From the NCBI GenBank assembly GCA_965231005.1, contig OZ246405.1:949657-1013656 (forward strand): 64,000 nucleotides of DNA, read 5' to 3'. Both the position numbers and the translations under genes were made by a program. This document shows positions 1 through 64,000 of the stretch, one piece after another (within the stretch, counting starts at the first letter, position 1; each line of letters starts with the position of its first letter). The notes below the pieces were generated by a model, which saw only the letters and a list, made by a program, of their open reading frames with translations, searched no databases and was not told the DNA's origin. The stretch comes from an uncultured Gammaproteobacteria bacterium. GTDB lineage: Bacteria > Patescibacteriota > Patescibacteriia > Magasanikbacterales > UBA922.

Positions 1-327
1 TGTGGAAAAACATTAGAAGATGCACACGATGCCATGGTTGACATTCAAGCATCGATTGAAGTATTTGAAGGACAAATGAAGATGTACGATGACCTTCCAA
101 ATGATTTGGATCAATTACATGAATATTGTTTTCCAAATGATCCAGATGCATATGATGCAGAAGGAAAACTAAAATTTATCAATGGAAAAATTGCAATCAA
201 CTTTGGAAAACACAAAGGAAAACCAATTCAAGAACTTGCTGCAACTGATCCAGGATATTTAGAATGGATATTGAATGGAAGTTTTTCTGAAAAAGTAAAG
301 CAGGCAGTTAAAGATCACTTGAAATAA
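1..327 (+). CDS. DEDDh-type 3'-5' exonuclease family protein, C-terminal fragment (gene starts upstream of window)
   Basis: Frame continuous from nt 1; 'HDAM' (exo motif III H-x4-D-like) then basic C-terminal 'KHKGKPIQEL...DPGYLEWIL' tail. Confidence 0.45.
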   Translation, partial: CGKTLEDAHDAMVDIQASIEVFEGQMKMYDDLPNDLDQLHEYCFPNDPDAYDAEGKLKFINGKIAINFGKHKGKPIQELAATDPGYLEWILNGSFSEKVKQAVKDHLK

Positions 328-330
328 AAA

Positions 331-363
331 AATCGACCCGCCACAGCGCAATGCTGGGCGGGT
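331..363 (-). terminator. GC hairpin (GACCCGCC/GGCGGGTC) with T-run on minus strand; terminator for the lipoprotein gene, bidirectional
   Basis: 8-bp GC stem, 12-nt loop, followed on minus strand by ATTTTTTTATTTC. Confidence 0.6.
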
Positions 364-393
364 CTTCCTCTCTTACACGTCTGTTGATTCATC

Positions 394-1182
394 TCACCAG
401 CTGGCTCGACGATGGCAGCCGATCTTCTGCAACTCTTCCTTGGTCAGACCATGCTTCGGCATTTTCGGCTTTCTGAGCAGCTTGCACAATCGATTCGATC
501 TGATGACTCTGCTTCCGCCGCCGGCCTTGAGCAAGTAGTCGTACTCAAACCTAATCCCCAGGTTGTATGCCTTTGCCAGGTCAGCAACCTTTGGACCTTC
601 AAAGTCCGCTGGCATCTTGTGCAGCTTCTGCGGCACGGCCTTCTTGAAGAAGTCCACGTAGTCTGCAAGCAGTTCGGCGTAGAAGTACCGTTTTCCTCGA
701 AGCATGAGATCTGTCTTCGTGTACTTGACCAGCTCTGCAATGGCTGCGCTGTAGATGATGATCATCTGCTTCCGACCCTTCTTGATCTCGGCAAGGGTGG
801 GTTGACCTCTGCGCGGGTATGTCCTTTTGAACCAGGACCGCAGGCCTGGATGATCACGCTTTCTCCACAAGGCCTTTTCCAGCCTCTCTACACAATGGAC
901 GAGGCGGTCTGGATTCATTTTCAGGAGACTGTCGAGCACATGCTCTTGCGGAGAAAACTGCTCGAACGTACCCCAAGTCTCACCTTTGCCAACGCGCGTG
1001 TAGGCAAAGCGCTCCTGAAAGCACATGGTCACATCTCTCATCTGGGTTGCGTAGTCAGCCTTGTCACGACTGGTCAGGTACTTTTCGTCATACGGGTCGT
1101 ATTTGACGGGCTTCTGAGGCTGAGACCCACCACACCCACACATGAGTGAGATGATGAGGCAGAGTGAAATTCGAAAGAGCAT
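394..1182 (-). CDS. lipoprotein of unknown function inside a GC-rich island
   Basis: ORF 394..1251 trimmed to M at 1182 (MLFRISLCLIISLMCGCGG: signal peptide + lipobox LMCGC); GGGGG SD 6 nt upstream; ~55% GC vs ~33% surroundings. Confidence 0.55.
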   Translation of the reverse strand: MLFRISLCLIISLMCGCGGSQPQKPVKYDPYDEKYLTSRDKADYATQMRDVTMCFQERFAYTRVGKGETWGTFEQFSPQEHVLDSLLKMNPDRLVHCVERLEKALWRKRDHPGLRSWFKRTYPRRGQPTLAEIKKGRKQMIIIYSAAIAELVKYTKTDLMLRGKRYFYAELLADYVDFFKKAVPQKLHKMPADFEGPKVADLAKAYNLGIRFEYDYLLKAGGGSRVIRSNRLCKLLRKPKMPKHGLTKEELQKIGCHRRASW

Positions 1183-1360
1183 GATGTCCCCCTTTTGCTG
1201 TTGTCGTTGGGCCCATTCACAGGTTGTGAAATGGATATCTAACACTATCATAGTAAAAAGACAATGTCAAGATGTGTATTGTTTTGGCAAAAATATAGGA
1301 TTTTTTTTTATATTTTGGTATAATGTATACATACTCATAGTCCCCTATGAACATTTTTGT

Positions 1361-1894
1361 ATGAATCCAAACACACTGCCACAACGAGATACAGATACAA
1401 GACCTACTCAAGAAAGAAGAAGTACTTCTGAGGTTCAGCATCACGATTCAAAAGAACATCTTACAGAGCAGGAAGCAAAAAATATTATTGAACATGCAAA
1501 ACCAATTCCTGAGCAAAAAGAAGAAGTGGGATTTTTAGATGAAGCAATCGAAGGGCTTCGCTCACGCTTAAAAAAACCAAAAAAGAAAAAATCAGGGAGT
1601 ATTCCACAAGTTCGTGATGAAATGACTGTCAAGGTTGAAAAAATAATGGAAGAGGGGCTAAAAGATGCCTTTATTGAAATGACTCCAGTACAACAACAAG
1701 AATTTAAGTTAAAGGGAGAACAAACAGCATTTGAAATACGAAATCTCTTAAAGGCAGGCAAAGTAAAAGTCAAAAAAGTATTTAGTCTTCTTGTAGAATG
1801 GCTAAAAATGCTTCCTGGGGTAAATCGTTTTTTTGCAGAGCAAGAGGCAAAAATCAAAGCAGATAAAATTATTTCACTCAAGCACCATCAATAA
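1361..1894 (+). CDS. hypothetical charged soluble protein, first gene of VirB4-like operon
   Basis: ORF 1142..1894 trimmed to first ATG in AT-rich DNA (1361); extended -10 TGGTATAAT at 1316-1324; 21-nt gap to next gene. Confidence 0.45.
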   Translation: MNPNTLPQRDTDTRPTQERRSTSEVQHHDSKEHLTEQEAKNIIEHAKPIPEQKEEVGFLDEAIEGLRSRLKKPKKKKSGSIPQVRDEMTVKVEKIMEEGLKDAFIEMTPVQQQEFKLKGEQTAFEIRNLLKAGKVKVKKVFSLLVEWLKMLPGVNRFFAEQEAKIKADKIISLKHHQ

Positions 1895-1915
1895 CTCATA
1901 GCACATTCGGATTTC

Positions 1916-4495
1916 TTGTTTATGTTACTTTTCCAGTTTGCTGTAAATCCACAAACAAGCCAAACATTCTCGACCAATGGAGATCAAGCTCTTTTTTTGT
2001 TGCTTCTGGGTTGGTCACTTGTTGCCGTAGGTATTGGAGTTGCATTCATTGTCCGTGCAATTCTCCGTTCACAGTCACAGGCATCAAAAGCATTTCACAG
2101 AGTTGTCTTGCAAATTCTTGTGCCAAAAGAAAGAAAATCTGAAGGACAAGGCGGACAAGTAGGTCAAGAAGATAGACTTGAGATGATTAAAGAGGAAATT
2201 GGTATTACAGAGACCTTTTTCTCAAGTATTGCAGGACTTCGCGCACAACGAGGCTTTTCACGATGGCTTCATGGAAGAACAGACCATTTTTCTTTTGAAA
2301 TTGTCGTCCAAAACCAACAAATCTATTTTTATGTTGACATCCCAAAGAAGATGGCACAATTTTTTGAACAACAAATACATGCACAATTTCCTTATGCACA
2401 AATTGAGGAAATGACAGATTATAATATTTTTTCAGAACAAAGTGCAGTGATTGGTGCTTACATGACAAGTACAAAGCGAGATGAATTCCCATTCAAGACA
2501 TATAAAACAATGGAATCTGATCCACTGTCTCCTGTGCTCAATGCCCTAGCAAAAATAAATCAACCTGGAGATACAGCTGCAGTTCAATTTGTTCTTCGTT
2601 CTTCACATGCAAAATGGAGGAGAAAAGGTGTTAGCCTTGTGCGAGATGTGAAAAAAGGAAAGAAGTTTGAAAAAGTGGCTGATGACAATTTTTTCACAAA
2701 ATTCATGTCTGCTGCCAGTGATCTTCTTAAAGATGCAGCAGCATCAAAAAAGAATGATTTGTCAGATCCAAAAAAGCAATATCAACTATCACCAATGGAA
2801 GAAGAAATGCTTAAGGGTATTGAGCAAAAGCTTAGTAAGGGTGGCATTGATATTACAACAAGAATTTTGAGTGTTTCAAATAATGATGCAACAGCGCAAC
2901 TTAACCTAGATAACCTTGTAAACGCATTTAACCAATACAATTTTTATAGATATGGAAATAGTTTTAAGGCAGTTGTCCCTCGAAATCAAACACGCCTTAT
3001 TCAAAATTTTATATATAGAGCCTTTGATCATAAAAGAAACTTTGTCGTAAATACAGAGGAAATGTCCTCGCTGTGGCACCTGCCGCTCCATTCAACAGAA
3101 GCACCAAATATTAAATGGCTCTCTGGAAGAACTTCTCCCCCACCTGCAAATCTACCAAAAGAAGGTCTTCATCTTGGATATGTGAAGTATCGAGGAACAA
3201 AGACAGAAGTGTATTTAAAAGAGGCAGATCGTCGAAGACACTTATATATTATTGGAAAATCTGGAAGTGGAAAATCAGTATTTATTTCTAATCTTGCAAT
3301 TCAAGATATAAAAGCTGGCCATGGAATTGGTGTTGTTGATCCACATGGAGATTTGGTCGAAGATATCCTTGCGCACATTCCAAAAGAGCGTGCTGATGAT
3401 GTTATTGTGTTTAATCCATCTGATATGGATAGACCAATAGGATTAAACATGCTTGAGGCAAAAACAGAAGATCAAAAAGACTTTGCTGTTCAAGAAATGA
3501 TATCTATTTTCTATAAGCTCTTTCCACCTGAGATGATTGGTCCAATGTTTGAGCACAATATGCGAAATGTGATGCTAACACTTATGGCTGATTTGGATAA
3601 TCCAGGAACAATTATTGATATTCCACGAATGTTTACAGACGATGACTATGTAAAAGTTTATTTGAAAAAGCTAGAAGATCCTGTTGTACGCGCGTTCTGG
3701 GAAAAAGAAATGGCAAAAACAAGTGACTTTCATAAATCAGAAATGCTTGGTTACCTTGTCTCAAAAGTTGGACGTTTTGTTGGAAATGAAATGATGAGAA
3801 ATATTATGGGACAACAAAAATCAGGATTTGATTTCAGAGAAATCATGGACAATAAAAAGATCCTTCTTATTAATCTTGCAAAAGGAAAGACTGGTGAGGT
3901 GAACGCAAAACTCTTAGGACTTATTGTTGTTGCAAAATTACAAATGGCAGCAATGGGAAGAGCTGACATGGCTGAAAAGGATAGACATGATTTCTATCTT
4001 TATATTGATGAGTTCCAAAACTTTATAACAGACTCAATTTCCACAATTCTTTCTGAGGCAAGAAAATATAGACTTGACCTTATTATTGCTCACCAGTATA
4101 TGGGACAGCTTACTGATGACAAAGGAAAAAGTGATGTTCGTGATGCTGTGCTTGGAAATGTGGGAACCATGTGTGTCGGACGAATTGGTCCAGATGATGC
4201 TGAAGTACTTGCAAAAGAATTTGCACCAGTATTTGGCTCATATGATCTTCTTAATCCCCCACCATTCTCCTGGTATACAAAAATGCTTATAGATGGAAAA
4301 GCTGGAAAACCATTTAATGTTGCATCTTATCCCCTTGTTGAAGGTAATACTGAAATAGCAAACGCAATTAAAGAACTGTCTCGGCTGAAATATGGAAGAG
4401 ATAGAAGTATTGTTGAAACAGAGATACTCGACCGAACTAAACTTGGATCGGCAGAAGCACAGGGCGATACAGGAGCTGCAGAAGCATCATTATAA
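1916..4495 (+). CDS. VirB4/TraC/TrbE-like type IV secretion/conjugation ATPase (AAA-like, FtsK/HerA fold)
   Basis: N-terminal TM; Walker A 'YIIGKSGSGKS' at ~aa 445; Walker B 'LYIDEFQNF'; 'EARKYRLDLIIAHQYMGQL' motif; ~400-aa N-domain before Walker A fits VirB4 rather than VirD4. Confidence 0.6.
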   Translation: MFMLLFQFAVNPQTSQTFSTNGDQALFLLLLGWSLVAVGIGVAFIVRAILRSQSQASKAFHRVVLQILVPKERKSEGQGGQVGQEDRLEMIKEEIGITETFFSSIAGLRAQRGFSRWLHGRTDHFSFEIVVQNQQIYFYVDIPKKMAQFFEQQIHAQFPYAQIEEMTDYNIFSEQSAVIGAYMTSTKRDEFPFKTYKTMESDPLSPVLNALAKINQPGDTAAVQFVLRSSHAKWRRKGVSLVRDVKKGKKFEKVADDNFFTKFMSAASDLLKDAAASKKNDLSDPKKQYQLSPMEEEMLKGIEQKLSKGGIDITTRILSVSNNDATAQLNLDNLVNAFNQYNFYRYGNSFKAVVPRNQTRLIQNFIYRAFDHKRNFVVNTEEMSSLWHLPLHSTEAPNIKWLSGRTSPPPANLPKEGLHLGYVKYRGTKTEVYLKEADRRRHLYIIGKSGSGKSVFISNLAIQDIKAGHGIGVVDPHGDLVEDILAHIPKERADDVIVFNPSDMDRPIGLNMLEAKTEDQKDFAVQEMISIFYKLFPPEMIGPMFEHNMRNVMLTLMADLDNPGTIIDIPRMFTDDDYVKVYLKKLEDPVVRAFWEKEMAKTSDFHKSEMLGYLVSKVGRFVGNEMMRNIMGQQKSGFDFREIMDNKKILLINLAKGKTGEVNAKLLGLIVVAKLQMAAMGRADMAEKDRHDFYLYIDEFQNFITDSISTILSEARKYRLDLIIAHQYMGQLTDDKGKSDVRDAVLGNVGTMCVGRIGPDDAEVLAKEFAPVFGSYDLLNPPPFSWYTKMLIDGKAGKPFNVASYPLVEGNTEIANAIKELSRLKYGRDRSIVETEILDRTKLGSAEAQGDTGAAEASL

Positions 4496-4509
4496 TATAA
4501 GAAAGTACA

Positions 4510-5346
4510 ATGATCGCAGTACTCATGATTTCCATTGCAACACTCTTTGATGAGGTGTCTGCAAGTATTGGAAAGACAGAAATTACCCAAAAAAAGGAAA
4601 GCATCTACACGATGGGCTTTTTATCCTTGTTTTGGGTTTGGATTTTTATGATTATTTCAACTGTGTTTATTACAAAAGATTTTAGATTCGCGCTTGCTGC
4701 ACTACCAACCTTTATGTTGCGTGTCATTTTTGAAATATTTCAGGCAACGCTTACTGCACATGCAATTGAAAAGGCAGACAGATCCACGTTCAACTTCATC
4801 CGGCTGTTTACCATTCCTCTTCTGTTTGGTGTTGATATTATTCTTGGATACACTCTCTCTCTTGGACAACTTATTGGAATGGCAATTATAATTTTGACAT
4901 TGCTTGGTATGTCACTAGATAAAAAATTTGGCAAAAAAGGATCTCATTATGTAGCGCTTTCAGCAGTAAACGCAGTAATTACAATTTCTCTTTATAAATA
5001 TAACATTACGAATTTCAACTCTGTTGGAGGAGAACAAATTGTCATGATCTTTATTCTACTTATATACTTCTATTTGACCGCACTTATCATTACAAAAGAA
5101 CACCCAATTAGGATGATGAAGAAACCAATTTTCTTTGCACAATCATTTACTCATGGGCTGGGTGGTGCTATAACCAGCTTTGCATTTCTTTTTGGACCAG
5201 CATCAGTCATTACCGCGACAAAAAGATCGACAGCAATATTATGGTCAATTATTTCTGGAAAAAAGTATTTTCATGAACATCATATAATCACAAAAATGAT
5301 TTTCTTTGCATTCATACTCGCAGGATTGATATTTTTTGTGCTATAA
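4510..5346 (+). CDS. polytopic integral membrane protein (possible VirB6/TrbL-like partner)
   Basis: ~8 hydrophobic helices; 14-nt gap after ATPase gene; function inferred only from context. Confidence 0.45.
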   Translation: MIAVLMISIATLFDEVSASIGKTEITQKKESIYTMGFLSLFWVWIFMIISTVFITKDFRFALAALPTFMLRVIFEIFQATLTAHAIEKADRSTFNFIRLFTIPLLFGVDIILGYTLSLGQLIGMAIIILTLLGMSLDKKFGKKGSHYVALSAVNAVITISLYKYNITNFNSVGGEQIVMIFILLIYFYLTALIITKEHPIRMMKKPIFFAQSFTHGLGGAITSFAFLFGPASVITATKRSTAILWSIISGKKYFHEHHIITKMIFFAFILAGLIFFVL

Positions 5347-5379
5347 TAAAAAACAAATAAACAAATTCAACATAAACAT

Positions 5380-5922
5380 ATGAGCGAAGAAACAAAAACA
5401 AACGAGGAACAACAAATTGACATTGCAAGAATCCGCACACATCTTAATTCCATGAAAGATCAAATTGATGGTGTTTTGCGTCTATTAAATGGAACACACA
5501 CTCGCCTTATTTCAAAAGTCTCAGATGATATTGATGTGCTAGAAACTGGAGAGCAAGTGCTTGAAGGTATTTTCAATGGTATTTCCATGATAAGTAATAG
5601 CGGTGAAGAATATCCTATTCCACCAAATTATGCGAGTAAGTCAAAACTAGTTGAAGGAGATAGATTAAAACTCACAATTACAAATAAAGGATCTTTTGTA
5701 TTTAAGCAAATTGAACCGATTGAAAGAGAACAAATTGTTGGTGAACTTGCAAAAGATGCAGATACACAGCAATGGGTTGTTGTTGCCAATGGTAAGCCAT
5801 ACAAAATATTGACCGCATCAGTAACATTTTATAAAGGAAATCCTGGGGATGACGTTGCAATTCTTATCCCCAAGGGAATACCTGCAACATGGGGAGCAGT
5901 TGAAAATATTATCCATAAATAA
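5380..5922 (+). CDS. hypothetical protein, last gene of the operon
   Basis: 180-aa ORF, 33-nt gap, followed by strong terminator. Confidence 0.45.
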   Translation: MSEETKTNEEQQIDIARIRTHLNSMKDQIDGVLRLLNGTHTRLISKVSDDIDVLETGEQVLEGIFNGISMISNSGEEYPIPPNYASKSKLVEGDRLKLTITNKGSFVFKQIEPIEREQIVGELAKDADTQQWVVVANGKPYKILTASVTFYKGNPGDDVAILIPKGIPATWGAVENIIHK

Positions 5923-5936
5923 ATCCAATAAACATA

Positions 5937-5961
5937 AAATCCAGCCAAAAGGCTGGATTTT
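5937..5961. terminator. bidirectional intrinsic terminator (CCAGCC-aaaa-GGCTGG flanked by A/T runs)
   Basis: aaaatCCAGCCaaaaGGCTGGatttt between convergent genes. Confidence 0.65.
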
Positions 5962-5982
5962 ATAATTTGGTATAAAGTCTAC

Positions 5983-6246
5983 TTAGTCTGTGCTAGTCAT
6001 GTGTCCAGAAACGAGCTTTGTCATTTCAAACATGTTTACTTCATCTTTACCAAAGAGAGGACGAAGTTTGTCATCAGCGAAAATATTTCGCTTATTTGCG
6101 GGATTTTGAAGATCATGCTTCTTGATGTACTCCCACAATTTTTTAACCACTTGCCCACGTGGCATTGGTCCTTTTCCAACTACAGCTTCTAGCTCGTCAG
6201 AAAGGTTGAGAGGCTTAAGAAGCGCTGGGTTTGCTTTTCTTGGCAT
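5983..6246 (-). CDS. SWIB/MDM2-domain protein
   Basis: 'LSDELEAVVGKGPMPRGQVVKKLWEYIKKHDLQNPANKRNI..DDKLRPLFGKDEVNMFEMTKLVSGH' matches SWIB domain pattern. Confidence 0.7.
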   Translation of the reverse strand: MPRKANPALLKPLNLSDELEAVVGKGPMPRGQVVKKLWEYIKKHDLQNPANKRNIFADDKLRPLFGKDEVNMFEMTKLVSGHMTSTD

Positions 6247-6410
6247 AGCAAAATGTTAATGTGACTAAATATTAAATAACTCAATCACAGCATACCATAC
6301 CCTAGAGAAATAGGCAATAGAAGAGACTATATTGCCATTTTACTGTGGATACAATATAAGGTATAATGAGTGCATTATGTTTTAGTATATTGGCCCCTAT
6401 TGTTCATCCT

Positions 6411-7934
6411 ATGGCTCTATATCACACACACAGACCTCAAAACTTCTCCAATGTTATTGGTCAAGAACACATTGTAACAACACTCGAAAATCAAGTAAAA
6501 ACAAATAAGGTAGCACATGCATATCTTTTTTCTGGTTCTCGTGGAATAGGAAAAACAACCACAGCTAGAATCCTTGCTAAATCAATTAATTGCGAAAAAA
6601 GAAAAGAAAACAAGAGTACTCCATGCGATGACTGCCAATCTTGCACAGAAATTGCTGCCTCACGTTCAATTGATGTCATAGAGATTGATGCAGCAAGCAA
6701 TACTGGCGTTGATAATGTCAGGACAAATATCATTGAAAATGCCCAATTTAAACCTACAAAATCAAAGTATAAAATATTTATCATAGATGAGGTACACATG
6801 CTCTCTACAAGTGCATTTAATGCGCTCTTAAAAATCATGGAAGAGCCACCAGAGCATGTCATGTTTATCCTTGCAACGACTGAGCTTCATAAACTTCCAG
6901 AAACAATTATTTCACGCTGCCAACGATTTGATTTTAAGCGTATTTCTTTTGATATCCTTGTAAAACATCTTAAAAAAATAGCAAAAACTGAAAAAATTTC
7001 TATTGACACTGATGTACTAGAACGCATTGTAAACAAAAGTGAAGGCAGTGCGCGTGATGCAGTAAGTTTATTAGAACAAATAATTGCCAGTGGCGCAGAT
7101 CATATTACCTCAGAAACAGCAGCAATGTTCCTTCCACCAACACAGAGTGAGCAAGCTGTTTCCCTTGCCATAGCCCTGTTGCATAAAAAAATAGACGATG
7201 CATTTTTATCACTGTATAAAAATGCAGAGGAGCAATCAATAAATTATACTCATCTCATTGATCAGCTAGTATTACTTATCCGAGGAACAATGATCCTTCA
7301 TTCAAATGGTGCAGCACAAATAGCAGGAGTTGATATTAATCCTGAACTACAAAAACAACTGAAAGAATCTTCTATTCAACTTCAAGGAAAAGATATTGTA
7401 CAATTAATGACCTTGCTACTAAAGAGAAGAGCTGAAATGAATATAGCCCCTCTCCCCCAGCTTCCTTTAGAAATGCTTATTATTGAATGGTGTGAAGAAT
7501 CCAATACTGAATTGCCACCAAAGCCTGAAAATGTAGAAAAAAGTGCACCAGTAGAAGAAAAGCCTATACAAGAAAAGCCAGTTGTTCAAACGACGCAAGC
7601 TTCAAATACGCAAACAAAAGATACTGTTGAAGCAATCTGGCCAACCTTTATTGCAACATTAGAAGATTCTCATCCTTCTCTTGTATTTATTATAAAAATG
7701 GCATCAATTATATCTGTAGAAAGCAATGTGATAACTCTTGCAGTACAATATTCTTTCCATCAAGAAAAGCTCATGCAAAAAAAGAGCAAAGATACTATTC
7801 AAAATTGTCTTTCAGGATGCCTTGATTCAACTGTGGAAATAAACATTATTTTAGAAGATGGTGCAAAACAAGATGATAAACCAAATCAAGAACTTCAAGA
7901 ACTTGCATCATTAGTGGGCGGCCAAATAGTATGA
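6411..7934 (+). CDS. dnaX: DNA polymerase III subunit gamma/tau
   Basis: 'MALYHTHRPQNF', Walker A 'GSRGIGKTTTARI', Zn module 'CDDCQSC', 'IDEVHML', 'SRCQRFDF'; start chosen at M16 of ORF 6366..7934. Confidence 0.85.
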   Translation: MALYHTHRPQNFSNVIGQEHIVTTLENQVKTNKVAHAYLFSGSRGIGKTTTARILAKSINCEKRKENKSTPCDDCQSCTEIAASRSIDVIEIDAASNTGVDNVRTNIIENAQFKPTKSKYKIFIIDEVHMLSTSAFNALLKIMEEPPEHVMFILATTELHKLPETIISRCQRFDFKRISFDILVKHLKKIAKTEKISIDTDVLERIVNKSEGSARDAVSLLEQIIASGADHITSETAAMFLPPTQSEQAVSLAIALLHKKIDDAFLSLYKNAEEQSINYTHLIDQLVLLIRGTMILHSNGAAQIAGVDINPELQKQLKESSIQLQGKDIVQLMTLLLKRRAEMNIAPLPQLPLEMLIIEWCEESNTELPPKPENVEKSAPVEEKPIQEKPVVQTTQASNTQTKDTVEAIWPTFIATLEDSHPSLVFIIKMASIISVESNVITLAVQYSFHQEKLMQKKSKDTIQNCLSGCLDSTVEINIILEDGAKQDDKPNQELQELASLVGGQIV

Positions 7935-8929
7935 CAAGCACAAAAGAAAAAACTTACCTAATATTTTTTGTTGCAGCTGTATCAATGCTGTTTTTAATTT
8001 TCCCAGACAGTGCTTCTGCCAAAAAACTTTTTGTGCCATTTACACCACAAGCCCCGTTTGGTGATTGGCGACAACCTTGGCAAGATGCGTGTGAAGAATC
8101 AACAATTGTTATGGTTGATAACTTTTATGCCGGTACACAAATCACAAAGGAACAAGGAAGAGATCAAATCCGTCATATATTAAATCTAAAGAAAAATATG
8201 TACGGATTTAGTCTAGATGAAAATGCTGAAAAGATTGCTGGGATTATCAATAACTTTCTACCATGGGAAGCAGAAATTGTTGCAAATCCAACAATTGAAC
8301 AAATAAAAACAGAAATTGATGAAGGAAGACCTATTATTGGACTGACGCATGGAAGATATTTATACAATCCATATTTTTTTGATGGAGGTCCAGAATACCA
8401 TACGATTGTAATATCTGGATATGATGATGAAACAAAGGAATTTATTACACAAGAACCTGGCACACGCCGTGGACTTGATTATCGATATTCGTACGATAGA
8501 ATCATGAATGCAATTCATGACTTTGCTCCTGGAAAAAAGACAAAATTTTCTACACCTACAGTGATATTTACTAAAAAATATACAGACAAAAGTGGAAAAA
8601 CTGACGGAGACAATGATGGACTTATTAAGGACCAAGAATTAATGTATGGCTCCATCCTCTGGCTAGCAGACAGTGACGGAGATGGATATTCAGATGGAGA
8701 AGAAGTGGCAGCAGGCCATTCCCCTACATTTCCAAGACATAAAGCAAAAGATGGTGACTTATTAAAATCACCAACAAATCCAAAGGTATATATTATTCAG
8801 AATGGTAAGAAACATCATATCTATAATGAAGTAGTATTTTTGAAACATAATTGGAAATGGAGTAATATTAAACAGGTTAGTGATTCTGAGCTAGCCTCCA
8901 TAGAAACAGGAAAACCCATTACCACGTAA
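7931..8929 (+). CDS. secreted C39-like peptidase-domain protein with Asp-rich (DGDGYSDGEE) Ca-binding-like repeat
   Basis: Signal peptide MTSTKEKTYLIFFVAAVSMLFLIFPDSASA; papain/C39-like core 'GRPIIGLTHGRYLY...HTIVISGYDDE'; ATGA overlap with dnaX stop. Confidence 0.45.
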   Translation: MTSTKEKTYLIFFVAAVSMLFLIFPDSASAKKLFVPFTPQAPFGDWRQPWQDACEESTIVMVDNFYAGTQITKEQGRDQIRHILNLKKNMYGFSLDENAEKIAGIINNFLPWEAEIVANPTIEQIKTEIDEGRPIIGLTHGRYLYNPYFFDGGPEYHTIVISGYDDETKEFITQEPGTRRGLDYRYSYDRIMNAIHDFAPGKKTKFSTPTVIFTKKYTDKSGKTDGDNDGLIKDQELMYGSILWLADSDGDGYSDGEEVAAGHSPTFPRHKAKDGDLLKSPTNPKVYIIQNGKKHHIYNEVVFLKHNWKWSNIKQVSDSELASIETGKPITT

Positions 8930-8930
8930 T

Positions 8931-8992
8931 ACCATTCGGGGATCGCCACGTAAAACTCGCTCTGCTCGTCACGTGGCAAGTCTAATGGTAAG
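8931..8992 (+). repeat. partial duplicate of tRNA-Gln 5' end (two blocks) split by a CACGT-rich hairpin; pseudo-tRNA/att-like scar
   Basis: 'cattcggggatcg' (8933-8945) and 'tctaatggta' (8981-8990) repeat 9045-9066 of the intact tRNA; 35-nt insert CCACGT...ACGTGG hairpin between them. Confidence 0.4.
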
Positions 8993-9047
8993 AACATTAC
9001 TTTTCCATTGACTTGTGACGTGGTGTGCGAAGCACACTTTACGTCAT

Positions 9048-9118
9048 TCGGGGATCGTCTAATGGTAGGACACCAGGTTCTGGTCCTGGGTATCAGGGTT
9101 CGAATCCTTGTCCCCGAG
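9048..9118 (+). tRNA. tRNA-Gln (anticodon CUG), no encoded CCA
   Basis: Manual cloverleaf: acceptor TCGGGGA/TCCCCGA, D-stem GTCT/GGAC (one G.U), anticodon stem CCAGG/CCTGG with loop TTCTGGT, T-arm CAGGG-TTCGAAT-CCTTG, discriminator G. Confidence 0.8.
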
Positions 9119-9158
9119 CACCGCAAAATTCTATATTTCAAAAATTATAAACAAGACT

Positions 9159-10811
9159 ATGGCAAAAAAAAGTAGTACGAGCGCTCTTACACAGGAGCAA
9201 AAAGACGCACAAGACAAACGATATGCTGAACATCATTCTTATGATTATATTATTATTGGAACTGGAAATTCAGCACTAACTGTTGGATCACTCCTTGCAC
9301 ATGCAGGATATAAAATCTGCATGCTTGAATATCACGACATTCCTGGTGGATACATGCAAACATTTCGAACTGGGGAATACTTATTCTGCGCCCAAGTTCA
9401 TTACACATGGGGCTGCGGCCCTGGTGGAAAAATTTATGAATTCTTAAAACATATTGGTCTTGAAAAAGATATTACATTTGAACTGTATGATACAAATGGA
9501 TATGACCACATGGTTATGCCAGACGGAAAAACAGTAAACATTCCATATGGTTTTGACAAACTTGCAGAAAATATTGAAGCTGCATATCCTGGGCAAAAAG
9601 AAAAGGTTGAAAAATTTGGAAGGATTCTCACAAAAGTACGAGAAGAAATTGGTCAATTTCCTGACAGAAAATTATTTTGGTGGGAATACATCGTAAAGTG
9701 GCCAAAGTTTCTTACACTATTGAAGTACAAAAATAAAACACTACAAGATCTGTTTGATGAATGCAACCTATCAAAAGAATCTCAAGCAATTCTTTGTGCA
9801 AATGCTGGAGACTTTATGGAGCCACCTGAACGACTTTCAATCTTTGCATATGCAGGCCTTTTTGGTGGATATAACCTAGGAGCTTACTATCCAACAAAAC
9901 ATTATAAGTATTATGTTGACAGACTTGCAGATTTCATCACAGAGCACGAAGGATGTCATATATACTATGAAACACCAGTGACAGCAATAAACGTCACTGA
10001 CGGTCAAATTTCAGGCGTTGAGACAAGCGATGGAAAGACATTTAGCGCTAAAAAGTACATTTGTAACATGGATCCAAAGGCTGCAGCAGAAATGATTGGA
10101 CTTGAGAAATTTCCTGATGCATATAAAAAGAAAGTTGATTATGAATACTCCCCTTCTGGCATGGTTATTTATCTTGGACTCAAACCAGGTTTTGACTTGA
10201 AAAAATATGGATTTGGAAAATTCAACACATGGCATTTGCAAGAATGGGACATGAATAAAACATGGAAAGATCAACTTAGTGGAAATTTTGAAAAATGCTG
10301 GTATTTCATGTCTACACCAAACCTCCATTCTGATGCACCTGGCACTGCACCTGAAAACTGTCAAATTCTTGAAATTGCAACACTCACTGATTATGACTCA
10401 TTCAAAGAAGCGCAAGATGAAAAATATGCAAACTACATGAAGAAAAAAATGGCCTTAGCAGACCACCTATTAGATCTTGTTGAGCGAGACTACATTCCAG
10501 ATCTTCGAGAAAACATTGTTGTCAAAACAATTGGAACACCTACGACAAATGAAGACTTTGTTATGGCAACACGAGGAAATGCCTATGGATCAACCATGAT
10601 TCCGTCACAAATGGGCATTGGAAGATTAAAAGAAGATACACCATGGAACAACTTTTTCTGGTGTAATGCATCAAGTGGTTTTGCAGGAATGTACGGAACA
10701 GTCCACACAGGGATCTCACTCTATATGAAACTGACAGGAGACATGTTCTATGACCAAATGGCAAGCCCTACAGATGAAGAATTTCTTACTGCTCTGAGAA
10801 AGAACTCATAA
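9159..10811 (+). CDS. FAD-dependent oxidoreductase, phytoene desaturase (CrtI)/amine-oxidase family
   Basis: Rossmann 'DYIIIGTGNSALTVGSLLAHAGYKICMLEYHDIPGGY'; start moved to M after tRNA end (ORF 9108.. overlaps the tRNA). Confidence 0.6.
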   Translation: MAKKSSTSALTQEQKDAQDKRYAEHHSYDYIIIGTGNSALTVGSLLAHAGYKICMLEYHDIPGGYMQTFRTGEYLFCAQVHYTWGCGPGGKIYEFLKHIGLEKDITFELYDTNGYDHMVMPDGKTVNIPYGFDKLAENIEAAYPGQKEKVEKFGRILTKVREEIGQFPDRKLFWWEYIVKWPKFLTLLKYKNKTLQDLFDECNLSKESQAILCANAGDFMEPPERLSIFAYAGLFGGYNLGAYYPTKHYKYYVDRLADFITEHEGCHIYYETPVTAINVTDGQISGVETSDGKTFSAKKYICNMDPKAAAEMIGLEKFPDAYKKKVDYEYSPSGMVIYLGLKPGFDLKKYGFGKFNTWHLQEWDMNKTWKDQLSGNFEKCWYFMSTPNLHSDAPGTAPENCQILEIATLTDYDSFKEAQDEKYANYMKKKMALADHLLDLVERDYIPDLRENIVVKTIGTPTTNEDFVMATRGNAYGSTMIPSQMGIGRLKEDTPWNNFFWCNASSGFAGMYGTVHTGISLYMKLTGDMFYDQMASPTDEEFLTALRKNS

Positions 10812-12081
10812 CATCTTCAGCAACCCGTTGTCCGCAACGTAGTGCTCCCTCAGTCCATGGACTGTTTAAATAGTCTCCACAGAAAAAGACATTATTTCCT
10901 CCTTGAGACTCTTCTAAAAAAGTTTTTACAGCTGTTATTGACCCTGGGTAAAACTTTGGCATTGCTTCTGGCCACCGCTGCAGATCAAAATTCTCTAAGT
11001 CACTTTCGTGGGTAAACCAAGGACAGAATTTTAATAGTTCTGTTTTTGTTTCTGATAAAATTTCATCATCTGATTTGTTAATAATGGATTTTGCATAATC
11101 CTCATGAAGCCATGCACAAATCAGGGATGTATCATCATGTACAAACTCTCCCCCTTTCATCCGCTCATTTGTAAAACCTGAAATTGTCTTGCTTTGAACA
11201 CGAGGGACCCAGACAACAGATCTCCCTGGCAACTTATTTTTGTCTACCTTAAATGCAAGACTTATTGATGTTGCATACTTGATTTTTTGAAGTAAATTTT
11301 TCTGACCTTCTGTAGGATTATTATATATTTGTTTTGTTACTGTTGCAGGAGATGCAAGGACAATAACATCATACTCTTTTTCTTTTTCTGTTGTAAGTTT
11401 TGGATAATTACCTCCTGTTACAGATTCAACAGCAGTTTGTAGTTTAACATCAAGAGTATCTGCGAGCGCTTGTGGTAATCGAATCATACCACCAGGTGTT
11501 TGGTGAAGATTCCATCCTTCTCTGCGAAACTTAAGAAGTTCGAGAATCCCCTTTACAGCACCTAAGCTTATTTCTTTTGAACTATGAAATTGATATGTAG
11601 TACTAAATGGATCAACCAAGTAGTCAGCTCCAGCTTTTCCAAGTCGTCTTGTCATGTAGTCATATGCATTTTCATTATCATATACTGATGCAGATGTAAG
11701 ATTGAAAAAATTTATCCATTCACTCCTTTTTTCTGTTCGAAGAAATTCAATGGCAAGTCGGAGTCGCGAAAAAAAACCAACAGATCGATCAATATCCATA
11801 ATTTTACCATCTTTGTGAATGCCATATTTCAAAAAATCCATTGATTCAAACGGTACATCAAGCTCTTGGCAATATTCCTTCATATTGTCATATAAATTGC
11901 ACAAATGATTTGCTCCAATATCAAATGTCAATCCATCCTTTTTTCTTGATGACATTCTTCCACCAACAATGTCACTTGCTTCATAAACAGTCACACTGTG
12001 CCCTGCCTTTTGCAATTCATAGGCACATGCAAGTCCTGAAATTCCTGCACCAACAACAGCAATACTTTTTTGTTTATTCAT
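10786..12081 (-). CDS. FAD-dependent oxidoreductase, protoporphyrinogen/amine oxidase-like
   Basis: 'MNKQKSIAVVGAGISGLACAYELQKAGHSVTVYEASDIVGGR'; convergent with previous gene, 3' ends overlap 26 nt. Confidence 0.6.
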   Translation of the reverse strand: MNKQKSIAVVGAGISGLACAYELQKAGHSVTVYEASDIVGGRMSSRKKDGLTFDIGANHLCNLYDNMKEYCQELDVPFESMDFLKYGIHKDGKIMDIDRSVGFFSRLRLAIEFLRTEKRSEWINFFNLTSASVYDNENAYDYMTRRLGKAGADYLVDPFSTTYQFHSSKEISLGAVKGILELLKFRREGWNLHQTPGGMIRLPQALADTLDVKLQTAVESVTGGNYPKLTTEKEKEYDVIVLASPATVTKQIYNNPTEGQKNLLQKIKYATSISLAFKVDKNKLPGRSVVWVPRVQSKTISGFTNERMKGGEFVHDDTSLICAWLHEDYAKSIINKSDDEILSETKTELLKFCPWFTHESDLENFDLQRWPEAMPKFYPGSITAVKTFLEESQGGNNVFFCGDYLNSPWTEGALRCGQRVAEDVMSSFSEQ

Positions 12082-12230
12082 ATGTTTAAAAATAATCATG
12101 CATAACAGCATGATAATACGATATATCTAGTATATCTTATCATGTAGAATCACTGATGCCAAGAAAAATAGCTTCTTGACACCCTTCAGAGATTGTGATA
12201 GGCTGAAAAATCTGATAGTATATATTTTGT

Positions 12231-13067
12231 ATGTTAATTAAGGGAAAAAAGCTAGCTGAAGCAATACATGCCAGCACTGCTGAGCATATTGCAAAACTAA
12301 AAAAACAAGGGCTGAATCCAACCCTTGCTGTTGTTTTAGTTGGCGATGATAAACCATCAGAGCGTTACGTACAGAAAAAACAAGAAGCTGCTGAAAAAGT
12401 AGGCCTTACGTTTGAACTTCATAAACTTCCTGCAGATATTTCAAAAGACGATATCATACAAAAAATTGTTGACATTCAAAAAAATAAAGATCTTTCAGGA
12501 CTCATTGTCCAACTTCCTCTTCCTGAGCCACTTTATACAGATGAAGTACTCAATGCGATTGATCCTTCTGTTGATGTGGACTGTCTCACAAACAGTAATC
12601 TTGGAAAACTGGTCATGAAAACAAATATTATCACTCCCCCAACTCCAAATGCTGTTATGACAATTCTTGAAAGCCAGAAGATTGATCTAGCAGGAAAAAA
12701 TGTTACTATCATTGGTGTTGGTGCACTTGTTGGAAAGCCACTTGCAATTATGATGATGAATAAGCGAGCAAGTGTTACAACGTGTAACAGTGCAACTGCT
12801 GATGTGAAGGAAAAATGTTTAAACGCTGACATTATTGTAACAGGAGTTGGAAAACCACATGTTGTTACTGCAGACATGGTCAATCCAAATACAATTGTAA
12901 TAGACACTGGTGTTACTTTTGAAACAGGAAAACTATCTGGTGATGTAGATGTAGAAGATATTGATAAAAAAGGATGCGTTGTCACTCCCACCCCTGGTGG
13001 TGTTGGGCCGTTGACCGTAGCACATTTGCTTCAAAATACTGCAATTTTGGCAGAGCGAAAAGCCTAA
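12231..13067 (+). CDS. folD: bifunctional methylenetetrahydrofolate dehydrogenase/cyclohydrolase
   Basis: 'LAVVLVGDDKPSERYV', 'GKNVTIIGVGALVGKP', 'PTPGGVGPLTVAHLL' typical FolD blocks. Confidence 0.85.
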   Translation: MLIKGKKLAEAIHASTAEHIAKLKKQGLNPTLAVVLVGDDKPSERYVQKKQEAAEKVGLTFELHKLPADISKDDIIQKIVDIQKNKDLSGLIVQLPLPEPLYTDEVLNAIDPSVDVDCLTNSNLGKLVMKTNIITPPTPNAVMTILESQKIDLAGKNVTIIGVGALVGKPLAIMMMNKRASVTTCNSATADVKEKCLNADIIVTGVGKPHVVTADMVNPNTIVIDTGVTFETGKLSGDVDVEDIDKKGCVVTPTPGGVGPLTVAHLLQNTAILAERKA

Positions 13068-13170
13068 ACTTTTATTATTTCAATACAAACTTTGTTGAGG
13101 TAATAAAAGTGTAGACTTTCCTTTGAGAGTAAACACAACCTGGCAAACACCCGACATGTCGGAGGACATC

Positions 13171-13464
13171 ATGCAACAGCCGCACACTGACGCTTCTACC
13201 GAGACGACAACTCACCCTGATGAGGCAGCTTCCCTGACCTTCGCAGACCTGGACGACGGCGAGCACTTCCTGGTCATCAACGATCTCATGGAAGTCATGG
13301 ACACCCCAGACGATGCGATCACGATTTGGCGCAAGCTCGGCCACAACGGCAGGATGTGCCACAAGGCCAATGCTGCTGGCAACTGCGGCGAAGAAGGCCT
13401 GAAGAGCGGCAAGTGCACGTTCCAGACGTTCGACGACAACACTCCGGTGATTCGCACCAGATAG
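13171..13464 (+). CDS. hypothetical small acidic protein (GC-rich island)
   Basis: GGAGG SD 5 nt before ATG 13171; ~60% GC; ORF-track N-terminus trimmed. Confidence 0.35.
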   Translation: MQQPHTDASTETTTHPDEAASLTFADLDDGEHFLVINDLMEVMDTPDDAITIWRKLGHNGRMCHKANAAGNCGEEGLKSGKCTFQTFDDNTPVIRTR

Positions 13465-13480
13465 CCAAGTGGAGGTCGCG

Positions 13481-13714
13481 ATGAGTAGTCCGCTATCTTG
13501 CAGCTGTCTGTGCCATCAAGGTGGCGCCTGTGGCCTTGTCCCCTGTTGTGACCATGCTGGTTTGCGACCTGAACAGATTCGAACTCCTGCTGAGCAAGCG
13601 TTTCTTGCACATGCATTCGAAGTACTTGAGAACCTTCCTGCATCTCGCGAACTTGAGAAACAGGAAGCTGCTGACACAACACACGAGCTTCCTGATGACA
13701 TCATGGTGAACTAG
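13481..13714 (+). CDS. hypothetical small Cys-rich acidic protein (C-x-C-x-C...CC-x-H cluster)
   Basis: GGAGG SD 5 nt before ATG 13481; 'SCSCLCHQGGACGLVPCCDH'; 16 nt after upstream ORF. Confidence 0.35.
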   Translation: MSSPLSCSCLCHQGGACGLVPCCDHAGLRPEQIRTPAEQAFLAHAFEVLENLPASRELEKQEAADTTHELPDDIMVN

Positions 13715-13730
13715 AACAAAGGAGACATTC

Positions 13731-13763
13731 CCGACGACGGCCCTGCACGTACATCGTCGGGGC
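13731..13763. other. GC hairpin CCCGACGA/TCGTCGGG closing the island
   Basis: 8-bp perfect stem, 17-nt loop, no clear T-run. Confidence 0.35.
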
Positions 13764-13797
13764 CAAACAAAAGACACCAATTACTTGGTTTCATCAT

Positions 13798-14775
13798 TTA
13801 GCTGCTCATATGATCCAAAAATTCTTTTAGAAGAGATTCTAGCTCTTCTAGACTCGTCACTCTCACAAGCTTTCCTCGAAACTCTTTAATTCCAGGAATC
13901 TCCTGTCCAATTTTATTTGTTTTAAAATACCATGACAAATGTTTTCGAAACGTGACAATTCCCCGTTCCCCATACTGCTGTGTATGTAATCTTGCATGAC
14001 GCATGACAACATCAACACGCTCTTGCACTGAAACAATATATTCTGGTTCAAGGACTTGCTTAAAAAACCAAGGATTTCCAAGCGCACCACGTGCAATAAG
14101 CACTCCATCACACCCTGTCTGCTCTAATGCTTCTTCTACTTGATGTGGTTGATGAATATCACCATTTGCAATAAACGGAACTGTAGCTATTTCTTTTGCT
14201 TGTCTGATTCGTTCCCAATCACTAACACCACTATATCCCTGTTTTCTTGTTCTCCCATGCATTGTTATTAAATCTGCACCAGCTTCTTCTATAACAGGAA
14301 TAAATGTTTTAAAAGTATCAGGATTATCCCAGCCTAGACGAATCTTTACTGAGAGTGGCGTATCTCCTATTTCCTTTTTCATTGATCTAACAATTGCAGC
14401 TGCACGTTCTGGCTCTTTCATAAGCGCTGCACCATTAAAATTGCTTGTGATTTTATACACAGGGCAACCCATGTTTATATCAATTCCTTCTGGATTTGCA
14501 TGCTCCATGACAATTGCTGCAGCCTTTCCCATTGTTTCTGGATCAGCTCCAAAAATTTGTTGTACAATTGGACGTTCTGACTCAACAAAATCTGTCATGC
14601 CAATTGTCTTTTGATTTTCTCGAATAATAGCTTCTGAACTTACCATTTCACGAAATACAATATCAGCACCACCAATTTGGCGCACAATTTGACAAAATGA
14701 AGAATCTGTCATATCTGCCATTGGTGACAGTGCAAGCATCTTCTTATTTTTAGATAATATGTCGTTGATCCACAT
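13798..14775 (-). CDS. tRNA-dihydrouridine synthase
   Basis: 'LALSPMADMTDSSF', 'MGCP', 'GAALMKEPE', 'NGDI' Dus family blocks; start among M21/M33 of ORF. Confidence 0.7.
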   Translation of the reverse strand: MWINDILSKNKKMLALSPMADMTDSSFCQIVRQIGGADIVFREMVSSEAIIRENQKTIGMTDFVESERPIVQQIFGADPETMGKAAAIVMEHANPEGIDINMGCPVYKITSNFNGAALMKEPERAAAIVRSMKKEIGDTPLSVKIRLGWDNPDTFKTFIPVIEEAGADLITMHGRTRKQGYSGVSDWERIRQAKEIATVPFIANGDIHQPHQVEEALEQTGCDGVLIARGALGNPWFFKQVLEPEYIVSVQERVDVVMRHARLHTQQYGERGIVTFRKHLSWYFKTNKIGQEIPGIKEFRGKLVRVTSLEELESLLKEFLDHMSS

Positions 14776-14879
14776 AGTTGAAGCAATATACCATTGAAAA
14801 GCAGAAAAATCAATGCTTATACAAAAAAACCTCAAAGGAAAGAGCCTTTAAGGCATTTCTAGCTTTGTAAGTCCCTTTT

Positions 14880-16310
14880 CTACCCAAACCGCTGATCACC
14901 ATATTGAATTGCCTCTCCTGAGTCAGTTTGGTATGTTTTTTCATCGCTCGTACTACTTTCACCTGATTCTCCACCAGGTGGTACATTTCCAACAGGTATA
15001 TCTGGAAGAACCTCTGCAGGAAGTGAAGAAGGTGGCTCAACACGTTTTCCTTCAGCTTTTTGAAGAAGAGGTGTCTTAACATGTGACATTGGAAAGTGCC
15101 AAATTGTAGCAAGCTCTTCAATATTTAAAATAAATGGATTTGCCCCTATACCACTCTTTCGCTTCTTATATGCTTTCATCAATAATTCTTTGCGGTATTT
15201 TTCGCGATATTTTTTGAACAGATATGATGCCTTAGATTTATATGTTGGAATAATTGCATTTGCTGTTTGAATATTGTATTGGTTAATTGCACCAACGAGC
15301 GCATGGATTCCCCTACTTGGTCGAAACACTTCTTTGCGTGCTAAATACACTGCTCGAATTTTTGTTTTAAAGCCAATTTTGCTTATTTTTTCCTCCATGG
15401 CCTCAACAATCTTGACTTGCCCTGGAGTTAAAAACTTTAACTCATTTTTTTCACCGTCACTTTTCTCTTCAGAACCAGAAGATGGCTCTCTGCCAAATAT
15501 CTGATCTCCAAATGTTTCCAAAGAATTATAAAAAGCCTTTGAAACATGATCACTCACACCAACTTTCTTTTTTTCTTTTTCTCCAATAATTTGCTTTATC
15601 TTTTTAATTGCTTTTTCCTTCCATGAATTTGTTGTTGGCTCAATAATAATCTGAAACCACATTTGCTCACCAGCACCTATTCTACTAAAACTTTCCAAAA
15701 ATGTTCCCACAGGATCTTTTAGAACAGTATCTTTTGAAATGTTGTGCTCAAATTCCCTATATGAACGAATAGGATATGCATCATCCTGTGAAAGACCAAA
15801 ATCACTCGCCCAAATATCGTGCGTGTCATTTGGAAAGTTATCTGGAATATCTCTTACATAGTCTTCGACCTCTACAATTTCTGCATCAGAATACTGCGCA
15901 TATATTGCTGTTTCAATAAGCTCTCGAAATTTTTCTTCTGTACGTATTAAAAACTGAATATATCCTTCAATACTGATAATTTCAAAACTGAAGTGCCGTT
16001 GTTTTTCACCGCGGTAGTATTTATCAGCAATATTAATATCATTATATGCACCAGCAATATGTGCAAACATTTGCTCCACAGCTTTTGGTGTTTGCAGATT
16101 TGTCGGTGGAATATCAATTGCTAAAAGGACCCATTTCCAGTCAGCCTTGTACTTATCTTGTCGATAATCAACATAAAATTCTAAGGCAACAAATAAAAGG
16201 AGAAATGAGAAAATGGTCCATCCAAAAATTGCAAATAAATCAAAAACAACCTCCATCGGAGAGCGCGTGAAAAAATCTAGTAATATAGTAGTTATATTCT
16301 CAACACTCAT
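14880..16310 (-). CDS. hypothetical membrane-anchored protein (N-terminal TM, long acidic/Lys-rich region, Pro/Gly/Ser-rich tail)
   Basis: 476-aa ORF, two N-terminal hydrophobic segments, no recognisable catalytic motif. Confidence 0.5.
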   Translation of the reverse strand: MSVENITTILLDFFTRSPMEVVFDLFAIFGWTIFSFLLLFVALEFYVDYRQDKYKADWKWVLLAIDIPPTNLQTPKAVEQMFAHIAGAYNDINIADKYYRGEKQRHFSFEIISIEGYIQFLIRTEEKFRELIETAIYAQYSDAEIVEVEDYVRDIPDNFPNDTHDIWASDFGLSQDDAYPIRSYREFEHNISKDTVLKDPVGTFLESFSRIGAGEQMWFQIIIEPTTNSWKEKAIKKIKQIIGEKEKKKVGVSDHVSKAFYNSLETFGDQIFGREPSSGSEEKSDGEKNELKFLTPGQVKIVEAMEEKISKIGFKTKIRAVYLARKEVFRPSRGIHALVGAINQYNIQTANAIIPTYKSKASYLFKKYREKYRKELLMKAYKKRKSGIGANPFILNIEELATIWHFPMSHVKTPLLQKAEGKRVEPPSSLPAEVLPDIPVGNVPPGGESGESSTSDEKTYQTDSGEAIQYGDQRFG

Positions 16311-16560
16311 ATAAACCTTCTCTCCAAATTATAAATCAACAAGTTTAAAAATTGAAACATAAATAACAACTACTGAGATTGCTGTCCACCACCATCCATT
16401 TGTAGATGACATATAGCCTGCAATATAGGCTAGTAGAACAATAATTGTTCCAATAAATGCAATAAGATGTCTTGCTGTACTATCAGACATAGATTATAAA
16501 AATCAATACTATCTCATAAAAATATGAGGATGTTTATCAATAAGAAGTATATCACAATTA

Positions 16561-16587
16561 AAAAAACCCTCCAACAGGAGGGTTTTT
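16561..16587. terminator. bidirectional intrinsic terminator (CCCTCC-aacag-GAGGG + T-run)
   Basis: aaaaaaCCCTCCaacagGAGGGttttt downstream of secF. Confidence 0.65.
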
Positions 16588-16594
16588 AGCTTAA

Positions 16595-17596
16595 TTATTT
16601 ATTTTTGTATAGACGTTCTTCCCAGACAACGAGGAACGGACTTGCCAGAAAGAGTGAGGAATAGGTTCCTAGTAATATACCAACGATAAGTGCAAGAGAG
16701 AAGTATTTTATTGACTCTCCACCAAACATAAATAGTCCAAAAAGAACAAGCAATGTTGTAATGGATGTATTGAATGAACGAACCAATGTCTGATTGATAC
16801 CTAAATTTACAGTTTCTGGAAAATCATGTGATCCGCGTCTAATAAGATTTTCTCTCACACGATCAAATACAACAATAGTATCGTTCACAGAGTACCCAAG
16901 AATTGTCAAAAGTGCAACAACAAAAGGAATATTTACCTCAACACCTAAATACTTTCCAAGTAAGACAAATACACCCATTGTAATAGTAATATCATGAACC
17001 AATGCAATAATAGCTGTTAAACCGTATTTCCAAGACTGAATTGGTTTGGATACTCTTCTAAAAGCATATGCAATAAACAAAATGATTGCAATGATAACAA
17101 CAAGCGCTGCTTTCCATGCTTTAGAGCGCAAATATGAACTGATTGCAGGACCAATAGTCTCAATTCTGTTTTCAAGCAACCTATTTGTTGGCTCAGCTTC
17201 TAATGCTACTTCAACAGTTTTTGCTCCAGATCCAGCAGCATCTATAACAAGATCTTTATCTGCACTTGGAGCTGCATCCTTTTTTCCTTCAAACGCTGTA
17301 CGAAGACTTGTAAGCACTTGTTGGTGCTCCTCTTCTGAAATATATCTCATCTTCAAAATCAATCCTTTGTCTTCTACTGGCTGCACAAGAATCTCACCTA
17401 AATTAAGTGCGGCAAGATTTGATTTAATATCATCAATTGGTGGACGCTCTGTTTTAAACGTCAATTCCATAAGTGAACCACCAGTAAAGTCAATCCCAGG
17501 TTTAAGACCAATTGAAAAAATTAATACTAAACTTGTCAAAAATAAAATACTTGAAATGGCAAAGCTGATTTTTCTATTTTTTACGATTTGTATCAT
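16595..17596 (-). CDS. secF: protein translocase subunit SecF
   Basis: 6-TM SecF topology, 'GIDFTGGS', 'ESIKYFSLALIVGILLGTYSS'. Confidence 0.85.
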   Translation of the reverse strand: MIQIVKNRKISFAISSILFLTSLVLIFSIGLKPGIDFTGGSLMELTFKTERPPIDDIKSNLAALNLGEILVQPVEDKGLILKMRYISEEEHQQVLTSLRTAFEGKKDAAPSADKDLVIDAAGSGAKTVEVALEAEPTNRLLENRIETIGPAISSYLRSKAWKAALVVIIAIILFIAYAFRRVSKPIQSWKYGLTAIIALVHDITITMGVFVLLGKYLGVEVNIPFVVALLTILGYSVNDTIVVFDRVRENLIRRGSHDFPETVNLGINQTLVRSFNTSITTLLVLFGLFMFGGESIKYFSLALIVGILLGTYSSLFLASPFLVVWEERLYKNK

Positions 17597-17597
17597 A

Positions 17598-19640
17598 TTA
17601 CTTTACTTTTTTAGATGTAGCTCCCACAAAAAGTTTATTTCCATATTCTGAGAACCATGGCACAACAAATCTGAGCATGACGCGTGTGATGGTAATTGCA
17701 GAGAACATACTAAGCAAAATTCCAATAAACAATGTCACAGCAAATCCTTTTACAAAGCTAGAACCAAACCCAATAAGGATAATACATGTAATCAGTGTTG
17801 AAACATTTCCATCTCTAATTGATGACCATGCTCGTACAAATCCTTCTTCAACAGAAGCTTTCAAGCTCTTTCCATCGCGAAGTTCTTCTTTGAGTCGTTC
17901 AAAAATAAGCACATTTGCATCCACTGCCATACCAATAGAAAGGATAAATCCTGCAATTCCTGCGAGTGTAAGTGTCACACCAATAAGTTTGAAAATTGCA
18001 AGTGTAAGCGCAATATACACAGAAAGTGAAATAACAGAAAGCAACCCTGGCAAACGATAATAGAGCAACATGAAAATCATAACAAGTGCCACACCATAAA
18101 TTCCTGCTTTCAAGCTTTTTTCAAGAGATGCTTTTCCAAGAGTCGCACCAATTGCTTGTTGTGAAATAAGTTCAACAGGAACTGGCAATGCACCAGCATT
18201 CAAACGTTGTGAAAGAAGTCGTGCTTCTGCAAGATCAGAATCACCTGTGATAACGGCACGACCATCTCGAATGGCTGTTTGAACAGTTGGAATGCTAATA
18301 GGAGCTCCATCTAAGAAAATAGCAATTGGTTCTCCAATATGACGTTCAGTCAAATCAGCAAATAATTTTTTCCCTTCATCGTCAAATAGAAGCGATACTT
18401 GAATGGCACCACTATTTGGGTCAGTAACAACTTCTGCACGTTCGAGTTGTTTTCCAGAAAGACCAGTAGTCTTCCAAGGTTCAGCTGGTGGTAAAATATC
18501 TGTAGGGGTTTGTTTGTCAAATGTAATCGCAAATATTTCAAATTCACTTGTTTGATCTGGCTTTTTGTAGATAATATGATATCCAAACTGTGTTTCTACT
18601 GGACCGACAATTTCACCAAATTTTGCATCAAATACTGCTTTTTCAAACTGAGGAACCATTGCGCCTCTCCCAAATGATCCAAGATCACCTCCTGTTTGAT
18701 CAGCACCAGTTTCTGTAGAATGTTCTCTTGCCAATGCAGCAAAATTTGTAGCATTTGCTTTTGTAAATATTTCCTTTGCTTTTTCAAATGCTTCTTCTTT
18801 TGTATATTTTGGATTATCACAACTTTGTGCACCAAGATAACAAATAAGAATATGACTAGCAGAGACATAGCTATCAGTTTTTTCAGCAATCCCTCTCTTC
18901 AATATTGCGTAACTGTCTCCCACATCAAGTACTGCTTGTGATATTGCTCCTTCTTCATTAGTAGTTGCCCATTCATAAAACTCAGAATTTTTTATAGGTG
19001 AAACCCATCCAAGAAGACCAGCATTATTTCTAGTTACAGCATCCTCAGAAAATTCGGTTGCAACTGTTGCAAAAGAATCACCTTTTTTCAATTTTTGTAA
19101 GGCATTGTTTGCGCGTTTTTTTACATCGTCATTAAAATCTTTGATGCTTTTTTCTTCCTCTTTTGTTAATTCCCTTGGTGGTTCATTATTTTGTTCTTTA
19201 AATTCCAAAATTGGTGTTTCACCAATCATATTAATTGCTTCATTCACATCTGAAACACCAGGAAGTTCCACAATAATACGATAATCATCACCAACTTTTG
19301 TTGTTTGAACATTTGGCTCACCAATTCCTAATCCATTTACACGACGCTCAATAACATCACGTCCACCTTCTACTGCGGCACCTCGCTCGTTACTTGCAAT
19401 ATTAGTAACGTCTGCTTGGTAGACCAAATGAGCACCACCTTGTAGGTCTAATCCCAATGAGAACTCTTTTTCTGGGAGCAGTGGAATGCCTACGTGTGCA
19501 ACACTTTCAATTTTGCTGAGAACTTTATTTGCAACATGTGGTGCATTATATGAACTTGCTACAAGCAATAATGCAAAAATACCAAAAATACCCCAACGGA
19601 TCTTGGAGCGAATTTGAGCTTGTGTTTTCTTATGAGCCAT
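17598..19640 (-). CDS. secD: protein translocase subunit SecD carrying tandem parvulin-type PPIase-like domains in the periplasmic head
   Basis: 'LGLDLQGG', 'RIIVELPGV', C-terminal SecD TM core; aa ~165-360 contain two PpiC-like repeats ('SASHILI...GGDLGSFGRGAMVPQFEKAVF...GPVETQFGYHII'). Confidence 0.8.
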   Translation of the reverse strand: MAHKKTQAQIRSKIRWGIFGIFALLLVASSYNAPHVANKVLSKIESVAHVGIPLLPEKEFSLGLDLQGGAHLVYQADVTNIASNERGAAVEGGRDVIERRVNGLGIGEPNVQTTKVGDDYRIIVELPGVSDVNEAINMIGETPILEFKEQNNEPPRELTKEEEKSIKDFNDDVKKRANNALQKLKKGDSFATVATEFSEDAVTRNNAGLLGWVSPIKNSEFYEWATTNEEGAISQAVLDVGDSYAILKRGIAEKTDSYVSASHILICYLGAQSCDNPKYTKEEAFEKAKEIFTKANATNFAALAREHSTETGADQTGGDLGSFGRGAMVPQFEKAVFDAKFGEIVGPVETQFGYHIIYKKPDQTSEFEIFAITFDKQTPTDILPPAEPWKTTGLSGKQLERAEVVTDPNSGAIQVSLLFDDEGKKLFADLTERHIGEPIAIFLDGAPISIPTVQTAIRDGRAVITGDSDLAEARLLSQRLNAGALPVPVELISQQAIGATLGKASLEKSLKAGIYGVALVMIFMLLYYRLPGLLSVISLSVYIALTLAIFKLIGVTLTLAGIAGFILSIGMAVDANVLIFERLKEELRDGKSLKASVEEGFVRAWSSIRDGNVSTLITCIILIGFGSSFVKGFAVTLFIGILLSMFSAITITRVMLRFVVPWFSEYGNKLFVGATSKKVK

Positions 19641-19720
19641 AATGTTTTAGATCGAATTTCGAAAATATTGTATCGTACTTGCTATTTTGAGTCAAGGATG
19701 TTCATGCACATAAGTAATAC

Positions 19721-22513
19721 CTATTTCCCATGGCATTTCTTGTACTTTTTTCCACTTCCACAAGGACATGGATCATTTCTTCCAATCTTCTCCCCTGCCT
19801 CATTGCGCTCCTTCTTTTTGATGTGTGCACCTTGTTCACTCATAGTCTTCTTTGCCCCCTCAAGCGTCATCTTGTCAGAAGCCATAACTGTTGGTGCAAG
19901 TTGTAGGCCAATACCAACTTTAAAGAATGAATAGACAACTTCTTTTTGAATATTTGTAAGTAATTGATTGAACATATAAAAACTTTCCTTTTTGTATTCA
20001 ACCAATGGATCGCGTTGTCCATAACCACGAAGTCCAATTCCAGTTCGAAGATAATTCAATGATACAAGATGCTCAACCCACAATGCATCAATTGCTCTAA
20101 GCATGATTGATGTTTCAAATGCTGCAAGCAATCCATCAACATCTTGATCTGGCTCTGCATGTGATTTTACATGTGCTGCAATATTTTCATACTCATTTTT
20201 TGCCTTATCCATTAAGAACGAAACAATTGCTTCTCGAGCTTTTACATCATCAAGTTTTCTATCTCCATCTTTTCTCAAATGTAAGAAAGTTTCTCTTTCT
20301 TCATTTGTAAATGGAAATATTGTTTTCATGGTCTCGTAGATTTCTTTCATATTCCACTCTTTGTCTGTTGCTTGATCTACTTCTTCAATAACTTGTGGAT
20401 TTGTATGATAACTTACAACAAACTCAATTTCACTCTGAATCATCTCCATTATCATATCTGTTGCAGCTGATAAACTTTCCTTTGTCTTTTCATCATCTTT
20501 TGATCCTGCAATTTCCAAAATTGCACGACGTTTTTCATAAATAACTTCTCTGTGTCTATTTAACACATCATCGTAACTCAACAAATGTTTTCTTGTATCA
20601 AAATGCATTGATTCAACTTTTTTCTGCGCATTCTCAAGCATCTTTGTAATCATCTTTTGTTCAATTGGCATGTCATCTGGAACGTTCAGACGTGTCATAA
20701 CTGTTTTCAACCTATCTCCTGCAAAAATACGCATGAGTTCATCGTCTGTTGAAACAAAGAATTGTGTTTCACCTTTATCTCCTTGTCGAGCAGCTCGACC
20801 ACGAAGCTGATTATCAATACGACGTGATTCATGTCGTTCTGTTCCAAGAACAAATAATCCACCGGCGTCAAGCACTTGCTTTTCTACCTCTTTATCAATT
20901 GGACTTCCACCAAGTTTAATATCAACACCACGTCCTGCCATATTTGTTGCAAGAGTGATTGCGCCAGGGCGACCTGCCTGTGCAACAATTTCTCCTTCTC
21001 GTTCATGGTTCTTCGCATTCAATGCTTCATGGTGAATTCCTTGTGCAGTCAAATATTCACTAAGCATTTCATTTTTTTCAACAGAAATTGTACCAACCAA
21101 AATTGGCTGATTCTTTTCTTGACATTCTTTAATTTTCGCAACAACTGCTTTAAATTTTGCTTCTTCTGATTTATATATTCTATCTGGATTATCTATACGA
21201 GCGTCAGGTTTATTTGTTGGAATGACCAATACATCTAACCCATAGATTTTGAAAAACTCTTCTTTTTCTGTTTCAGCAGTACCTGTCATTCCAGACAATT
21301 TTGTATACATGCGGAAAAGATTTTGAAATGTAATCGTTGCAAGTGTTCTACTTTCTCGTTGAATATCAACACCTTCTTTTGCTTCAATTGCTTGGTGCAA
21401 TCCTTCTGAATATCGGCGACCTGGCATTTTTCTTCCTGTGAATTCATCAATAATAACCACTTCATTCTGATCAACAACATAATCCTTATCACGCTTAAAT
21501 AGAACTTCTGCGCGAAGTGCTTGTTCAATATGATGGACAAGACGAATTCCACCTTCAACATAAATATTCTCAACACCAAGCCATCCTTCAAATCGTGAAA
21601 TTCCTTCTTCTGTAAGCGTTGCAGATTTCATTTTCTCATCAACATTGTAATCATCATTTTCTTTTAACTGTTTAACCAACCGTGCAAATTGATAGTATTG
21701 ATCTGCTGCTTCTTCTGCTGGCGCAGAAATAATAAGTGGTGTTCGAGATTCATCAATCAAAATAGAATCAACTTCATCGATGATTGCATAATGCATTTCA
21801 CTTCCGTGCCGCATAACCATATCATCAACCGTCTGGACCATGTTGTCACGAAGATAGTCAAAACCAAACTCATTGTTTGTTCCGTATGTAATATCACACT
21901 GATACACCTCTTGTCGTGCTACTGGACGAAGGTATTCATCTTCAACTTTAAAACTTCCTGTACTATCTCGCTCTTCGTCTGTGTCACCACCTTCTTCCCC
22001 ACCCTTAAATGATGCATCATACACAAAACTAACACGCTGGTTTTGAACAATACCAACAGTCAATCCGAGAAAATCATAAATCTGACTCATCCAAACAGCA
22101 TCACGTTTTGCAAGATAGTCATTAACAGTAATAACATGAACACCTTTTCCTTCAAGTGCATTTAAATACACTGGAAGTGTTGCCACAAGTGTTTTACCCT
22201 CACCAGTTCTCATTTCTGCAATGATTCCTTTGTGAAGTGCAATTCCACCAATAAGTTGAACATCATAATGTCTCATGTTCATAAGACGACGACCTGTTTC
22301 TCGCACAACAGCAAAGGCCTCTGGAAGAATATCGTCCAGTGTTTTTCCATTTTTTAATTGTTCTTTAAATTCTGCCGTTTTTCCTTTTAGTTGATCATCT
22401 GTCAATCCTTTCATCTTTTCTTCCAATGCATTGATTGCATCAACAATTGGCTGAAAGGTTTTCATCTTTTTTTTGTTTTGATCACCAAGGAATTTTTCTA
22501 AGAATTTTGCCAT
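19721..22513 (-). CDS. secA: preprotein translocase ATPase SecA
   Basis: DEAD motor motifs, 'LAGRGVDI', C-terminal Zn finger 'CPCGSGKKYKKCHG'. Confidence 0.9.
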   Translation of the reverse strand: MAKFLEKFLGDQNKKKMKTFQPIVDAINALEEKMKGLTDDQLKGKTAEFKEQLKNGKTLDDILPEAFAVVRETGRRLMNMRHYDVQLIGGIALHKGIIAEMRTGEGKTLVATLPVYLNALEGKGVHVITVNDYLAKRDAVWMSQIYDFLGLTVGIVQNQRVSFVYDASFKGGEEGGDTDEERDSTGSFKVEDEYLRPVARQEVYQCDITYGTNNEFGFDYLRDNMVQTVDDMVMRHGSEMHYAIIDEVDSILIDESRTPLIISAPAEEAADQYYQFARLVKQLKENDDYNVDEKMKSATLTEEGISRFEGWLGVENIYVEGGIRLVHHIEQALRAEVLFKRDKDYVVDQNEVVIIDEFTGRKMPGRRYSEGLHQAIEAKEGVDIQRESRTLATITFQNLFRMYTKLSGMTGTAETEKEEFFKIYGLDVLVIPTNKPDARIDNPDRIYKSEEAKFKAVVAKIKECQEKNQPILVGTISVEKNEMLSEYLTAQGIHHEALNAKNHEREGEIVAQAGRPGAITLATNMAGRGVDIKLGGSPIDKEVEKQVLDAGGLFVLGTERHESRRIDNQLRGRAARQGDKGETQFFVSTDDELMRIFAGDRLKTVMTRLNVPDDMPIEQKMITKMLENAQKKVESMHFDTRKHLLSYDDVLNRHREVIYEKRRAILEIAGSKDDEKTKESLSAATDMIMEMIQSEIEFVVSYHTNPQVIEEVDQATDKEWNMKEIYETMKTIFPFTNEERETFLHLRKDGDRKLDDVKAREAIVSFLMDKAKNEYENIAAHVKSHAEPDQDVDGLLAAFETSIMLRAIDALWVEHLVSLNYLRTGIGLRGYGQRDPLVEYKKESFYMFNQLLTNIQKEVVYSFFKVGIGLQLAPTVMASDKMTLEGAKKTMSEQGAHIKKKERNEAGEKIGRNDPCPCGSGKKYKKCHGK

Positions 22514-22665
22514 AGAATAGGTAAATTATGCCTCGCGATTATATCATAAATATCTTTTGCTGTCTAGCATTGACTTTTTGCTTATTCTTGCTAAAATCCA
22601 AATAGATATCTGGTTTTTTGTAATCGGAAATCACCACATCTCGCTCACAGCCAAAGGAGACCTCA

Positions 22666-23145
22666 ATGTCCAAGACCATCCGAATTGCGATCGCATCTGA
22701 CCACGCTGGCGTGGGAGAGAAAGCTGCTGTGATCCGTGCCCTTGGAATCACTCCAAAAACCATCACGCGAGGACCTGACTACGATGTCAAAGACTTTGGT
22801 CCATCAGAACAAGAGGGGCGCGTAGACTACCCGGCATTCGCAGCCAAGGTCGCAAGAGCAGTTGCGGACGGCACGGTTGACCTGGGCATCCTGATCTGCG
22901 GCACTGGCATTGGCATGTCTATCGCAGCCAACAAGTTTCCTGGCATTCGGGCAGCATTGGCTCACAACGCTACGACTGCCAGACTGGCCCGTGAGCACAA
23001 CAACGCCAACGTACTGTGTCTCGGAGCACGCATGCTCGGCAGGGACCTCATCATCGAGTGCGTCCGTGCTTGGCTCGAGGCCGAGTTTGAGGAACGGCAC
23101 CAACACCGGCTGGACATCATCGCTTCGATCGAGGCTGAAATGTAG
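22666..23145 (+). CDS. rpiB: ribose-5-phosphate isomerase B (RpiB/LacAB family), GC-rich actinobacterial-like
   Basis: 'IAIASDHAG', 'GILICGTGIGMSIAANK', 'ALAREHNNANVLCLG', 'RHQHRLDI'; AAAGGAG SD; ~60% GC. Confidence 0.8.
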   Translation: MSKTIRIAIASDHAGVGEKAAVIRALGITPKTITRGPDYDVKDFGPSEQEGRVDYPAFAAKVARAVADGTVDLGILICGTGIGMSIAANKFPGIRAALAHNATTARLAREHNNANVLCLGARMLGRDLIIECVRAWLEAEFEERHQHRLDIIASIEAEM

Positions 23146-23170
23146 GCCCAGATCTGAACACAAGGAGACA

Positions 23171-23230
23171 AAAAAACCGTGACGAACTTCGGCTTTCACG
23201 CTGAACGTACTCACGGTTTTGTCTTTTTTA
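23171..23230 (+). terminator. GC hairpin terminator after rpiB (ACCGTGA...TCACGGT + T-run)
   Basis: aaaaaaACCGTGA...TCACGGttttgtcttttttaa. Confidence 0.5.
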
Positions 23231-23317
23231 ATTAACACCACCAGCCTCAGGAGCGGAAAATGTATCACTGTTTAGAAATTTTTCATTCATAACATCTTCA
23301 AAGATCCTTTGGATAAA

Positions 23318-23569
23318 CTAATCGCTTCCTGCCTCTATCTGAGAAAGAAATTCTTCAACAGTAAGTTGTTGACCATCCTGCGCTGCTTGTTTTTCCAAAC
23401 GCTCGAATGTTCCAAGAAGAATGGACTGAACATGCACTCGATCAATATTTGCACCTTTTTTCCCTATACCATCAATAATAGTATCTTCAACCTGTCGCAA
23501 CTTTGACTGAAGCTCTGTCACATCTTCTGGACCTGCAACCTTTGGTTGTAGCACTTCTGGATTTGGCAT
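23318..23569 (-). CDS. hypothetical acidic protein, 1 nt downstream of hpf
   Basis: 83-aa ORF co-directional with hpf. Confidence 0.4.
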   Translation of the reverse strand: MPNPEVLQPKVAGPEDVTELQSKLRQVEDTIIDGIGKKGANIDRVHVQSILLGTFERLEKQAAQDGQQLTVEEFLSQIEAGSD

Positions 23570-23570
23570 A

Positions 23571-23918
23571 TTATTCCTCTTGATATTCTTTTGAACTTCT
23601 AATTACTTCTCTATCCTTTGCTCGCATCTTTCCTTTCATTTTTTCAAGCTCAACTTTAAAATGGTCTTTAACTTTATCAATTGCTTTGTACAAATCCTCT
23701 GCTTCTTTTACAACACGCAAATTTTTCTTTGGAACATGCAAATTTGCTTCTGCATAAAATATTTTTCCTTTTTGATGATGGCTTGATTCCATTCCAATTT
23801 CAACATCTGCTTTGATAATATTGTCAAAGTACTTATCTAGCATCCCGATCTTTTCTTCTGCATGTGCTCGCAATGCAGGTGTGAGGTCTGTTCCTTTTGC
23901 ACGAATGTTTATTAACAT
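23571..23918 (-). CDS. hpf: ribosome hibernation promoting factor (RaiA/HPF short form)
   Basis: 'MLINIRAKGTDLTPALRAHAEEKIGMLDKYFD...ADVEI', S30EA family pattern. Confidence 0.75.
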   Translation of the reverse strand: MLINIRAKGTDLTPALRAHAEEKIGMLDKYFDNIIKADVEIGMESSHHQKGKIFYAEANLHVPKKNLRVVKEAEDLYKAIDKVKDHFKVELEKMKGKMRAKDREVIRSSKEYQEE

Positions 23919-23945
23919 AGATTATTAGTTATTAGATATTAGTTA

Positions 23946-24908
23946 CTAAATAATTTGTATTTCTTCTTGCAATGCAAGTTCAAATTTATCATACACGGTT
24001 TCCTTGATTTCCTCAATTAAACTGAGGACATCCTGTGCAGATGCATTTCCTGTGTTTATAATAAAATTTCCATGAACATCACTTACTTGCGCAGCACCTA
24101 CTTTCTTTCCTTTTAATCCTGCTTGCTCGACCAACCATCCTGCTGAAATAATATTTTTTTCCAAAAAATTTTTTACTTTTTCATCTAACACATCAAAATG
24201 TTTTTTAAGAAGCTCTTCTTTTTCTTTATCTAATTCTACATTTTTAAAAATACAACCTGTTGATGCATATCCTTTTGGCTGTGTTTCATTTCTGTATTGT
24301 AAAACATTCAATGCCTTTTTGGCACTCTCTTTGTTTTCAGCTTTTGCCAATGCAAGGATAACACGCAATACAAATCCACCTCCTTTTTTAAAAATACTAT
24401 GACGATATTCAAACTGACATTCTTCGTTTGAATATGTTATAACTTCTCCATCTTTGTATACTTCTACCGATGAAACATTGTCTTTCATTTCAAAGCCAGT
24501 TGCACCAGCATTTCCTCGGACAGCACCACCAATCGTCCCTGGCACACCAACACCCCATTCAAATCCGGTTAGTCCTGCTTTCATACTTTCTTGTGCAACA
24601 GTAACAGTAGATGCTCCAGCACTTGCAGTAAGCGTTGTACCATCAATGTGAATATCATTATCTTTTATTTGAATAACGACTCCGTCAAAACCAGCATCAG
24701 AAACAAGCATATTGCTTCCACCGCCAAGGATCATATAGTCAATCCCCTTTCCATCTAGATATTTGAAAAGTTCAACAAGATTATCTACTGTCTCAACAAT
24801 AATAAAATAGGTGGCTGGTCCACCAATCTTAAACGTAGTATGTTTTGACATTGGTTCATTGAGACGAACCTTTCCAAATTCTTTTATTGTCTTATAGATC
24901 TCATCCAT
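23946..24908 (-). CDS. murB: UDP-N-acetylenolpyruvoylglucosamine reductase
   Basis: 'KHTTFKIGGPATYF', FAD-binding 'ILGGGSNMLVSD', C-terminal MurB domain; start trimmed to MDEIYK. Confidence 0.8.
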   Translation of the reverse strand: MDEIYKTIKEFGKVRLNEPMSKHTTFKIGGPATYFIIVETVDNLVELFKYLDGKGIDYMILGGGSNMLVSDAGFDGVVIQIKDNDIHIDGTTLTASAGASTVTVAQESMKAGLTGFEWGVGVPGTIGGAVRGNAGATGFEMKDNVSSVEVYKDGEVITYSNEECQFEYRHSIFKKGGGFVLRVILALAKAENKESAKKALNVLQYRNETQPKGYASTGCIFKNVELDKEKEELLKKHFDVLDEKVKNFLEKNIISAGWLVEQAGLKGKKVGAAQVSDVHGNFIINTGNASAQDVLSLIEEIKETVYDKFELALQEEIQII

Positions 24909-24951
24909 ATCTCTTCTATCATAGCTCTTTTTTGAGTCATCTGCAAGTTTT

Positions 24952-26190
24952 CTATGACTTCTTGAGCCTCCGCAGGCTCCGCTGATATTTGATAGCAAAT
25001 CGATGCGCTTCATCACGGACACGAACAAAAATATCTTCATGTTTTTTAATAAATGCAAGAACACCTGATTTTGTTGTTCCAAAAATAAACTCATTCTTCT
25101 TTCTTGCAGGTCCTTTTGCAATTCCAATGACTGGAATGGACAATCCAAACGATGCAACAACCTTCTTGGCAGTATTTACCTGTGGTTTTCCTCCATCAAC
25201 AAGAATAATGTCTGGATAGATCCATTCTTGATGCTTTAATCGTCTTTCCAAGACTTCAGCAAGCGCACCAACATCACTCTGTCCTTTGAATGTTTTGATT
25301 TTAAACTTTCTGTATCTATCTTTTCTTGGAACATCATGTTCAAACGCAACCATGCTTCCCACAACTCCTGAAGATCCAAGATTTGAAATATCATATCCTT
25401 CAATCCGAACTGCCCGTTTATAATGCAGTTCTTTTTCAAAAAAAGATTTATTAATAAGTGCAATATCTTGGATGCGTTGCAATGCAGCAATTTGATTTCT
25501 CCGCTTTGCAGCATCTTCAAATTGTTCTTGTTTTGAAAATGCTTTCATTTCCTTTTCAAATGTTTTTACAACATCTTTTTTTCTTCCTTGCAAAAATAAT
25601 GTCAATGGACGAATAATTTTTTGTTTGTATCGGGTTGGAGATATTTCTTTTTTAAATACTCCTTCACACTGCTTCATTTGATAATACATGCATGATTTTT
25701 GTCCTGGCTTGCACGTACAGAAACCAAAAAGTTTGCGAAGAATTCTCAATGTTGCTTTTGCATTGAGACCAGGAAATGGACCAAATAGTTTTGCAAACGT
25801 TTGTTGTCTTTCTTTTGTTGATAATTGTCGAAGTTGATGAGAGCGGATTGTTTCTATACGCGGATATTCATCTTTTGTAATTGCAATATAATTCCAACTT
25901 TTATTATCTTTTCCAAGAACATTATATTTTGGCTCATATTTCTTAATATAAATTGATTCCAAAATAATTGCTTCAAGAACAGAATCTGTTTTCTTAATTT
26001 TTATATCATGAACTTCGTGAATCATTTCTTCAATTGGTCGAGAAGAAGTTTTTCCTGAAAAATACGAACGAACTCTATTTCGAAGCGATGTTGCTTTTCC
26101 TACATATACCAGTGACTTTTTTCTATCATAAAAAAGATAGATCCCTGGAGAATCTGGAAAAGCTTTTATTTTTGCTTTGAGTGATATCAT
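24952..26190 (-). CDS. uvrC: excinuclease ABC subunit C, short form lacking the C-terminal (HhH)2 domain
   Basis: GIY-YIG 'GIYLFYDRKKSLVYVGKATSLRNRVRSYF', UVR domain 'FEDAAKRRNQIAALQ', endonuclease domain ending 'RDEAHRFAIKYQRS'; stop 43 nt before murB. Confidence 0.8.
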   Translation of the reverse strand: MISLKAKIKAFPDSPGIYLFYDRKKSLVYVGKATSLRNRVRSYFSGKTSSRPIEEMIHEVHDIKIKKTDSVLEAIILESIYIKKYEPKYNVLGKDNKSWNYIAITKDEYPRIETIRSHQLRQLSTKERQQTFAKLFGPFPGLNAKATLRILRKLFGFCTCKPGQKSCMYYQMKQCEGVFKKEISPTRYKQKIIRPLTLFLQGRKKDVVKTFEKEMKAFSKQEQFEDAAKRRNQIAALQRIQDIALINKSFFEKELHYKRAVRIEGYDISNLGSSGVVGSMVAFEHDVPRKDRYRKFKIKTFKGQSDVGALAEVLERRLKHQEWIYPDIILVDGGKPQVNTAKKVVASFGLSIPVIGIAKGPARKKNEFIFGTTKSGVLAFIKKHEDIFVRVRDEAHRFAIKYQRSLRRLKKS

Positions 26191-26401
26191 ATACACTTCA
26201 TAGTACATTACTTTAGTACAATTATCCACATATGCTTTGCGAATATAAAAAACTGTGTTAGGATAATTATATGAAACATATTGCAAGAAAAAACATGTAT
26301 TACTACTATAGCTTCCCTGCTAGGTAGTTTTCTTGTGCATAGAGAAATGAAGGCTCCCTAGTAGGGCGCTATTTTTTTATGACATTACTAATTATTACTA
26401 T

Positions 26402-27229
26402 ATGAATTCAATTACAGAACCAAAAGAAATACTTCAAATCCTTGATCTAGATCATCCTGGTGCATCTGACAAGGCTTACAGAAAACGACGAGAACATATT
26501 GCTGAGCAAGCACGAACATTTCGCAATGATCCAGATAATATTCCTCTCATTACATACACAGATGAAGAACATGGTGTTTGGAGTACTGTAAACAAGGTGC
26601 TCAATAAACTCCATCCAGATCGGGCCTGTTCAATGTACATAACAGCAAGAACAAAACTTGATATTTCTGATAGTGTTATTCCTCAAATGAGAGATCTGAG
26701 TCAAAACATTGAACAATTTCATCAATTTCGTCTTGGACCAATAGAAGGACTTGTTGATAGTAGATCATTTCTTTCTCAGCTTGGGAAAAAAAGAATGTTG
26801 TGTACACAGTACATCCGACATAAATCACGACCAACATTTACACCTGAACCAGACATTATTCATGAGTTCATAGGTCATGCACCAATGTTTACGATTAAAG
26901 AAATTGTTGAATTTTCTGAGTTGATTGGGAATGCAGCAGCAACAGCAACCAATGAGCAACTCATTCAACTAGAACGGCTGTACTGGTTTACACTTGAATA
27001 TGGATTAATTGAAGAACAGGGAAAGCGAAAAGCCTTTGGAGCTGGACTTCTTGCAGGAATTGAAGACATGAATAATGCATTTAAAATAAACGCACATATT
27101 AAACCATTTCACGTTGCTGATGTTATTCAAACGGACTACAACTACTCATTTACACAGCCAGTATTCTTTATTCTTCCTTCATTTTCTTTTCTCAGAGATG
27201 AAACAAAAAAATTGATTGATTCATTTTAG
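26402..27229 (+). CDS. biopterin-dependent aromatic amino-acid (phenylalanine) 4-hydroxylase
   Basis: 'PDIIHEFIGHAPMF', 'LERLYWFTLEYGLIEEQGKRKAFGAGLLAGIED' (Fe-binding 2-His-1-Glu core). Confidence 0.75.
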   Translation: MNSITEPKEILQILDLDHPGASDKAYRKRREHIAEQARTFRNDPDNIPLITYTDEEHGVWSTVNKVLNKLHPDRACSMYITARTKLDISDSVIPQMRDLSQNIEQFHQFRLGPIEGLVDSRSFLSQLGKKRMLCTQYIRHKSRPTFTPEPDIIHEFIGHAPMFTIKEIVEFSELIGNAAATATNEQLIQLERLYWFTLEYGLIEEQGKRKAFGAGLLAGIEDMNNAFKINAHIKPFHVADVIQTDYNYSFTQPVFFILPSFSFLRDETKKLIDSF

Positions 27230-27408
27230 TTTTCCACACAAATTCTTGCGAATATAATACTATTGCTGTACAGTACTTATTGTATGAATCACATTGTACG
27301 CACAACAACTACAACTACAAAGACTTTCCAACCGGAGAGGTAGTTGTGTTGTAACAAACAATCAATCAACCACCTCTGCCGAGGTGGTTTTGCATTTGGG
27401 GGGACATA

Positions 27409-27606
27409 ATGGTATATCCGGGTACAGACATCAAAATCCAAAAGGGAGATGCAGTCCATCTCGAGGGTGTCGGAGAAGGGACGATTACCTACGTTGCAAG
27501 ACCAACAGACCACATCCTGGTCACAGTCGAGGTGGGAAGCTACCACAACCTCGATGAGGGGCGGATGAGTGGACTCCGGTTCGTGCGTCGCGGAGCCGCT
27601 GCATAG
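27409..27606 (+). CDS. hypothetical 65-aa protein in GC-rich cassette
   Basis: GGGGGG SD 5 nt before ATG; two leader hairpins upstream (27316-27365, 27371-27392); own terminator downstream. Confidence 0.35.
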   Translation: MVYPGTDIKIQKGDAVHLEGVGEGTITYVARPTDHILVTVEVGSYHNLDEGRMSGLRFVRRGAAA

Positions 27607-27637
27607 CACAAGTGAGGGAGAGAACAACAAGGGGGAA

Positions 27638-27679
27638 AGGGATCGAGCTTCTGGCTGGTCCCTCTTCTTTTTTATTTTA
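27638..27679 (+). terminator. intrinsic terminator of the 27.4-kb cassette (GGGATCG...TGGTCCC + TCTTCTTTTTTATTTT)
   Basis: GC stem with long T-run on plus strand. Confidence 0.5.
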
Positions 27680-30245
27680 AATATTTTTTCAAGTAATTTC
27701 CTGTATGACTATATCCTTTCAGGGCAACTTGCTCTGGTGTTCCAGCAACAAGGACTTCCCCACCTTTGTCACCACCTTCTGGACCAAGATCAATAATCCA
27801 GTCAGCACATTTAATCAAATCAAGATTGTGTTCAATAACAAGTACTGTATTTCCCTGTGACACAAGTTTTTGTAGAACCTCAACAAGTTTTCGTACATCA
27901 TCATAATGCAATCCTGTTGTGGGCTCATCAAGAAGATATAATGTTTTTGTTGTATTTCTTTTTGCAAGTTCACGACTAAGTTTAATACGTTGTGCCTCTC
28001 CACCAGAAAGTGTTGTTGCAGATTGACCAAGGGTTAAATAATCCAGTCCAACCTCATTTAACATTTTTAATTTATCATGAATCGCAGGAATATCTTTAAA
28101 AAATACTTCTGCTTCTTCTATAGTCATATCAAGCACGTCTGCAATTGATTTTCCATTGAAATGAACTTGCAAGGTTTCACGGTCAAAACGCTTTCCCTTA
28201 CAAACATCACAAAGAATTTCAACACTTGGCAAAAAGTGCATTTCAATTTGAAGATTTCCTCTTCCTTCACAATGTTCACACCTACCACCAGGTCGGTTAA
28301 AACTAAATCGTCCTTTTTTGTATCCACGAATACGTGCTTCTGGCGTTGACGCAAATAAATCTCGAATAACATCAAATGCTTTTGTATATGTTGCAGGATT
28401 ACTTCGTGGTGTGCGACCAATTGGTTTCTGATCAATACGAATGATTTTATCAATATATTCTGTCCCTAAAATCTCACGATGCTTACCAACAATTTTATCT
28501 GTACGATGCAATCTATTTGAAACAGTACGATACAAAATTTTATTCATGAGTGTTGATTTTCCAGATCCAGAAACACCTGTTAAACATACCAATCTTCTGA
28601 GTGGAATGTTCACATTAATTTTTTTCAAATTGTGCTGCTCAGCACCTTTTATTTTTATGAGTGGTGTTGTGCGATCAACTTTTCTTCTTTTTTCTGGAAG
28701 TGGAATTTTTGATTCATTACGAAGATATTTTCCTGTTAATGATTTTTTGGGATCACCATACTGTTTTGCTTTTGTTTTTTCTTTTGATAATGAAAGTAAT
28801 GTTGAACGAGGACCAGAAAAAACAATATCTCCCCCGTGCTTTCCTGCACGCGGTCCTAAGTCAACAACCCAATCACTCATAAGAATTGTTTCTTCATCAT
28901 GTTCTACAATAATGATGGTATTCCCAACATCACAAAGATTTCTTAGTGTTGAAACAAGTTGAGCATTGTCACGCTGGTGAAGTCCAATTGTTGGTTCATC
29001 TAACACATACAGTGCACCAACGAGTTTTGTCCCAACCTGTGATGCAAGACGAATGCGTTGTGCTTCTCCACCAGACAATGTTCCTGCCTTTCTATTGAGT
29101 GTTAAATAGTGCAATCCAACATCACTCATAAATTGCAATCTATTTTGCACTTCTTTTAACACTGTTCCTGCAATTTCTTTTTGTGAGGCATCAAGTGCAT
29201 CATCTATTTGCAAAAAGTAATCAATCGCATCATTGATTGTTAACGATGTAATTTCATAAATATTTTTGTCTCCAACCCTAACATGCAGTGCATCTTCATT
29301 TAATCGTTTTCCTTCACATTGACTACAAACTTCTTCACTAAATAATTCTTTTGTTCCCAAACCATAACAGTGTTGACACTGTCCATATGGGCTATTAAAA
29401 CTAAACAACCGCGGTTCAATTTCTGGAAAACTATATCCATCATTTGGACAAGAATATTCTGTGCTATATATTTGTTCTGTTTGATCTTGAAAATGAATAG
29501 CACATAATCCGTTTGATAATTCCACTGCAGATTCTACTGCTTCTGCAAGCCGACGTGTATCTTCACTTTTTTTTGTAAATGTTGCACCTGCAAGTGGAAT
29601 CCGATCAATAACAATTTCAATGGTGTGTTTTTTATGACGTGACAATTTCACTCGACTGCGTAGACTTTTTATTTTTCCATCAATCCGAACTTCTAAATAT
29701 CCTGCATTGTACATATCGTAGAGCATTTGATAATACTCCCCTTTTCTTCCACGAACAACTGGGGAAAAAATAATAAGTTCATTCTCTGCTTTTTTTGCAA
29801 CTGTTTTTTTCTTTGTTGAAGAAATAATTCGTGTTGTCATTTCTTCTACTGTCATCTTTCTAATTTCAACACCATCAATTGGACAATAGGGTTGTCCTAC
29901 ACGAGCAAATAACACACGCAAATAATCATAAATCTCTGTAATCGTTGCAACAGTCGAACGAGGGTTTGCACTGTGCGCTTTTTGATCAATAGAAATTGCA
30001 GGCGAAAGCCCTTCAATCTCATCAACATCTGGCTTTTGCATCCCACCTAAAAACTGTCGTGCATATGCAGAAAGACTTTCAACATATCGACGCTGTCCTT
30101 CGGCAAAAATTGTATCAAACGCAAGAGAGGACTTTCCTGATCCAGACAGTCCTGTAAATGTAATCATCTTGTTCCGAGGGAGTTCAAGATCAATATTTTT
30201 CAAATTGTGCTCTCGAGCACCTTTTATAATGATATTATCCTGCAT
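27672..30245 (-). CDS. uvrA: excinuclease ABC subunit A
   Basis: two ABC ATPase modules, Zn fingers 'CEHCEGRG', 'CQHCYGLG', 'LSGGEAQRI' x2. Confidence 0.9.
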   Translation of the reverse strand: MQDNIIIKGAREHNLKNIDLELPRNKMITFTGLSGSGKSSLAFDTIFAEGQRRYVESLSAYARQFLGGMQKPDVDEIEGLSPAISIDQKAHSANPRSTVATITEIYDYLRVLFARVGQPYCPIDGVEIRKMTVEEMTTRIISSTKKKTVAKKAENELIIFSPVVRGRKGEYYQMLYDMYNAGYLEVRIDGKIKSLRSRVKLSRHKKHTIEIVIDRIPLAGATFTKKSEDTRRLAEAVESAVELSNGLCAIHFQDQTEQIYSTEYSCPNDGYSFPEIEPRLFSFNSPYGQCQHCYGLGTKELFSEEVCSQCEGKRLNEDALHVRVGDKNIYEITSLTINDAIDYFLQIDDALDASQKEIAGTVLKEVQNRLQFMSDVGLHYLTLNRKAGTLSGGEAQRIRLASQVGTKLVGALYVLDEPTIGLHQRDNAQLVSTLRNLCDVGNTIIIVEHDEETILMSDWVVDLGPRAGKHGGDIVFSGPRSTLLSLSKEKTKAKQYGDPKKSLTGKYLRNESKIPLPEKRRKVDRTTPLIKIKGAEQHNLKKINVNIPLRRLVCLTGVSGSGKSTLMNKILYRTVSNRLHRTDKIVGKHREILGTEYIDKIIRIDQKPIGRTPRSNPATYTKAFDVIRDLFASTPEARIRGYKKGRFSFNRPGGRCEHCEGRGNLQIEMHFLPSVEILCDVCKGKRFDRETLQVHFNGKSIADVLDMTIEEAEVFFKDIPAIHDKLKMLNEVGLDYLTLGQSATTLSGGEAQRIKLSRELAKRNTTKTLYLLDEPTTGLHYDDVRKLVEVLQKLVSQGNTVLVIEHNLDLIKCADWIIDLGPEGGDKGGEVLVAGTPEQVALKGYSHTGNYLKKYLK

Positions 30246-30256
30246 AACGCAAAAAT

Positions 30257-30280
30257 CCCCGCCAAGGCGGGTCTTCTATT
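30257..30280 (-). promoter_or_regulatory. GC hairpin + T-run 6 nt upstream of the uvrA start codon (minus strand), attenuator-like
   Basis: CCCCGCC-aagg-GGCGGG then ATTTTTG directly before ATG CAG GAT. Confidence 0.35.
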
Positions 30281-30317
30281 TAGTATGAATAAAAGAGCCT
30301 TTCTATTATATACTCCA

Positions 30318-30346
30318 TTGACATTTTACGTCAATTCGTCTATAAT
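30318..30346 (+). promoter_or_regulatory. consensus sigma70-type promoter (TTGACA-17-TATAAT)
   Basis: TTGACA 30318-30323, 17-nt spacer, TATAAT 30341-30346, upstream of lipoprotein gene. Confidence 0.55.
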
Positions 30347-30378
30347 GGGTCTAGAATTTAAACGATCAAGGTTTTCCC

Positions 30379-31173
30379 TTGATTATAACTATATTACGTA
30401 CTATGAGAAAAGTACTATTGCCTATAGGAGGAATAGCACTTGCCCTGCTTCTCGTGGGAGCAGGATGTGCAAAGGTCGAGGCACCAAAGACATCTGATTC
30501 AAGCAAGGATAAGCCTGCTGTAACAGAAAAAGCAGACGTGCCACCAGTAGAAACAAACAGTAAAAAAATTACCCTTTCAGCAACACCAATTGAGCTTGCT
30601 GGACAAGTATATCTTCAATGGGCTGTACCTGAACAGTTCAAAAGTGATGAAGGATATCGTCTTGTAAGAAGTAAGAACGAAAATCCTACATTCCCTGGAA
30701 ACTTCTGGTTCCACCAAGAAGCAGACAGAGACCACATTACCTGGATCGACATTCCAGGAGGTACATGGCACTTCCGTATCTGTCAATTTGTAGATGGTGC
30801 ATGTGCAGCATACAGTGACGACGTGAGTGTTATAGTCCCAATGTCAAGCATTGAGGCAAAAACAAGCACTCCAGAAAATGTTGTAAAAGCATTTTACGAA
30901 GCACTTATTGAAAACAGAGAAGATGCATTGCAATATGTTCCACTTTCTATTCAGAATTCAGATCGATTCAAAAGAAAATGGGAACAAACAAAAGACTGGC
31001 AATACATGAATGTAAAAATTGGTGAGCCACGCGAAGATGTTGATGGCGGATATTTCGTAGATGTTCACATTGGTATCCGCATTGGTGACAGTGATAGAAC
31101 AGAACAAGGAAAAGATCAAGTATCAGTTGAAAAACGTGGAAAGAAATGGTGGGTAACAAGTTTTCCAACATAA
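30379..31173 (+). CDS. lipoprotein with beta-sandwich region and NTF2-like/SnoaL-like C-terminal domain
   Basis: signal peptide + lipobox 'LLVGAGC'; start could be M9 (30403). Confidence 0.5.
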   Translation: MIITILRTMRKVLLPIGGIALALLLVGAGCAKVEAPKTSDSSKDKPAVTEKADVPPVETNSKKITLSATPIELAGQVYLQWAVPEQFKSDEGYRLVRSKNENPTFPGNFWFHQEADRDHITWIDIPGGTWHFRICQFVDGACAAYSDDVSVIVPMSSIEAKTSTPENVVKAFYEALIENREDALQYVPLSIQNSDRFKRKWEQTKDWQYMNVKIGEPREDVDGGYFVDVHIGIRIGDSDRTEQGKDQVSVEKRGKKWWVTSFPT

Positions 31174-31186
31174 TTTCATTTCAATT

Positions 31187-31217
31187 AAAAAGCCGCTCGT
31201 TCTGAGCGGTTTTTTTA
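31187..31217. terminator. bidirectional intrinsic terminator (AGCCGCTC-gttctg-AGCGG flanked by A/T runs)
   Basis: aaaaAGCCGCTCgttctgAGCGGttttttt between convergent genes. Confidence 0.65.
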
Positions 31218-31233
31218 TTTTAGCTAAAAATAA

Positions 31234-32394
31234 TTAAAAATGCGGACCACCTCTAAAGTATGAAAACAGTTCATCCTGCTCGTCCTCAGTCAATTCATAT
31301 ATTGCAGGGAAACCTGTTGCTCTTCCTCTGAAAGAATCTCCAAATTGTTTTCCTGTCCAATCAATTGCAAGATTTCCAAAAAGAACATTTATTTCATGAT
31401 ACCTTCCTGTTTTCTTTGTATGCTCAGCAACCTCTTCAAACTCACGCTCACTCATGCCGCTAAGATCTGGTAAACCATAGTGACGAACTTTTGCATCCAA
31501 CCCAAACTTTTTATGACAAAACGTAGAAAATCTATTTGGCGTAACAAGACAGTCTCCGGTCATAGCTAGACCTGACGACGTCCTCCCTTTTTCATACATG
31601 TAATTTCCAAATTCTTTTATTGCTGACAATACTTTTTCAAACTTCTCTTTTGCATCTTCCCTATCTTTTCCTTTTCTTCCTTTAAAATATTCAAGCAATA
31701 CGGCTCTTACTTCAGAAAAGTCATAATCTTTATTTTCTAATACTTGCTCTAGCGCAATTCTAAGTGCCTGAGGATCAATTGCTGTATCTTCTACATCATC
31801 AAGAACTTGATCAATGTTGTGATCATCTAAGGAACGAGAAAAATTCCTTTCACTGTCAAAATGATTTGTTCTGTTTACACTCACACCCTCAAAAGAAAGA
31901 GATTCTGGACTGTACACATCAGGCGAACGCTCAAGAGCGCGCAAGGTATCCCCTTCAGAAGAAAATGTGAAACCAATTGCATGTCTATCTCTTTTGTAAT
32001 TATCCCCTCTTGTCTTACCACCTATAAGTAATCCCATTGAAACTTTCGCATCTTGTTCTCCTCTATATGGACGATTAGAACCTTGTCTTTTTACAATCCA
32101 ACTTCCTGCCCTTGGAGTGGCATATGTTCCTGACGCCATTGTGCCTTGCAATATTCTCCAAAAATTCTTTTTAGCATTGTCTGCAATTTGATGTTGATAC
32201 TTCTGAAATAATTTTGTCACTTGTTCCAATGATGCTGGTGTTCCTTCTTCAATTCCAAATTCACTAAATATCTCATCAATATCTAGTACATATTCTTTTT
32301 CTGGTTTTGGTTCTGTATCTTTTTTTTGCTCAACTTTGCTGTCCTTGTACTGATGACCTAAACCAAACTCTCCTTTAGGTAAATCTCTATTCAT
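31234..32394 (-). CDS. hypothetical protein, no recognisable domain
   Basis: 386-aa ORF, soluble, charged. Confidence 0.45.
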   Translation of the reverse strand: MNRDLPKGEFGLGHQYKDSKVEQKKDTEPKPEKEYVLDIDEIFSEFGIEEGTPASLEQVTKLFQKYQHQIADNAKKNFWRILQGTMASGTYATPRAGSWIVKRQGSNRPYRGEQDAKVSMGLLIGGKTRGDNYKRDRHAIGFTFSSEGDTLRALERSPDVYSPESLSFEGVSVNRTNHFDSERNFSRSLDDHNIDQVLDDVEDTAIDPQALRIALEQVLENKDYDFSEVRAVLLEYFKGRKGKDREDAKEKFEKVLSAIKEFGNYMYEKGRTSSGLAMTGDCLVTPNRFSTFCHKKFGLDAKVRHYGLPDLSGMSEREFEEVAEHTKKTGRYHEINVLFGNLAIDWTGKQFGDSFRGRATGFPAIYELTEDEQDELFSYFRGGPHF

Positions 32395-32449
32395 AAAAAA
32401 ATATCTTGCCTATATAATAGCAAAATATTCTAACAAACTAAACAACGCA

Positions 32450-33094
32450 TTATTCGACTACTGTCGCCTCTGGCTGTGTCACATTGACCTGCCACCATCC
32501 CTTGAGTCGAGCAAGCATTTCTCTTATGCGATTTTTATCAGTCTGTTTAAATCCTTGATAGTCAGCTGAAAAACCAATCGTATCTATCCCAAAATGTGAA
32601 CAAAAATAAATAATTCTTGGTAAATGAAAATCTTGAGAAACCGCAACCACTTTTTCTAGTTCATATACGTTTGCTTCACGATAACAACTTTCATATGTTC
32701 TATATCCATGTGGATCAACAGCAATATCATGAATCGGAATGCCTTGTTGAATTGCATACAGTTTCATTGCATCAACTTCATTAACACGATTTCCACCATC
32801 ATCGCCAGTCATGATAAGTTTTTTCACTTTTCCTTTTTTGTATAAATCAATTCCTGTTTTGACTCTGTCGAGCTGCATATCACTTTGGGAACCATCTGGT
32901 TCCATTCCCCCACCGAAGATAAGAGCAATTTCTCTTTGTGGAAGCTCTTCAAGATTGTGATAGATCAAATTCTTGTTTTCAACAATGACAAAATTTGTAT
33001 ATCCAAGAAACAACGAACAACAAATAAAGAACAAGCCAATGCCCATTCCTATTATTTTTGTCTTGTTAATTTTTTGTATGCTTGATTCTTCCAT
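32450..33094 (-). CDS. DUF218 (SanA/YdcF/ElyC-family) membrane-anchored protein
   Basis: N-terminal TM; 'LIFGGGMEPDGSQSDMQLDRV...KKLIMTGDDGG' DUF218 core. Confidence 0.65.
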   Translation of the reverse strand: MEESSIQKINKTKIIGMGIGLFFICCSLFLGYTNFVIVENKNLIYHNLEELPQREIALIFGGGMEPDGSQSDMQLDRVKTGIDLYKKGKVKKLIMTGDDGGNRVNEVDAMKLYAIQQGIPIHDIAVDPHGYRTYESCYREANVYELEKVVAVSQDFHLPRIIYFCSHFGIDTIGFSADYQGFKQTDKNRIREMLARLKGWWQVNVTQPEATVVE

Positions 33095-35137
33095 TTATTT
33101 TTTATCTTGTTTTTTAAGCTGTCGAATTTCATCGCGAAGAATCGCTGCAAGTTCAAATTCTAATTCTTTTGCAGCCTTCTTCATCTTCTTTTCTTTTTCT
33201 TTAATAATTTGTTCAATTGGTCGTGCATCTCCTAAAAGATCCAGATCTAAGACATTTGCTTTTCGCTTTGCATGTTTTTCTTTTTTCTTCTTTGTTGCTT
33301 CAGGATCAATACCAAACTCTTCTAAAATATTCTTAATATTCTTTTGAATAGTCTTTGGGGTGATCTTATGCTTTTTATTATATGCAAGCTGAAGCTTCCG
33401 ACGTCTGTCTGTTTCAGCAAGTGCTCGTTTGATAGAACCAGTTACATTATCTGCATACAAAATGACTCGACCATCTGCATTTCTTGCTGCACGTCCAATG
33501 GTCTGCACAAGACTTGTTTCACTTCGCAAAAATCCTTCTTTGTCTGCATCAAGAATTGCAACAAGAGAAACCTCAGGAATATCTAACCCTTCTCTGAGCA
33601 AATTCACCCCAACAATCACATCAACAACTCCCTTTCGCAAATCTGTAATAATTTCAATTCTTTGCAGCGTATGAATGTCGCTGTGCAAATATGAAACCTT
33701 AATTTTTTTCTCTTGCAAATAATCTGTTAAATCTTCTGCCATCTTCTTTGTAAGTGTTGTAACCAAAATTCTTCCACCACTCTGTATTGTGTTTTCAATT
33801 TCTTGAATAACATCATCAACTTGAGATTTATTCTTTTTTCCTTCTGTGACTGGTCGAATATCTACTTCTGGATCAACTAAACCAGTTGGACGAATAATTT
33901 GTTCATGCACGTGTGAACTCTCTTTTACTTCATATTCCGAAGGCGTTGCAGAAACATAGAGAACATTGTCCACCCGTTTATCGAACTCATCAAACTTCAG
34001 TGGTCGATTGTCCTTTGCACTTGGTAAACGGAATCCATGTGTTGCCAATGTTTCTTTTCTTGCTCTGTCCCCATTAAACATAGCGCGAATTTGTGGAACA
34101 GTAACATGAGATTCATCAATAACAGTTAGAAAATTAGCATCCCCATTTCCAGACGTATGTCTAAAATAATCCAATAGTGTGAATGGCGGCTCCCCTTCCT
34201 GCCTTCCTTCGAAATGACGAGAATAATTTTCAATTCCATTGCAATATCCAATATGCCGTATCATTTCAAGATCATAGCTTACTCTTCTTTTCAATCGTTC
34301 ATATTCAAGAACCTTTCCAGCCTTTTTGAAATATGCAAGACGTTCCTTTAATTCTTGCTCAATACTTTTTTCAGCACGCTGTCGAGAAATCTCATTAACA
34401 ACATAATGTTTTGCAGGAAAAAACCAAGCATCTTCGATTTCCTGAATAATTTTTCTTGTTACTGAATCAATGATTTCAATAACATCAATATGATTACTTA
34501 TTTCAAATCGATAAATCCGCTCTTCATTTATTGGCATGATCTCAAATACTTGTCCACGCATACGAAATGATCCACGTTTCAAATCTGCATTTGTTCGTTC
34601 AAACTGCATTTGGATTAATTGATCAAGCATGCCACGTCTGTCTAGCTTTTGTCCTTTTCTCAAATGAAGAACAATTTTTTCATACTCTGTTGGAGAACCC
34701 AAACCATAAATTGCAGAAACAGATGCAACAATAATTACATCCTTTCTTGAAAGTAATGCCTGTGTACATGCATGACGCAGTCGATCAATTTCCTCATTTA
34801 CTTGTGCTTCTTTTTCAATGAATGTATCAGACGATGGAAGATATGCCTCTGGCTGATAATAATCATAATAACTTACAAAATATTCAACCGCATTATCTGG
34901 AAAAAACTCTCTAAACTCATTGCACAGCTGAGCAGCCAATGTTTTATTATGTGCAATAACAAGTGTTGGGAGTTGTGTTTGTTCAATAACATTGGCAACA
35001 GTAAATGTTTTTCCTGATCCAGTCACACCAAGCAATGTCTGTCTTTTATCTCCCTTTTTTACACCTTGAACAAGCCCTTTGATTGCTTTGGGCTGATCTC
35101 CAGTAGGTTTGTAATTTGAGACAAGTTTGAACGCCAT
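33095..35137 (-). CDS. uvrB: excinuclease ABC subunit B
   Basis: '[10 protein letters not shown]', helicase motifs, beta-hairpin region, C-terminal UVR domain. Confidence 0.9.
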
Positions 35138-35232
35138 AATTTGGTAACTATATCAAATATTTAGTGAATATTCAATGTTCTTTATTTTTTTGAATAAGAG
35201 AAAGTTATCCACAAAATATTTCGCTAATTTAT

Positions 35233-35261
35233 TGACTTTCTTTAGATTTACTTGATATATT
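35233..35261 (+). promoter_or_regulatory. putative promoter TTGACT-17-ATATAT ahead of GC-rich non-coding region
   Basis: TTGACT 35233-35238, 17-nt spacer. Confidence 0.35.
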
Positions 35262-35267
35262 TTTTAT

Positions 35268-35892
35268 GTGGTGCTGTGTAACAAGCAGAACAATCACTGA
35301 TGTGAGCCCGGTGCTCTTCGGGGCCTGCACGCGCACGTTGGTGATGATGCTGTCGCTCTTTGGGTCTTCCAAGGTTGAAAACCCAGGAGGATTTCCAAGC
35401 AATTGGTCAAAAACCCTTAGCTCGACCCAGTCGAGAGAGCAGGCGGAGGGGCCCTGTAACTGCGCGAAAGTGTGGTTGTGATCAACAAAACATGGTTCTC
35501 CCATCATTACAATGTTTCCCTATTACGCACGAGGACACACACTTTCTAAGCCTCGCGGAACAGGAAACAACGTATAGGAGACGGTTAGACTGATTACCGG
35601 ACGGCTTGTCTGGACGGTTTTCTTGGTTAGTTTCAGCCATTGAGTTGTTGGTCGCCTAGGCAGGGTGAGTAAAGCTGCAGTCTTTGTGAGCCACGTCAAA
35701 GTTATCCTTGAACTCTTTTGCCGGCCCTAGGTTCAACCCAAGGAGCTGAGCAATCTGATCGAGTTGCACACATAGGAAGCTCAGACACGCTCTAGGGGGA
35801 TTGTTGCACAGCACCCCCTTTTCTCTCTCCAAAAGCCCATTTTGGGTAGAGATAATAAAAAAAGCCTTATTACAGGGCTTTTTTTGTATTGA
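35268..35892 (+). ncRNA. unidentified GC-rich structured RNA transcription unit 1 (~620 nt)
   Basis: ~55-60% GC in a ~33% GC genome, no credible ORF, dense local complementarity, ends in AAGCC...GGCTT + T7 terminator 35865-35892. Confidence 0.35.
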
Positions 35893-35908
35893 AGATATTA
35901 TAAAAAAC

Positions 35909-35937
35909 TTGACAAATTTACCCTCTTTCTGTATAAT
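35909..35937 (+). promoter_or_regulatory. perfect consensus promoter TTGACA-17-TATAAT
   Basis: TTGACA 35909-35914, TATAAT 35932-35937; typical of stable-RNA promoters. Confidence 0.6.
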
Positions 35938-35942
35938 ACGTC

Positions 35943-36508
35943 GTTGTTCCTACCAGAGCAAGTAGCTAGTGATAGCACCAGCTGTTATCTCAGCGACAAG
36001 TTTTTTTGCGTTGCGGGGTCGTGATGATCGACCTTAGACTCTCGGCTTGAGATGCAAAGACCTGGGGGTAGAAAACTAAGAGATTTTTGTGCAACACTCT
36101 TAGAAGAGACTACCACATCGCCCCTGGCGAGTAACTCTTTCTGACCGTCTGATGTTGGTCCTAGCAAAACTCTGTGGCGGAGCGACCTCTGTGCCGATGT
36201 GACTCGTGGTGCGGTTGAACAATCCGTCTTGTCTTCTTAAATGTTGTGGTCCTGTTGAAATCAGGTAATCCGAAAGGATGGGGGCGGCCTAGGCTGTCTG
36301 ATTGCACGACATAAGACCGGGCGAGGAATTCTTCCTTGCTGCCATGATGAGCATTGCTGCGCGGAGAGCCGCGGGCGAGCGTGCGTTTCATTTTTTCCAC
36401 CCCTTGGAGATGGAGCGTGCCTCGCCTGCGGCCTTGATTTTTTTCTTTATCTAAAAAGGTAGAGAGAAAAAAGTAAAACATCCTGATGTGCTCAGGATGT
36501 TTTGTTTT
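35943..36508 (+). ncRNA. unidentified GC-rich structured RNA transcription unit 2 (~570 nt); RNase P-like sequence fragments but not confirmable
   Basis: consensus promoter upstream, terminator 36477-36508 downstream, no ORF; 'AUCAGGUAAUCCGAAAGGAUGGGGGCGG' and 'CACGACAUAAGACCGGGC' resemble RNase P P10-P12/P4 strings but spacing is wrong. Confidence 0.35.
36477..36508. terminator. bidirectional intrinsic terminator (AACATCCTGA-tgtgc-TCAGGATGTT + TTTGTTTT)
   Basis: 10-bp stem; serves RNA unit 2 (+) and the MBL gene (-). Confidence 0.65.
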
Positions 36509-37859
36509 AGACTTCAATGGTTTCTCCAAGTTCGGGAACAAACGCATCAATTCCTAAATCATCTTTTATCCGATGTGCAAGTTCTGTTGCTGCATGTGCT
36601 TCCCCATGAACACAATAGACTTTTGCTGGTTTCTTTTCTGCGTTCGCAATCCAATCAACAAGTTTGTTTTGATCACCGTGAGCAGAGAGCGCACCAATGG
36701 CTTGTATTTTACATTTGACCTGCACATCTTGCCCAAAAATTTTTACTTTTTCAGCACCTTCATACAATCGCCTTCCCAATGTTCCTCTTGCCTGATATCC
36801 AACAATAATGAGTGTTGATTTTGGATCTGAAAGATAGCGAAACAAATGATGCACAATACGTCCCCCATTCATCATACCAGCACCGGCTATTACAATTTTT
36901 GGACCTTTTCTGTGATTAATTTCTTTTGATTCTTGTTTTGATCTTGTAATAATAAGTTGTGGAAATTCAAAAAAGTCATTTCCCTTTGTATATTTTTTAC
37001 ATGCATGTTCATCATAGTATTCTGGATGCTTTTTATAGACTGGCAGAGCATCAATTGCCATGGGACTGTCAAGAAAAATAGGTGCGTCTGGAAGTGTGTT
37101 ATCTGTTTCACTCATTTCATCTAATTCATATAACAATTCTTGTGTGCGTTCAAGTGAAAATGCAGGAATCATAACTGTTCCTCCGCGTTTTACTCCTTCA
37201 GTAATTAAATCAAGAATAATCTGTTTTCTCTCGGTTGTTGTTTCATGAATTCTGTCTCCGTATGTTGATTCACATAATAATACATCTACAGACCCAAGCT
37301 GTTCTGTTTCTTTTAAAATTGGGACATTTGCATTGCCAATATCTCCAGAAAACGCTATTACTTTTCCGCCAATGTGGATTTCAATAAATGATGCACCAAG
37401 AATATGACCTGCATCTTTGAATATTGCATAATCACCATCGCCAAGATCTACCTTTTGGTGGTAGTCAACACCACTGCATTGTGAGACTGCTCTATCAATC
37501 TCTTCCAAGGTAAATAAAATCGGAGACTGGAATTTTTTGTTATTATATGTCATTATCTTGTAGGCGTCTTGCCAAATAAGTTTGGCAAGCCCAGCAGTCC
37601 CCTTTGTCATATATATAGAACCTGTATAGCCATCTCGGATAAGCTTAGGAATCCTTCCACTATGATCATTATGTGCATGACTGACAAGTACTGCATTGAT
37701 TGATGCAGGATCAAAAGGAAAATCATCTGCGTTTCTTCCTTCATTAAAATCACCGCCCTGAAACATACCGCAGTCAAGAAGAATTTTTTTCTTTCCTGTG
37801 TCAATAAGGTGACAAGATCCTGTTACTTCGTGTGCTGCTCCGTGGAACGTTATATTCAT
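36507..37859 (-). CDS. beta-CASP/MBL-fold RNA-metabolising hydrolase (RNase J/CPSF-like)
   Basis: 'HAHNDHSG' motif II, 'MNITFHGAAHEVTGSCHL', beta-CASP insertion, C-terminal His motif. Confidence 0.75.
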   Translation of the reverse strand: MNITFHGAAHEVTGSCHLIDTGKKKILLDCGMFQGGDFNEGRNADDFPFDPASINAVLVSHAHNDHSGRIPKLIRDGYTGSIYMTKGTAGLAKLIWQDAYKIMTYNNKKFQSPILFTLEEIDRAVSQCSGVDYHQKVDLGDGDYAIFKDAGHILGASFIEIHIGGKVIAFSGDIGNANVPILKETEQLGSVDVLLCESTYGDRIHETTTERKQIILDLITEGVKRGGTVMIPAFSLERTQELLYELDEMSETDNTLPDAPIFLDSPMAIDALPVYKKHPEYYDEHACKKYTKGNDFFEFPQLIITRSKQESKEINHRKGPKIVIAGAGMMNGGRIVHHLFRYLSDPKSTLIIVGYQARGTLGRRLYEGAEKVKIFGQDVQVKCKIQAIGALSAHGDQNKLVDWIANAEKKPAKVYCVHGEAHAATELAHRIKDDLGIDAFVPELGETIEV

Positions 37860-37865
37860 ATCTCT

Positions 37866-37960
37866 ACTAGTTATTAGCTACTAGCTAATAGTTATTAGTT
37901 ATTAGACAAACAAAGAGAGTAGAACCAAGTCATCTAATAACTAATAACTAGTAACTAATG
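37866..37960. repeat. stop-codon-rich palindromic intergenic element (TTATTAG/CTAATAA family)
   Basis: arms ctagttattagctactagctaatagttattagttattagac / catctaataactaataactagtaactaatg flanking a 25-nt spacer. Confidence 0.5.
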
Positions 37961-38042
37961 TCTTTTATTAATATAAAAAGATCATACCACAATTGCCCTT
38001 TCGTGACTACACAAAAAGACCATAATTTGATATACTCTTCCC

Positions 38043-38723
38043 ATGAGAAAAAGAATTGAAAACATAGAAATACAAGAACCCCCACTACGTGAAATAAACA
38101 AGAAAAAATCCTGTGTACGCAGAAGCTGTACCACAGGTTGTGGGTGCATAGTCTTATTTCTCATAGGACTATTGATTGCATTAAAATTTTTCTTGGTTTC
38201 ATCACCAAAAAATTTGAAAGAAATTCCAAAAAGCTTTCCAAATGATATCCCTATTTATGATGAAGACCGCGTCTCACATATATCATTTGTTTCTGGAAAA
38301 CAAAAGGGACGTGTTATTGAAATGTCAGCATATATTCCAAAACTCTTGCTTTCTCCGTTCCGAGTTATTTTAAATAAAGATATTAATGGTGATGCAACCT
38401 CAGACATAACGCAAGGAAATCTTTCAAATGTTGGTATTGATGATGTTGTAAACTTTATTCATAATCCAACAATTGATCAGCGTGACATAGTTCAAATTGA
38501 GTGGGATGATCTTTTGGCTGAACCATTGTTTATTCAAAAATACTACGAAACACAATTAAAAAAGAAAGGATATAAGATAAAAAATGAAAAAAATTCCTCT
38601 TCTGCATACGAGCTAAGCTTTGAAGGAAGAGGTGTTGATGGATCTGTCTTTATAAAAGATGATGTATCAGAAGATGGCACTGACTACCTTTCTTTAACAG
38701 TCAGTACTCCCCCCGTGCAATAG
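38043..38723 (+). CDS. hypothetical membrane-anchored protein flanked by two palindromic elements
   Basis: single TM near N-terminus (CGCIVLFLIGLLIALKFFLV), 226 aa. Confidence 0.45.
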   Translation: MRKRIENIEIQEPPLREINKKKSCVRRSCTTGCGCIVLFLIGLLIALKFFLVSSPKNLKEIPKSFPNDIPIYDEDRVSHISFVSGKQKGRVIEMSAYIPKLLLSPFRVILNKDINGDATSDITQGNLSNVGIDDVVNFIHNPTIDQRDIVQIEWDDLLAEPLFIQKYYETQLKKKGYKIKNEKNSSSAYELSFEGRGVDGSVFIKDDVSEDGTDYLSLTVSTPPVQ

Positions 38724-38866
38724 TTATTAGATACTAGTTAATAGTTATTAGACCAGAACACGATGATTCTTGTGCACATGTTCTATCTCTGTAAATAATA
38801 ACATTGGCACAAGAGCTATGCCGGAAAAAATCTAGTAACTAATAACTATTAGCTAATAACTAGTAA
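38721..38866. repeat. stop-codon-rich palindromic intergenic element (same family)
   Basis: arms tagttattagatactagttaatagttattagac / tctagtaactaataactattagctaataactagtaa, ~77-nt spacer. Confidence 0.5.
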
Positions 38867-38869
38867 AGC

Positions 38870-39787
38870 ATGAATATTAGAGAAATCTCACAAAACGGTC
38901 TTACCTGGGTCAATATTGATGAAGTAAATGAAGAATCTCTTGCTTATTTGAGGGAGAATTATAATTTTCATCACTTAGACTTGGAAGATATTCAAAGTGA
39001 TAGCCAATCTCCAAAAATTGATATTTATAAAAAATATGTTTTTGTTATTTTGCAATTCCCAGATTGGAATGCAAAACGTGGGACCATCCTTCCTCATCAA
39101 ATTGATTTCTTTGCAGGCGATGGGTTTCTTATTACCATTCAACATCACTCATCCAAATCAATGAAAGATACGTTTCGAAGATGGTTAAAAAATAAACGTG
39201 TGAAAAAAGAATGGATGGATAAAAATTCTGGATATCTGTTATACAGTATTGTTGAATCACTATTTCATGGCTCACGTCCAATTTTAAATGATCTGGGAAG
39301 AAAAATTTACAATGTTGAGCAAGAAATTTTTGAAGGTGAACAAGACAATGACATTATTAAAGAACTTGCACTGCACAGAAGAAATGTTCTTGGCTTCCGA
39401 CGCATTATTGATCCACAACGATATTTAATGGCAAATCTTTCTCATATTCGTACGCCATTTTTAAACGAAGACACATCACTTTATTTTGATGATATCAATG
39501 ACTACTTGAGTAAATTGTGGGCAACGGTTGATACATATAAAGATACGATCCAAGGACTGCATGTCACTGTTGAATCTTTGATTAATCAGCGAACAAACAA
39601 AGTTATTTCTGCACTAACTGTTATTTCTGTTTCTCTTCTCCCGCTTACCCTCCTTTCTGGAATTTATGGAATGAATATTGATCTCCCATTTATGGATCAT
39701 CCAGGATTTGTGTGGGGAATTTTCCTTATTCTTTCTGCTGTTATTATTTTATTAATAACAATAATGAGGAAGAAACGATGGATATAG
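38870..39787 (+). CDS. corA: CorA-family Mg2+/Co2+ transporter
   Basis: C-terminal two TMs with 'YGMNIDLPFMD' GMN motif. Confidence 0.8.
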   Translation: MNIREISQNGLTWVNIDEVNEESLAYLRENYNFHHLDLEDIQSDSQSPKIDIYKKYVFVILQFPDWNAKRGTILPHQIDFFAGDGFLITIQHHSSKSMKDTFRRWLKNKRVKKEWMDKNSGYLLYSIVESLFHGSRPILNDLGRKIYNVEQEIFEGEQDNDIIKELALHRRNVLGFRRIIDPQRYLMANLSHIRTPFLNEDTSLYFDDINDYLSKLWATVDTYKDTIQGLHVTVESLINQRTNKVISALTVISVSLLPLTLLSGIYGMNIDLPFMDHPGFVWGIFLILSAVIILLITIMRKKRWI

Positions 39788-39790
39788 AAA

Positions 39791-39882
39791 GAAATTAGAA
39801 ACTGGAAATTAGAAATTAGGGAATCACAAAAGTCGTACATATCAGAATCCCCAATTTCCAATTTCGAATTTCCAATTTCCAG
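39791..39882. repeat. long imperfect palindrome (GAAATTAG variant) between corA and murJ
   Basis: gaaattagaaactggaaattagaaattagggaatc vs gaatccccaatttccaatttcgaatttccaatttccag; mismatches become G.U pairs only in the minus-strand transcript. Confidence 0.45.
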
Positions 39883-39888
39883 CTAAAG

Positions 39889-41502
39889 ATGATCAAAAAA
39901 TTTTTTTCTTCTCAGTCAAAGACAATTACTGGTGCTGCCATTATCCTTGGGGCAGCTTCTTTTGTTAGCCGGATTATTGGCGTGCTTCGGGACAGAATCT
40001 TTGCACATCAATTTGGTGCAGGGGAAATTCTTGATGCATATTATGCAGCATTTCGTATTCCAGACTTAGTGTACAACCTTCTTGTTGTTGGAGCACTTTC
40101 TGCAGGATTTATTCCTGTGTTTATGGAACTGCTTGTAAAGGACAAAAAAGAAGCATGGAATGTAACAAATAGCATTATAAATATTCTTGGTATTGCATTG
40201 ATTTTTTTCTGTGCTGTTCTCATTGTATTTACACCACAGCTCATGAAATACATTGTTCCTGGTTTTTCTCCTGAACAATTACAAACAACTGTGATGCTGA
40301 CAAGAATTATGTTTTTAAGTCCAATTCTTCTTGGTATTAGCAGTGTTGTCAGTGGTGTACTCCAATCGTTCAAGTCATTTCTTGTATATGCCCTAACACC
40401 AATCATGTACAACATTGGGATTATTATTGGAGCAATATTTTTTGTACCAAAGGTTGGTATTGTTGGACTTGCCTATGGTGTGATTCTTGGTGCACTTCTC
40501 CATTTAACAATTCAACTTCCAACATTTTTTCATCATGGATTTAGATATAAATTTATTTTCTCTTTCAAACACAGTGCTGTGAAAAAAATATGTAAACTTA
40601 TGGTTCCAAGAACACTCGGTCTTGCCACCATTCAGTTCAATCTTATTGCCATGACAATTATTGCATCGCTGATTAGTTCTGGAAGTATTAGTATTTTTAA
40701 CTTTGCAAGTAATTTGCAATATTTTCCAATTGGCATTGTAGGCATTTCATTTGCTGTTGCAGCATTTCCTGCGTTTGCACGTGCGATTGCAGAGGATAAG
40801 CGAGAAAAAATGATTTCTCATCTTTCCATGACAATAAGGCAAATCTTATTCTTTATTATTCCACTTACGATTTTATTTTTACTTCTTCGTGCACAAATTG
40901 TTCGTGTTGTTTTGGGAAGTGGTCAGTTTGATTGGACAGATACAATTCTTACTGCAGACACGCTTGCATACTTTTCTATATCTCTTTTTGCTCAATCGCT
41001 TATTCCCCTTTTTGCACGAGCATTTTATGCGCTTCAAGATACATGGACACCATTTCTCACAGGTCTTGTTGGAACAGTGGTCAATATTGTATTTGCATGG
41101 TATTTAAAAGATTCACTTGGTATTGCAGGACTTGCACTTGCATTTTCCTGCGGCGCTGTAGTGCAGCTTGCACTCTTGTGGGTTGTGCTTCGATTTAAGC
41201 TCAAAACAATTTATGAATTTAGCATTTTAAAATCATTATATAAAATTTCTATTGCTGCGATTTGTATGACTGCTGTTGTACAAGTTCTCAAAACTCCGCT
41301 TGCATCACTTGTTGACATGACAAAATTTTGGGGAATTCTTACACAAGGATTTGTTGCAGGAACTATTGGTCTTCTTCTTTATGCAGGAGTCTGCTACATT
41401 CTTCAGGTTCATGAAATGATTATTCTTCAAAAAAGTTTGAAAAAGAAATGGTTGAAATTAATGAATATTCAGGGTGAGGTTGGAAGTGCAGATGAAATAT
41501 AG
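39889..41502 (+). CDS. murJ: lipid II flippase MurJ (MOP superfamily)
   Basis: 14-TM profile, 'GAASFVSRIIGVLRDRIFAHQFGAG', 'RIPDLVYNLLV'. Confidence 0.8.
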   Translation: MIKKFFSSQSKTITGAAIILGAASFVSRIIGVLRDRIFAHQFGAGEILDAYYAAFRIPDLVYNLLVVGALSAGFIPVFMELLVKDKKEAWNVTNSIINILGIALIFFCAVLIVFTPQLMKYIVPGFSPEQLQTTVMLTRIMFLSPILLGISSVVSGVLQSFKSFLVYALTPIMYNIGIIIGAIFFVPKVGIVGLAYGVILGALLHLTIQLPTFFHHGFRYKFIFSFKHSAVKKICKLMVPRTLGLATIQFNLIAMTIIASLISSGSISIFNFASNLQYFPIGIVGISFAVAAFPAFARAIAEDKREKMISHLSMTIRQILFFIIPLTILFLLLRAQIVRVVLGSGQFDWTDTILTADTLAYFSISLFAQSLIPLFARAFYALQDTWTPFLTGLVGTVVNIVFAWYLKDSLGIAGLALAFSCGAVVQLALLWVVLRFKLKTIYEFSILKSLYKISIAAICMTAVVQVLKTPLASLVDMTKFWGILTQGFVAGTIGLLLYAGVCYILQVHEMIILQKSLKKKWLKLMNIQGEVGSADEI

Positions 41503-41550
41503 TAAAAGGCCTTAAAGGCTTTAAAAGCCATAAATGCCGTAAAGGCTAAA
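41501..41550 (+). repeat. short imperfect tandem repeat (~5 x 9-mer TTAAAGGCT) overlapping the murJ stop
   Basis: taaaaggcc ttaaaggct ttaaaagcc ataaatgcc gtaaaggct. Confidence 0.4.
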
Positions 41551-41551
41551 C

Positions 41552-41580
41552 AAAAAAAACACCTTTTTAGGTGTTCTTTT
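41552..41580. terminator. bidirectional intrinsic terminator (AACACCT-tttt-AGGTGTT with A8/T-run flanks)
   Basis: caaaaaaaacacctttttaggtgttctttt. Confidence 0.65.
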
Positions 41581-41686
41581 TGATATCCCCGAACCTTGCA
41601 GTGCGTATTCGTGCGAATACCAACCTTGCTTGGATTCGGGGTGTGGTCCCCTTGTTGAATGTGAATCCCAGGATCGAACCTTTTGA

Positions 41687-42268
41687 TCAGTCTGCGACCA
41701 CGGCCCAGGTGTTCCAGTACTCGAGCGTCTCCTTCGCGTTGGTGCGCACGTCGAACATGTCCCAGTCGTTCACCTCGTTGTTGCCACCGGCGAGGTTGTA
41801 GACCAGTCGGTACGGCGTCAACGCAGCCTTGGGACCGGCGAATGCGAGGACTGCGACGATGACGTGGGTGCAGTCGCTCGCCTTGATCCGCGCTTCTTCC
41901 TCGGGCTCGTCAGCGATGTCCGGATCGTTCAGGTACGCATCACGCGTGTACACCACGCAAGCCAGACCTTCGACTTCGGCAGCCTTGTCTCGACGCAGGA
42001 ACATGCCGGGCTGGCCCCGGTGCGTACGAACCACGTAGTCGTCCGGATCCTTGGACTTATGACCCACACCGGCCGACACCGACGACCACGCAGACTCGGG
42101 CAGATGCACGAAGTGCTGACCTTCTGCACGGTCACCCGACGAGTCATGGGAATCGACCGCGCTGGTCAGTGCAGCCATGAACGAATCGGTGTCGATGACC
42201 TTGGAACCGATCACACCAGTGCTCTTGAAGGCGGTCAGGTCGCCGTAGATCTCAAACTTGATGCTCAT
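41687..42268 (-). CDS. hypothetical protein (GC-rich island, gene 2 of 2)
   Basis: GGGAGG SD, start at second ATG (6-nt spacing); ~60% GC; no recognisable motif. Confidence 0.45.
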   Translation of the reverse strand: MSIKFEIYGDLTAFKSTGVIGSKVIDTDSFMAALTSAVDSHDSSGDRAEGQHFVHLPESAWSSVSAGVGHKSKDPDDYVVRTHRGQPGMFLRRDKAAEVEGLACVVYTRDAYLNDPDIADEPEEEARIKASDCTHVIVAVLAFAGPKAALTPYRLVYNLAGGNNEVNDWDMFDVRTNAKETLEYWNTWAVVAD

Positions 42269-42329
42269 CATGTGCCTCCCGGCGTTGTAATCCAATCGAC
42301 CAGCAAGGTCGAAGGATGTAGAAAATGTG

Positions 42330-42363
42330 GAGAAGAGAAATATTAATCTCTCTTCTCCACACC
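42330..42363. terminator. perfect 12-bp palindrome GTGGAGAAGAGA-n9-TCTCTTCTCCAC between the two island genes
   Basis: probable terminator/operator; short T-run (ATTTTCT) on minus strand. Confidence 0.45.
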
Positions 42364-42594
42364 TTCAAAGTGGGGTCACTTTAAAGAGCGATTGCTTTTC
42401 GTCCTTGTCATATTCTGTTTGGACTTCAGCCATAGGCTGAACAGTTTCCACTGTCATCAGTACTGAATTCATCAGTAGAAGCGATGCGGAATAGATAGCA
42501 TATTCCGCACCCTCCCTTGTTGAATTGTTGTTGTCGTTCTACCCAGTCATGGCTATCATCTGTTGCCAGATCATGACTGTTTGATGAACGATTA

Positions 42595-43317
42595 CTAGCG
42601 CCGTGCGCGGCGATCAGCCCGGTCGAACCGCATCTCGATGGCCTCAGCCTCGATCTCAGCCTGCTGCTGTCTCACTTCCCCGGTCAGATCCCCGTGCGTA
42701 GCGATGTGCAGAGCGAGCATCTGCTCGAGCAGATCGATTTCCTGCTGCGCGCGACTCCACTGGCTCTCTTCCGGAAAGTCATACAGATCCGTGGTCTTGC
42801 ACCTGATCTCGTCGAGAAGCGTCACCTGAAAGGTCCACGGATCGCAGAGCTCGGGGAACTTGCGCGTGTGGCAGACCTTTCGGATGAAATGCCAGATGTG
42901 ATTCAGACGCGAGGGCTTTTCCTCGACGAACGAACCCGCACCCTCGACCACCGAGCACTGCTTGACTTCACCGTCTGCGACCTCGAGGACGAAGTAGGGC
43001 TCACGAGCCTTGCGCCAGCCCGGGCTGTACAGGCCGATGGTCAGCGTGGTGTCAGTTGCACGAACCTGCATGCGACCGCTGGAAGTGGTGTAGCAGAGTG
43101 CGCCTTCACCATCGAGCGTCCACGTTGCCTTGGTCCAGCCGAACTCGCCTTGCGGGGGCTTCTTGTCCTTGCGGGTCTCGACCAGCTTGTGCAGCTCTCC
43201 GATGTTGATGTCCGCAGGACTAACCCCGGGGGGATGACAGGTGTGACGCAGCATCCGCATGATGTACATCACGAGAGCAACGATGTTTTCAAACCGATTC
43301 TTCTTGACATTGGCCAT
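42595..43317 (-). CDS. hypothetical protein (GC-rich island, gene 1 of 2)
   Basis: AAGGAGGT SD 5 nt upstream of ATG 43317 (ORF 42595..43476 trimmed); C-terminal Arg/Glu/Gln-rich helix. Confidence 0.45.
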   Translation of the reverse strand: MANVKKNRFENIVALVMYIMRMLRHTCHPPGVSPADINIGELHKLVETRKDKKPPQGEFGWTKATWTLDGEGALCYTTSSGRMQVRATDTTLTIGLYSPGWRKAREPYFVLEVADGEVKQCSVVEGAGSFVEEKPSRLNHIWHFIRKVCHTRKFPELCDPWTFQVTLLDEIRCKTTDLYDFPEESQWSRAQQEIDLLEQMLALHIATHGDLTGEVRQQQAEIEAEAIEMRFDRADRRARR

Positions 43318-43634
43318 TGTGCACCTCCTTGGTTGTGCGAATGAGCGGCCAAACTCATGCGCTAGTGCGACCATGTTCATTATTGTTAATGGAAATGGTT
43401 GCACTACCAAGGTGGTATAAAAAGAACGGCCTTTGTGTAGAATTTTTTGCCTACACAAGACAACGTAGTCTAGCACAAAAAAAGGCTTTTGTCAAGGGGT
43501 TTTTGGCCTTTTTGGGCTAAAATAAAGGAAAAAAACAATAATTTTAGAACTTTTATGTTTTCTTGATAATAGATTTATTAATATTATTCCTGTACGGTTG
43601 ATATATAGATCCAAAATGTGTTTAATTATATACA

Positions 43635-44216
43635 GTGCTTAACGCTAACTCTATGACAGATACCGAACATAATAAATCAGACATATTAATAGTTCTTGAT
43701 GTTGATGAAACACTAATTCATGCAACAGACGAAAAATTAAATCAGAAAGAAGATTTCAAGGTCTTTGATTATTTTGTATATAAAAGACCACATTTACAAT
43801 CCTTCTTAGAAGAACTATATAAACACTTTAGGCTTGGTATTTGGTCATCTGCGAGTGATGATTTTGTAGAAGAAGTTATCAAAGTCATTGCACCAGAACA
43901 TATAGACTTTGAAATGATATGGGGCAGAAGTCGTTGTTCATTTAGAAGGGATATTGAAATTGATAGGTACTATTATGAAAAAAGGTTAAAAAAATTAAAA
44001 AGAAAGGGACATGATTTAGATAAAATTCTTTTAATTGATGATACACCAGAAAAGGCAAGAAGAAATTATGGGAATGCTATTTATATTCAAGAATTTACAG
44101 GAGATAAAGAAGATAATGAATTGCAAATATTATTAAAGTATTTGATTTCTTTGAAAGATGTTGAGAATGTTAGAGCGATAGAAAAGAGGGGGTGGAAGAA
44201 TTCGATTGAGAAATAG
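43635..44216 (+). CDS. NIF/FCP1-like HAD-family protein phosphatase (CTD-phosphatase-like)
   Basis: 'ILIVLDVDETLIHA' DxDxT motif, 'VYKRPHLQSFLEELYKHFRLGIWSSAS', 'LLIDDTPEK'. Confidence 0.65.
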   Translation: MLNANSMTDTEHNKSDILIVLDVDETLIHATDEKLNQKEDFKVFDYFVYKRPHLQSFLEELYKHFRLGIWSSASDDFVEEVIKVIAPEHIDFEMIWGRSRCSFRRDIEIDRYYYEKRLKKLKRKGHDLDKILLIDDTPEKARRNYGNAIYIQEFTGDKEDNELQILLKYLISLKDVENVRAIEKRGWKNSIEK

Positions 44217-44399
44217 AGATTCGGATTCGTTTTTCCAAAGTTACATCCCATTTAAACAGGATTTATAAAGATCAGCGGCAGTATTTTTTCTTTAAGCAAG
44301 CAAAGAGCAGTGTAGTGCTCAAAAAAAATTTTAGATACTATATATTGTGGATAACTTTATCTCATGAATATGTTATAATTTATATATAAAAATTTAATG

Positions 44400-44960
44400 T
44401 CTTTGCGGGACTCAAAGACAATGGCCGAGGAAACCCAAACCACCATTCAGGCGGGAACTTCGTAGGCAATGTCTAGAAATAGATTGCGCCCTACGCAAAG
44501 TCCCAACTAGCTTAGGGCAATGTTGCAAAACAAAGTCCTATGAAGTCTCGGCCTGGCTGGTGGTGTTTTTGTAAAAGGAATCTCTGAGTGAGTCATAATA
44601 GCCTCGTAACCACTTGCGGGGCAATATGGTTCACTTTTAAGAGCCAGGAAAATACCTTTGCTTATGCCTTGCAAAAGAAATAGCAAATGTAAAACTTCCT
44701 CTAAGCGCAAGACTGTAAGAGTCGTTGCACATAAGCGCAGACCGCGTTGCTAATATGTGTAAACCACTTATTAGGCGTTTGCCAGAGGAATCCTATTTTC
44801 CATGTATCACAAAACCGCACAATTAAGTACGGCTTGTGAGACCACTGACTAGAGATCAGTGATGGAAAATATGTTGAAAACCGAGGGTGTTCACAGACGT
44901 GTGAGCATCCTGTGGTTTTTATTTTAGAACTTATAAAAAGTTCTATAGGGGCGCGAGATT
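44400..44960 (+). ncRNA. GC-rich non-coding region, probably one or two structured RNAs (candidate tmRNA body or other stable RNA); identity unresolved
   Basis: ~50% GC, no ORF, internal T-run terminator-like sites at ~44573 and ~44927. Confidence 0.3.
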
Positions 44961-44962
44961 AG

Positions 44963-45047
44963 GGGGGAGATGTGACAGGTGTCACGGACAGGATTTATAC
45001 CCTGTTTGCTTCGTCGGCGTGGGGTTCAATACCCCTCTCCTCCACCA
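44963..45047 (+). ncRNA. 85-nt tRNA-like element with G3:U70 acceptor pair, T-arm GGGGTTCAATACCCC and 3' CCACCA (tmRNA tRNA-like domain or atypical type-II tRNA)
   Basis: acceptor GGGGGAG/CTCCTCC (7 bp incl. G.U at position 3), D-arm GTGAC-agg-TGTCAC, second hairpin ACAGG-8nt-CCTGT, encoded ACCA end; followed by GGACTTTTTTT. Confidence 0.45.
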
Positions 45048-45454
45048 AATCTTTCTCGCGTCTCTATAGGACTTTTTTTATTTTTGACGACAAAAAAATG
45101 TACCAAAGTTATCCACATTTGTCAAGTTTGTAAATGCAAAAATTGTCTTTGAACATTTTTTCCTCACAGACTTGCTTTAAAAAAAACGCTAATTTAAGCA
45201 ATTATTTTAAGAAGGCTAACGATACATTTATTATATAGTATTTTTTTTAAACACACAACACGGGTGCAATCTTTGTAAAATTTTGTAGAATTATTTTAGA
45301 GAAAAATTTCTTGCATTTTCTGCATGATTTTATTTTTTCTTCATATTGATTTTACTAGTATTACCTATAAGAAAGTAGACCGACTCATTCAGACAATTTG
45401 ATTTTCTAAATACATTAATATAATTCCCAAAAATCTCTCAAACTTATAAATACT

Positions 45455-46144
45455 ATGACCAATCTAGAAAAACAAGTCAGCGACATAACTATAGGCATTA
45501 GATTTCAGAGATCCTTCAAGATTCAGGACATACTAGGCACAATAACTGATAAACTCCTTCATGATGAAAACTCACCGCTGAGTGTAGACTACTTCCCTAG
45601 GAGAGATCAGAACTTATCCGAAATGATTCTAACAAACGACAAAGAATCTTACTTGAAGGTTAATACGGATGATATTATTTTTAGGCATTCAATTGAAAAA
45701 GACCTACACAATGACATAGAGTTTATGAAAGAATACTTAAAATATATCAGGAAATTGCTTAGAAAATATAATATTCAAAATATTACAAGAATCGGGATTA
45801 TCTACAACCATAAATTTAAGGGAGACCAATCAAAATTTGATGATGCAATAAAATCAATAACAAACAACACCCTAGTTGAAACTGATAATTTTTCATTTTC
45901 GTTCTCAAAAAAAATTCCAGATCCCACTGCCTTGTATGATACGGACGTTGATGATTATCGAAATGTTATTTATATATTTAAAAAGATTTCAGACAAAATA
46001 TTTTCTGCGAGTGTAGATTATCAAAAATATTTTAAACCACCCCTTGAGTATATCGAAGATGAACTTTACGAGAATCTATTGAATGATAGTAGACATTTTT
46101 TAGAAAAAAAGTTTTATAATATTTTTTTAGACATAGATGAGTAA
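45455..46144 (+). CDS. hypothetical protein
   Basis: 229-aa AT-rich ORF downstream of the tRNA-like element. Confidence 0.4.
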   Translation: MTNLEKQVSDITIGIRFQRSFKIQDILGTITDKLLHDENSPLSVDYFPRRDQNLSEMILTNDKESYLKVNTDDIIFRHSIEKDLHNDIEFMKEYLKYIRKLLRKYNIQNITRIGIIYNHKFKGDQSKFDDAIKSITNNTLVETDNFSFSFSKKIPDPTALYDTDVDDYRNVIYIFKKISDKIFSASVDYQKYFKPPLEYIEDELYENLLNDSRHFLEKKFYNIFLDIDE

Positions 46145-46670
46145 AAAAAATAATCCAAGAAAAAGAACTCGACAAAAAGATAGAATTGATAGAAAAAACT
46201 ATGCAGGTTCCTTGGGATTGCATCCAGTAGATGGAACTGAGAAAGAAGCATCTACTTTATCTTCAGACTCATCAACATTCAAACAAAGGGAAAGACCTAA
46301 AAAAACCAAAAAAAGACCTAAAAAGAGAAAGTCAGCAAGTAAAAAGACCTCTGATCACATAAAGAAAAATTGGGTTAACTATTTGATATCTGGTTTGTGG
46401 GTGATTGCATGCTTCTTATTTTTAAATGACTACAATTTTAATGCAGATTTAAAAGTAGCTGAGAATAAAATACTAAACATAGAAAAACGCATTACTGAAT
46501 ACAAGGAGAGCGGGATAATCTCCAAAGAGGAGTACCAAAATTTTGAAAATGAAATTGAAAAAATAAAGAATACATATTCAAAACTAGACAAAGTCAACAA
46601 ATTAGAAAAAGACCTTGAGATACTTAAAATATCTACAGAAAAAGACCTAGAAAATCTAAAGAATAGCTGA
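46137..46670 (+). CDS. hypothetical Lys-rich membrane/coiled-coil protein
   Basis: start overlaps previous stop (ATGAGTAA); one TM (WVNYLISGLWVIACFLFL) then coiled-coil. Confidence 0.4.
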   Translation: MSKKNNPRKRTRQKDRIDRKNYAGSLGLHPVDGTEKEASTLSSDSSTFKQRERPKKTKKRPKKRKSASKKTSDHIKKNWVNYLISGLWVIACFLFLNDYNFNADLKVAENKILNIEKRITEYKESGIISKEEYQNFENEIEKIKNTYSKLDKVNKLEKDLEILKISTEKDLENLKNS

Positions 46671-46756
46671 CTTGCCCCACCCCTCATTTTAAGGTAAAAT
46701 ATAAGCAAAAGAATAGAGGCCTTTTTGGCCTATTTTTGTGAATCTCTCCCTTATTT

Positions 46757-48538
46757 ATGAATATACGCAACTTCTGCATCATTGCCCACATAGACCATGG
46801 AAAATCCACACTTGCGGACAGATTTTTAGAATTAACTGGAACAGTCCAAAAACGAAACATGAAAGATCAACTCCTTGATCAAATGGAACTAGAACAAGAA
46901 CGTGGCATTACCATTAAACTCCAACCAGTTCGCATGAACTACAAAGGCCATGTTTTGAATTTAATTGATACCCCAGGCCATGTAGACTTTACATACGAAG
47001 TCTCCCGCTCACTTGCAGCAGTCGAAGGCGCAATATTATTGGTAGATGCAAGTCAGGGGGTGCAAGCACAAACAATTGGAAATTTATATTTAGCACTTGA
47101 TCAAGATTTAGAAATTATTCCAGTGCTGAATAAAATTGATCTGCCAAATGCAAATGTAGAAAAAGCAAGTGAAGAAATTATTCATTTGCTTGGTTGTAAA
47201 CGTGAAGACATTTTAACGTGTTCTGGAAAGACTGGAGAAAATGTAGATACTATTTTAGATGCAGTTATTGATAGGGTCTCCCCTCCTGAACAAAAAAGTG
47301 ACCAAACACGCGCACTTATTTTTGATTCTTTTTACGATGATTACCGCGGTGTGATTGCTTCTATTCGCATGGTCGAAGGAAGTTTTTCACAAGGAAAAAA
47401 AGTAACGTTCATGGGAACACAGTGTGATGCAGAAGTACTTGAAGTTGGACATTATGCACCAAAACTTACTGCAGACAAAGAATTAGAACAAGGGCAGATA
47501 GGATATCTTGTTACAGGATTGAAAGAACTCGGGCAGGTTCGTGTTGGTGATACAGTAACAACTATTGAAGGAGCTGCTGCAGAACCACTTCCAGGATATA
47601 AAGAAGTAAAACCAATGGTGTTTGCTGGAATCTTTCCAAAAGAAGGAGATGATTATAATGCACTTCGCGATGCAATGGATAAATTAAAACTTAGTGATTC
47701 AGCACTGACGTATGAACCAGAACATTCACAAGCACTTGGATTTGGTTTTCGCTGTGGGTTTCTTGGCATGCTTCACTTAGAAATTTTCCAAGAACGACTT
47801 GTCCGTGAATTTGGTTTACATATTATTACAACCGTTCCAAGTGTTGCATATCATGTATTTACAACAAAGGGTGAAGAACTAACAGTAAAAAGTCCACAAG
47901 ATCTTCCAGATCCACAATCAATTGAACATATAGAAGAACCATGGATGATTGTCGATATTATTACACCTGAATCATACATTGGAAATGTGATGGGACTTGT
48001 GTCAGAAAGAAAAGGAAGATACATGAATACAGAATATTTGAGCGGTGGAACAAAACAGCGTGCAATTTTGCATTATGAACTTCCACTTGCATCGATCATT
48101 ACTGACTTTTATGATAAACTCAAAACAGTTACCAGTGGGTATGCATCGCTCAATTATGAATTGAGACGATATGAAAAATCAGATGTTGTAAAATTAGATA
48201 TTTTAATTGCAGAAGAACCAGTTGAATCACTTTCTACACTTGTGTGGCGCGACGAAGCATTTCGTGTTGGAAAGAAAATTGTTCGTTCACTCAAAGAGAC
48301 TCTTCCAAAAAAGCAATTCGTTATTAAAATTCAAGCTGCTATTGGTGGAAAAATTGTTGCAGCAGAACGGCTCAGTGCTATGCGAAAAGATGTTACTGCA
48401 AAGTTGTATGGTGGAGATGTAACGCGAAAACGAAAACTGTTGGAAAAACAAAAGAAAGGAAAAAAGAAAATGATGGCAATGGGAAAAGGAAAAATAGATA
48501 TTCCTACAGAAGCGTATTTGGCAGTTCTGAAAAGATAA
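46757..48538 (+). CDS. lepA: elongation factor 4
   Basis: 'IRNFCIIAHIDHGKSTLADR', 'DTPGHVDF', 'NKIDLP', LepA C-terminal domain. Confidence 0.9.
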   Translation: MNIRNFCIIAHIDHGKSTLADRFLELTGTVQKRNMKDQLLDQMELEQERGITIKLQPVRMNYKGHVLNLIDTPGHVDFTYEVSRSLAAVEGAILLVDASQGVQAQTIGNLYLALDQDLEIIPVLNKIDLPNANVEKASEEIIHLLGCKREDILTCSGKTGENVDTILDAVIDRVSPPEQKSDQTRALIFDSFYDDYRGVIASIRMVEGSFSQGKKVTFMGTQCDAEVLEVGHYAPKLTADKELEQGQIGYLVTGLKELGQVRVGDTVTTIEGAAAEPLPGYKEVKPMVFAGIFPKEGDDYNALRDAMDKLKLSDSALTYEPEHSQALGFGFRCGFLGMLHLEIFQERLVREFGLHIITTVPSVAYHVFTTKGEELTVKSPQDLPDPQSIEHIEEPWMIVDIITPESYIGNVMGLVSERKGRYMNTEYLSGGTKQRAILHYELPLASIITDFYDKLKTVTSGYASLNYELRRYEKSDVVKLDILIAEEPVESLSTLVWRDEAFRVGKKIVRSLKETLPKKQFVIKIQAAIGGKIVAAERLSAMRKDVTAKLYGGDVTRKRKLLEKQKKGKKKMMAMGKGKIDIPTEAYLAVLKR

Positions 48539-48618
48539 ATACTCCTCCAGTTTCACTTTTGTTTAAAAAACAGCATTTTTCTTCATATTAATTGACAAAT
48601 AAATATAAACCAATCACT

Positions 48619-48726
48619 ATGTCACAAGGAAAGAGTAAAAAACTTAAAACACTGAAATTCATTATTGCCATCATTGGTATTGTTGGCATGATTTTCTTTA
48701 CAGTATTGCCAGCATTCTACTTCTAA
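48619..48726 (+). CDS. possible 35-aa hydrophobic micropeptide
   Basis: MSQGKSKKLKTLKFIIAIIGIVGMIFFTVLPAFYF, 3 nt upstream of next gene; below ORF-track cutoff. Confidence 0.25.
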   Translation: MSQGKSKKLKTLKFIIAIIGIVGMIFFTVLPAFYF

Positions 48727-48729
48727 ACT

Positions 48730-49317
48730 ATGCCGAGAAAAGCAATCGACATCGTTATCCTTCCACCAAAACATGTTATGGACATTGCAATTCAAATTGC
48801 AACAAAAGCATACGAACGTGGTGAAGAACCATATGTATTGAATGCAAAAGATAGAATTCCACACATCACACTCCTTATGGGCGTAACAGAAGACGATCAA
48901 TTCCCCCCTGTTGTTGAAAAGTTGGCTGATGTATTGAAAGAGATAAAGCAATTTCCTGTTAATATGACAAAACAAGAAAGACACATGCTTGTGGCAGATG
49001 CTGATGAACACATCCAATCTTTGCATGAAGCCATTGTGAAAGAGATTGATCCTATGCTATCGCATGATGCAACAGAAGATTGTTTTCAAGAAGAGCCAGG
49101 ATTTAACTTCGATGAAAAATCAACGTTCTGGGTAAATAAATATCCTGAAAACTCAGCCTTTGAAAAATTTAATCCCCACATAACAATAAAAAACAAACGA
49201 GTTGAAGATAGTAAAGAATTTTTACCATTTACATTCACTGCAGATACCATCGCAATAACACATATGGGAGATGCAGGCACATCAAGAGAAATATTAGCAA
49301 CATTCAAACTTCAATAA
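48730..49317 (+). CDS. 2H phosphoesterase superfamily protein (LigT-like 2'-5' RNA ligase/cyclic phosphodiesterase)
   Basis: two H-x-T-x motifs 'HITLL' and 'HITIK'. Confidence 0.6.
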   Translation: MPRKAIDIVILPPKHVMDIAIQIATKAYERGEEPYVLNAKDRIPHITLLMGVTEDDQFPPVVEKLADVLKEIKQFPVNMTKQERHMLVADADEHIQSLHEAIVKEIDPMLSHDATEDCFQEEPGFNFDEKSTFWVNKYPENSAFEKFNPHITIKNKRVEDSKEFLPFTFTADTIAITHMGDAGTSREILATFKLQ

Positions 49318-49318
49318 T

Positions 49319-49738
49319 ATGAAACGAAGAAGAAAACAAACACAAACAATCGATCCATTACATAAATACCAACTTGTTATTGTTCTTATGTTTATTTGCG
49401 GTTTTATTCTCCTATTCCCCTACTACGTCTTTTTACTGCAATACAAACTTGAAATTGCACAATGGCAATGGTATTTCCTTATTCCTTGGTCACTTATTTT
49501 TATTGTCTATGGATTGTATGCAAGATCAAAAATTCCACGACGTGCATTTTCAAATATAAAAAAACATCATATACTTCACTGGATTGTTCTTGGTTTATTA
49601 CTTTTATTATTCCAAATAAGTCTGCCAACAAATATGGAACGCATGTACGGATTAAATATTGTATTTTATATTTTTACTATATTTTTAGCAGATTCATATT
49701 GGGACATTAAACCACTAACATCCATAAAAAGACGATAG
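49319..49738 (+). CDS. small integral membrane protein
   Basis: 4 hydrophobic helices. Confidence 0.4.
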   Translation: MKRRRKQTQTIDPLHKYQLVIVLMFICGFILLFPYYVFLLQYKLEIAQWQWYFLIPWSLIFIVYGLYARSKIPRRAFSNIKKHHILHWIVLGLLLLLFQISLPTNMERMYGLNIVFYIFTIFLADSYWDIKPLTSIKRR

Positions 49739-49739
49739 C

Positions 49740-51515
49740 ATGAGTATTGAAAAGAAATGGGTGGTGCTGCCTGAACCTCCAGAATCATTTTACAAACAAT
49801 ATCCAGAACTGCCACCAACCGTGGCTTATTTGTTGTATCACAGAAATGTGCGTACACAAGAACAAATTGATGAATTTCTCAGTCCAGATTATTCACAACA
49901 CATTCATGATCCATTTCTATTTAAAGATATGGAAAAAGCAGTACAAAGAATATTTACTGCGATTGAGAACAATGAAAAGATTACGATTCATGGAGATTAT
50001 GATGCAGATGGTGTTTCTGGTGCAGTGATTCTTACATCACTTTTGCACGCGTTTGAATATACAAATTTTGATGTGTTTCTCCCCCACCGTGAAACAGATG
50101 GATACGGACTAAACACAAACACCATGCAAATGCTACATGGACAAGGAACAAAACTTATTATTAGTTGTGACTGTGGGATTAGTAATAAAAAAGAAGTTGA
50201 ACTTGCAAATGAATTTGGCATGGATGTTATTATTACAGATCATCACACAGTGCCAGAAGAACTTCCACCGGCATTTGCGATTATCCATCCAAAAGTAGAC
50301 GGAGAAACATATCCAGATCTTAATCTGGCTGGTGGTGGTGTTGCATTTAAACTGCTTCAAGGAGTGCTCAGAAAACATAAAGAAACAAATGAACTGCTTC
50401 CAAATGGAGATAAACACGAGGCGTTTGAAAAATGGCAACTTGATATGGTTGTGATTGCAACAGTTGCAGACATGGTTCCACTTATTGGTGAATCAAGAAC
50501 ATTGGCAAAATTTGGACTTATTGTTTTAAATAAGACAAAACGGATTGGACTGCAAAAACTATTGCTTGAATCACGACTGATGAATGATGATGGCAGTATG
50601 AAGCAAAAACTTGATGCAAAAAGTATTGGATTTCGTATTGCACCACGAATTAATGCAGCAGGAAGAATGAATCATGCAAATGTTGCATACAATCTGTTGT
50701 CTACAAATCATCCAATAGAAGCAGTTGATCTTGCATTTCAACTTGATCAAAATAATAAAGAACGACAAAAACTTACAGAAAATCTTGTTTCTCAAGCTGA
50801 AAAGCAAATTACTGATGCACCATTTATCTTTGTCTTAGGAGAAGATTGGCCAACTGGTGTTATTGGTCTTATTGCAAGCAGAATAAAAGAAAAATATCAA
50901 AAACCAACTATTGTTATGTCACGCACAAACGGTGAAGTTGTTGGATCAGGAAGAAGTGTTTCTGCTTTTAATATGATCGAAACACTTCAAGGCATGCCAG
51001 AATTTTTTACAAAATATGGTGGCCACCCTATGGCATGTGGATTTACCCTTGCAAAAACATCTTCTGCAGATGTTGAAACATTTAAACAAACACTGACTGA
51101 CAAATTTGTAGAGGCTACAAAAGATGCTGACCTTTCTCCAATACTTTCTATTGATACAGAAATAACACTCGAAGATGTTACCTGGGAACTGTATGATACG
51201 CTGAGTAAATTTGAACCATTTGGCCAAAAAAATCCATCACCAAAATTTCTTGCAAAGGGAGTAACCGTTGTAGCAATTGAACCTGTTGGAAAAGATGGAA
51301 AACATGGTAGAATAATGGTAAAGCATAAAACACCGCGAATACGAAAAACCATTGGATGGCATCTTTGTAACACTAAAAATGGAAATACAAACTGGTGTAG
51401 TACACTCAAACCTGGAGATTTAATTGACTTAGTATTTGAAATTTCAATAAATGAATGGAATGGAAATAGAGAATTACAAATGACTATTTCTGACTTAAGA
51501 AAAACAGAAGCTTAA
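49740..51515 (+). CDS. recJ: single-stranded-DNA-specific exonuclease RecJ
   Basis: DHH motifs 'HGDYDADGVSG', 'ITDHH', DHHA1 'GGH'. Confidence 0.85.
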   Translation: MSIEKKWVVLPEPPESFYKQYPELPPTVAYLLYHRNVRTQEQIDEFLSPDYSQHIHDPFLFKDMEKAVQRIFTAIENNEKITIHGDYDADGVSGAVILTSLLHAFEYTNFDVFLPHRETDGYGLNTNTMQMLHGQGTKLIISCDCGISNKKEVELANEFGMDVIITDHHTVPEELPPAFAIIHPKVDGETYPDLNLAGGGVAFKLLQGVLRKHKETNELLPNGDKHEAFEKWQLDMVVIATVADMVPLIGESRTLAKFGLIVLNKTKRIGLQKLLLESRLMNDDGSMKQKLDAKSIGFRIAPRINAAGRMNHANVAYNLLSTNHPIEAVDLAFQLDQNNKERQKLTENLVSQAEKQITDAPFIFVLGEDWPTGVIGLIASRIKEKYQKPTIVMSRTNGEVVGSGRSVSAFNMIETLQGMPEFFTKYGGHPMACGFTLAKTSSADVETFKQTLTDKFVEATKDADLSPILSIDTEITLEDVTWELYDTLSKFEPFGQKNPSPKFLAKGVTVVAIEPVGKDGKHGRIMVKHKTPRIRKTIGWHLCNTKNGNTNWCSTLKPGDLIDLVFEISINEWNGNRELQMTISDLRKTEA

Positions 51516-51516
51516 T

Positions 51517-51915
51517 ATGAAACTTTTTATTTATACAGATGGTGGATCACGAGGAAATCCTGGTCCTGCAGCACTTGGTGTTGTTATTAAAGATGAAAGC
51601 GAAAAAATCGTTGCTGCGTACGGAGAATCACTTGGAACACAAACAAATAATTTTGCAGAATATTCTGCTGTTATTTCTGGATTAAAAAAAGCACATGAAC
51701 TTGGTGCAACTGAGATTGAATGTATTTCTGATAGTAAACTTGTTGTAGAGCAATTAAATACAAACTGGAAAGTAAAAGAAAAAACATTGCAAGGATTATT
51801 TGTAAAGGCATGGAATGAATTGCAAAAATTCAAATCGTACAAGATTGCACATGTGCTTCGTGAATATAATCAAGAAGCAGATGCAGAAGTAAATAAGGTG
51901 CTTGATGAGCTGTAA
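51517..51915 (+). CDS. ribonuclease HI-like protein
   Basis: 'YTDGGSRGNPGPAALGVVI', 'NNFAEYSAVISGL', 'SDSKLVV', 'HVLREYNQEAD' (DEDD catalytic pattern). Confidence 0.7.
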   Translation: MKLFIYTDGGSRGNPGPAALGVVIKDESEKIVAAYGESLGTQTNNFAEYSAVISGLKKAHELGATEIECISDSKLVVEQLNTNWKVKEKTLQGLFVKAWNELQKFKSYKIAHVLREYNQEADAEVNKVLDEL

Positions 51916-51924
51916 CATTTTCAA

Positions 51925-52614
51925 ATGAACAAAAATATTGACACAATTGTAAAAAAACTTAGAACAATTCCTTTTTGTGAAGGTATTATTTATTCAGGAA
52001 GTAGATTTGATGGAGATCATTTAAAAAGTAGTGATTACGACTTTGTTGTGCTCATTAAAAAAGGAACATCTTATTTTAGGATATTCCGGTATAAAAATTT
52101 TCTTATTGATATATCTTGTTCAACAGCTCAAGTACTTAGCAAAGAAGACATTGTTCGTGAAAAAATTGGCAATTCTGAGCTTCATATTTTAGCGCATGGA
52201 GAAATTTTGTTCGATACTGCAAACAAAATGAAAAAACTGCAACAAAAAGCAAAACGGATATGGAAGCTTGGACCCAAAAAATATACAAAAAATGATCTGA
52301 AAGAGGCCGGATATCTTTGTTTTAACAGTCTTCACAAACTTTCAAAGCAAAACGCTGAGTTGTCACATAGTTCTTGGAATCAAATCATGGCAAAAATAAC
52401 AAAACTTTTTTTTGAAATTCATAGTGAATGGATGCCCAAAGATTCTCTTCGTGAGAAAAAAATAAAAGAAATTGATAAGAAATTTTATTCGCTTTATGAA
52501 AAAGCATACACATCCAGCAGCAAAGAGAGAATAAAAAATACAAAGATGCTTATTAAGCACCTTGTAAAAAAATTTAAACTTCCTCAGACAGGAGAATCTT
52601 ATTCCCCTCGATAA
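51925..52614 (+). CDS. nucleotidyltransferase-domain protein (minimal NTase fold)
   Basis: 'IIYSGSRFDGDHLKSSDYDFVV' GS...D.D motif. Confidence 0.4.
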   Translation: MNKNIDTIVKKLRTIPFCEGIIYSGSRFDGDHLKSSDYDFVVLIKKGTSYFRIFRYKNFLIDISCSTAQVLSKEDIVREKIGNSELHILAHGEILFDTANKMKKLQQKAKRIWKLGPKKYTKNDLKEAGYLCFNSLHKLSKQNAELSHSSWNQIMAKITKLFFEIHSEWMPKDSLREKKIKEIDKKFYSLYEKAYTSSSKERIKNTKMLIKHLVKKFKLPQTGESYSPR

Positions 52615-53301
52615 CTATAAATCATGTTTTCTCATGACTACCTCTTTAGCACTTTCATATTTTTGAACCTTCCCTCGAATCCATGGTAACCACTTCCATG
52701 GTTTTTTATATGCAAAACTTGGAAGCCATGAACTCATCCCCTCATTGTGAGGAGTGACAGTAAAGAGATATTCATCCACCCAAACCCCTTTTTTGCCTTG
52801 TTTTAGCATTGTAAGCCATAAATCCCAGTCTTGGAACCTCTTTAGCGTCTCATCCCATAAAACCGCCTTAGAACGCCGAATTAGGCTTGTGGAGTGGATG
52901 TAATTGTTCTTTTTTAGTGCATCTGGGCTAAATTCCTGTGCTGGCATCTTATGAGTACCAAATGACATATTTGAGTATGCATAACTAGCCTCAGGATGCT
53001 GCTGCAGAGCAGAAAATAACTTTTGAAGAAAACTTGGTTTTGCAATTACATCTGCATCCCAAAAAATAACATACTCCCCTTTTGCTGCTTGTAATCCTTT
53101 ATTTCTCGCAGCAGGCGCCCCACTATTTTTTTGTGTAAGAAGATGATACTCATCACTGTGCTCAATGGGAACATCACTTCCATCATCAACAACAATAATT
53201 TCTCTGTTTTTATACGTTTGAGCAGTAATAGAATCCAGTGCATGTTTCAAAGCCTCTGCATGATTGTATACTGGAACAACAATACTAATGAGCGGCTGCA
53301 T
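52615..53301 (-). CDS. family 2 glycosyltransferase
   Basis: 'ISIVVPVYN', 'IIVVDDGSD', DxD. Confidence 0.75.
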   Translation of the reverse strand: MQPLISIVVPVYNHAEALKHALDSITAQTYKNREIIVVDDGSDVPIEHSDEYHLLTQKNSGAPAARNKGLQAAKGEYVIFWDADVIAKPSFLQKLFSALQQHPEASYAYSNMSFGTHKMPAQEFSPDALKKNNYIHSTSLIRRSKAVLWDETLKRFQDWDLWLTMLKQGKKGVWVDEYLFTVTPHNEGMSSWLPSFAYKKPWKWLPWIRGKVQKYESAKEVVMRKHDL

Positions 53302-54391
53302 ATACTTTTTTTAAATGAAGTACAACTGGGAATGAAATATGTAGCAAGCCAAGCAGGACAAATACATATTTTTCTAAATCATAAAATAGCAAGAGTGCAA
53401 CAAATACTAATAAAATAACTCTACCAATATTTAAATACACTTCTCTTGAAATCCACGTGATTGGTTTTTTTTCTTTTTTATCTTGAATAATATTTGACCG
53501 AATTGGTTCTACAAGAACAGTGAGTGCTTGAAGAATAACTGCAAGAACCATAAACCAGAAAAATGTATTTACAAAATAAAATAGTCCTGTCACTATTCCT
53601 GCTGCAATAGAAAGTGGCCAAATAAATATTGTGCGTTTTTTTCTTTTGTCAGAAAATTTTGCCATTTCAAATGCAAAAAATAATGCAACAAGACTAATCA
53701 AAGATAAGAACAAACCATAATCAGTTTCTGTCTGAATATATTTCAAAGAAAATACTGGAATAATAACAAACTTTACTTTGTGAAGTGCACCATCAATTAA
53801 ATTTACTGTGCGCAATCCTTTTAAGTATTGAAGACTTTGTTTAAGCGTGTATCGATATTCTTCGCTTTTAATAAATCTTGTAAGGTAGAGTGCAAATGCA
53901 ACAATTAAAAGTGAAACAATCAAAAATACGTTCAGACCAAACCCAGCAAAAATGTATGCACCAACTATTGGACCTACAACAGCTGTAACAATGGAAACAC
54001 CCCAATACCATGTCATTTCTTGTAAATGCTTATCTTTGTTTGCATCTTTGAAAAAGAGAATATTGTATGGTGTGTAAAAAATAATTGTTCCTAAGAAATC
54101 TACGACAAAATAAATGTACAAAATAATGTGTACATCTATGCTTGTAAAGAAAAGAAGCATGCTTGCTGCTAGCAGAAGAAACGACGTTACAATGCTTTTC
54201 CTGGAATGAAAATATCCTCGAAACAACAGATATATAATTACAACAAGGACAGACACTGCTTTTGCAAGAATAAGTTCGGCAAAACTGATACTTTCTTTTA
54301 CAAAATACAAATATAGAAGGACTGCAAATCCATGATGAAAAAATGTGTTCAAACCCTGAATCCACCAAATTCTAAAATGCTTTTTCAACAT
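53285..54391 (-). CDS. polytopic membrane protein (MFS-like, ~12 TM)
   Basis: hydrophobicity profile only. Confidence 0.45.
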   Translation of the reverse strand: MLKKHFRIWWIQGLNTFFHHGFAVLLYLYFVKESISFAELILAKAVSVLVVIIYLLFRGYFHSRKSIVTSFLLLAASMLLFFTSIDVHIILYIYFVVDFLGTIIFYTPYNILFFKDANKDKHLQEMTWYWGVSIVTAVVGPIVGAYIFAGFGLNVFLIVSLLIVAFALYLTRFIKSEEYRYTLKQSLQYLKGLRTVNLIDGALHKVKFVIIPVFSLKYIQTETDYGLFLSLISLVALFFAFEMAKFSDKRKKRTIFIWPLSIAAGIVTGLFYFVNTFFWFMVLAVILQALTVLVEPIRSNIIQDKKEKKPITWISREVYLNIGRVILLVFVALLLFYDLEKYVFVLLGLLHISFPVVLHLKKVYAAAH

Positions 54392-54530
54392 ACTAGTTAT
54401 TAGCTATTAGTTATTAGACTACATCAACGTCCATCTTAATCTCAAAATATTATTATATTAACATCTTTCTGTTTAAAAAAATTTCTATACTAAGCTAATA
54501 ACTATTATCTATTAACTAGTAACTATTAAT
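54392..54530. repeat. stop-codon-rich palindromic intergenic element (same family)
   Basis: arms tactagttattagctattagttattagact / taagctaataactattatctattaactagtaactattaat; abuts start codon of one gene and stop of the next. Confidence 0.5.
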
Positions 54531-55671
54531 TCTGTATCCATTTATCCAAGACTTTTATCTGATTCTCCCAAACAAACGTGGATTTAATGCGTTCTTGTCC
54601 TGCTTGACCAAGGCGCTGTGCAAAATCTTTATTGTTTAATATTTGGACTACTGCCTCCCCTGCTGCAGGAAGGTTTTGGTAAATATCAATCACAAGTCCT
54701 GTTTGTGCATGCAATACTGCTTCTACCACCCCACCGCTTCTTCCTGCTACAACTGGAAGACCACACGCTGCAGCCTCTAAAAATACCAAACCGAGTCCCT
54801 CTTCTTTTCCATCGTCTGGATGAGTAAACAAGGCAAACACATCTGCAAGATAATAATATTTTTTAATTTCTTCATGTGGAATCATCCCAACATACCGGAC
54901 AACATTTTGTAGATTATATTTGTGAATTTCTTCATACATTTCATCACGTTTTTCACCGTCACCAATAATAACCCACACCAAATGAGGAGATTTTTCTAAA
55001 ATTTTTGGCAAAATTCGAACCATGTGTGGAAATCCTTTTCCCTCTGCAATCCGCCCAATAGAAAGAATAACTTGCTTTCCTTCGAGTGCTAGTTCATCAC
55101 GAAGTTTTTGAATATCTGCTTCTGGCGCAGGAATAAAAAAGTCAGCGTCTGGACATGGATACATCACAGTACTTACTTCTTGAAACTGTGGAAGCACACG
55201 CAGCAATCGCTGTTTTAAATTATTACTATTAAAAATAACTTGTTCACTTTTTTTCACAACCATAGTTGCCATTTTTTTCTTCCACCCTGTTCTTGTAGCA
55301 GCAACAATGTCTGTTCCATGAGAAAAAATAAGATATGGTACACCTAAAAACTTTTTCATGAGCAATCCAATGTACCCAACAGGAAGCACATGATGAAGCA
55401 TAATAAGTTCAATACCATGCTGCTTTACAATCTTTCGAACAATGAAAAAGATTTTTAACCACCGAGGCCAAATAAATTTTGGATAAAATAAATTTTTTCG
55501 AATTATTGTATAGCCAACATTTGCAGCATCCCATTCTTTATCTTCTTTCATTGCTGGTGCAAGCATGACTGTTTTTGCAGGATCAAGGGCCTGAGCAAGT
55601 TGATGACAAAACGTTGCAATTCCACCAATCTGTGGTGGATATTCAAGCGTAATAATAAGTGTTTTTTTCAT
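54526..55671 (-). CDS. family 4 glycosyltransferase
   Basis: 'GGIATFCHQLAQAL', 'EGLGLVFLEAAACGLPVVAGRSGG' (E-x7-E). Confidence 0.75.
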   Translation of the reverse strand: MKKTLIITLEYPPQIGGIATFCHQLAQALDPAKTVMLAPAMKEDKEWDAANVGYTIIRKNLFYPKFIWPRWLKIFFIVRKIVKQHGIELIMLHHVLPVGYIGLLMKKFLGVPYLIFSHGTDIVAATRTGWKKKMATMVVKKSEQVIFNSNNLKQRLLRVLPQFQEVSTVMYPCPDADFFIPAPEADIQKLRDELALEGKQVILSIGRIAEGKGFPHMVRILPKILEKSPHLVWVIIGDGEKRDEMYEEIHKYNLQNVVRYVGMIPHEEIKKYYYLADVFALFTHPDDGKEEGLGLVFLEAAACGLPVVAGRSGGVVEAVLHAQTGLVIDIYQNLPAAGEAVVQILNNKDFAQRLGQAGQERIKSTFVWENQIKVLDKWIQN

Positions 55672-55714
55672 AAAGATGTTGTTGGATATATTTTATCATC
55701 AACACAGGAGTGCA

Positions 55715-57145
55715 TCAACGAGAAATAAGTGTTCTTGCCTCGAGAAGCTGTGCTTTTGTAATCGCTCTTGTTACAAAAAGCATTATTGGGTACACAAGCA
55801 CACCTACGGCAATAGCAAGAGTAAAATGCGTATAACTATTTACAAATGCAACAATAATACCCATGACTGCTGCTGCTATCCCTATTTGCATAATACTTTT
55901 TACCATAAATGTATGAGATACCGTTGTAATTTTTGACACAAAGAAATATCCAAGTACGGTCAAGAGTGCATTACCAATAAATGCGGCAACGGCTGAACCA
56001 ATAATGCCGTGCTGAGGAATAAGAAGAATATTTAATACAATATTTGCGACCATGACAACACCAACAATTACTGTTTGTGTTACTTGTTTATTGCATGCAT
56101 TTAAAAAAGCTCCAATTGGAAAACTGATGTATGAAAATATAAGACTAAATATCAATATTTGTAGTGGCAATATTGATGCTGTGTACTGAGTAGTATACAG
56201 CGTTATAATAATATCTTGTGCAAGTACAGCAATACCAACAGCAATGGGAAATGCAATAAGAAGAAGATACTTCATTCCCTGTTCAAACACATATGCAAGT
56301 TTCTTTTTATTATGTGCAAAAAACTCACTAAAGCGAGGATACAGTGCAGCAACAAGTGCCAGTGGAATAAATTGAAACGCGTATGTTATTTTGTATGGAA
56401 TACTATAAAAACCTACTGCAACTTCGCCTAACATTTTTTTCAAGAGAATAGTATCTATGTACGAATATACACGTGCAAAAATTGCAGCAATAGCAAATGG
56501 AATAGCAATTCTTCCTAAATGAATAAATGTGAGTTTATCAAATACTGGACGCAAAGAAAAATGATATTTCTTTGAAATAATTATTGATACATAACAGACA
56601 TTGAGAAAACTTGGAATAGTAAAGGCAAGAATAAGAAAAACAAGTGGAAGTTTTAAAAACAAAAAAACACTTCCAAGTACAAGTGTTAAAAATTGGCTTA
56701 CTGTAATACTAATTGCTTCATACTTTAAATCACCAATTGCACGAAGAATGCCATACATGGTGAGATGAAGAGAATCAAAGAGCATGGTTATTGCAGATAC
56801 ATATACCAGCTGTCTAATTTCTTTTGTCTCCCCCATCATGTGTATGACAATAATAACTGCAATATATGAAAGTGCACCAAGCAATATTTTTACAGAAAGA
56901 ACCGTAGAAAAAAACGTTTGCATTTTTTCTTTTGCCTTTGCTGCTTCTCGAACAAGGACATTGGTAAGACCTAAATCAACAAACACAACAAAGACAGTAG
57001 TAAATGACAGTGCAAAAAAGTACTTTCCAGTCCCTTCTACACCAACCATACGGGCGATCATTGTAAAATACACAAAAGAAATAATCTTCTGCCCAATAGA
57101 AGCTGCAGTCATAAATGCAGTATTTTTTGCGATTGATGTAGACAT
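55715..57145 (-). CDS. Wzx-like oligosaccharide flippase (MOP/polysaccharide biosynthesis protein)
   Basis: 14-TM, N-terminal 'IISFVYFTMIARMVGVEGTGKYFFA' PST-family pattern. Confidence 0.7.
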   Translation of the reverse strand: MSTSIAKNTAFMTAASIGQKIISFVYFTMIARMVGVEGTGKYFFALSFTTVFVVFVDLGLTNVLVREAAKAKEKMQTFFSTVLSVKILLGALSYIAVIIVIHMMGETKEIRQLVYVSAITMLFDSLHLTMYGILRAIGDLKYEAISITVSQFLTLVLGSVFLFLKLPLVFLILAFTIPSFLNVCYVSIIISKKYHFSLRPVFDKLTFIHLGRIAIPFAIAAIFARVYSYIDTILLKKMLGEVAVGFYSIPYKITYAFQFIPLALVAALYPRFSEFFAHNKKKLAYVFEQGMKYLLLIAFPIAVGIAVLAQDIIITLYTTQYTASILPLQILIFSLIFSYISFPIGAFLNACNKQVTQTVIVGVVMVANIVLNILLIPQHGIIGSAVAAFIGNALLTVLGYFFVSKITTVSHTFMVKSIMQIGIAAAVMGIIVAFVNSYTHFTLAIAVGVLVYPIMLFVTRAITKAQLLEARTLISR

Positions 57146-57188
57146 AATGTCTTTATTTTACGCTCATTTGAGTGAAAAAACAAGCTCT

Positions 57189-57272
57189 CTACTAGCTAAT
57201 AGTTATTAGTTAATATCTATTAGTAAAAATGTATTACCAACTAATCTAATAACTAGTAACTAATAACTAATC
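57189..57272. repeat. stop-codon-rich palindromic intergenic element (same family)
   Basis: ctactagctaatagttattagttaatatctattag / ctaatctaataactagtaactaataactaatc. Confidence 0.5.
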
Positions 57273-57339
57273 ATTCAAAAAGTGATAAGCAACATAATTA
57301 AAAAAATCCTACAAAGTAGGACTTTCTTATTAATATATT

Positions 57340-57750
57340 TTAACGTTTTCTCCATTGGTGTCCTCTACGCGCTTTGTACTTACCATATTTCTTTCTTTCT
57401 TTTGCACGTGGATCTCTTGTAAGAAATCCTTCTGCCTTCAATGCTGGTTTTAATTCTTCGTCCCAAGCAACCAGTGCGCGAGCAATACCATGACGAACAG
57501 CTTCTGCTTGTCCGTGCAAACCACCTCCAGCAACACGTACAGAAATATCAAGTGTTCCAGCTCTTCCTGTTGCTTCAAGTGGAGCGAGTATTTTTTGTTG
57601 ATAAATCTTTACTGGAAAATATTCAAGATAATCTTTTTCATTTACAACAATCTGACCCTTTCCTGGGGTAAGTCGTACACGAGCAGCTGCTGTTTTTCTT
57701 CTTCCAACCGTTCGTACAAATGAATCTTTTGTGGCTTTCTTGTCTGCCAT
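57340..57750 (-). CDS. rpsI: 30S ribosomal protein S9
   Basis: 'GGGLHGQAEAVRHGIARAL', C-terminal 'ARRGHQWRKR'. Confidence 0.9.
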   Translation of the reverse strand: MADKKATKDSFVRTVGRRKTAAARVRLTPGKGQIVVNEKDYLEYFPVKIYQQKILAPLEATGRAGTLDISVRVAGGGLHGQAEAVRHGIARALVAWDEELKPALKAEGFLTRDPRAKERKKYGKYKARRGHQWRKR

Positions 57751-57751
57751 A

Positions 57752-58102
57752 TTAGTTCTTTATAGTTAAACGCTTAATCATTTCATCTCGAAGTTTATTT
57801 TTTGGAAGCATACCATATACAGCACGCTTAATAACTTCACCTGGATTTTCATCAAATACTTTTTTCATAGGTGTTCGACGAAGTCCTCCAGGATACATTG
57901 TGTGATGATAATAATCTTTTTGCGCTAATTTTTTTCCTGTAAATTTCACTTTTGATGCATTTTCTACAGTCACAAAATCACCAGCATCAATATGAGGAGC
58001 AAAATCTGGCTTATTCTTTCCTCTCAAAAGAACAGCAACCTCTGTCGCAATACGACCTGGCGCTTTTCCTGTTGCATCAATCTTATGATTTTCTCTCTTC
58101 AT
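57752..58102 (-). CDS. rplM: 50S ribosomal protein L13
   Basis: L13 blocks 'GRIATEVAVLLRGK', 'GDFVTVENA'; start trimmed to avoid overlap with rplQ. Confidence 0.85.
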   Translation of the reverse strand: MKRENHKIDATGKAPGRIATEVAVLLRGKNKPDFAPHIDAGDFVTVENASKVKFTGKKLAQKDYYHHTMYPGGLRRTPMKKVFDENPGEVIKRAVYGMLPKNKLRDEMIKRLTIKN

Positions 58103-58112
58103 ATATATCTTA

Positions 58113-58463
58113 TTAAACAAATTCAATACGTACCATATCTGCACCATCGTTTACACGATGACCGATTTTTGTAATACGGGTGTACCCACCATCTCTATCT
58201 TTGTACTTTGGTCCAAGCTCATCCATAAGTTTCTTTACTGCTCGGTCAGTGTACAATACTTTAATAGCTTGTCTTCGTGCTGTCAATGTATTTTTCTTTG
58301 CTTTTGTCACGAGTGGTTCAACAACAGAGCGAAGTGCTTTTGCCTTTGCTTTTGTTGTACGAATTGATCCATGCAAAATCAAACTATCAGCAAGACTTCT
58401 CATAAGTGCTTTTCGTTGTGCTCGCTCTCTTCCGAGTGTTGCTTTCTTTTTTTGATGTCTCAT
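58113..58463 (-). CDS. rplQ: 50S ribosomal protein L17
   Basis: 'MRHQKKKATLGRERAQRKALMRSLADSLILHGSIRTTKAKAKALR'. Confidence 0.9.
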   Translation of the reverse strand: MRHQKKKATLGRERAQRKALMRSLADSLILHGSIRTTKAKAKALRSVVEPLVTKAKKNTLTARRQAIKVLYTDRAVKKLMDELGPKYKDRDGGYTRITKIGHRVNDGADMVRIEFV

Positions 58464-58477
58464 ACGTACAAAATTAA

Positions 58478-59188
58478 TTAGGATTCAGATCCGTCACCTG
58501 CTAAATTCTGAAGGAGTGCAAAATGATCCATAAGAACCTTTGTTGCTTGTCCAACAGCTTCTTTTGGTGTTACTGTCCCATTTGTTACAACTGTTAGTGT
58601 TAATTTTTCAAAGTCAGTCACATCACCCACACGTGTCATTTCAACTTTGTATCCTACGTCTCTAATAGGTGTGTAAAGTGAGTCAATTGCAATTGTACCC
58701 AAATCATACTGCTTTGTATCTTTTTCTGAAGCTGGTACATACCCACGACCCTTTCCAATAGTAATATCCATATCTAGTGTCATGCTCGCATCAGTGATGT
58801 TTGCAATAACAAAGTCTGGATTCATAATCTCAATATCTGCATTCTTTTCAAAATCTGCACCAGTTACGGGACCTTTTCCTTTTTTACTCAAGTTGAGTGT
58901 TACAGGAGCGTCTGCATGAGACTTCACAGCAAGCTGTTTTAGATTCAAAATAATTTCTACAACATCTTCTTGCACACCCTCGATAGCAGAGAATTCATGT
59001 TGTACACCTTCAATCTTAACTGTTTCTACCGCTGCACCTGGAAGTGAAGAAAGGAGAACACGACGAAGCGCATTTCCAATGGTTGTTCCATATCCCTTGT
59101 GAAAAGGAGTAACAACAACTTTGGCAGTATGTGTGCCTTCAGTGTCTTGGAACTCTGTTGTAGTTGGGAGCATGATTTGGTTTTCCAT
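58478..59188 (-). CDS. rpoA: DNA-directed RNA polymerase alpha subunit, N-terminal domain only (no alpha-CTD)
   Basis: alpha-NTD blocks 'GYGTTIGNALRRVLLSSLPGAAV', 'EGVQEDVVEIILNLKQL'; ORF ends at ~236 aa, 14 nt before rplQ. Confidence 0.8.
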   Translation of the reverse strand: MENQIMLPTTTEFQDTEGTHTAKVVVTPFHKGYGTTIGNALRRVLLSSLPGAAVETVKIEGVQHEFSAIEGVQEDVVEIILNLKQLAVKSHADAPVTLNLSKKGKGPVTGADFEKNADIEIMNPDFVIANITDASMTLDMDITIGKGRGYVPASEKDTKQYDLGTIAIDSLYTPIRDVGYKVEMTRVGDVTDFEKLTLTVVTNGTVTPKEAVGQATKVLMDHFALLQNLAGDGSES

Positions 59189-59250
59189 ATATTTTTTTTA
59201 TGGAGGACAGGCAAATTGTCCCTCGCTGCCCTGACAAATGCCAGGATAAA

Positions 59251-59874
59251 TTAACGAGATGCGTAAAACTCAATAATTAATTTAACATCAAATACTTTTT
59301 CTTTTTCATCATCACTTGGCTTGTTCAACACTTTTCCAGTCTGTTTCTTTGCGTCAACTGAAACCCATCCTGGGAGGTTGTGTTTTGCAAGTCGGTCTGT
59401 CAATCCTTCAAAAATCTTTTTTCCTTCTTTTCCTTTTTTAATAGCGACTTCATCACCAGGCTTTACCAAATGAGAAGGAATGTTCATTTTCTTTCCATTC
59501 AATGTGAACATGTTATGACCAACCATTTGACGAGCTTGTGCACGTGTTGTTGCAAATCCCATTCTGTAAATAACATTATCAAGTCGAGATTCTAAAATTT
59601 GTACAAGATTTTGACCAGAATCACCTTCTAAACGACTCGCTTCTGTAACATATCCGCGGAACTGTCGTTCACGAAGTCCATACATGTACTTTGCTTTTTG
59701 TTTTTCAATAAGTTGTTTTCCGTAAGAAGACTTTGATGGTCGGCGTTTTGAAACACCATGAACACCTGGCTTTTGGCCAAGTCTTCGTGCAACCTTGGTT
59801 GGATTTGTTTTCAATCCAAGATTGATACCGAATCGTCTTGCAATTTTATTTTTTGGTCCAATATATCTACCCAT
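59251..59874 (-). CDS. rpsD: 30S ribosomal protein S4
   Basis: 'MGRYIGPKNKIARRFG', S4 domain. Confidence 0.9.
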   Translation of the reverse strand: MGRYIGPKNKIARRFGINLGLKTNPTKVARRLGQKPGVHGVSKRRPSKSSYGKQLIEKQKAKYMYGLRERQFRGYVTEASRLEGDSGQNLVQILESRLDNVIYRMGFATTRAQARQMVGHNMFTLNGKKMNIPSHLVKPGDEVAIKKGKEGKKIFEGLTDRLAKHNLPGWVSVDAKKQTGKVLNKPSDDEKEKVFDVKLIIEFYASR

Positions 59875-59882
59875 ACATTATA

Positions 59883-60278
59883 TTATACTCGTCGACGTTT
59901 TGGTGGACGACAACCATTATGTGGAATTGGTGTTACGTCTTTAATTGATAAGACTTGAATACCGTTTGAATGGAATGCGCGAATTGCACCTTCTCTTCCA
60001 CCACCAATACCTTTTACAAAAATACTAATTTCTTTAACACCGTATTCTTTTACACGCTCTGCAACACTGCGAACAACTTGTTGTGCAGCATATGGTGTTG
60101 CTTTTTTTGGTCCTTTGAACCCAACAGCACCTGCACTTGACCAACCAAGTACATCACCATTCTGATCTGTAACAGTAACAATAGTATTGTTAAACGTAGC
60201 CTGAATATATGCTCGGCCATGTCCAACATTTTTATTGATAATTTTCTTTTTCTTTTTTGATTTTACTTTTTTTGCCAT
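59883..60278 (-). CDS. rpsK: 30S ribosomal protein S11
   Basis: '[15 protein letters not shown]', '[14 protein letters not shown]'. Confidence 0.9.
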
Positions 60279-60306
60279 ATAAATAGGTAAGAGCAACTGC
60301 TATACA

Positions 60307-60693
60307 TTACGTTTTTTGAGCAGCAGGTTTCTTTCCGCTGACTGCAATATTTCTTTTATTTCCACGCAATGTTCTTGAATTTGTTTTTGTTCGTTGTCCA
60401 CGTACTGGAAGTTTCTTTGCGTGTCGTGTTCCACGATATGATTTAATATCTCGAAGTCGTTTAATATTACTTGAGATAACACGTCGTAAATCACCTTCTG
60501 TGTTGTGTTGTTTTTCAATAATTTGACGAATAATATCTTCTTGCGCACGAGTTAAATCTTTTGTGCGAATACTTTCATCAATATTTGCAAGTTTCAAAAT
60601 CTTTTCTGCTGTAGTACTTCCAATACCAAATACATATGTTAATGCAATAACGATTCTTTTATTCTTTGGAATGTTTACACCTGATACACGCAT
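60307..60693 (-). CDS. rpsM: 30S ribosomal protein S13
   Basis: 'MRVSGVNIPKNKRIVIALTYVFGIG'. Confidence 0.9.
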   Translation of the reverse strand: MRVSGVNIPKNKRIVIALTYVFGIGSTTAEKILKLANIDESIRTKDLTRAQEDIIRQIIEKQHNTEGDLRRVISSNIKRLRDIKSYRGTRHAKKLPVRGQRTKTNSRTLRGNKRNIAVSGKKPAAQKT

Positions 60694-60709
60694 ATGTTAT
60701 ATAAATGAG

Positions 60710-60847
60710 TTATGCTGACTTTACCCGTTGTTTTTGTCCTTGTCGTTGTTTGTGTCTAGGATTTTCACAAATAACATACACAGAACCGCGTCGACGGACT
60801 GTCTTACATTTTTTACATCTTTTTTTTACTGATGACTGTACTTTCAT
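60710..60847 (-). CDS. rpmJ: 50S ribosomal protein L36 (with short C-terminal extension)
   Basis: Hand translation: [37 protein letters not shown]... (C-x2-C...C-x4-H zinc ribbon); below ORF-track cutoff. Confidence 0.75.
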
Positions 60848-60916
60848 AAAAAAAATCCACAAACGGCGCGCGATATCTTCGTCTAACAAGACTCCACCAC
60901 GCTTACTGTCTGGATA

Positions 60917-61132
60917 TTAATAGCGATATGTTATGCGTCCTTTTGTAAGATCATATGGAGTCATTTCTACCTTTACTTCATCGCCCACGCCTAGCCGAAT
61001 ACGATGCATACGCATTTTTCCAGCAAGATGTGCAATGACTTCATGATCATTTTCGAGAAGCACTCGAAATTTCGCTCCTGGTAGCAATTCTTCAATGCTT
61101 CCTTTGAGCTCTACTACGTCTTTTTTTGACAT
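60917..61132 (-). CDS. infA: translation initiation factor IF-1
   Basis: '[51 protein letters not shown]'. Confidence 0.9.
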
Positions 61133-61296
61133 GATCGCTATATGTTTAAACTGGCCATATTGTACAGGAATACAAATAGTATGTCAAGTTTCCCTGACTG
61201 ACCAGCTGTTAATAAGTGGTTTTGAGCTTAGTATAGCAGAAAATTTAGGATTTGTGAAGAAAATAGGTCAAAATTGGAAAGTTATACACAGGCCTC

Positions 61297-61328
61297 GATT
61301 ATTAGCTAATAGTTACTAGTTATTAGCC
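61297..61328. repeat. single-arm copy of the TTATTAG palindromic element
   Basis: gattattagctaatagttactagttattagcc. Confidence 0.35.
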
Positions 61329-61337
61329 AAGTATAGA

Positions 61338-61736
61338 TCACACCTTACTAAAATCATCTTTATATGGAAGAAGTTCTTCTAACTTCACTACTCGATCTTT
61401 TCCAAGAATAACCTCTGTATTTATATTATCTTTATTCATTTGTCGGATAAATTCTCTGCATCTTCCACAAGGATGCAGTACATGAACAGATCCGTCCTTA
61501 TCTTTCCAAACCGCAACAATTTTTTTAATACCATATTCTCCATTGGTCACCATGGTTCCAATTGCATTATGCTCTGCACAAAAACCCATACTTGACATAG
61601 TATCTATACAAACCCCTGTATAGATATTGTCATTCTCTGAAATAAGTGCACATCCAACATCACCAGATGTAAAATCTCCAATTTTTTCAGAGCGAACAAC
61701 ATCTGCTGCTGCTTGAATAAGTTCATCATTTCTCAT
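61338..61736 (-). CDS. cdd: cytidine deaminase
   Basis: 'CAEHNAI' and 'PCGRCREF' zinc-binding motifs. Confidence 0.8.
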   Translation of the reverse strand: MRNDELIQAAADVVRSEKIGDFTSGDVGCALISENDNIYTGVCIDTMSSMGFCAEHNAIGTMVTNGEYGIKKIVAVWKDKDGSVHVLHPCGRCREFIRQMNKDNINTEVILGKDRVVKLEELLPYKDDFSKV

Positions 61737-61775
61737 ACTAATAACTATTAAATAATAGATAATAAATATTAAATA

Positions 61776-62177
61776 TTACTTATATACCCAATATTTATAT
61801 AAAAAGAAATTCCACCCAACTGCAATACCAATTGCTGCAATACGTACAAGACGGTAGTCAAATTCAAGAAGTTCATTAAATATGTACATCATTGCCACAC
61901 CAAATATATAATTCCATGCTGCAAGAATTGCATATCGCACAAACTGTTTGTGTGGCATTGCATGATTCTTGAATGACCAATACTTATTTAACAAAAAATT
62001 ATACACCATAACGATACACAGGATAATTGCTACAGATATGGTTGCATTCATGTTGAGGACTGTTTTAGAAAAAATCAGCAGTCCCATGTCCAGAAAAAAA
62101 CCACTAAACCCAACAACAGCATACTTTGTAAACTCATGCCGTACAGACCATGCATACCCTAATGACTTTTTTATCAT
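61776..62177 (-). CDS. GtrA-family membrane protein
   Basis: 4-TM, 'KYAVVGFSGFFLDMGLLIF...LNKYWSFK'; start ambiguous (62177 or 62237). Confidence 0.5.
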   Translation of the reverse strand: MIKKSLGYAWSVRHEFTKYAVVGFSGFFLDMGLLIFSKTVLNMNATISVAIILCIVMVYNFLLNKYWSFKNHAMPHKQFVRYAILAAWNYIFGVAMMYIFNELLEFDYRLVRIAAIGIAVGWNFFLYKYWVYK

Positions 62178-62471
62178 AATAAAGAATAAGAAATAACAGA
62201 TCCACCTTTGCCCTACCTGCTTTGGCGGATGAAACAATTATATCAAAAAAGAACAAGAAGTACGATGTTCGTACTTCTTGCCTTGTGGGTTTACAGCTTT
62301 TGCAAAGGCAATTGCTGTGTCCGCCCTCCAACAGTTGCGTAGTGCCCCCTCCTGGAGCTACTGTCTGTGATCACTCTATACAGAACATTTGACGTTCTGT
62401 ATTAAATACGCTAGTGTACATGCAGAAAAAAGTCAATATAATAAGCAAAAAAACACACAAAATTAAACAAA

Positions 62472-63335
62472 TTGTTTAATAATTGGGTCATTATGCTATT
62501 AGGAGAGAACAATAACCTTGAAAATCATGTTATTCATATATTGGCACACTCAGGAAAAGCAAAAGTTGAAGATGTATTAGATGCATTTGGGCGTGATGAA
62601 AAAGGGGCCACAGTTCAAGGTGTTTACCGCGTACTCAGAAAACTACAAAAAGAAGGAGTCATTTCAAAGGAAAGGAGTTCTTATAGTTTGCGCATTCCAT
62701 GGCTACTTGAATTAGCAAGTTTAGTAGACACCATGGAGGACACGTATCTCAACAAAGAATATTTAAAACAATTACTTCCAGCACCTGGCGCTGCAAAAAA
62801 AGTTTGGACGTTTAGTAATTTACTAAAAATGAATGATGTGCGAATGCACATCTTGCTTGCTCTTACACGACACATTAAAAAAGGAATTGCTCTTCAGTAT
62901 GCACCTCATGATTGGTTTACTATTTTGAACATGAGACAAGCTGCCCAATTTAAAAAATCTTTTTTAGAACATATCAATAAAAGCTACGTCATTATTGGTG
63001 GCCAAAGTTATGTTGATAAATATATTAGAGCACTTTCAAAAACAGAAAAAGAAGAAACATATCTTGCACCAGAAGAAGATTGTGTTGAGCAAGAACGAAA
63101 TATGTATGTTGATGTTATTGATGATTATATTTTGACTATCAAATTAGACGATCACACAACAAAAAATATTGATACACTTTACAACAGCATAGCATCTGAA
63201 GATGATATGCATCTGCTCGATATTTTTGAAACATTCACTGGAAAAGTAAAAGTCAAAATGATTATAAAAGAAGACCCTCGGAAGGCCGGGGTCTATCGGA
63301 GAAAAGTTACAAATGCGTTTGGACCGTTACGATAA
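62472..63335 (+). CDS. hypothetical protein with winged-helix-like N-terminal segment
   Basis: 287-aa ORF; 'VQGVYRVLRKLQKEGVI'. Confidence 0.4.
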   Translation: MFNNWVIMLLGENNNLENHVIHILAHSGKAKVEDVLDAFGRDEKGATVQGVYRVLRKLQKEGVISKERSSYSLRIPWLLELASLVDTMEDTYLNKEYLKQLLPAPGAAKKVWTFSNLLKMNDVRMHILLALTRHIKKGIALQYAPHDWFTILNMRQAAQFKKSFLEHINKSYVIIGGQSYVDKYIRALSKTEKEETYLAPEEDCVEQERNMYVDVIDDYILTIKLDDHTTKNIDTLYNSIASEDDMHLLDIFETFTGKVKVKMIIKEDPRKAGVYRRKVTNAFGPLR

Positions 63336-63464
63336 TAGTTATTAGATATTAGTTAATAGCTACTAGATGATAAAGTGTTAGACTCTAGATACTAAAACAA
63401 GATTGGCAAGCCAATCTTGTTTTCTAATAACTATTAACTAATAGCTAGTAACCAGTAATTATTC
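63334..63464. repeat. stop-codon-rich palindromic element enclosing a perfect bidirectional terminator (63394-63423)
   Basis: outer arms taatagttattagatattagttaatagctactag / tctaataactattaactaatagctagtaaccag; inner AAAACAAGATTGG-caag-CCAATCTTGTTTT. Confidence 0.55.
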
Positions 63465-64000
63465 AAGAATAGCTCGAATTCTTCGCGTTCCAGCACTTAC
63501 TGATTTTTCTTTTTTAATAACAAAGCGACCAAGTGTTCCGGTCTGTTCTACATGTGGTCCACCACAAAATTCTCTACTAAATGTTTTTGCTTCTGCAGAC
63601 GCAGTTGGCATGTCATCTGGATCTCCAACAGAATACACTTTTACTTGATCTCCATATTTTCCATCAAATAATCCAATCGCACCTCGCTGCTTTGCATCTT
63701 CAACAGTCATCATTTGATATGACACAGGATAATCTGCACCAATGGCACTATTTACTAAGTCTTCAATGGCTTTTTTTTCTTCGTCAGTAAGTTTTTCAGG
63801 ATGAGAAAAATCAAAACGCAATCGTTCTGGAGTAATATTACTCCCCTTTTGCACTGCATGCGGTCCAAGAACTTTTAACACGGCTGCATGAAGCAAATGT
63901 GTTGCTGTGTGATACTTCACACTCATTTCACTGTGATCTGCAAGTCCACCTTTGAATTTCTTTTCTGATCCCTGACGAGAAAGATCTTGATGTTTTTCTT
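63459..64000 (-). CDS. alaS: alanyl-tRNA synthetase, C-terminal editing-domain part (gene continues beyond window end)
   Basis: 'HTATHLLHAAV' and 'CGGPHV' editing-site motifs; frame open to nt 64000; no C-Ala domain after editing core. Confidence 0.6.
   Translation of the reverse strand, partial: EKHQDLSRQGSEKKFKGGLADHSEMSVKYHTATHLLHAAVLKVLGPHAVQKGSNITPERLRFDFSHPEKLTDEEKKAIEDLVNSAIGADYPVSYQMMTVEDAKQRGAIGLFDGKYGDQVKVYSVGDPDDMPTASAEAKTFSREFCGGPHVEQTGTLGRFVIKKEKSVSAGTRRIRAILE

Follow-up and report, generated by a model that had tools for sequence, protein, structure and literature searches.

Phage morons, associated with Hendrix and co-workers (around 2000), are reportedly autonomous genes with a promoter and a terminator, atypical in composition and located between phage genes. 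In marine bacteria, e.g. Prochlorococcus and Alteromonas, flexible genomic islands and islets carry replacement cargo at conserved loci. Host-to-epibiont transfer is known from the CPR, where Saccharibacteria take up genes of their Actinobacteria hosts and metabolic genes have been gained laterally. Here, we analysed a 64 kb stretch of DNA (the window) with four GC-rich units, cassettes a to d. As in morons, a single gene with its own terminator, usually its own promoter and accessory cargo contrasts sharply in composition with its surroundings and is inserted between two otherwise adjacent genes. Unlike morons, the cassettes reside in a bacterial chromosome among the housekeeping genes secA, hpf, folD, dus and uvrA rather than in a prophage, lack PHROG matches, have host-like promoters with only the transcribed body being GC-rich, and occupy slots conserved over a phylum-level lineage.

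With flexible islands, the cassettes share the occupation of one slot between core genes by non-homologous cargo in related genomes, exchange presumably by homologous recombination in the flanks and a cargo rich in envelope proteins and ORFans. They differ in size (0.4-1.9 kb with one or two genes versus tens of kb), in having neither tRNA nor integrase, in conserved arms that include the unit's own promoter, leader and terminator, and in a GC contrast that is extreme and one-directional. Small, mostly ORFan reading frames, each with a 3' hairpin element, and cargo differing between strains are reminiscent of integron gene cassettes and solitary attC clusters. However, IntI is missing, attC R''/R' boxes (RYYYAAC...GTTRRRY) were found at none of the cassettes, and the units of the window are dispersed instead of forming arrays, most having a candidate promoter of their own. 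The resemblance to host-to-epibiont transfer is that a reduced CPR genome holds presumed metabolic gap-fillers of non-CPR affinity (RpiB here, and in relatives pyruvate kinase, SulP and an aminotransferase), but no donor or host was identified, the RpiB is not actinobacterial, most cargo is ORFan and some cassettes have long been resident without losing their GC content.

GC-rich transcribed bodies in an AT-rich backbone

The host is a member of Candidatus Magasanikbacteria (CPR), tiny and AT-rich, with a backbone devoid of Shine-Dalgarno (SD) sites. Relatives of its SecA were exclusively from Magasanikbacteria or Patescibacteria MAGs (55-82% identity), in line with the CPR affiliation considered in a first-pass annotation of the window. 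rRNA was found neither in the window nor in related loci. The four patches delimited by that annotation, a (330-1260, GC 0.52), b (13075-13790, GC 0.53), c (22630-23230, GC 0.55) and d (27289-27690, GC 0.49), are present with 49-55% GC versus 36% for the backbone, and their GC peaks lie 5.2-7.2 standard deviations (z) above the backbone (300-bp windows: mean 0.357, sd 0.034, maximum 0.453). Cassette ORFs have a GC3 of 0.58-0.76 compared with 0.23 +/- 0.03 for the backbone (b-orf2 is lower, 0.40). The codon-usage comparison that had been proposed revealed that amino-acid usage and the composition of each of the three codon positions are foreign: for 28 cassette genes mean GC1/GC2/GC3 was 0.58/0.42/0.67 versus 0.50/0.35/0.23, mean FYMINK/GARP 0.23/0.27 versus 0.31/0.21 and mean K/(K+R) 0.41 versus 0.65 in the backbone, values that fit the expectation for a genome of ~57% GC. 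The GC-rich borders coincide with transcript borders, starting just past the -10 box and ending at the terminator. Chimeric joins had been a concern, but MEGAHIT and Logan contigs from two sequencing runs reproduced patches c and d including their junctions, with 99.99-100% identity over window positions 20402-31889.

As read from the sequence, the transcribed part of all four units is GC-rich: a structured leader leads up to a strong SD, one or two small ORFs follow, and a GC hairpin terminator closes the unit. SD sites precede only three of 50 backbone genes, while every cassette ORF in the window has GGAGG or GGGGG, as had been claimed. Across the lineage, SD frequency was 16% for the backbone, equal to the control, and 61% for the GC-rich class versus 43% in its control. 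The start context GGACAT(C/A)ATG is alike in a, b and d. In front of units a, c and d lies an AT-rich candidate promoter of the host's sigma-70 type, in which the -35 box is often the consensus TTGACA. The earlier description as self-contained gene-plus-signals units holds for the SDs and terminators of all four and for the candidate promoters of a, c and d; patch b has no convincing promoter of its own.

Cassette a, on the minus strand, encodes a basic putative lipoprotein (394..1182, 262 aa, pI 9.8, GC3 0.67), an ORFan with signal peptide and G-C lipobox. Its 5' signals (1180..1270) comprise a candidate promoter, TTGACA (1270-1265), 17 nt and TAGTGT (about 1247-1242), which was picked by eye in the sequence and not listed by the automatic promoter scan, and a GGGGG SD plus start, GGGGGACATCATG (1192-1180). 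The intrinsic terminator (335..364) is formed by a terminal GC hairpin, GACCCGCC..GGCGGGTC, with a T-run behind it, and its upstream purine box pairs with the U-tract (79-nt fold -30.9 kcal/mol, z = -4.4). Lipoprotein gene, SD and terminator are as originally annotated. Only one weak match was obtained among 1.8 billion representatives; the lipobox Cys is kept in this sole homologue.

Cassette b, on the plus strand like folD, contains two acidic ORFs with GGAGG SDs. The first (13161..13464; SD 13161-13165, ORF 13171-13464) encodes 97 aa (pI 4.7, GC3 0.76) with no homologue among 1.8 billion representatives. The second (13471..13714; SD 13471-13475, ORF 13481-13714) encodes 77 aa (pI 4.6) with a Cys-rich N-terminus (6 Cys) and an acidic tail, and is the least certain gene call because of its GC3 of only 0.40. 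At the 3' end (13715..13761), the purine box AACAAAGGAGA precedes the hairpin CCCGACGACGG..CATCGTCGGG; the closing CCCGACGA/TCGTCGGG hairpin, like the two ORFs, agrees with the first reading. The unit may be transcribed by read-through from folD. In the closest relative, L001, the folD-dus slot has 47 bp only, with one shared terminator, and cassette b is absent.

Cassette c lies in the hpf-secA slot, where back-to-back divergent promoters (22538..22597) serve secA (TAGACA-17-TATAAT, 22566-22538, minus strand, 11/12 matches) and rpiB (TTGACT-16-TAAAAT, 22570-22597, plus strand, 10/12 matches). Both rank with the best matches of the 15 kb scan, and their layout can be recognised in the slot sequences of relatives as well. 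SD (AAGGAGA, 22654-22660) and rpiB (22666-23145, 159 aa, GC3 0.62) together span 22654..23145 on the plus strand, and the terminator (23162..23229) comprises AAGGAGACAAAAAAA, a hairpin and UUUUGUCUUUUUU, with an A-tract/U-tract extended stem (z = -4.0). The rpiB is genuine: the full-length product matches PF02502 (E = 1e-52), carries the Cys-type active-site motif ICGTGIG and is closest to the solved structure 3HE8 (Clostridium thermocellum RpiB), from which it differs by an insertion of eight residues near position 25. Gene and terminator were correctly recognised before; the proposed actinobacterial type was not borne out. The protein scores 144 with TIGR02133, the actinobacterial equivalog, short of the required 168.2, and is accepted by the general model TIGR01120; the M. 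tuberculosis enzyme is the most distant among the RpiB structures matched. Its best matches among 5.8 billion proteins searched do not exceed 59% identity and bear mixed labels (Myxococcales, Desulfuromonas, Acidobacteriota), which points neither to a single donor nor to an actinobacterial one. The RpiB of L001 occupies the same slot, is 49% identical and is not the sister of the window's protein (3/100 bootstraps).

Cassette d, on the plus strand, starts with a promoter (TTTCCA-16-TATAAT, 27231-27258) and a structured leader (together 27231..27408) with hairpins P1 (about 27303-27351) and P2 (27368-27389; z = -3.4 for the two). P2 is terminator-like and followed by a U-run and the GGGGGG SD (27398-27403). 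The ORF (27409..27606, 65 aa, GC1/2/3 0.67/0.42/0.58) has no family match; its 3' end (27615..27675) carries purine boxes, AGGGAGAGAACAACAAGGGGGAAA, and then a hairpin, GGGATCGAGC..GGTCCC, with a T-run. Each of the elements first noted here (ORF, two leader hairpins, SD and terminator) was recovered. The leader is 81% identical to L001 6568-6697(-), with leader models scoring 147 and 153 bits, while the ORFs behind these homologous leaders cannot be aligned. Cassette d is older than the split from L001, whose SecA is 82% identical to that of the window.

Conserved slots with changing cargo

In about 140 related Magasanikbacteria loci, similar GC-rich units with different cargo occupy the same intergenic slots (hpf-secA, secA-secD). 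GC-rich patches occur in most of 80 SecA loci, many directly adjoining secA. The slots lie between housekeeping genes, folD-dus among them, and hold other GC-rich cargo or are empty in relatives. A dGC3 above 0.10 was found for 92 of 1072 ORFs, the distribution having a rightward tail only. The cargo comprises presumed gap-filling enzymes and a transporter (RpiB in the window; pyruvate kinase, a class-V aminotransferase and SulP in relatives) plus fast-evolving ORFans, among which several encode a lipoprotein, a membrane-anchored protein or a Zn-ribbon mini-protein. Genes of the Zn-ribbon family (CxxC..CxxCGH..CxCxxC..G-COOH) invariably lie immediately upstream of secA and divergent from it, in the hpf-secA slot. 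Their GC3 is 0.50-0.86 across nine distinct genomes, each with a SecA 66-72% identical to that of the window, and the family is syntenic and GC-rich over deep divergence.

Two further relatives, L065 and L072, illustrate both turnover and persistence. Their secA-downstream slot has kept its promoter and 3' hairpin and contains unrelated ORFs. A cassette that is orthologous between them has a dS of 1.03 (backbone 0.84-1.5), a GC3 of 0.64 and 0.66 in the two lineages and a dN of 0.34 versus 0.03-0.09 for most backbone genes; its GC-rich 3' end and UTR are 82-88% identical, as is the backbone. Some cassettes have been resident since genome splits of dS about 1 with GC3 still about 0.65, and their GC1 and GC2 are not above the prediction from GC3, so that maintenance of the GC content fits better than decay of an import. 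GC-rich homologues in low-GC CPR relatives, named at the outset as evidence against import, were indeed found in part: GC-rich cassettes in the same slots of many relatives, the Zn-ribbon family, and the sole homologue of the lipoprotein, a 62%-GC gene between flanks of 42-46% GC.

Origin and turnover of the cassettes

The description as foreign-looking accessory cassettes is supported. Our favoured reading, to which we assign a probability of roughly 0.55, is that the patches represent accessory expression cassettes of one or two genes, of a class found across Candidatus Magasanikbacteria, of foreign origin and exchanged among relatives. Since GC-rich units fill the same slots in related genomes, a set of isolated imports from one high-GC host does not explain them. 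The cassette genes would have been acquired from outside donors with a GC content of roughly 55-62%, and the RpiB would be of a type that is neither CPR nor actinobacterial; none of the cassettes could be traced to a donor. The empty b site in L001 supports this reading. After entry, the cassettes would persist and be exchanged among Magasanikbacteria by homologous recombination via conserved promoter, leader and terminator flanks, as we infer from three locus pairs. Recombination in such flanks would leave the untranslated regions conserved and the ORFs replaced or hyper-diverged, and ORF swapping of this kind is seen in the L065/L072 slot and in cassette d of the window and L001. A strong SD would be needed because the leaderless or SD-independent initiation on which the AT-rich backbone relies is probably not open to GC-rich, structured mRNA.

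The cassettes could instead be native, vertically inherited Magasanikbacteria genes whose high GC is kept up by an active process. This might be selection acting on the structure or stability of the mRNA or on SD-dependent translation, or else GC-biased gene conversion at hot spots of recombination, and high GC would then be uninformative about foreign origin. The syntenic Zn-ribbon family, the backbone-like dS and lasting high GC3 of the orthologous L065/L072 cassette, the presence of cassette d in L001 and the match of GC-rich and transcript borders agree with this possibility, as does the lipoprotein, which is Lys-rich like the backbone yet uses AAG for 79% of its Lys codons. We nevertheless consider it rather unlikely: the contigs that carry the nearest RpiB relatives found belong to free-living-type bacteria and at least one has 66% GC, the RpiBs of the window and L001 are not sisters, the folD-dus site is empty in L001 and, in close relatives, a single slot is filled by unrelated ORFs. 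GC3 is lowest in ribosomal-protein genes (0.14-0.25), which makes translational selection for GC-ending codons unlikely, and biased conversion would have to move GC3 from 0.23 to 0.7, for which we know of no precedent in bacteria. The first-pass annotation had favoured repeated recent acquisitions from one high-GC donor, e.g. an actinobacterial host of the epibiont. The CPR affiliation, strong SDs throughout, the common start context of a, b and d and the mutually compatible GC3 of a, b-orf1, c and d (p = 0.07) suit this proposal, but it is very unlikely given the RpiB results, the heterogeneous GC3 of all seven GC-rich ORFs of the window (p = 8e-10), an implied donor GC (roughly 55-63%, from GC3 values of 0.58-0.78) lower than that of most actinobacteria and the occurrence of the same class with other cargo across the lineage. 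Serial recent acquisition conflicts with the age of cassette d, and a single recent high-GC donor for cassettes c and d is largely refuted.

An assembly or binning artefact that joined high-GC reads of another organism into a low-GC contig is practically negligible. Two independent contigs do end inside cassettes (L089 at window 13472, L088 at window 27553), but three others (L085, L086 with one mismatch, and L087) span the two junctions of c, of d or of both cassettes, the source contig measures 1.23 Mb, AT-rich candidate promoters adjoin the GC-rich bodies, and the phenomenon recurs in dozens of unrelated MAGs and metagenome contigs. Mobile-element cargo, i.e. phage morons or prophage remnants, integron-type gene cassettes or miniature transposable units, is suggested by the moron-like build and odd composition between genes and by small, ORFan-rich cargo with 3' hairpins. 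We regard it as highly improbable, as ten cassette proteins had no PHROG match, no relatives were found on viral contigs or plasmids, the neighbours are housekeeping genes and no phage gene was found in the 64 kb. Furthermore, neither integrase, transposase nor reverse transcriptase was detected among roughly 50 window ORFs scanned, and searches for attC boxes, for cassette-specific direct repeats (p = 0.22), for target duplications and for repeats common to different cassettes were negative. An SD-like purine box in the 3' UTR of 12 of the 28 cassettes (3.2 +/- 1.6 expected) could also speak for mobility, but in a, c and d it is explained as an arm pairing with the terminator U-tract.

GC-rich units in an AT-rich backbone

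The organism had been taken for a CPR bacterium, and this was borne out by the relatives of its SecA. With one genome per species, the best of these were all found in Candidatus Magasanikbacteria or Patescibacteria MAGs, some of which carry the wrong label of uncultured Gammaproteobacteria, and the closest, at locus L001, shares 82% identity with the SecA of the window. A metagenome scan gave the same picture of affinity. CPR bacteria are ultra-small, mostly uncultured symbionts whose gain of functions is poorly understood. The backbone genes of the window are housekeeping genes (secA, secDF, hpf, murB, uvrABC, folD, dus, dnaX, rpoA and genes for ribosomal proteins).

The GC content of the window is 37.2% on average, and 300-bp windows outside the GC-rich patches have a mean of 0.357 (sd 0.034) and a ceiling of 0.453. 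All four patches that the first-pass annotation had described were present with their listed genes and signals: patch a (330-1260, minus strand) and patches b (13075-13790), c (22630-23230) and d (27289-27690), the latter three on the plus strand. Their GC content peaks at 0.53-0.60, corresponding to z = 5.2-7.2 relative to the backbone windows. The proposed comparison of codon positions separated the two gene sets as had been expected, with GC3 values of 0.58-0.76 for the patch ORFs, except b-orf2 (0.40), and 0.23 +/- 0.03 for the backbone ORFs. The GC3 values of the ORFs in a, c and d and of b-orf1 were mutually compatible (p = 0.07), those of all seven GC-rich ORFs in the window were heterogeneous (p = 8e-10). 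Similar patches also occur at 35.2-36.5 kb and 41.6-43.5 kb, and a moderate enrichment (GC 0.43-0.45) is seen at 44400-45000, flanked by very AT-rich regions (0.28-0.30).

A misjoined assembly was considered extremely improbable as the source of the patches. Contigs assembled independently by MEGAHIT and Logan from runs ERR2281800/ERR2281801 are 99.99-100% identical to window 20402-31889, a segment that takes in both junctions of c and both junctions of d, and the source contig is 1.23 Mb long. For b, an independent contig spans the left junction, continues for 405 bp into the patch and then stops.

The GC-rich segment starts right after an AT-rich candidate promoter and stops at the terminator. 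Promoters of c (TTGACT-16-TAAAAT) and d (TTTCCA-16-TATAAT) were returned by the promoter scan; that of a (TTGACA-17-TAGTGT) was read by eye and is missing from the automatic scan list. Accordingly, c and d form autonomous units of promoter, gene and intrinsic terminator with atypical composition, as does a with a promoter seen by eye only. Patch b has no convincing promoter of its own and may be transcribed by read-through from folD. In five of the six window cassettes, and in 12 of 28 cassettes overall against 3.2 +/- 1.6 expected, an SD-like purine box follows the stop codon and precedes the terminal hairpin. The idea that the 3' 'AACAAGGAGA' box has a special role was dismissed, since in a, c and d this box just supplies the purine arm with which the terminator U-tract pairs.

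Cargo of the individual cassettes

Cassette a encodes a basic protein of 262 aa behind a GGGGG SD and closes with a hairpin and T-run terminator. The product has a signal peptide ending in MLFRISLCLIISLMCG-C with a lipobox Cys, as read from the sequence and alignment; both G16 and C17 are kept in its homologue P0125 (..VLFG-C) when the two are aligned. A single distant homologue was present among 1.8 billion representatives (27% identity, E = 1e-4, lipobox kept). A search of 5.8 billion proteins together with a full HMMER scan returned the protein itself and one match of 27% identity, and a metagenome scan with the lipoprotein alignment gave no match. The gene of the homologue, on a short metagenomic contig, has 62% GC between flanks of 42% and 46%, a GGAGG SD and, past the stop codon, a purine box and a hairpin; it is the same kind of cassette. 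A gene for a VirD4/TrwB-like coupling ATPase (1916-4495, plus strand) adjoins cassette a.

Cassette b carries two acidic ORFs (pI 4.7 and 4.6), the second with six Cys residues, each led by a GGAGG SD, and closes with a CCCGACGA/TCGTCGGG hairpin. Protein searches found no homologue of b-orf1. At the folD-dus site, which holds this cassette in the window, L001 has just 47 bp with one shared terminator, and comparison of the junction with this empty site revealed no duplication. Two independently assembled contigs of run ERR2281800, L089 and L088, terminate inside b (13472) and d (27553), respectively, which could mean either that GC-rich DNA was less well covered or that the cassettes vary between strains.

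The rpiB gene of cassette c, followed by an A-tract/hairpin/U-tract terminator, encodes a full-length RpiB (PF02502, E = 1e-52) that had been called actinobacterial in type. This assignment did not hold. The protein passes the general equivalog TIGR01120 (150.8, cut-off 138.65) and scores 178.6 with NF004051 (cut-off 135), but stays below the cut-off of the actinobacterial equivalog TIGR02133 (RPI_actino; 144.0, cut-off 168.2). Its catalytic-Cys loop, LICGTGIGMSIAANK, aligns with ICGTGLGISIAANK of 3HE8 and is of the Cys type (ICGTGIG); from the structural literature on RpiB we take a catalytic Cys in a G-T-G-I/V-G loop to be of the E. coli Cys66 type. The closest solved structure was 3HE8 (128 bits), presumably RpiB of Clostridium thermocellum, and the M. 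tuberculosis structures 1USL, 2VVO and 2BES were the weakest RpiB matches (78-79 bits). Among 5.8 billion proteins the best match is 59% identical. The few matches with names belong to Myxococcales, Desulfuromonas, Acidobacteriota and similar groups, and two of the top matches lie in rpmF-rpiB-nrdR-ribD neighbourhoods, one of them on a contig with 66% GC. Taken together, these matches make RpiB look imported, albeit neither from an actinobacterium nor recently. Both the window and L001 hold rpiB in the hpf-secA slot; the two RpiBs are only 49% identical, compared with 82% for SecA, and in a neighbour-joining bootstrap tree of 60 sequences they are not sisters (3 of 100 bootstraps). The taxonomy of best hits supported an outside affinity for RpiB, with mixed names; the ORFans have no outside homologues.

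Cassette d consists of a 65-aa ORF preceded by a leader with two hairpins and a GGGGGG SD and followed by a terminator hairpin. It is vertically shared with L001: the leader (window 27283-27411; L001 6568-6697, minus strand) is 81% identical over ~130 nt with both hairpins kept, SD and ATG are in the same position and the terminator architecture is alike. No BLASTP alignment was obtained between the two ORFs. The leader comprises an outer CACAAC/GUUGUG helix and a terminator-like hairpin, AACCACCUC..GAGGUGGUU, with a U-run that runs directly into the G-rich SD, and on this layout it is a possible attenuator or RNA switch, the two sequences providing no support from covariation. A covariance model of the leader scored 147 and 153 bits for the window and L001 and retrieved one further, weak candidate (22 bits, E = 0.13) at L019 315-453 but no wider family. 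This candidate would bring compensatory changes and precedes a small lipoprotein. Rfam gave no match at E <= 1 in 27200-27720. AlphaFold2 models of the d ORF and of the lipoprotein of cassette a were unusable (pLDDT ~45). Cassette d adjoins a gene for a biopterin-dependent aromatic amino-acid hydroxylase (26402-27229, plus strand), and the corresponding locus of L001 is without this gene, uvrC and uvrA.

The module at 41580-43480 (minus strand) holds two ORFs of 240 and 194 aa with GC3 values of 0.76 and 0.78, above those of patches a-d. Each ORF has a separate SD, a consensus promoter (TTGACA-17-TAGACT) lies at ~43.49 kb, and three hairpins are seen, one of them a perfect 17-bp stem at ~42325-42365 (z = -8.2). 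Neither ORF has a homologue in Pfam, PHROGs or NCBIfam, and the 194-aa ORF has none in plasmids or viral contigs either. The two patches at 35230-35890 and 35900-36520 (plus strand, ~0.50 GC) are without codon-position periodicity and, judged from their sequence, are candidates for structured non-coding RNAs of ~500-600 nt. The latter stands behind a consensus TTGACA-17-TATAAT promoter (~35907-35940) and ends at an intrinsic terminator (36476-36510). Rfam searches gave nothing but terminator-like sub-threshold matches in 35100-36650 and, at the gathering score, tRNA-Gln alone in the whole window; no DNA similar to the two patches was found in 160 related loci.

Conserved slots and variable cargo in related genomes

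Most of the 80 SecA-centred loci from other Magasanikbacteria contain short patches that exceed their own background by at least 12 GC points, in many cases directly upstream or downstream of secA. The gene order hpf-[slot]-secA-[slot]-secDF is conserved. In the window, SecD (17598-19640, minus strand) shows an unusual fusion, with two stretches matching PPIC-type peptidyl-prolyl isomerases (rotamases), one at residues 253-357, between the N-terminal P1 segment (residues 94-151) and the P1 head. The hpf-secA slot measures 70 to 2299 bp across loci, is often GC-rich and has a conserved back-to-back promoter pair, which in the window is among the strongest matches in 15 kb. A gene for a small Zn-ribbon protein lies divergent from secA in nine distinct genomes (L004, L005, L007, L009, L011, L014, L015, L029 and L156; opposite strand, ~150-450 bp upstream of secA); the proteins have a Cys pattern in common and end in Gly, and the GC3 of the genes is 0.50-0.86. 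These proteins have 52-114 aa and the pattern CxxC..CxxCGH..CxCxxC..GRxLxG-COOH, and their genes are always divergent from secA and always GC-rich. The relatives also carry pyruvate kinase, a SulP permease, a class-V aminotransferase, membrane-anchored proteins and ORFans as cargo. Among 1072 ORFs of at least 100 aa, 92 have a GC3 more than 0.10 over the median of their locus, and the tail of the distribution is continuous and to the right only.

The residence of the cassettes is best seen in the pair L065/L072, two loci whose backbone proteins are mostly 85-95% identical. They share a cassette upstream of secA with a dS of 1.03, similar to that of the backbone (0.84-1.5), and a GC3 of ~0.65 in both copies, whereas its dN is 0.34 compared with 0.03-0.09 for most backbone genes. 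The 5' two-thirds of the gene are hyper-divergent; the 3' end and UTR are 82-88% identical. Downstream of secA, the GC-rich ORFs of these loci (224 and 172 aa) are unrelated to each other; the TTGAC promoter before them and the CGCCCC..GGGGCG hairpin after them are conserved. The sharing of d and of the L065/L072 cassette, the refilled slots and the empty b site in L001 mean that some units are old residents, that some slots have been refilled and that at least one site is polymorphic.

The window and its ~140 non-redundant related loci thus show the accessory genes of one CPR lineage packaged in a recognisable form. The units are a discrete, lineage-wide class of GC-rich, SD-led, usually single-gene elements with their own terminators, most of them behind an AT-rich candidate promoter, in conserved slots; their cargo is variable and fast-evolving and their untranslated regions are conserved. 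Such a form can serve as a simple signature by which to map the flexible genes of these genomes from sequence. In the literature searched, no account of GC-rich cassettes was found for CPR genomes; they are a variant of genomic islets, of moron-like units and of horizontal transfer into CPR bacteria.

Origin of the cassettes and two proposed translation regimes

The indications of horizontal acquisition are uneven: composition is atypical throughout, b is absent from the syntenic site of L001, d is vertically shared and an outside affinity is seen for RpiB only. When the island proteins were compared with 160 related loci (tblastn), viral contigs and plasmids, RpiB alone had matches (its L001 homologue and free-living-type contigs), and a, b and the 41.6-kb module had no counterpart in the 160 loci. 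The first-pass annotation had envisaged serial acquisition from one high-GC donor, for example an actinobacterium. While its observation of the cassettes was confirmed, this interpretation was supported only in part: the old resident units, refilled slots and polymorphic site do not fit a recent serial import from a single donor, and that scenario is improbable. We favour a history in which the cassette genes first entered from moderately high-GC donors and would then have been kept and exchanged within the Magasanikbacteria pool by homologous recombination via the conserved flanks, perhaps with uptake by natural transformation, which is plausible for CPR bacteria.

Transport as the cargo of mobile elements appears very improbable. 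Neither integrase nor transposase nor reverse transcriptase genes occur among the ~50 window ORFs scanned with Pfam. Integron gene cassettes come in arrays or with IntI and attI nearby, whereas the window cassettes are solitary and 4.5-12 kb apart; none of the eight RYYYAAC/GTTRRRY box pairs in the 64 kb lies in or within 50 bp of a cassette, and without attC boxes, integrase or array this identity was rejected. The cassettes have no repeats in common, and the 5' SD region of a cassette matches its own 3' purine box no better than those of others (p = 0.22), which argues against cassette-specific direct repeats, whether target duplication or recombination core, and, with the missing duplication at b, against a transposable element or MITE. 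Ten cassette proteins gave no PHROG match at E <= 0.01, the ORFans had no match in Pfam, NCBIfam or PHROGs, and viral contigs contained no relatives of the cargo; the neighbours are housekeeping genes, and neither a prophage location nor phage-like cargo was indicated.

The main rival is that the cassette genes are native and their GC content is actively maintained, which we regard as possible but unlikely. The persistence data fit this explanation better than import. The 28 cassette genes average 0.58/0.42/0.67 for GC1/GC2/GC3, 0.23 for FYMINK, 0.27 for GARP and 0.41 for K/(K+R), compared with 0.50/0.35/0.23, 0.31, 0.21 and 0.65 in the backbone. From published codon-position regressions, the cassette values are roughly those of equilibrium genes in a genome with ~57% GC. 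GC1 and GC2 are not above the prediction from GC3, so that the cassettes lack the signature usually left by an import as it decays towards AT. High GC alone proves neither recent transfer nor the identity of a host.

The most interesting aspects are this persistence of high GC and the presence of two translation regimes in one small genome. As had been claimed, the cassettes have an SD strength that the host genes lack. Just three of 50 backbone genes in the window have an SD-like motif, and in the 140 non-redundant related loci its frequency before backbone genes equals that of the in-gene control (both 16%), compared with 61% against a control of 43% for the GC-rich class. The 16S rRNA of Parcubacteria is reported often to have no detectable anti-SD motif (PMC9297842), and no 16S rRNA 3' end was found in the window or the related loci searched. 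GC-rich structured mRNAs might be unable to use the SD-independent initiation of the backbone and hence need an SD. We tentatively extend this to two compositional and translational gene classes in a genome of ~1.2 Mb, a doubtful proposal at present: an AT-rich, SD-less, often leaderless-looking core and persistent GC-rich, structured, SD-dependent mini-cistrons with consensus promoters, fixed slots, conserved UTRs and swapped or fast-evolving ORFs. On this proposal, selection at the RNA level or GC-biased conversion at recombination hot spots would actively keep the GC of the mini-cistrons high, and their GC would be no fading remnant of an import. If so, the GC-rich compartment would be a platform into which genes for envelope or host-interface proteins and for gap-filling enzymes are plugged for expression. 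It may be asked whether an SD-dependent sub-regulon exists in an SD-less genome and whether local high GC is maintained against a strong AT bias.

Many backbone genes have a -10-like TATAAT or TACAAT box directly before the ATG, suggesting that mRNAs with no or very short leaders are widespread in the backbone. Backbone intergenic regions also contain arrays of 7-nt units (TAGTTAT / TAACTAG / TAGCTAA) that often reach exactly to the start codon (23923-23948, 37864-37916, 38718-38884, 54391-54540, 57174-57291, 61300-61337, 61738-61783 and 63333-63469). Their period places stop codons in all three frames, and they might act as a signal in leaders or translation, or bind a protein. A similar array is visible in the hpf-secA slot of the relative L014.

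Follow-up and report, generated by a model that had tools for sequence, protein, structure and literature searches.

A short GC-rich segment in the genome of an AT-rich bacterium raises a question of identity, because it could be a pair of acquired genes, a structured RNA, a gene on the opposite strand or foreign DNA that is inert in its present place. The window analyzed here, i.e., the whole stretch of 64,000 nucleotides, belongs to an AT-rich, ultra-small CPR bacterium, Candidatus Magasanikbacteria (37% G+C), and the segment makes up most of the spacer of about 730 bp between folD and dus.

The islet and its borders

Maximal-segment analysis and composition profiles delimited an islet with sharp edges and a G+C content of 56.2%, compared to 37.2% for the window, so that the GC island claimed in an earlier note on this DNA is real. 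Both the base composition and the codon usage of the islet are atypical for the host, which is the pattern by which horizontally acquired islets are recognized. Its two flanks are native, and folD has 38% G+C, a GC3 of 0.23 and no Shine-Dalgarno (SD) sequence. Besides folD and dus, the neighborhood includes genes for a DUF8128 protein, secDF and amine oxidases, and secA is also found among the flanks. The islet, its borders and its flanks are as follows:

12231..13067, plus strand: folD, methylene-THF dehydrogenase/cyclohydrolase (Pfam PF00763 and PF02882, E 1e-32 to 1e-52)
13059..13119, no strand assigned: AT-rich inverted repeat with 25-nt arms, 84% complementary, just 3' of the folD stop
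13139..13764, no strand assigned: the GC-rich islet, 626 bp
13719..13724, plus strand: orphan SD-like AAGGAG after the orfB stop, found by direct reading of the sequence
13730..13761, no strand assigned: GC-rich stem-loop at the right islet edge (CCCGACGA, 16 nt, TCGTCGGG)
13798..14835, minus strand: dus, tRNA dihydrouridine synthase, convergent with folD (Pfam PF01207, E 2e-79)

The inverted repeat sits in AT-rich spacer of the native type and is probably the 3' hairpin of folD. Local folding of the plus strand gave a z of -3.3 for the segment that spans this repeat (13040-13189), and the same value for the one that spans the stem-loop at the right edge (13640-13789). Since these two flanking hairpins are the only structured segments, the arrangement is a hairpin, two open reading frames (orfA and orfB, described below) and a second hairpin. 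The right-hand stem-loop starts 16 nt after the orfB stop and has no U-run behind it on the plus strand, and a terminator scan found none at this position. No promoter-like site was found between folD and orfA, CPR promoters being poorly defined. The AAGGAG downstream of orfB, which has no start codon behind it, may be a stump left by a third gene of the donor. Neither a donor nor a mobility gene, a tRNA or a clear target-site duplication was identified for the islet.

The folD/dus junction in relatives

The distance between the stops of dus and folD is 29 bp in one related locus (L006) and 11 bp in another (L009), compared to 730 bp in the window. These two include the closest relative found (in L006, Dus and FolD are 82% and 72% identical, respectively), and the islet is absent from the same locus in both. 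The short distance between the two stops in both of these relatives marks the islet as an insertion specific to its lineage. In other relatives, the junction is occupied by unrelated cargo, such as a 2-kb GC-rich island in L014.

Both islet junctions recur in independent assemblies of two samples and are real. Other assemblies are interrupted within the islet, at 13472|13480 and at 13501. Strain heterogeneity was considered as the cause of these breaks; coverage dropout seems more likely, because the MEGAHIT contig ends leave a gap of 7 nt and do not overlap.

Two tandem reading frames

The plus strand of the islet contains two open reading frames, each preceded by its own SD sequence:

13151..13162, no strand assigned: perfect 12-nt palindrome CCGACATGTCGG
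13161..13165, plus strand: SD sequence GGAGG, 5 nt before the orfA ATG
13171..13464, plus strand: orfA, 97 aa, pI 4.7, with H58, C63, H64, C72 and C82; GC1/2/3 = 0.56/0.43/0.74
13471..13475, plus strand: SD sequence GGAGG, 5 nt before the orfB ATG
13481..13714, plus strand: orfB, 77 aa, pI 4.6; GC1/2/3 = 0.68/0.46/0.38
13499..13555, plus strand: codons of the orfB Cys/His cluster, C7-x-C9-x-C11-H12-x4-C17-x4-C22-C23-x-H25

The description given in the earlier note was accurate in these respects: both frames lie where it had placed them, 16 nt apart, their products are acidic, the two GGAGG sites are present, each exactly 5 nt from its ATG, and the peptides CHKANAAGNCGEEGLKSGKC and SCSCLCHQGGACGLVPCCDH that it quoted are correct. 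Two GGAGG-N4-9-ATG sites on one strand, each with an ORF of at least 70 aa, occurred in 5 of 20,000 dinucleotide shuffles of the islet, and the tandem SD-ATG-ORF layout exceeds chance. The palindrome, also pointed out before, does overlap the first SD (by 2 nt) and is unique within the window; it is statistically unremarkable, as a perfect palindrome of 12 nt arises in 15% of shuffles. The Cys/His cluster of orfB is likewise present, and its six Cys in 18 residues are only mildly unusual (1.4% of shuffles, p about 0.014); the underlying DNA is built on repeated CTGT/TGTG. Single-sequence AF2 models of orfA and orfB were poor (pLDDT 50 and 57) and inadequate for a fold search, and the cluster segment of orfB was disordered in its model (pLDDT <50).

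With a codon model derived from the genes in the window's sibling islets, orfA ranked top of the six frames (+28.7 bits), its 0.29 bits/codon fell within the range of the sibling-islet genes, and its profile of G1, A2, G2 and GC3 was similar to those of rpiB and the gene at 41687-42271, which lie in sibling islets. Under the host codon model it scored -83 bits. RNA structure near its start was below that of shuffles (z +1.8). For orfB, codon usage gave weak support, with -17 bits under the islet model and -19 bits under the host codon model. Thus, orfA is reasonably supported as coding and orfB more weakly so. On the intact contig, the gene-calling program used for the ENA record predicted no gene within the islet, and both products are absent from a collection of 15 billion proteins, which draws on NCBI and ENA records. 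The difference in GC3 between the two frames could reflect a composite islet or a greater age of orfB.

Searches for relatives

No Pfam family was matched by orfA or orfB at E<=1, and comparison of the two products and of the alternative frames with Pfam, PHROGs, NCBIfam and PADLOC returned only noise (E 0.055-0.22); in NCBIfam, there was nothing for orfB and a single noise match for orfA (E 0.18, 11 bits compared to a cutoff of 624). A word-indexed search of 5.8 billion protein clusters and a sequence search of the PDB gave no matches for either product. A full HMMER search with orfA on 1.84 billion representatives yielded three matches (E 1e-5 to 6e-4), which were rejected as artefacts: all were made up of 4-8 short stretches, and the two that were inspected were internally repetitive. 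The islet had no blastn match among phage and plasmid genomes. In tblastn searches against phages, orfB matched nothing, and the match of orfA to the N-terminus of a 'MazG-like' ORF of a Burkholderia phage (E = 0.1, 11 of 32 residues identical) was dismissed as noise. Scans of IMG/VR and JGI metagenomes with orfA, orfB and three sibling-islet proteins were equally without matches, and paralogues of the islet proteins were not detected by tblastn on the window and 80 related loci. In none of the collections searched was a donor of the islet, or a homologue elsewhere, found. No homologous region in which the reading frames might be compared, as the earlier note had proposed, turned up either.

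Translation signals and sibling islets

Of 48 native genes, one has an SD core ahead of its first ATG, whereas such a core precedes not only orfA and orfB but also rpiB and two further islet genes (41687-42271 and 42595-43317), the comparison set being the three sibling GC-rich islets of the window. As SD sequences are nearly absent from native genes and present in islet genes, the translation signals of the islet are foreign. One subgroup of Parcubacteria has been reported to lack the anti-SD motif in many cases (PMC9297842), and Patescibacteria genomes are rich in genomic islands, which can take up as much as 13% of a genome's length (PMC12455944).

The window's GC-rich islets occur one by one at scattered positions, and no motif or repeat common to them was found. 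The best non-self match of rpiB is 59% identical, within mixed taxa; the idea of deriving a common donor from this gene was rejected as uninformative.

Comparison with known systems

Phage morons are extra gene units of distinct composition between conserved neighbors (the Hendrix/Juhala concept). The islet resembles them in being a small, compositionally distinct unit between genes that are adjacent in relatives, in carrying orphan small proteins and in terminating in a stem-loop; unlike them, it lies outside a prophage and matches no phage protein. No promoter or canonical terminator of its own was found. Of the three suggestions made in the earlier note (a phage moron, an anti-sigma/partner or a toxin-antitoxin pair), 'moron-like' comes closest, because the islet is foreign to the DNA around it. 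What holds of this suggestion is the foreign two-gene unit on the plus strand, and what fails is residence in a phage: core genes (folD, dus, secDF, secA) flank the islet, and PHROGs, phage genomes and IMG/VR provided no match that would support a phage origin.

Hundreds of islands derived from horizontal gene transfer have been reported in CPR genomes (PMC12455944). The islet is like these Patescibacteria islands in its atypical composition, lineage-specific occurrence and position in a variable junction, but it is tiny (0.6 kb, two ORFs), lacks mobility genes, and carries SD sites, of which its host makes hardly any use. An integron cassette would likewise be short, with no promoter found and SD-led ORFs followed by an imperfect 3' palindrome; however, the attC core (GTTRRRY / RYYYAAC) does not occur on either strand of 13050-13829, the 3' palindrome of the islet is only about 32 nt long, and the GC-rich islets are single rather than arrayed, and this candidate was rejected. 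Metallothioneins of the SmtA/BmtA type share with orfB the CxCxC-type spacing, adjacent cysteines and a short peptide, whereas orfB has only 6 Cys and an acidic helical tail of 50 residues after the cluster; with no Pfam family at E<=1, this assignment was also rejected.

Alternative explanations

GC-rich islands in AT-rich genomes often encode structured non-coding RNA. Such an RNA would account for a GC island without an annotated gene in an AT-rich genome, and significant folding is indeed seen in another GC-rich stretch of the window (35290-36450); nevertheless, the islet has no Rfam match at E<=1, its whole-length fold is unremarkable (z -0.8 on the plus strand and +2.5 on the minus strand), and all interior windows of 150 nt fall between z -1.5 and +2.4, leaving structure in the flanking hairpins only. 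With no folding energy beyond that of shuffles inside the islet, this explanation was rejected and carries the least weight of all. A real gene on the minus strand is a somewhat less remote, still very unlikely alternative, for which two frames come into question:

13212..13682, minus strand: shadow ORF of 156 aa, judged not to be a gene
13075..13362, minus strand: antisense ORF codon-aligned with orfA, 95 aa, GTG start, judged unlikely to be a gene

The former had been named in the earlier note as the frame that might be the real gene. It does exist, and the high third-position GC at 13190-13460 fits it as well as orfA, but its coding scores are poor (-2.1 and -4.6 bits under the sibling-islet model and a generic model of GC-rich CPR codon usage, compared to +28.7 and +4.2 for orfA under the same two models). 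Its product, with abundant S, R, L and P and a pI of 10.2, is composed like that of a shadow ORF, the frame starts with GTG without an SD, and its only match to a family in Pfam or PHROG was at noise level (PHROG, E 0.22). The codon-aligned antisense frame is the more serious of the two rivals, although unlikely, since it scores +22 bits under the islet model and, with +19.4 bits under the generic model, exceeds orfA there, and on a truncated contig, gene calling reported it as a partial gene. On the other hand, it was left uncalled on the intact contig, it has neither an ATG nor an SD, it extends 64 nt beyond the islet into the AT-rich spacer and through the AT-rich hairpin, and its GC1 is greater than its GC3, which does not hold for three of the four siblings (in rpiB the two are about equal). 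Moreover, the 3' stem-loop is placed downstream of the plus-strand ORFs and not of minus-strand ones.

If the plus strand is read, the pair might be a regulatory module, either a zinc anti-sigma factor with its partner or a type II toxin-antitoxin system, as suggested in the earlier note. Two small ORFs on the same strand with an operon-like spacer of 16 nt are what such modules show, the palindrome over the first SD could be an operator, and orfB, small, cytoplasmic and with clustered Cys/His, recalls the ZAS anti-sigma factors (RsrA, RslA, ChrR). However, the HxxxCxxC signature is absent from both orfA and orfB (the cluster of orfB reads CxCxCH...C...CCxH), there is no match to zf-HC2 (PF13490), no ECF sigma gene is adjacent and no sigma gene occurs among the characterized neighbors; two acidic products are atypical of toxin-antitoxin pairs, no family in Pfam, NCBIfam or PADLOC was matched at E<=1 save for the noise match of orfA, and the palindrome is not significant. 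Neither assignment could be upheld, and a module of this kind is highly improbable. Foreign but inert debris has a far better standing, although we still consider it unlikely: the islet would be a fragment that entered by illegitimate recombination, with ORFs neither expressed nor functional in this host. Capture might have followed DNA uptake, and orfB, above all, was perhaps never a gene. This explanation draws on the negative scores of orfB under both codon models, the lack of a called gene on the intact public contig, the absence of both products from the protein collection and their status as complete orphans, the failure to find a promoter or canonical terminator, a recipient that barely uses SD, and the gene-less stump at 13719-13724, which suggests a truncated donor operon. 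Against it stand two intact ORFs, each with a perfect GGAGG-N5-ATG, in a tandem layout as rare among shuffles as reported above, the sibling-like codon statistics of orfA, and rpiB of a sibling islet, whose signals are foreign in the same way and which presumably functions.

A probable acquired cassette

The explanation that we prefer, and regard as probable by a modest degree, is that the islet is a small, moron-like, horizontally acquired cassette of two ORFs at the convergent folD|dus junction, derived from a GC-rich, SD-using donor. On the plus strand the cassette would read SD-orfA, 16 nt, SD-orfB, the SD-like stump and the GC-rich stem-loop, and it may have been acquired recently from an unsampled donor. 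In that donor, orfA and orfB would have been translated together into two small, acidic proteins, soluble and located in the cytoplasm. The N-terminal Cys6His2 cluster of orfB, ahead of two predicted acidic helices, might bind a metal, most simply Zn, and orfA may be its partner; by analogy with morons, the pair could serve as a small accessory or modulator module of the mobile gene pool.

A bolder version assigns the islet to an undescribed class of short, GC-rich, SD-led orphan cassettes with a terminal stem-loop, captured time after time at the same hot spots between genes in Magasanikbacteria genomes, which are AT-rich and mostly do without SD, with orfB founding a Cys6His2 metal-binding family that works with orfA; we consider this improbable. 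Capture in such a case might follow DNA uptake from a GC-rich host or neighbor. The islet is of an ordinary horizontally acquired kind, with two small genes that have no known relatives.

If the ORFs are expressed, two small proteins without a family, one of them with a compact Cys/His cluster, would be added to the accessory pool of uncultivated CPR bacteria. The more useful result is contextual: foreign DNA in this genome is recognizable by base composition and SD sites, and insertions recur at the folD|dus junction across the clade. With composition, SD sites and junction combined, recently acquired genes of Patescibacteria can be catalogued in a simple way, and one can likewise ask how an SD-poor host translates SD-led foreign genes.

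Insertion at the folD–dus junction

Two small plus-strand ORFs (orfA and orfB) with a 16-nt gap and a GGAGG Shine-Dalgarno (SD) site each, which the earlier note had described within a GC island, were verified in a 626-bp islet with abrupt boundaries (13139-13764; 56.2% G+C vs. 37.2% in the window). The cassette is ordered as SD-orfA, SD-orfB, an SD-like stump and a stem-loop, and the locus contains the following features:

12231..13067, plus strand: folD, left neighbour of the islet, convergent with dus
After folD: AT-rich inverted repeat (z -3.3, 150-nt window)
13161-13165, plus strand: GGAGG SD of orfA, exactly 5 nt ahead of ATG
13171..13464, plus strand: orfA, 97 aa
13471-13475, plus strand: GGAGG SD of orfB, exactly 5 nt ahead of ATG
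13481..13714, plus strand: orfB, 77 aa
13730-13761: stem-loop at the islet 3' end (z -3.3, 150-nt window)
13798..14835, minus strand: dus, right neighbour of the islet, convergent with folD

The nearest genomes were Candidatus Magasanikbacteria MAGs (CPR/Patescibacteria). The nearest relative found (locus L006; Dus 82% and FolD 72% identical) shares the window's DUF8128-dus-folD arrangement. Because the dus and folD stop codons are only 29 bp apart in L006 and 11 bp apart in another relative, L009, the 730-bp spacer of the window can be regarded as a lineage-specific insertion. In other relatives (L008, L011-L016 and L021), the cargo of this junction varies and is unrelated to the islet:

L008: coiled-coil ORF
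L011: small membrane ORF
L012, L013 and L015: glycosyltransferase genes, with additional purine-biosynthesis genes in L013
L014, 7051-9000: 2-kb island, 52-65% G+C, with two SD-led lipoprotein-like ORFs

Since cargo differs between relatives, the dus–folD junction is a recurrent insertion site, and comparison of loci shows the spacers flanking dus on either side to be hot spots of repeated insertion in Magasanikbacteria. A second variable site was observed at the DUF8128–dus junction (L013, 5151-6000; L015, 5351-5950). The islet was shown to be a foreign insertion at a hot spot, a reading of the segment that is considered highly probable.

The window was 99.99-100% identical to ENA metagenome contigs fetched from PRJEB17505. 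A chimeric assembly was rejected because both islet junctions were recovered in independent assemblies of two samples. Two other assemblies are interrupted within the islet: the ERZ930065 contigs stop at 13472 and resume at 13480, and a Logan contig stops at 13501. Strain variation seems a less likely cause than a loss of coverage over GC-rich or GGC-rich sequence. In addition, a 28-nt direct repeat (75% identity) links the orfA start (13146-13173) and a segment near the orfB stop (13678-13705), both copies ending in GACATCATG, and AAACA(C/A)AA is common to both flanks (13131-13138 and 13765-13772); these could be either chance or traces of insertion.

Sibling islets and translation signals

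At least five further GC-rich segments were found in the window (~334-1214, 22632-23216, 27370-27664, 35302-36433 and 41587-43372), among which no sequence sharing was seen. All but 35302-36433 have sharp edges and 54-57% G+C. Three of these sibling islets carry high-GC3 SD-led ORFs, including a 262-aa lipoprotein-like ORF and the following:

22666-23145, plus strand: rpiB, 57% G+C, SD AAGGAG, with a 3' GC-rich hairpin then a U-run
41687-42271: 194-aa ORF, SD GGAGG
42595-43317: 240-aa ORF, SD GGAGG

By contrast, an SD core precedes the first ATG in only 1 of 48 native genes, whose upstream regions are AT-rich. The host appears to initiate translation mostly without SD, consistent with the report that the anti-SD motif is frequently missing in one Parcubacteria subgroup (PMC9297842). 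Because islet genes differ from native genes in this way, they bear the translation signals of an SD-using, GC-rich donor. Genomic islands have also been reported as common in Patescibacteria (PMC12455944). Among 5.8 billion clusters, the best non-self relative of RpiB was only 59% identical (mixed taxa). An unsampled lineage is the probable source of rpiB, as a xenologue; since even this housekeeping-type gene has no closer relative, the islet donor is taken to be unsampled. The other sibling islet proteins tested had no match in Pfam, PHROG, NCBIfam, PADLOC, IMG/VR or JGI.

The region 35290-36450 (50% G+C) lacks a long ORF, an Rfam match and, on the one examined public contig covering it, any called gene. 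Its plus strand, but not its minus strand, is much more stably folded than shuffled sequence, with z -3.3 across 35290-35900 and -3.6 across 35900-36450 (centroid near MFE). A perfect TTGACA-17-TATAAT promoter (~35908-35937) is also present, as are hairpin-plus-U-run terminators around 35860-35895 and 36385-36450. The region resembles one or two structured RNAs of ~500-600 nt that lack annotation.

Coding potential of orfA and orfB

A tandem of two GGAGG-N4-9-ATG sites on the same strand, each leading an ORF of 70 aa or more, appeared in 5 of 20,000 dinucleotide shuffles (1.1% for a single site), and the two-site layout is not due to chance. The palindrome noted over the first SD is present (CCGACATGTCGG, 13151-13162, 12 nt, perfect), yet such a palindrome arises in 15% of mononucleotide shuffles and is not significant; no second copy was found in the window.

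orfA (GC1/2/3 of 0.56/0.43/0.74) matches rpiB and the 194-aa gene in positional bases (G1 0.36, A2 0.35, G2 0.16, C3 0.47), and scored highest of six frames (+28.7 bits) when the codon model was built from genes of the sibling islets. Its main rival is the codon-aligned antisense ORF 13075..13362, which nearly equals it in this model (+22 bits) and exceeds it under a generic GC-rich CPR model (+19.4 vs. +4.2 bits); however, this frame has neither ATG nor SD, its GC1 exceeds GC3, it extends 64 nt outside the islet across an AT-rich hairpin, and gene calling picked it up only in partial form, where the contig was truncated, and never on an intact one. The minus-strand ORF 13212..13682, which had been raised as the possible real gene, scored only -2.1 and -4.6 bits and has shadow-ORF composition. 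With the intact contig, the caller behind the ENA record predicted no gene inside the islet.

orfB is the weaker coding case: its GC3 is just 0.38 and its codon scores are below zero (-17 bits, islet model; -19 bits, host model), although its first/second-position profile is more gene-like than those of both overlapping alternative frames, and the sole good initiation signal in this stretch is its own. Because GC3 differs between the two ORFs, a composite origin or unequal ages are suggested. Overall, the balance leans modestly toward the plus-strand ORFs being, or having been in the donor, real genes.

Both products are acidic as described earlier (pI 4.7 for orfA and 4.6 for orfB), and the Cys-rich peptides quoted for them are correct. 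The orfB cluster reads C7-x-C9-x-C11-H12-x4-C17-x4-C22-C23-x-H25, whereas orfA has H58, C63, H64, C72 and C82. Six Cys in 18 residues of an ORF are mildly unusual (1.4% of shuffles), and the underlying DNA is repeated CTGT/TGTG. Single-sequence AF2 models were poor for orfA (pLDDT 50; beta strands and one helix) and orfB (pLDDT 57; disordered Cys-rich N-terminus, helices 36-50 and 54-62).

No relative of either protein was found in Pfam, PHROGs, NCBIfam, PADLOC, PDB sequences, 5.8 billion protein clusters, phage/plasmid genomes, IMG/VR or JGI metagenomes, nor of orfA in a full HMMER read of 1.84 billion representatives; both were absent from a 15-billion-protein collection drawing on NCBI and ENA records. 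A few weak matches were dismissed as repeat-protein or noise.

At the RNA level, Rfam gave nothing at E<=1 for the islet, whose folding as a whole gave z -0.8 on the plus strand and +2.5 on the minus strand. In 150-nt windows, structure occurs only at the two flanks, and the orfA start region folds less than shuffles (z +1.8), which suits a translated mRNA.

Comparison with known systems and implications

Among the systems proposed earlier, an anti-sigma/partner pair is not supported, as the HxxxCxxC motif and domain match of ZAS anti-sigma factors are absent, and no sigma gene occurs among the adjacent genes that were characterised. A small toxin-antitoxin pair fares no better, with no family match and both products acidic. 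The phage moron holds in part: the islet is a compositionally distinct insert, ending in a stem-loop, between genes adjacent in relatives, but it is not in a phage, and its own promoter and a canonical terminator were not found. Metallothionein profiles matched neither ORF; attC core motifs of integron cassettes are absent, and the window's islets are scattered rather than arrayed. The segment is best filed as a small horizontally acquired islet with orphan genes.

In the donor, orfA and orfB may have been a co-translated pair of small acidic proteins of the cytoplasm. Metal chelation through its Cys6His2 cluster is the most plausible role for orfB, which would present two acidic helices, with orfA as its putative partner. 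Any expression or benefit in today's SD-poor host is uncertain, and it is rather doubtful that both genes are functional here. The original observation was confirmed and its interpretation partly borne out; the most useful by-products are the use of SD sites to flag foreign genes in this genome and the recognition of folD–dus as a site of recurrent insertion.

Follow-up and report, generated by a model that had tools for sequence, protein, structure and literature searches.

RNAIII of S. aureus, which is ~514 nt long, and the Rsa RNAs, which carry C-rich loops, are both regulatory RNAs of AT-rich Gram-positive bacteria. The CsrB/CsrC and RsmX/Y/Z RNAs are protein-sponge RNAs built as arrays of small GGA hairpins, and 6S RNA is a rod of ~180 to 200 nt with a central bubble. 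The OLE, GOLLD, ROOL, raiA, and HEARO RNAs carry conserved nucleotides that are represented in Rfam by covariance models (CMs). CPR bacteria (Patescibacteria) have genomes of ~1 Mb with very little noncoding DNA, and to our knowledge almost nothing is known of their RNA biology beyond peculiarities of their rRNAs. A search of the literature found no paper on CPR noncoding RNAs like those described here, nor on the source project of this DNA (PRJEB17505).

The DNA that we analyzed, hereafter called the window, is a stretch of 64 kb, and its host is a member of the Magasanikbacteria (CPR) with a tiny genome of 1.23 Mb. Nucleotides 35138 to 36506 of the window form a 1.37-kb gap without genes. 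To its left is uvrB (33095–35137, minus strand, 680 aa; Pfam ResIII, UvrB_inter, UvrB, and UVR), and to its right is a gene for a beta-CASP MBL-fold nuclease (36507–37859, minus strand, 450 aa; Pfam Lactamase_B, Beta-Casp, and RMMBL). The gap holds two units on the plus strand, each with a near-consensus sigma-70 promoter and an intrinsic terminator. The first, U1, is divergent from uvrB and is predicted to produce a multibranched noncoding transcript of ~620 nt (35268–35887), as judged from fold, ORF, periodicity, and tetraloop scans. The second, U2, is convergent with the nuclease gene and is predicted from fold, periodicity, and tetraloop scans to produce a noncoding transcript of ~565 nt (35943–36508).

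Our promoter scan reads the U1 promoter (35232–35261) as TTGACT and TATATT separated by an 18-nt spacer, with an extended −10 TG and 10 of 12 consensus positions. The first-pass annotation of this DNA had located the TTGACT at 35232 correctly but had joined it to ATATAT over 17 nt. The perfect TTGACA-17-TATAAT promoter that it assigned to U2 is present at 35909–35937 (12 of 12). This promoter is one of two perfect consensus sites in the 64 kb, and four promoters with at most one mismatch are observed in the window versus 1.2 expected. The promoter scan yielded no convincing antisense promoter for the units. As had been described, U1 ends in a hairpin followed by a T7 tract, and both the fold and the terminator scan recognize an intrinsic terminator at 35855–35887 with an A-tract, a GCC/GGC core, and seven U residues. 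The U2 terminator (36475–36503) is bidirectional, being common to U2 on the plus strand and the beta-CASP gene on the minus strand, and its stem spans 12 to 13 bp where 10 bp had been claimed.

The earlier description of the gap thus stands with regard to its noncoding nature, promoters, terminators, and quoted sequence strings but not with regard to its GC content, which had been put too high at ~55 to 60%. We measured 47.5% for nucleotides 35229 to 36515, 49.4 to 49.5% for the units, and 51.5 to 52.7% for the unit bodies, and 64% is reached solely by one local 100-nt peak. The contrast with an AT-rich genome is real, with the window at 37.2% and the genome at 37%.

No ORF in nucleotides 35138 to 36506 exceeds 129 aa, in agreement with the original observation of ~1.25 kb without a credible reading frame. 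The sole called ORF in the gap, which is antisense and encodes 128 aa, is a singleton that returned itself alone in an exhaustive HMMER search of 1.84 billion representative proteins. Searches of the gap with Pfam and NCBIfam gave no match, and the 3-base periodicity ratio is 2.5 and 1.0 for the two units versus 4 to 38 for coding controls. A concatenated six-frame query found no homologs, but this query is uninformative, having also missed an identical ORF present in the database. A conserved coding frame with homologs, which the first-pass annotation had named as evidence against noncoding units, was looked for and not found. We rejected a protein-coding gene or pseudogene on the basis of these closed frames, the lack of periodicity, and the lack of domain matches and homologs. 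An alternative genetic code was also rejected because stops persist in all six frames whichever single stop codon is reassigned.

Computational folding supports the view that the plus strand of both units behaves like a structured RNA. Fold z-scores for the sense strand are −5.75 (U1) and −6.45 (U2), compared with −1.35 and −2.90 for the antisense strand. Without the 3′ hairpins, the values are −2.4 for U1 and −4.6 for U2, and those of coding controls lie between +1.7 and −3.9. The U1 body falls inside this control range, which weakens the case for its structure and leaves it modest. The sense strands of U1 and U2 together carry six predicted hairpins capped by GNRA or UUCG tetraloops versus 1.5 expected (P ~0.003), and the antisense strands carry none; in U1, the counts are four and zero. 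No such excess was seen in the GC-rich coding cassettes of the window or in the flanking genes. Among 17 units from 11 genomes, there are 23 tetraloop hairpins in the sense orientation versus 6.9 expected, a number reached by 0 of 200 shuffles, and five in the antisense orientation versus 8.6 expected.

The ends of the predicted structures provide additional detail. In U1, a terminal helix of 15 contiguous base pairs joins the 5′ end (GGUGCUGUGUAACAA, 35270–35284) to a segment of the 3′ region 516 nt downstream (UUGUUGCACAGCACC, 35801–35815, located between GGGGG and CCCCC). The helix covaries with its counterpart in L004_uA, a unit from the nearest AT-rich relative: of 13 comparable pairs, five are changed on both sides, two on one side, and none broken. 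When 5′–3′ pairing was scored with RNAduplex over all units, a test of low power, U1 alone was distinct (z −2.8). The predicted penultimate hairpin of U1 (35822–35852) has a pyrimidine-rich 5′ arm and a purine-rich 3′ arm, and its outer stem changes from UCUCU/AGAGA to CAUUUG/CAAAUG in L004_uA. The minimum free energy (MFE) fold of U2 places a 3′ module of three hairpins after two multibranched domains. Within this module, a long GC-rich hairpin (36368–36432; 28 pairs including 6 G-U, apex UUCCACCCCU) is predicted at −44.7 kcal/mol on the plus strand versus −30.7 on the antisense strand, and has counterparts in L004_uB, L005, L056, and L054_u3. A penultimate U-rich/A-rich hairpin (36438–36471) corresponds to consensus helix 4, in which 8 of 14 pairs are changed on both sides.

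The gene order p226/beta-CASP/gap/uvrB/DUF218 is conserved among relatives, and those with 66 to 79% beta-CASP identity carry one to three similarly promoted, ORF-less units in the slot between beta-CASP and uvrB. Nine relatives have one to three units each (L004, L005, L006, L027, L028, L029, L051, L054, and L056); all of these units have promoters that match 10 to 12 of 12 consensus positions, all are aimed at the beta-CASP gene, and none has an ORF. The units of the first six relatives named fold at z-scores of −4 to −12. Occupied slots are found down to 61% beta-CASP identity, with unit lengths of 145 to 780 nt and copy numbers of 0 to 3 (three units in L054 and in L006, two in the window). 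In L024, a unit with a weaker promoter adjoins uvrB and the slot carries other content, and L026, a close relative, has no units, which indicates that the units are dispensable. Many relatives keep the beta-CASP and uvrB genes with a gap of 20 to 180 nt and no unit.

The unit bodies share little sequence. Among the syntenic units of relatives, blastn detects no similarity, global alignment z-scores are marginal, and no shared k-mer or conserved motif is significant across the bodies. With nhmmer, U1 matches L004_uA at an E value of 2e-4 to 7e-4 among units and, when all loci are searched, of 0.01, with the hit falling at the syntenic site. Other matches among units are U2 with L056 (E 0.005) and L005 with L056 (E 2.6e-8). 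These matches indicate weak homology at corresponding positions. When four U2-type RNAs are aligned over the 3′ module, pairing holds in 90.7% of cells, compared with 74% after shuffling and 52 to 57% in slid registers. In the same four RNAs, 21 pairs are changed on both sides versus 9.5 expected (0 of 500 shuffles), in an analysis where the structure is taken from the same alignment and covariation comes from two to four sequences because there are no relatives at least 90% identical. Contigs from other samples are mutually identical and so carry no information on strain polymorphism.

A CM built from the 3′ module scores 99 bits on U2, which is a training sequence, 32 bits on L006_uC, and 25 bits on L029. 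It also finds the 3′ end of U1 (36 bits, E 2e-7), so U1 and U2 are likely to be paralogs. The same CM matches ordinary bidirectional terminators, such as that at 5926–6056 of the window, and the module is therefore partly generic terminator architecture. Both U1 and U2 share the features of the slot family, namely a promoter facing beta-CASP, an ORF-less and GC-enriched body, and a 3′ module of two hairpins and a terminator.

On balance, we lean toward the interpretation that U1 and U2 are two independent, highly expressed, structured noncoding RNAs. They would belong to a new family that evolves fast, is restricted to a lineage, and sits in the beta-CASP/uvrB slot of a single Candidatus Magasanikbacteria clade. 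Earlier, the gap had been read as encoding stable RNAs, and this reading holds up insofar as it describes two separate, strongly promoted, terminator-bounded, and structured noncoding units. Its suggestion of RNase P does not hold up, and its option of a large riboregulator comes closest to the interpretation favored here. We infer that the RNAs are functional and that they probably act in trans.

If U1 and U2 are RNAs of this kind, a housekeeping sigma-70-type RNA polymerase would start at the near-consensus promoters, and intrinsic terminators would end each transcript, that of U2 being bidirectional and common with the convergent nuclease gene. Each RNA would fold into a multibranched body with GNRA or UUCG tetraloop caps. 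A helix, which in U1 has 15 bp, would sequester the 5′ end, and the 3′ end would consist of stacked hairpins (in U2, the long GC hairpin, then a pyrimidine/purine-rich hairpin, and then the terminator). Ends locked in this manner could be shielded from 5′- and 3′-dependent RNases, and the RNAs would consequently accumulate. Between genera, the slot, promoter strength, orientation, GC and structure enrichment, and 3′ module appear to be kept while body sequence, length, and copy number drift, which suggests that the RNAs most likely act in trans.

An alternative is that the units are functionless transcribed relics. In this case, foreign DNA rich in GC, sharing its origin with the coding cassettes, would have entered a permissive intergenic site, lost its reading frames, and come to be read from resident or fortuitous promoters. 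Indeed, the window contains several foreign-looking cassettes of 51 to 61% GC, which are coding and each apparently equipped with its own promoter and terminator. The GC-rich islands of the window are mutually unrelated, and most are such protein-coding cassettes. Relics would also fit with bodies that cannot be aligned between genera, a copy number of 0 to 3, the ability of L026 to do without units, and the modest fold z-score of the U1 body. However, neither residual periodicity nor a translated homolog is present, and strong promoters in the same orientation accompany the units in every genome that has one. Moreover, the tetraloop excess is strand-specific and missing from the coding cassettes, compensatory changes are found in the U1 terminal helix and the 3′ module, and the slot remains occupied across deep divergence. 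Relics are therefore an unlikely explanation in our assessment.

The units might instead act in cis, wherein strong convergent transcription into the 3′ end of the beta-CASP gene, divergent from uvrB, regulates or insulates these two genes through interference or 3′ antisense pairing and the RNA body is incidental. Their invariant orientation toward the beta-CASP gene and the terminator shared by U2 and this gene in the window would be expected under this model. Furthermore, in L027 and L028 the unit terminator is positioned within the beta-CASP coding region (~35 to 55 nt in), an overlap that is the only stretch conserved between them. Yet interference requires neither a GC-rich, tetraloop-capped body of 250 to 780 nt nor a covarying 5′–3′ helix, and U2 lies between the beta-CASP gene and U1, which has a terminator of its own. 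Many relatives retain both genes with only a short unit-less gap, and vertical inheritance with tandem duplication would also yield a constant orientation. A purely cis-acting role is, in our estimation, rather improbable.

There is still less reason to view the units as structured mRNAs for very small peptides, such as a hok-like type I toxin with an mRNA locked 5′ to 3′, or as carriers of micro-ORFs. The hok mRNA of hok/sok has a fold-back element called fbi, which the 5′–3′ fold-back helix of U1 resembles, and other GC-rich cassettes of the window encode small proteins of 65 to 100 aa behind structured 5′ UTRs. However, the plus strand offers no ORF of at least 12 aa (ATG, GTG, or TTG start) preceded by an SD-like motif, and it lacks periodicity. 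The ORFs of the gap encode no hydrophobic peptide, and an antisense promoter or partner is not evident. A hok/sok-like system was set aside on these grounds despite its fold-back helix, and small-peptide mRNAs in general appear highly unlikely.

To search for known RNA families, we ran the complete set of 4227 Rfam 15 models, applying the gathering score to the window and, with permissive filters, E ≤ 10 to nucleotides 35100 to 36600. No family was found at either level; the only hits, at 13 to 24 bits and far under thresholds, resembled terminators (such as the Thr/Phe leader and rimP). This outcome counts against the RNase P, 6S, tmRNA, SRP, and group I/II intron RNAs that had been listed as candidates, and it extends to ribozymes, riboswitches, and the OLE, GOLLD, ROOL, raiA, and HEARO families. 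The units of relatives gave no Rfam match at E ≤ 0.5, whether to RNase P, 6S, intron, HEARO, retron, or any other family.

We give almost no weight to the proposal that the units are divergent, reduced, split, or rearranged forms of one of the universal stable RNAs (RNase P, 6S, tmRNA, or SRP RNA), although some of their features are reminiscent of such molecules. Strong promoters are what stable RNAs would have. The U2 strings AUCAGGUAA..GAAAGG and CACGACA.AA..CCGG, which we take to resemble segments of E. coli M1 RNA, do exist, as had been reported, and lie at 36260 and 36305. They amount to one GAAA-capped hairpin, similar to part of the M1 specificity domain, and one short match at the wrong spacing. 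The helix that joins the ends of U1 is like P1 of type A/B RNase P RNAs, but such pairing is common to many RNAs and on its own is no sign of RNase P. RNase P RNAs universally conserve the P4 strands GGAAAGUCC and ACAGAA..GGCUUA. The 5′ strand of P4 is missing as had been noted (GGAAAGUCC is absent), and a motif search of nucleotides 35200 to 36550 found no GGAAAGTCC, GAAAGTC, AAAGTCC (AAAGUCC in RNA), or ACAGAA. A reduced or rearranged RNase P RNA (RF00010, RF00011, or RF00373) was rejected because P4 is missing, no CM matches, and the spacing is wrong. Conserved blocks would be expected in a universal RNA at this divergence, whereas orthologous units share none, and some relatives have no units. 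A tmRNA has a tRNA-like domain (acceptor stem, T-arm, and CCA-proximal end) and a tag reading frame; it was rejected, as ARAGORN finds tRNA-Gln alone in the window, and there is no Rfam match from the tmRNA clan.

6S RNA resembles the units in having a strong promoter, paired 5′ and 3′ ends, and a structure that is kept more than its sequence, and L004_uA and L024_u enclose ~200 nt. Unlike the 6S rod, however, the units have MFE and centroid folds that are multibranched over 565 to 620 nt, a predicted structure that is not decisive, and U1 is threefold too long. The absence of a 6S CM match and the dispensability of the units in relatives also distinguish them, and 6S RNA was rejected.

Retrons carry an inverted repeat pair, a1/a2, at their ends, and although such repeats at the 5′ and 3′ ends, long imperfect hairpins near the unit ends, and variable slot content and copy number might suggest a mobile-element RNA (group II intron remnant, IS200/IS605 omega RNA (HEARO), retron msr/msd, or integron cassette with attC), this origin is scarcely credible given that genes for a reverse transcriptase, TnpB, IscB, an integrase, or a transposase are absent from the slot and its immediate neighborhood at every locus, that no Rfam intron, HEARO, or retron model matches, that no flanking repeats, terminal repeats, or target-site duplications surround the units, that no second copy was found in the window, and that phage and plasmid collections (distant blastn) and IMG/VR (two exact-pattern scans) contain no similar DNA.

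With regard to known regulatory RNAs, the putative RNAs are similar to RNAIII and the Rsa RNAs in having their own promoter and terminator, a length of several hundred nucleotides, many stable hairpins, an AT-rich genome, and sequences that diverge rapidly except in a few loops. They differ in their CPR host, in a C-rich loop signal that is no more than suggestive, in lacking any sequence or CM relationship and an embedded peptide gene, and in that no target was found in 64 kb, where complementarity of the units to possible antisense targets does not exceed chance. Strong (here predicted) expression, fast evolution, variable length and copy number, and tandem paralogs recall the CsrB/CsrC and RsmX/Y/Z RNAs, and function would similarly reside in repeated, short, exposed motifs and not in a conserved core. 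In contrast to those GGA arrays, the unit bodies are multibranched and GC-rich, show no enrichment of GGA, and contain no repeated motif that stays significant after correction for multiple testing. A length of ~300 to 800 nt, elaborate predicted structure, and discovery as GC-rich intergenic regions in an AT-rich genome are shared with the OLE, GOLLD, ROOL, raiA, and HEARO RNAs, but the units match none of these families and have no core between genera.

Two putative structured RNAs with strong promoters take up about 2% of the 64-kb stretch; none of the 4227 Rfam families matches them, and counterparts persist at the slot across a deep clade despite near-complete sequence replacement. If expressed, they would offer a first tractable case of regulatory or accessory RNAs specific to a lineage of CPR bacteria and would illustrate how an RNA gene can be maintained by architecture instead of sequence. 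If they are transcribed junk, they would show that such DNA is tolerated even in streamlined symbiont genomes. A practical gain is the removal of a false RNase P lead. More speculatively, this Magasanikbacteria clade may keep an intergenic "RNA slot" for one to three abundant structured RNAs, whose sequences turn over between genera while promoter, orientation, end-locking, and GC and structure content are under selection. Such RNAs, conceivably an undescribed accessory class of ultra-small symbiotic bacteria, might serve in an arms race or host interaction or might titrate a protein or ribosome-binding sites, and would not be variants of a housekeeping RNA.

Action in trans would most likely rely on generic structure together with short, exposed C-rich loops, which might titrate protein or pair with G-rich ribosome-binding sites, following the logic of the RNAIII/Rsa or CsrB/Rsm RNAs and not that of a ribozyme or universal RNP core. 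The sequence UUCCACC(C) recurs in apical loops, and C-rich k-mers reach z-scores of 3 to 4, which are not significant after multiple testing. In the predicted folds, C is over-represented at unpaired and loop positions, and C-runs are 44% unpaired versus 14% for G-runs.

The interval between uvrB (33095-35137, minus strand) and the gene for a beta-CASP MBL-fold nuclease (36507-37859, minus strand) is occupied exactly by two plus-strand units, U1 (35268-35887, about 620 nt) and U2 (35943-36508, about 565 nt), each of which is non-coding, equipped with its own promoter and bounded by a terminator. The nearest named relatives of the beta-CASP protein belong to Candidatus Magasanikbacteria, and an identical protein is encoded on a 1.23-Mb contig. 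A promoter scan confirmed the perfect TTGACA-17-TATAAT sequence that the first-pass annotation had placed ahead of U2 (35909-35937, plus strand, 12/12), which is one of just two sites in the 64 kb that combine a perfect consensus with a 17-nt spacer. The other (30318-30346, plus strand) lies upstream of an ORF (30379-31173; 264 aa, A-rich) that has no Pfam family and whose product is presumably a very highly expressed protein. For U1, the proposed TTGACT element at 35232 stands, and the rest of the promoter (35232-35261, plus strand, 10/12) is read as an 18-nt spacer and TATATT with an extended -10 TG, rather than as 17 nt and ATATAT.

The terminators that had been claimed for both units are likewise present. 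Near the 3′ end of U1, a hairpin with pyrimidine and purine arms (35822-35852, plus strand) precedes a terminator composed of an A-tract, a GC core and seven U residues (35855-35887, plus strand). In U2, a GC-rich hairpin of 28 pairs (36368-36432) and a U-rich/A-rich hairpin (36438-36471), both on the plus strand, are followed by a bidirectional terminator of 12-13 bp (36475-36503) that also serves the convergent beta-CASP gene. The GC content had been put at about 55-60%, which is too high: the span 35229-36515 has 47.5%, the units have 49.4-49.5% and their bodies 51.5-52.7%, with a local maximum of 64%. Enrichment over the 37.2% of the window, which is Patescibacteria/CPR DNA, nevertheless holds: the interval exceeds the genome by 10-15 points.

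Coding tests agree with the earlier view that this stretch of about 1.25 kb lacks a credible ORF. No small ORF lies behind an SD-like motif on the plus strand, Pfam and NCBIfam searches of the interval gave zero matches, and three-base periodicity is absent (ratios of 2.5 and 1.0, versus 4-38 in coding controls, GC-rich ones included). Stops are present in all frames whichever single stop codon is reassigned. The longest ORF in the gap (129 aa, antisense) extends over the beta-CASP stop codon; the antisense ORF predicted by gene callers forms a singleton cluster, with no relatives among 1.84 billion representative proteins.

The first-pass reading of the units as stable RNA genes was right in kind, and its RNase P reading is wrong. 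Across the whole window, Rfam 15 yielded no family at gathering score except a tRNA-Gln at 9048, and a permissive scan (E ≤ 10) of 35100-36600 returned just terminator look-alikes of 13-24 bits. ARAGORN found no tmRNA. The two RNase P-like strings quoted from U2 are present; the RNase P idea nonetheless fails its defining tests, because there is no covariance model match and GGAAAGUCC, AAAGUCC and ACAGAA are all missing from the U1/U2 region. The 6S RNA and intron-derived RNA proposals failed the covariance model test, as did SRP RNA and the large orphan RNA classes.

The plus strand of both units carries features typical of selected RNA structure. Fold z-scores are -5.75 for U1 and -6.45 for U2, versus -1.35 and -2.90 on the minus strand. 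The 3′ hairpins supply part of this signal: without them, the bodies score -2.4 (U1) and -4.6 (U2), and the antisense bodies -0.3 and -0.6, with coding controls ranging from +1.7 to -3.9. Clearer evidence of structure at the RNA level comes from a test that is independent of folding energy, wherein hairpins are counted that combine a GNRA or UNCG tetraloop with a stem of 4 bp or more. The sense strands of U1 and U2 hold six such hairpins versus 1.5 ± 1.2 expected (P ~0.003) and the antisense strands hold none, and there is no excess in GC-rich coding cassettes (3 versus 3.6) or in uvrB plus the beta-CASP gene (2 versus 4.9). The long hairpin of U2 includes six G-U pairs, and 14 kcal/mol is lost on the opposite strand.

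Positional counterparts of the units occur across a deep clade, in which the architecture is kept and the sequence is not. Among 50-odd loci around beta-CASP homologs, the gene order p226/beta-CASP/gap/uvrB/DUF218 is conserved, and the gap measures from 19 to about 1970 nt. In the closest clade (beta-CASP identity 66-79%), nine genomes (L004, L005, L006, L027, L028, L029, L051, L054 and L056) carry one to three units per gap, all of them ORF-less and terminator-ended, with promoters of 10-12/12 that invariably face the beta-CASP gene. The GC content of the gap exceeds that of the locus in most of the nine, with a small or nil difference in the GC-richer L051, L054 and L056. Sense-strand fold z-scores of the units tested from L004, L005, L006, L027 and L028 run from -4.3 to -12, and 17 units taken together hold 23 tetraloop hairpins on the sense strand versus 6.9 ± 2.7 expected (0/200 shuffles) and 5 versus 8.6 on the antisense strand. 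L024 (79%) has, besides a small ORF, a unit of roughly 250 nt that adjoins uvrB; in L026 (74%) and the more distant relatives (64% or less), the gap is for the most part short.

No similarity among the units was found by blastn, and nhmmer detects weak homology at the correct positions. U1 matches the L004 unit uA at E 2e-4 to 7e-4 when searched among units, and a search of all loci recovers the match in its syntenic place with E 0.01; U2 matches L056 at E 0.005. Values are 2.6e-8 for L005 with L056, 6e-12 for L027 with L028, and 3e-4 (L054 u2/u3) and 7.5e-6 (L006 uB/uC) for two tandem-paralog pairs. In L054 (4331-5419, minus strand), TTGACA-17-TATA(C/G)T precedes each of three tandem units, and units 2 and 3 have in common a 5′ hairpin wherein an anti-SD-like arm (CCUCUUUCCACC) pairs with an SD-like arm (GAAGGAGG / GAGAGGAGG). 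The unit terminator of L027 (5019-5034) and L028 (2039-2054), GCCUCAAUAUUGAGGU followed by a U-run, lies on the antisense strand inside the 3′ end of the beta-CASP coding region, and is the sole stretch conserved between those two units. In metagenome ERZ930061 (loci L002 and L003), the assembly breaks inside U2 (window ~36069-36116), with one contig stopping at U2 nucleotide 127 and another starting at nucleotide 174, and in ERZ930065 it is continuous through U2; differences between strains, or trouble with coverage or structure at this point, could account for the break.

A helix of 15 uninterrupted pairs joins the 5′ end of U1 (35270-35284) to 35801-35815, in predicted competition with a GGGGG/CCCCC hairpin; at the homologous positions, L004 uA has a helix of 13 pairs whose sequence differs. 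Among 13 comparable pairs, six are the same, two show one-sided and five two-sided changes, and none is broken. Compensated differences between U1 and L004 uA are also seen in the penultimate hairpin, where the outer stem is UCUCU/AGAGA versus CAUUUG/CAAAUG, and in the terminator core (GCC/GGC versus CGC/GCG). For the 3′ module, which comprises the stacked hairpins and terminator of U2-type units, RNAalifold gives a consensus of five helices from U2, L005, L056 and L054 u3. In this set of four sequences, where the structure derives from the same alignment and the shared terminator makes up one of the helices, pairing covers 90.7% of cells versus 74.3% in column shuffles (0/500 reach it) and 52-57% in slid registers, and 21 pairs show two-sided change versus 9.5 expected.

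The fact that a covariance model of this module matches the 3′ end of U1 (36 bits, E 2e-7) suggests that U1 and U2 are probably diverged tandem paralogs. The model also matches L006 uC (32 bits), L029 (25 bits) and ordinary bidirectional terminators (20-29 bits); thus, part of the conserved module is a house-style terminator architecture, and the module is in part generic. Double-hairpin or bidirectional terminators with A-tract and U-tract arms are common in these genomes (window 5926-6056 and 31136-31223, and many loci). The 3′ strand of the U1 terminal helix (35798-35815) is complementary at 15 of 18 positions to U2 36208-36225, a segment resembling the U1 5′ end, and at 11 of 12 to a second U2 segment (36088-36099), with an overall chance expectation of about 0.1. 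This complementarity could reflect pairing in trans or a trace of paralogy.

The units probably represent a new ncRNA family that evolves fast and is restricted to this lineage. Novel families of bacterial ncRNA are common, and structured RNAs of predicted high abundance, kept by architecture and locus, not by sequence, are unusual in a streamlined CPR genome, and testable. A ribozyme or universal RNP core is unlikely, because the unit bodies share no conserved core, copy number varies from 0 to 3 across relatives, and units are missing in some. They fit best the logic by which multi-hairpin RNAs such as RNAIII/Rsa and CsrB/Rsm act as regulators or sponges. In predicted folds, the unpaired fraction is 0.44 in C-runs versus 0.14 in G-runs, and UUCCACC(C)/GCCACC is found repeatedly in apical loops, that of the long U2 hairpin among them, without significance after multiple testing. 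The preferentially unpaired C-runs and the C-rich apical loops, such as UUCCACCCC, are suggestive of such logic; no target was found within the window. U1 and U2 would be transcribed at a high level, would be stabilized by a buried 5′ end and stacked 3′ hairpins, and would act in trans.

Transcribed relics of foreign GC-rich DNA are a plausible alternative, given several GC-rich coding cassettes in the window; the excess of tetraloop hairpins on the sense strand only, the compensatory changes and the persistent promoters speak against it. Convergent transcription acting in cis against the beta-CASP gene would agree with the invariant orientation of the units and with the overlap of the L027 and L028 units with its coding 3′ end, but leaves the structured bodies and U1 itself unexplained. 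An RNA of a mobile element is disfavored, as an associated enzyme gene, repeats and other copies were all looked for and none was found, and a micro-ORF or type I toxin mRNA is contradicted by the lack of both SD-preceded small ORFs and periodicity.

The cassettes (394-1251, 41687-42295 and 42595-43476 on the minus strand; 13160-13464, 13482-13714, 22666-23145 and 27401-27598 on the plus strand) are protein-coding, with 51-61% GC versus 37% for the genome, strong GGAGG/GGGGG RBSs and clear codon periodicity, and they resemble accessory genes gained by horizontal transfer, dispersed in an AT-rich CPR genome. Pfam and NCBIfam searches matched none except 22666-23145, which hits the RpiB family (Pfam 1e-52). 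Promoter- or terminator-like sites lie near some cassettes (43495-43467, 13938-13910). A 5′ UTR hairpin of the form CCACCUC...GAGGUGG (window 27322-27400; L004 10220-10250) and then a G-run RBS precede both the GC-rich 65-aa ORF at 27401-27598 and a small ORF like it in L004 (9913-10309, minus strand). This arrangement may represent a leader conserved among cassettes of this type.
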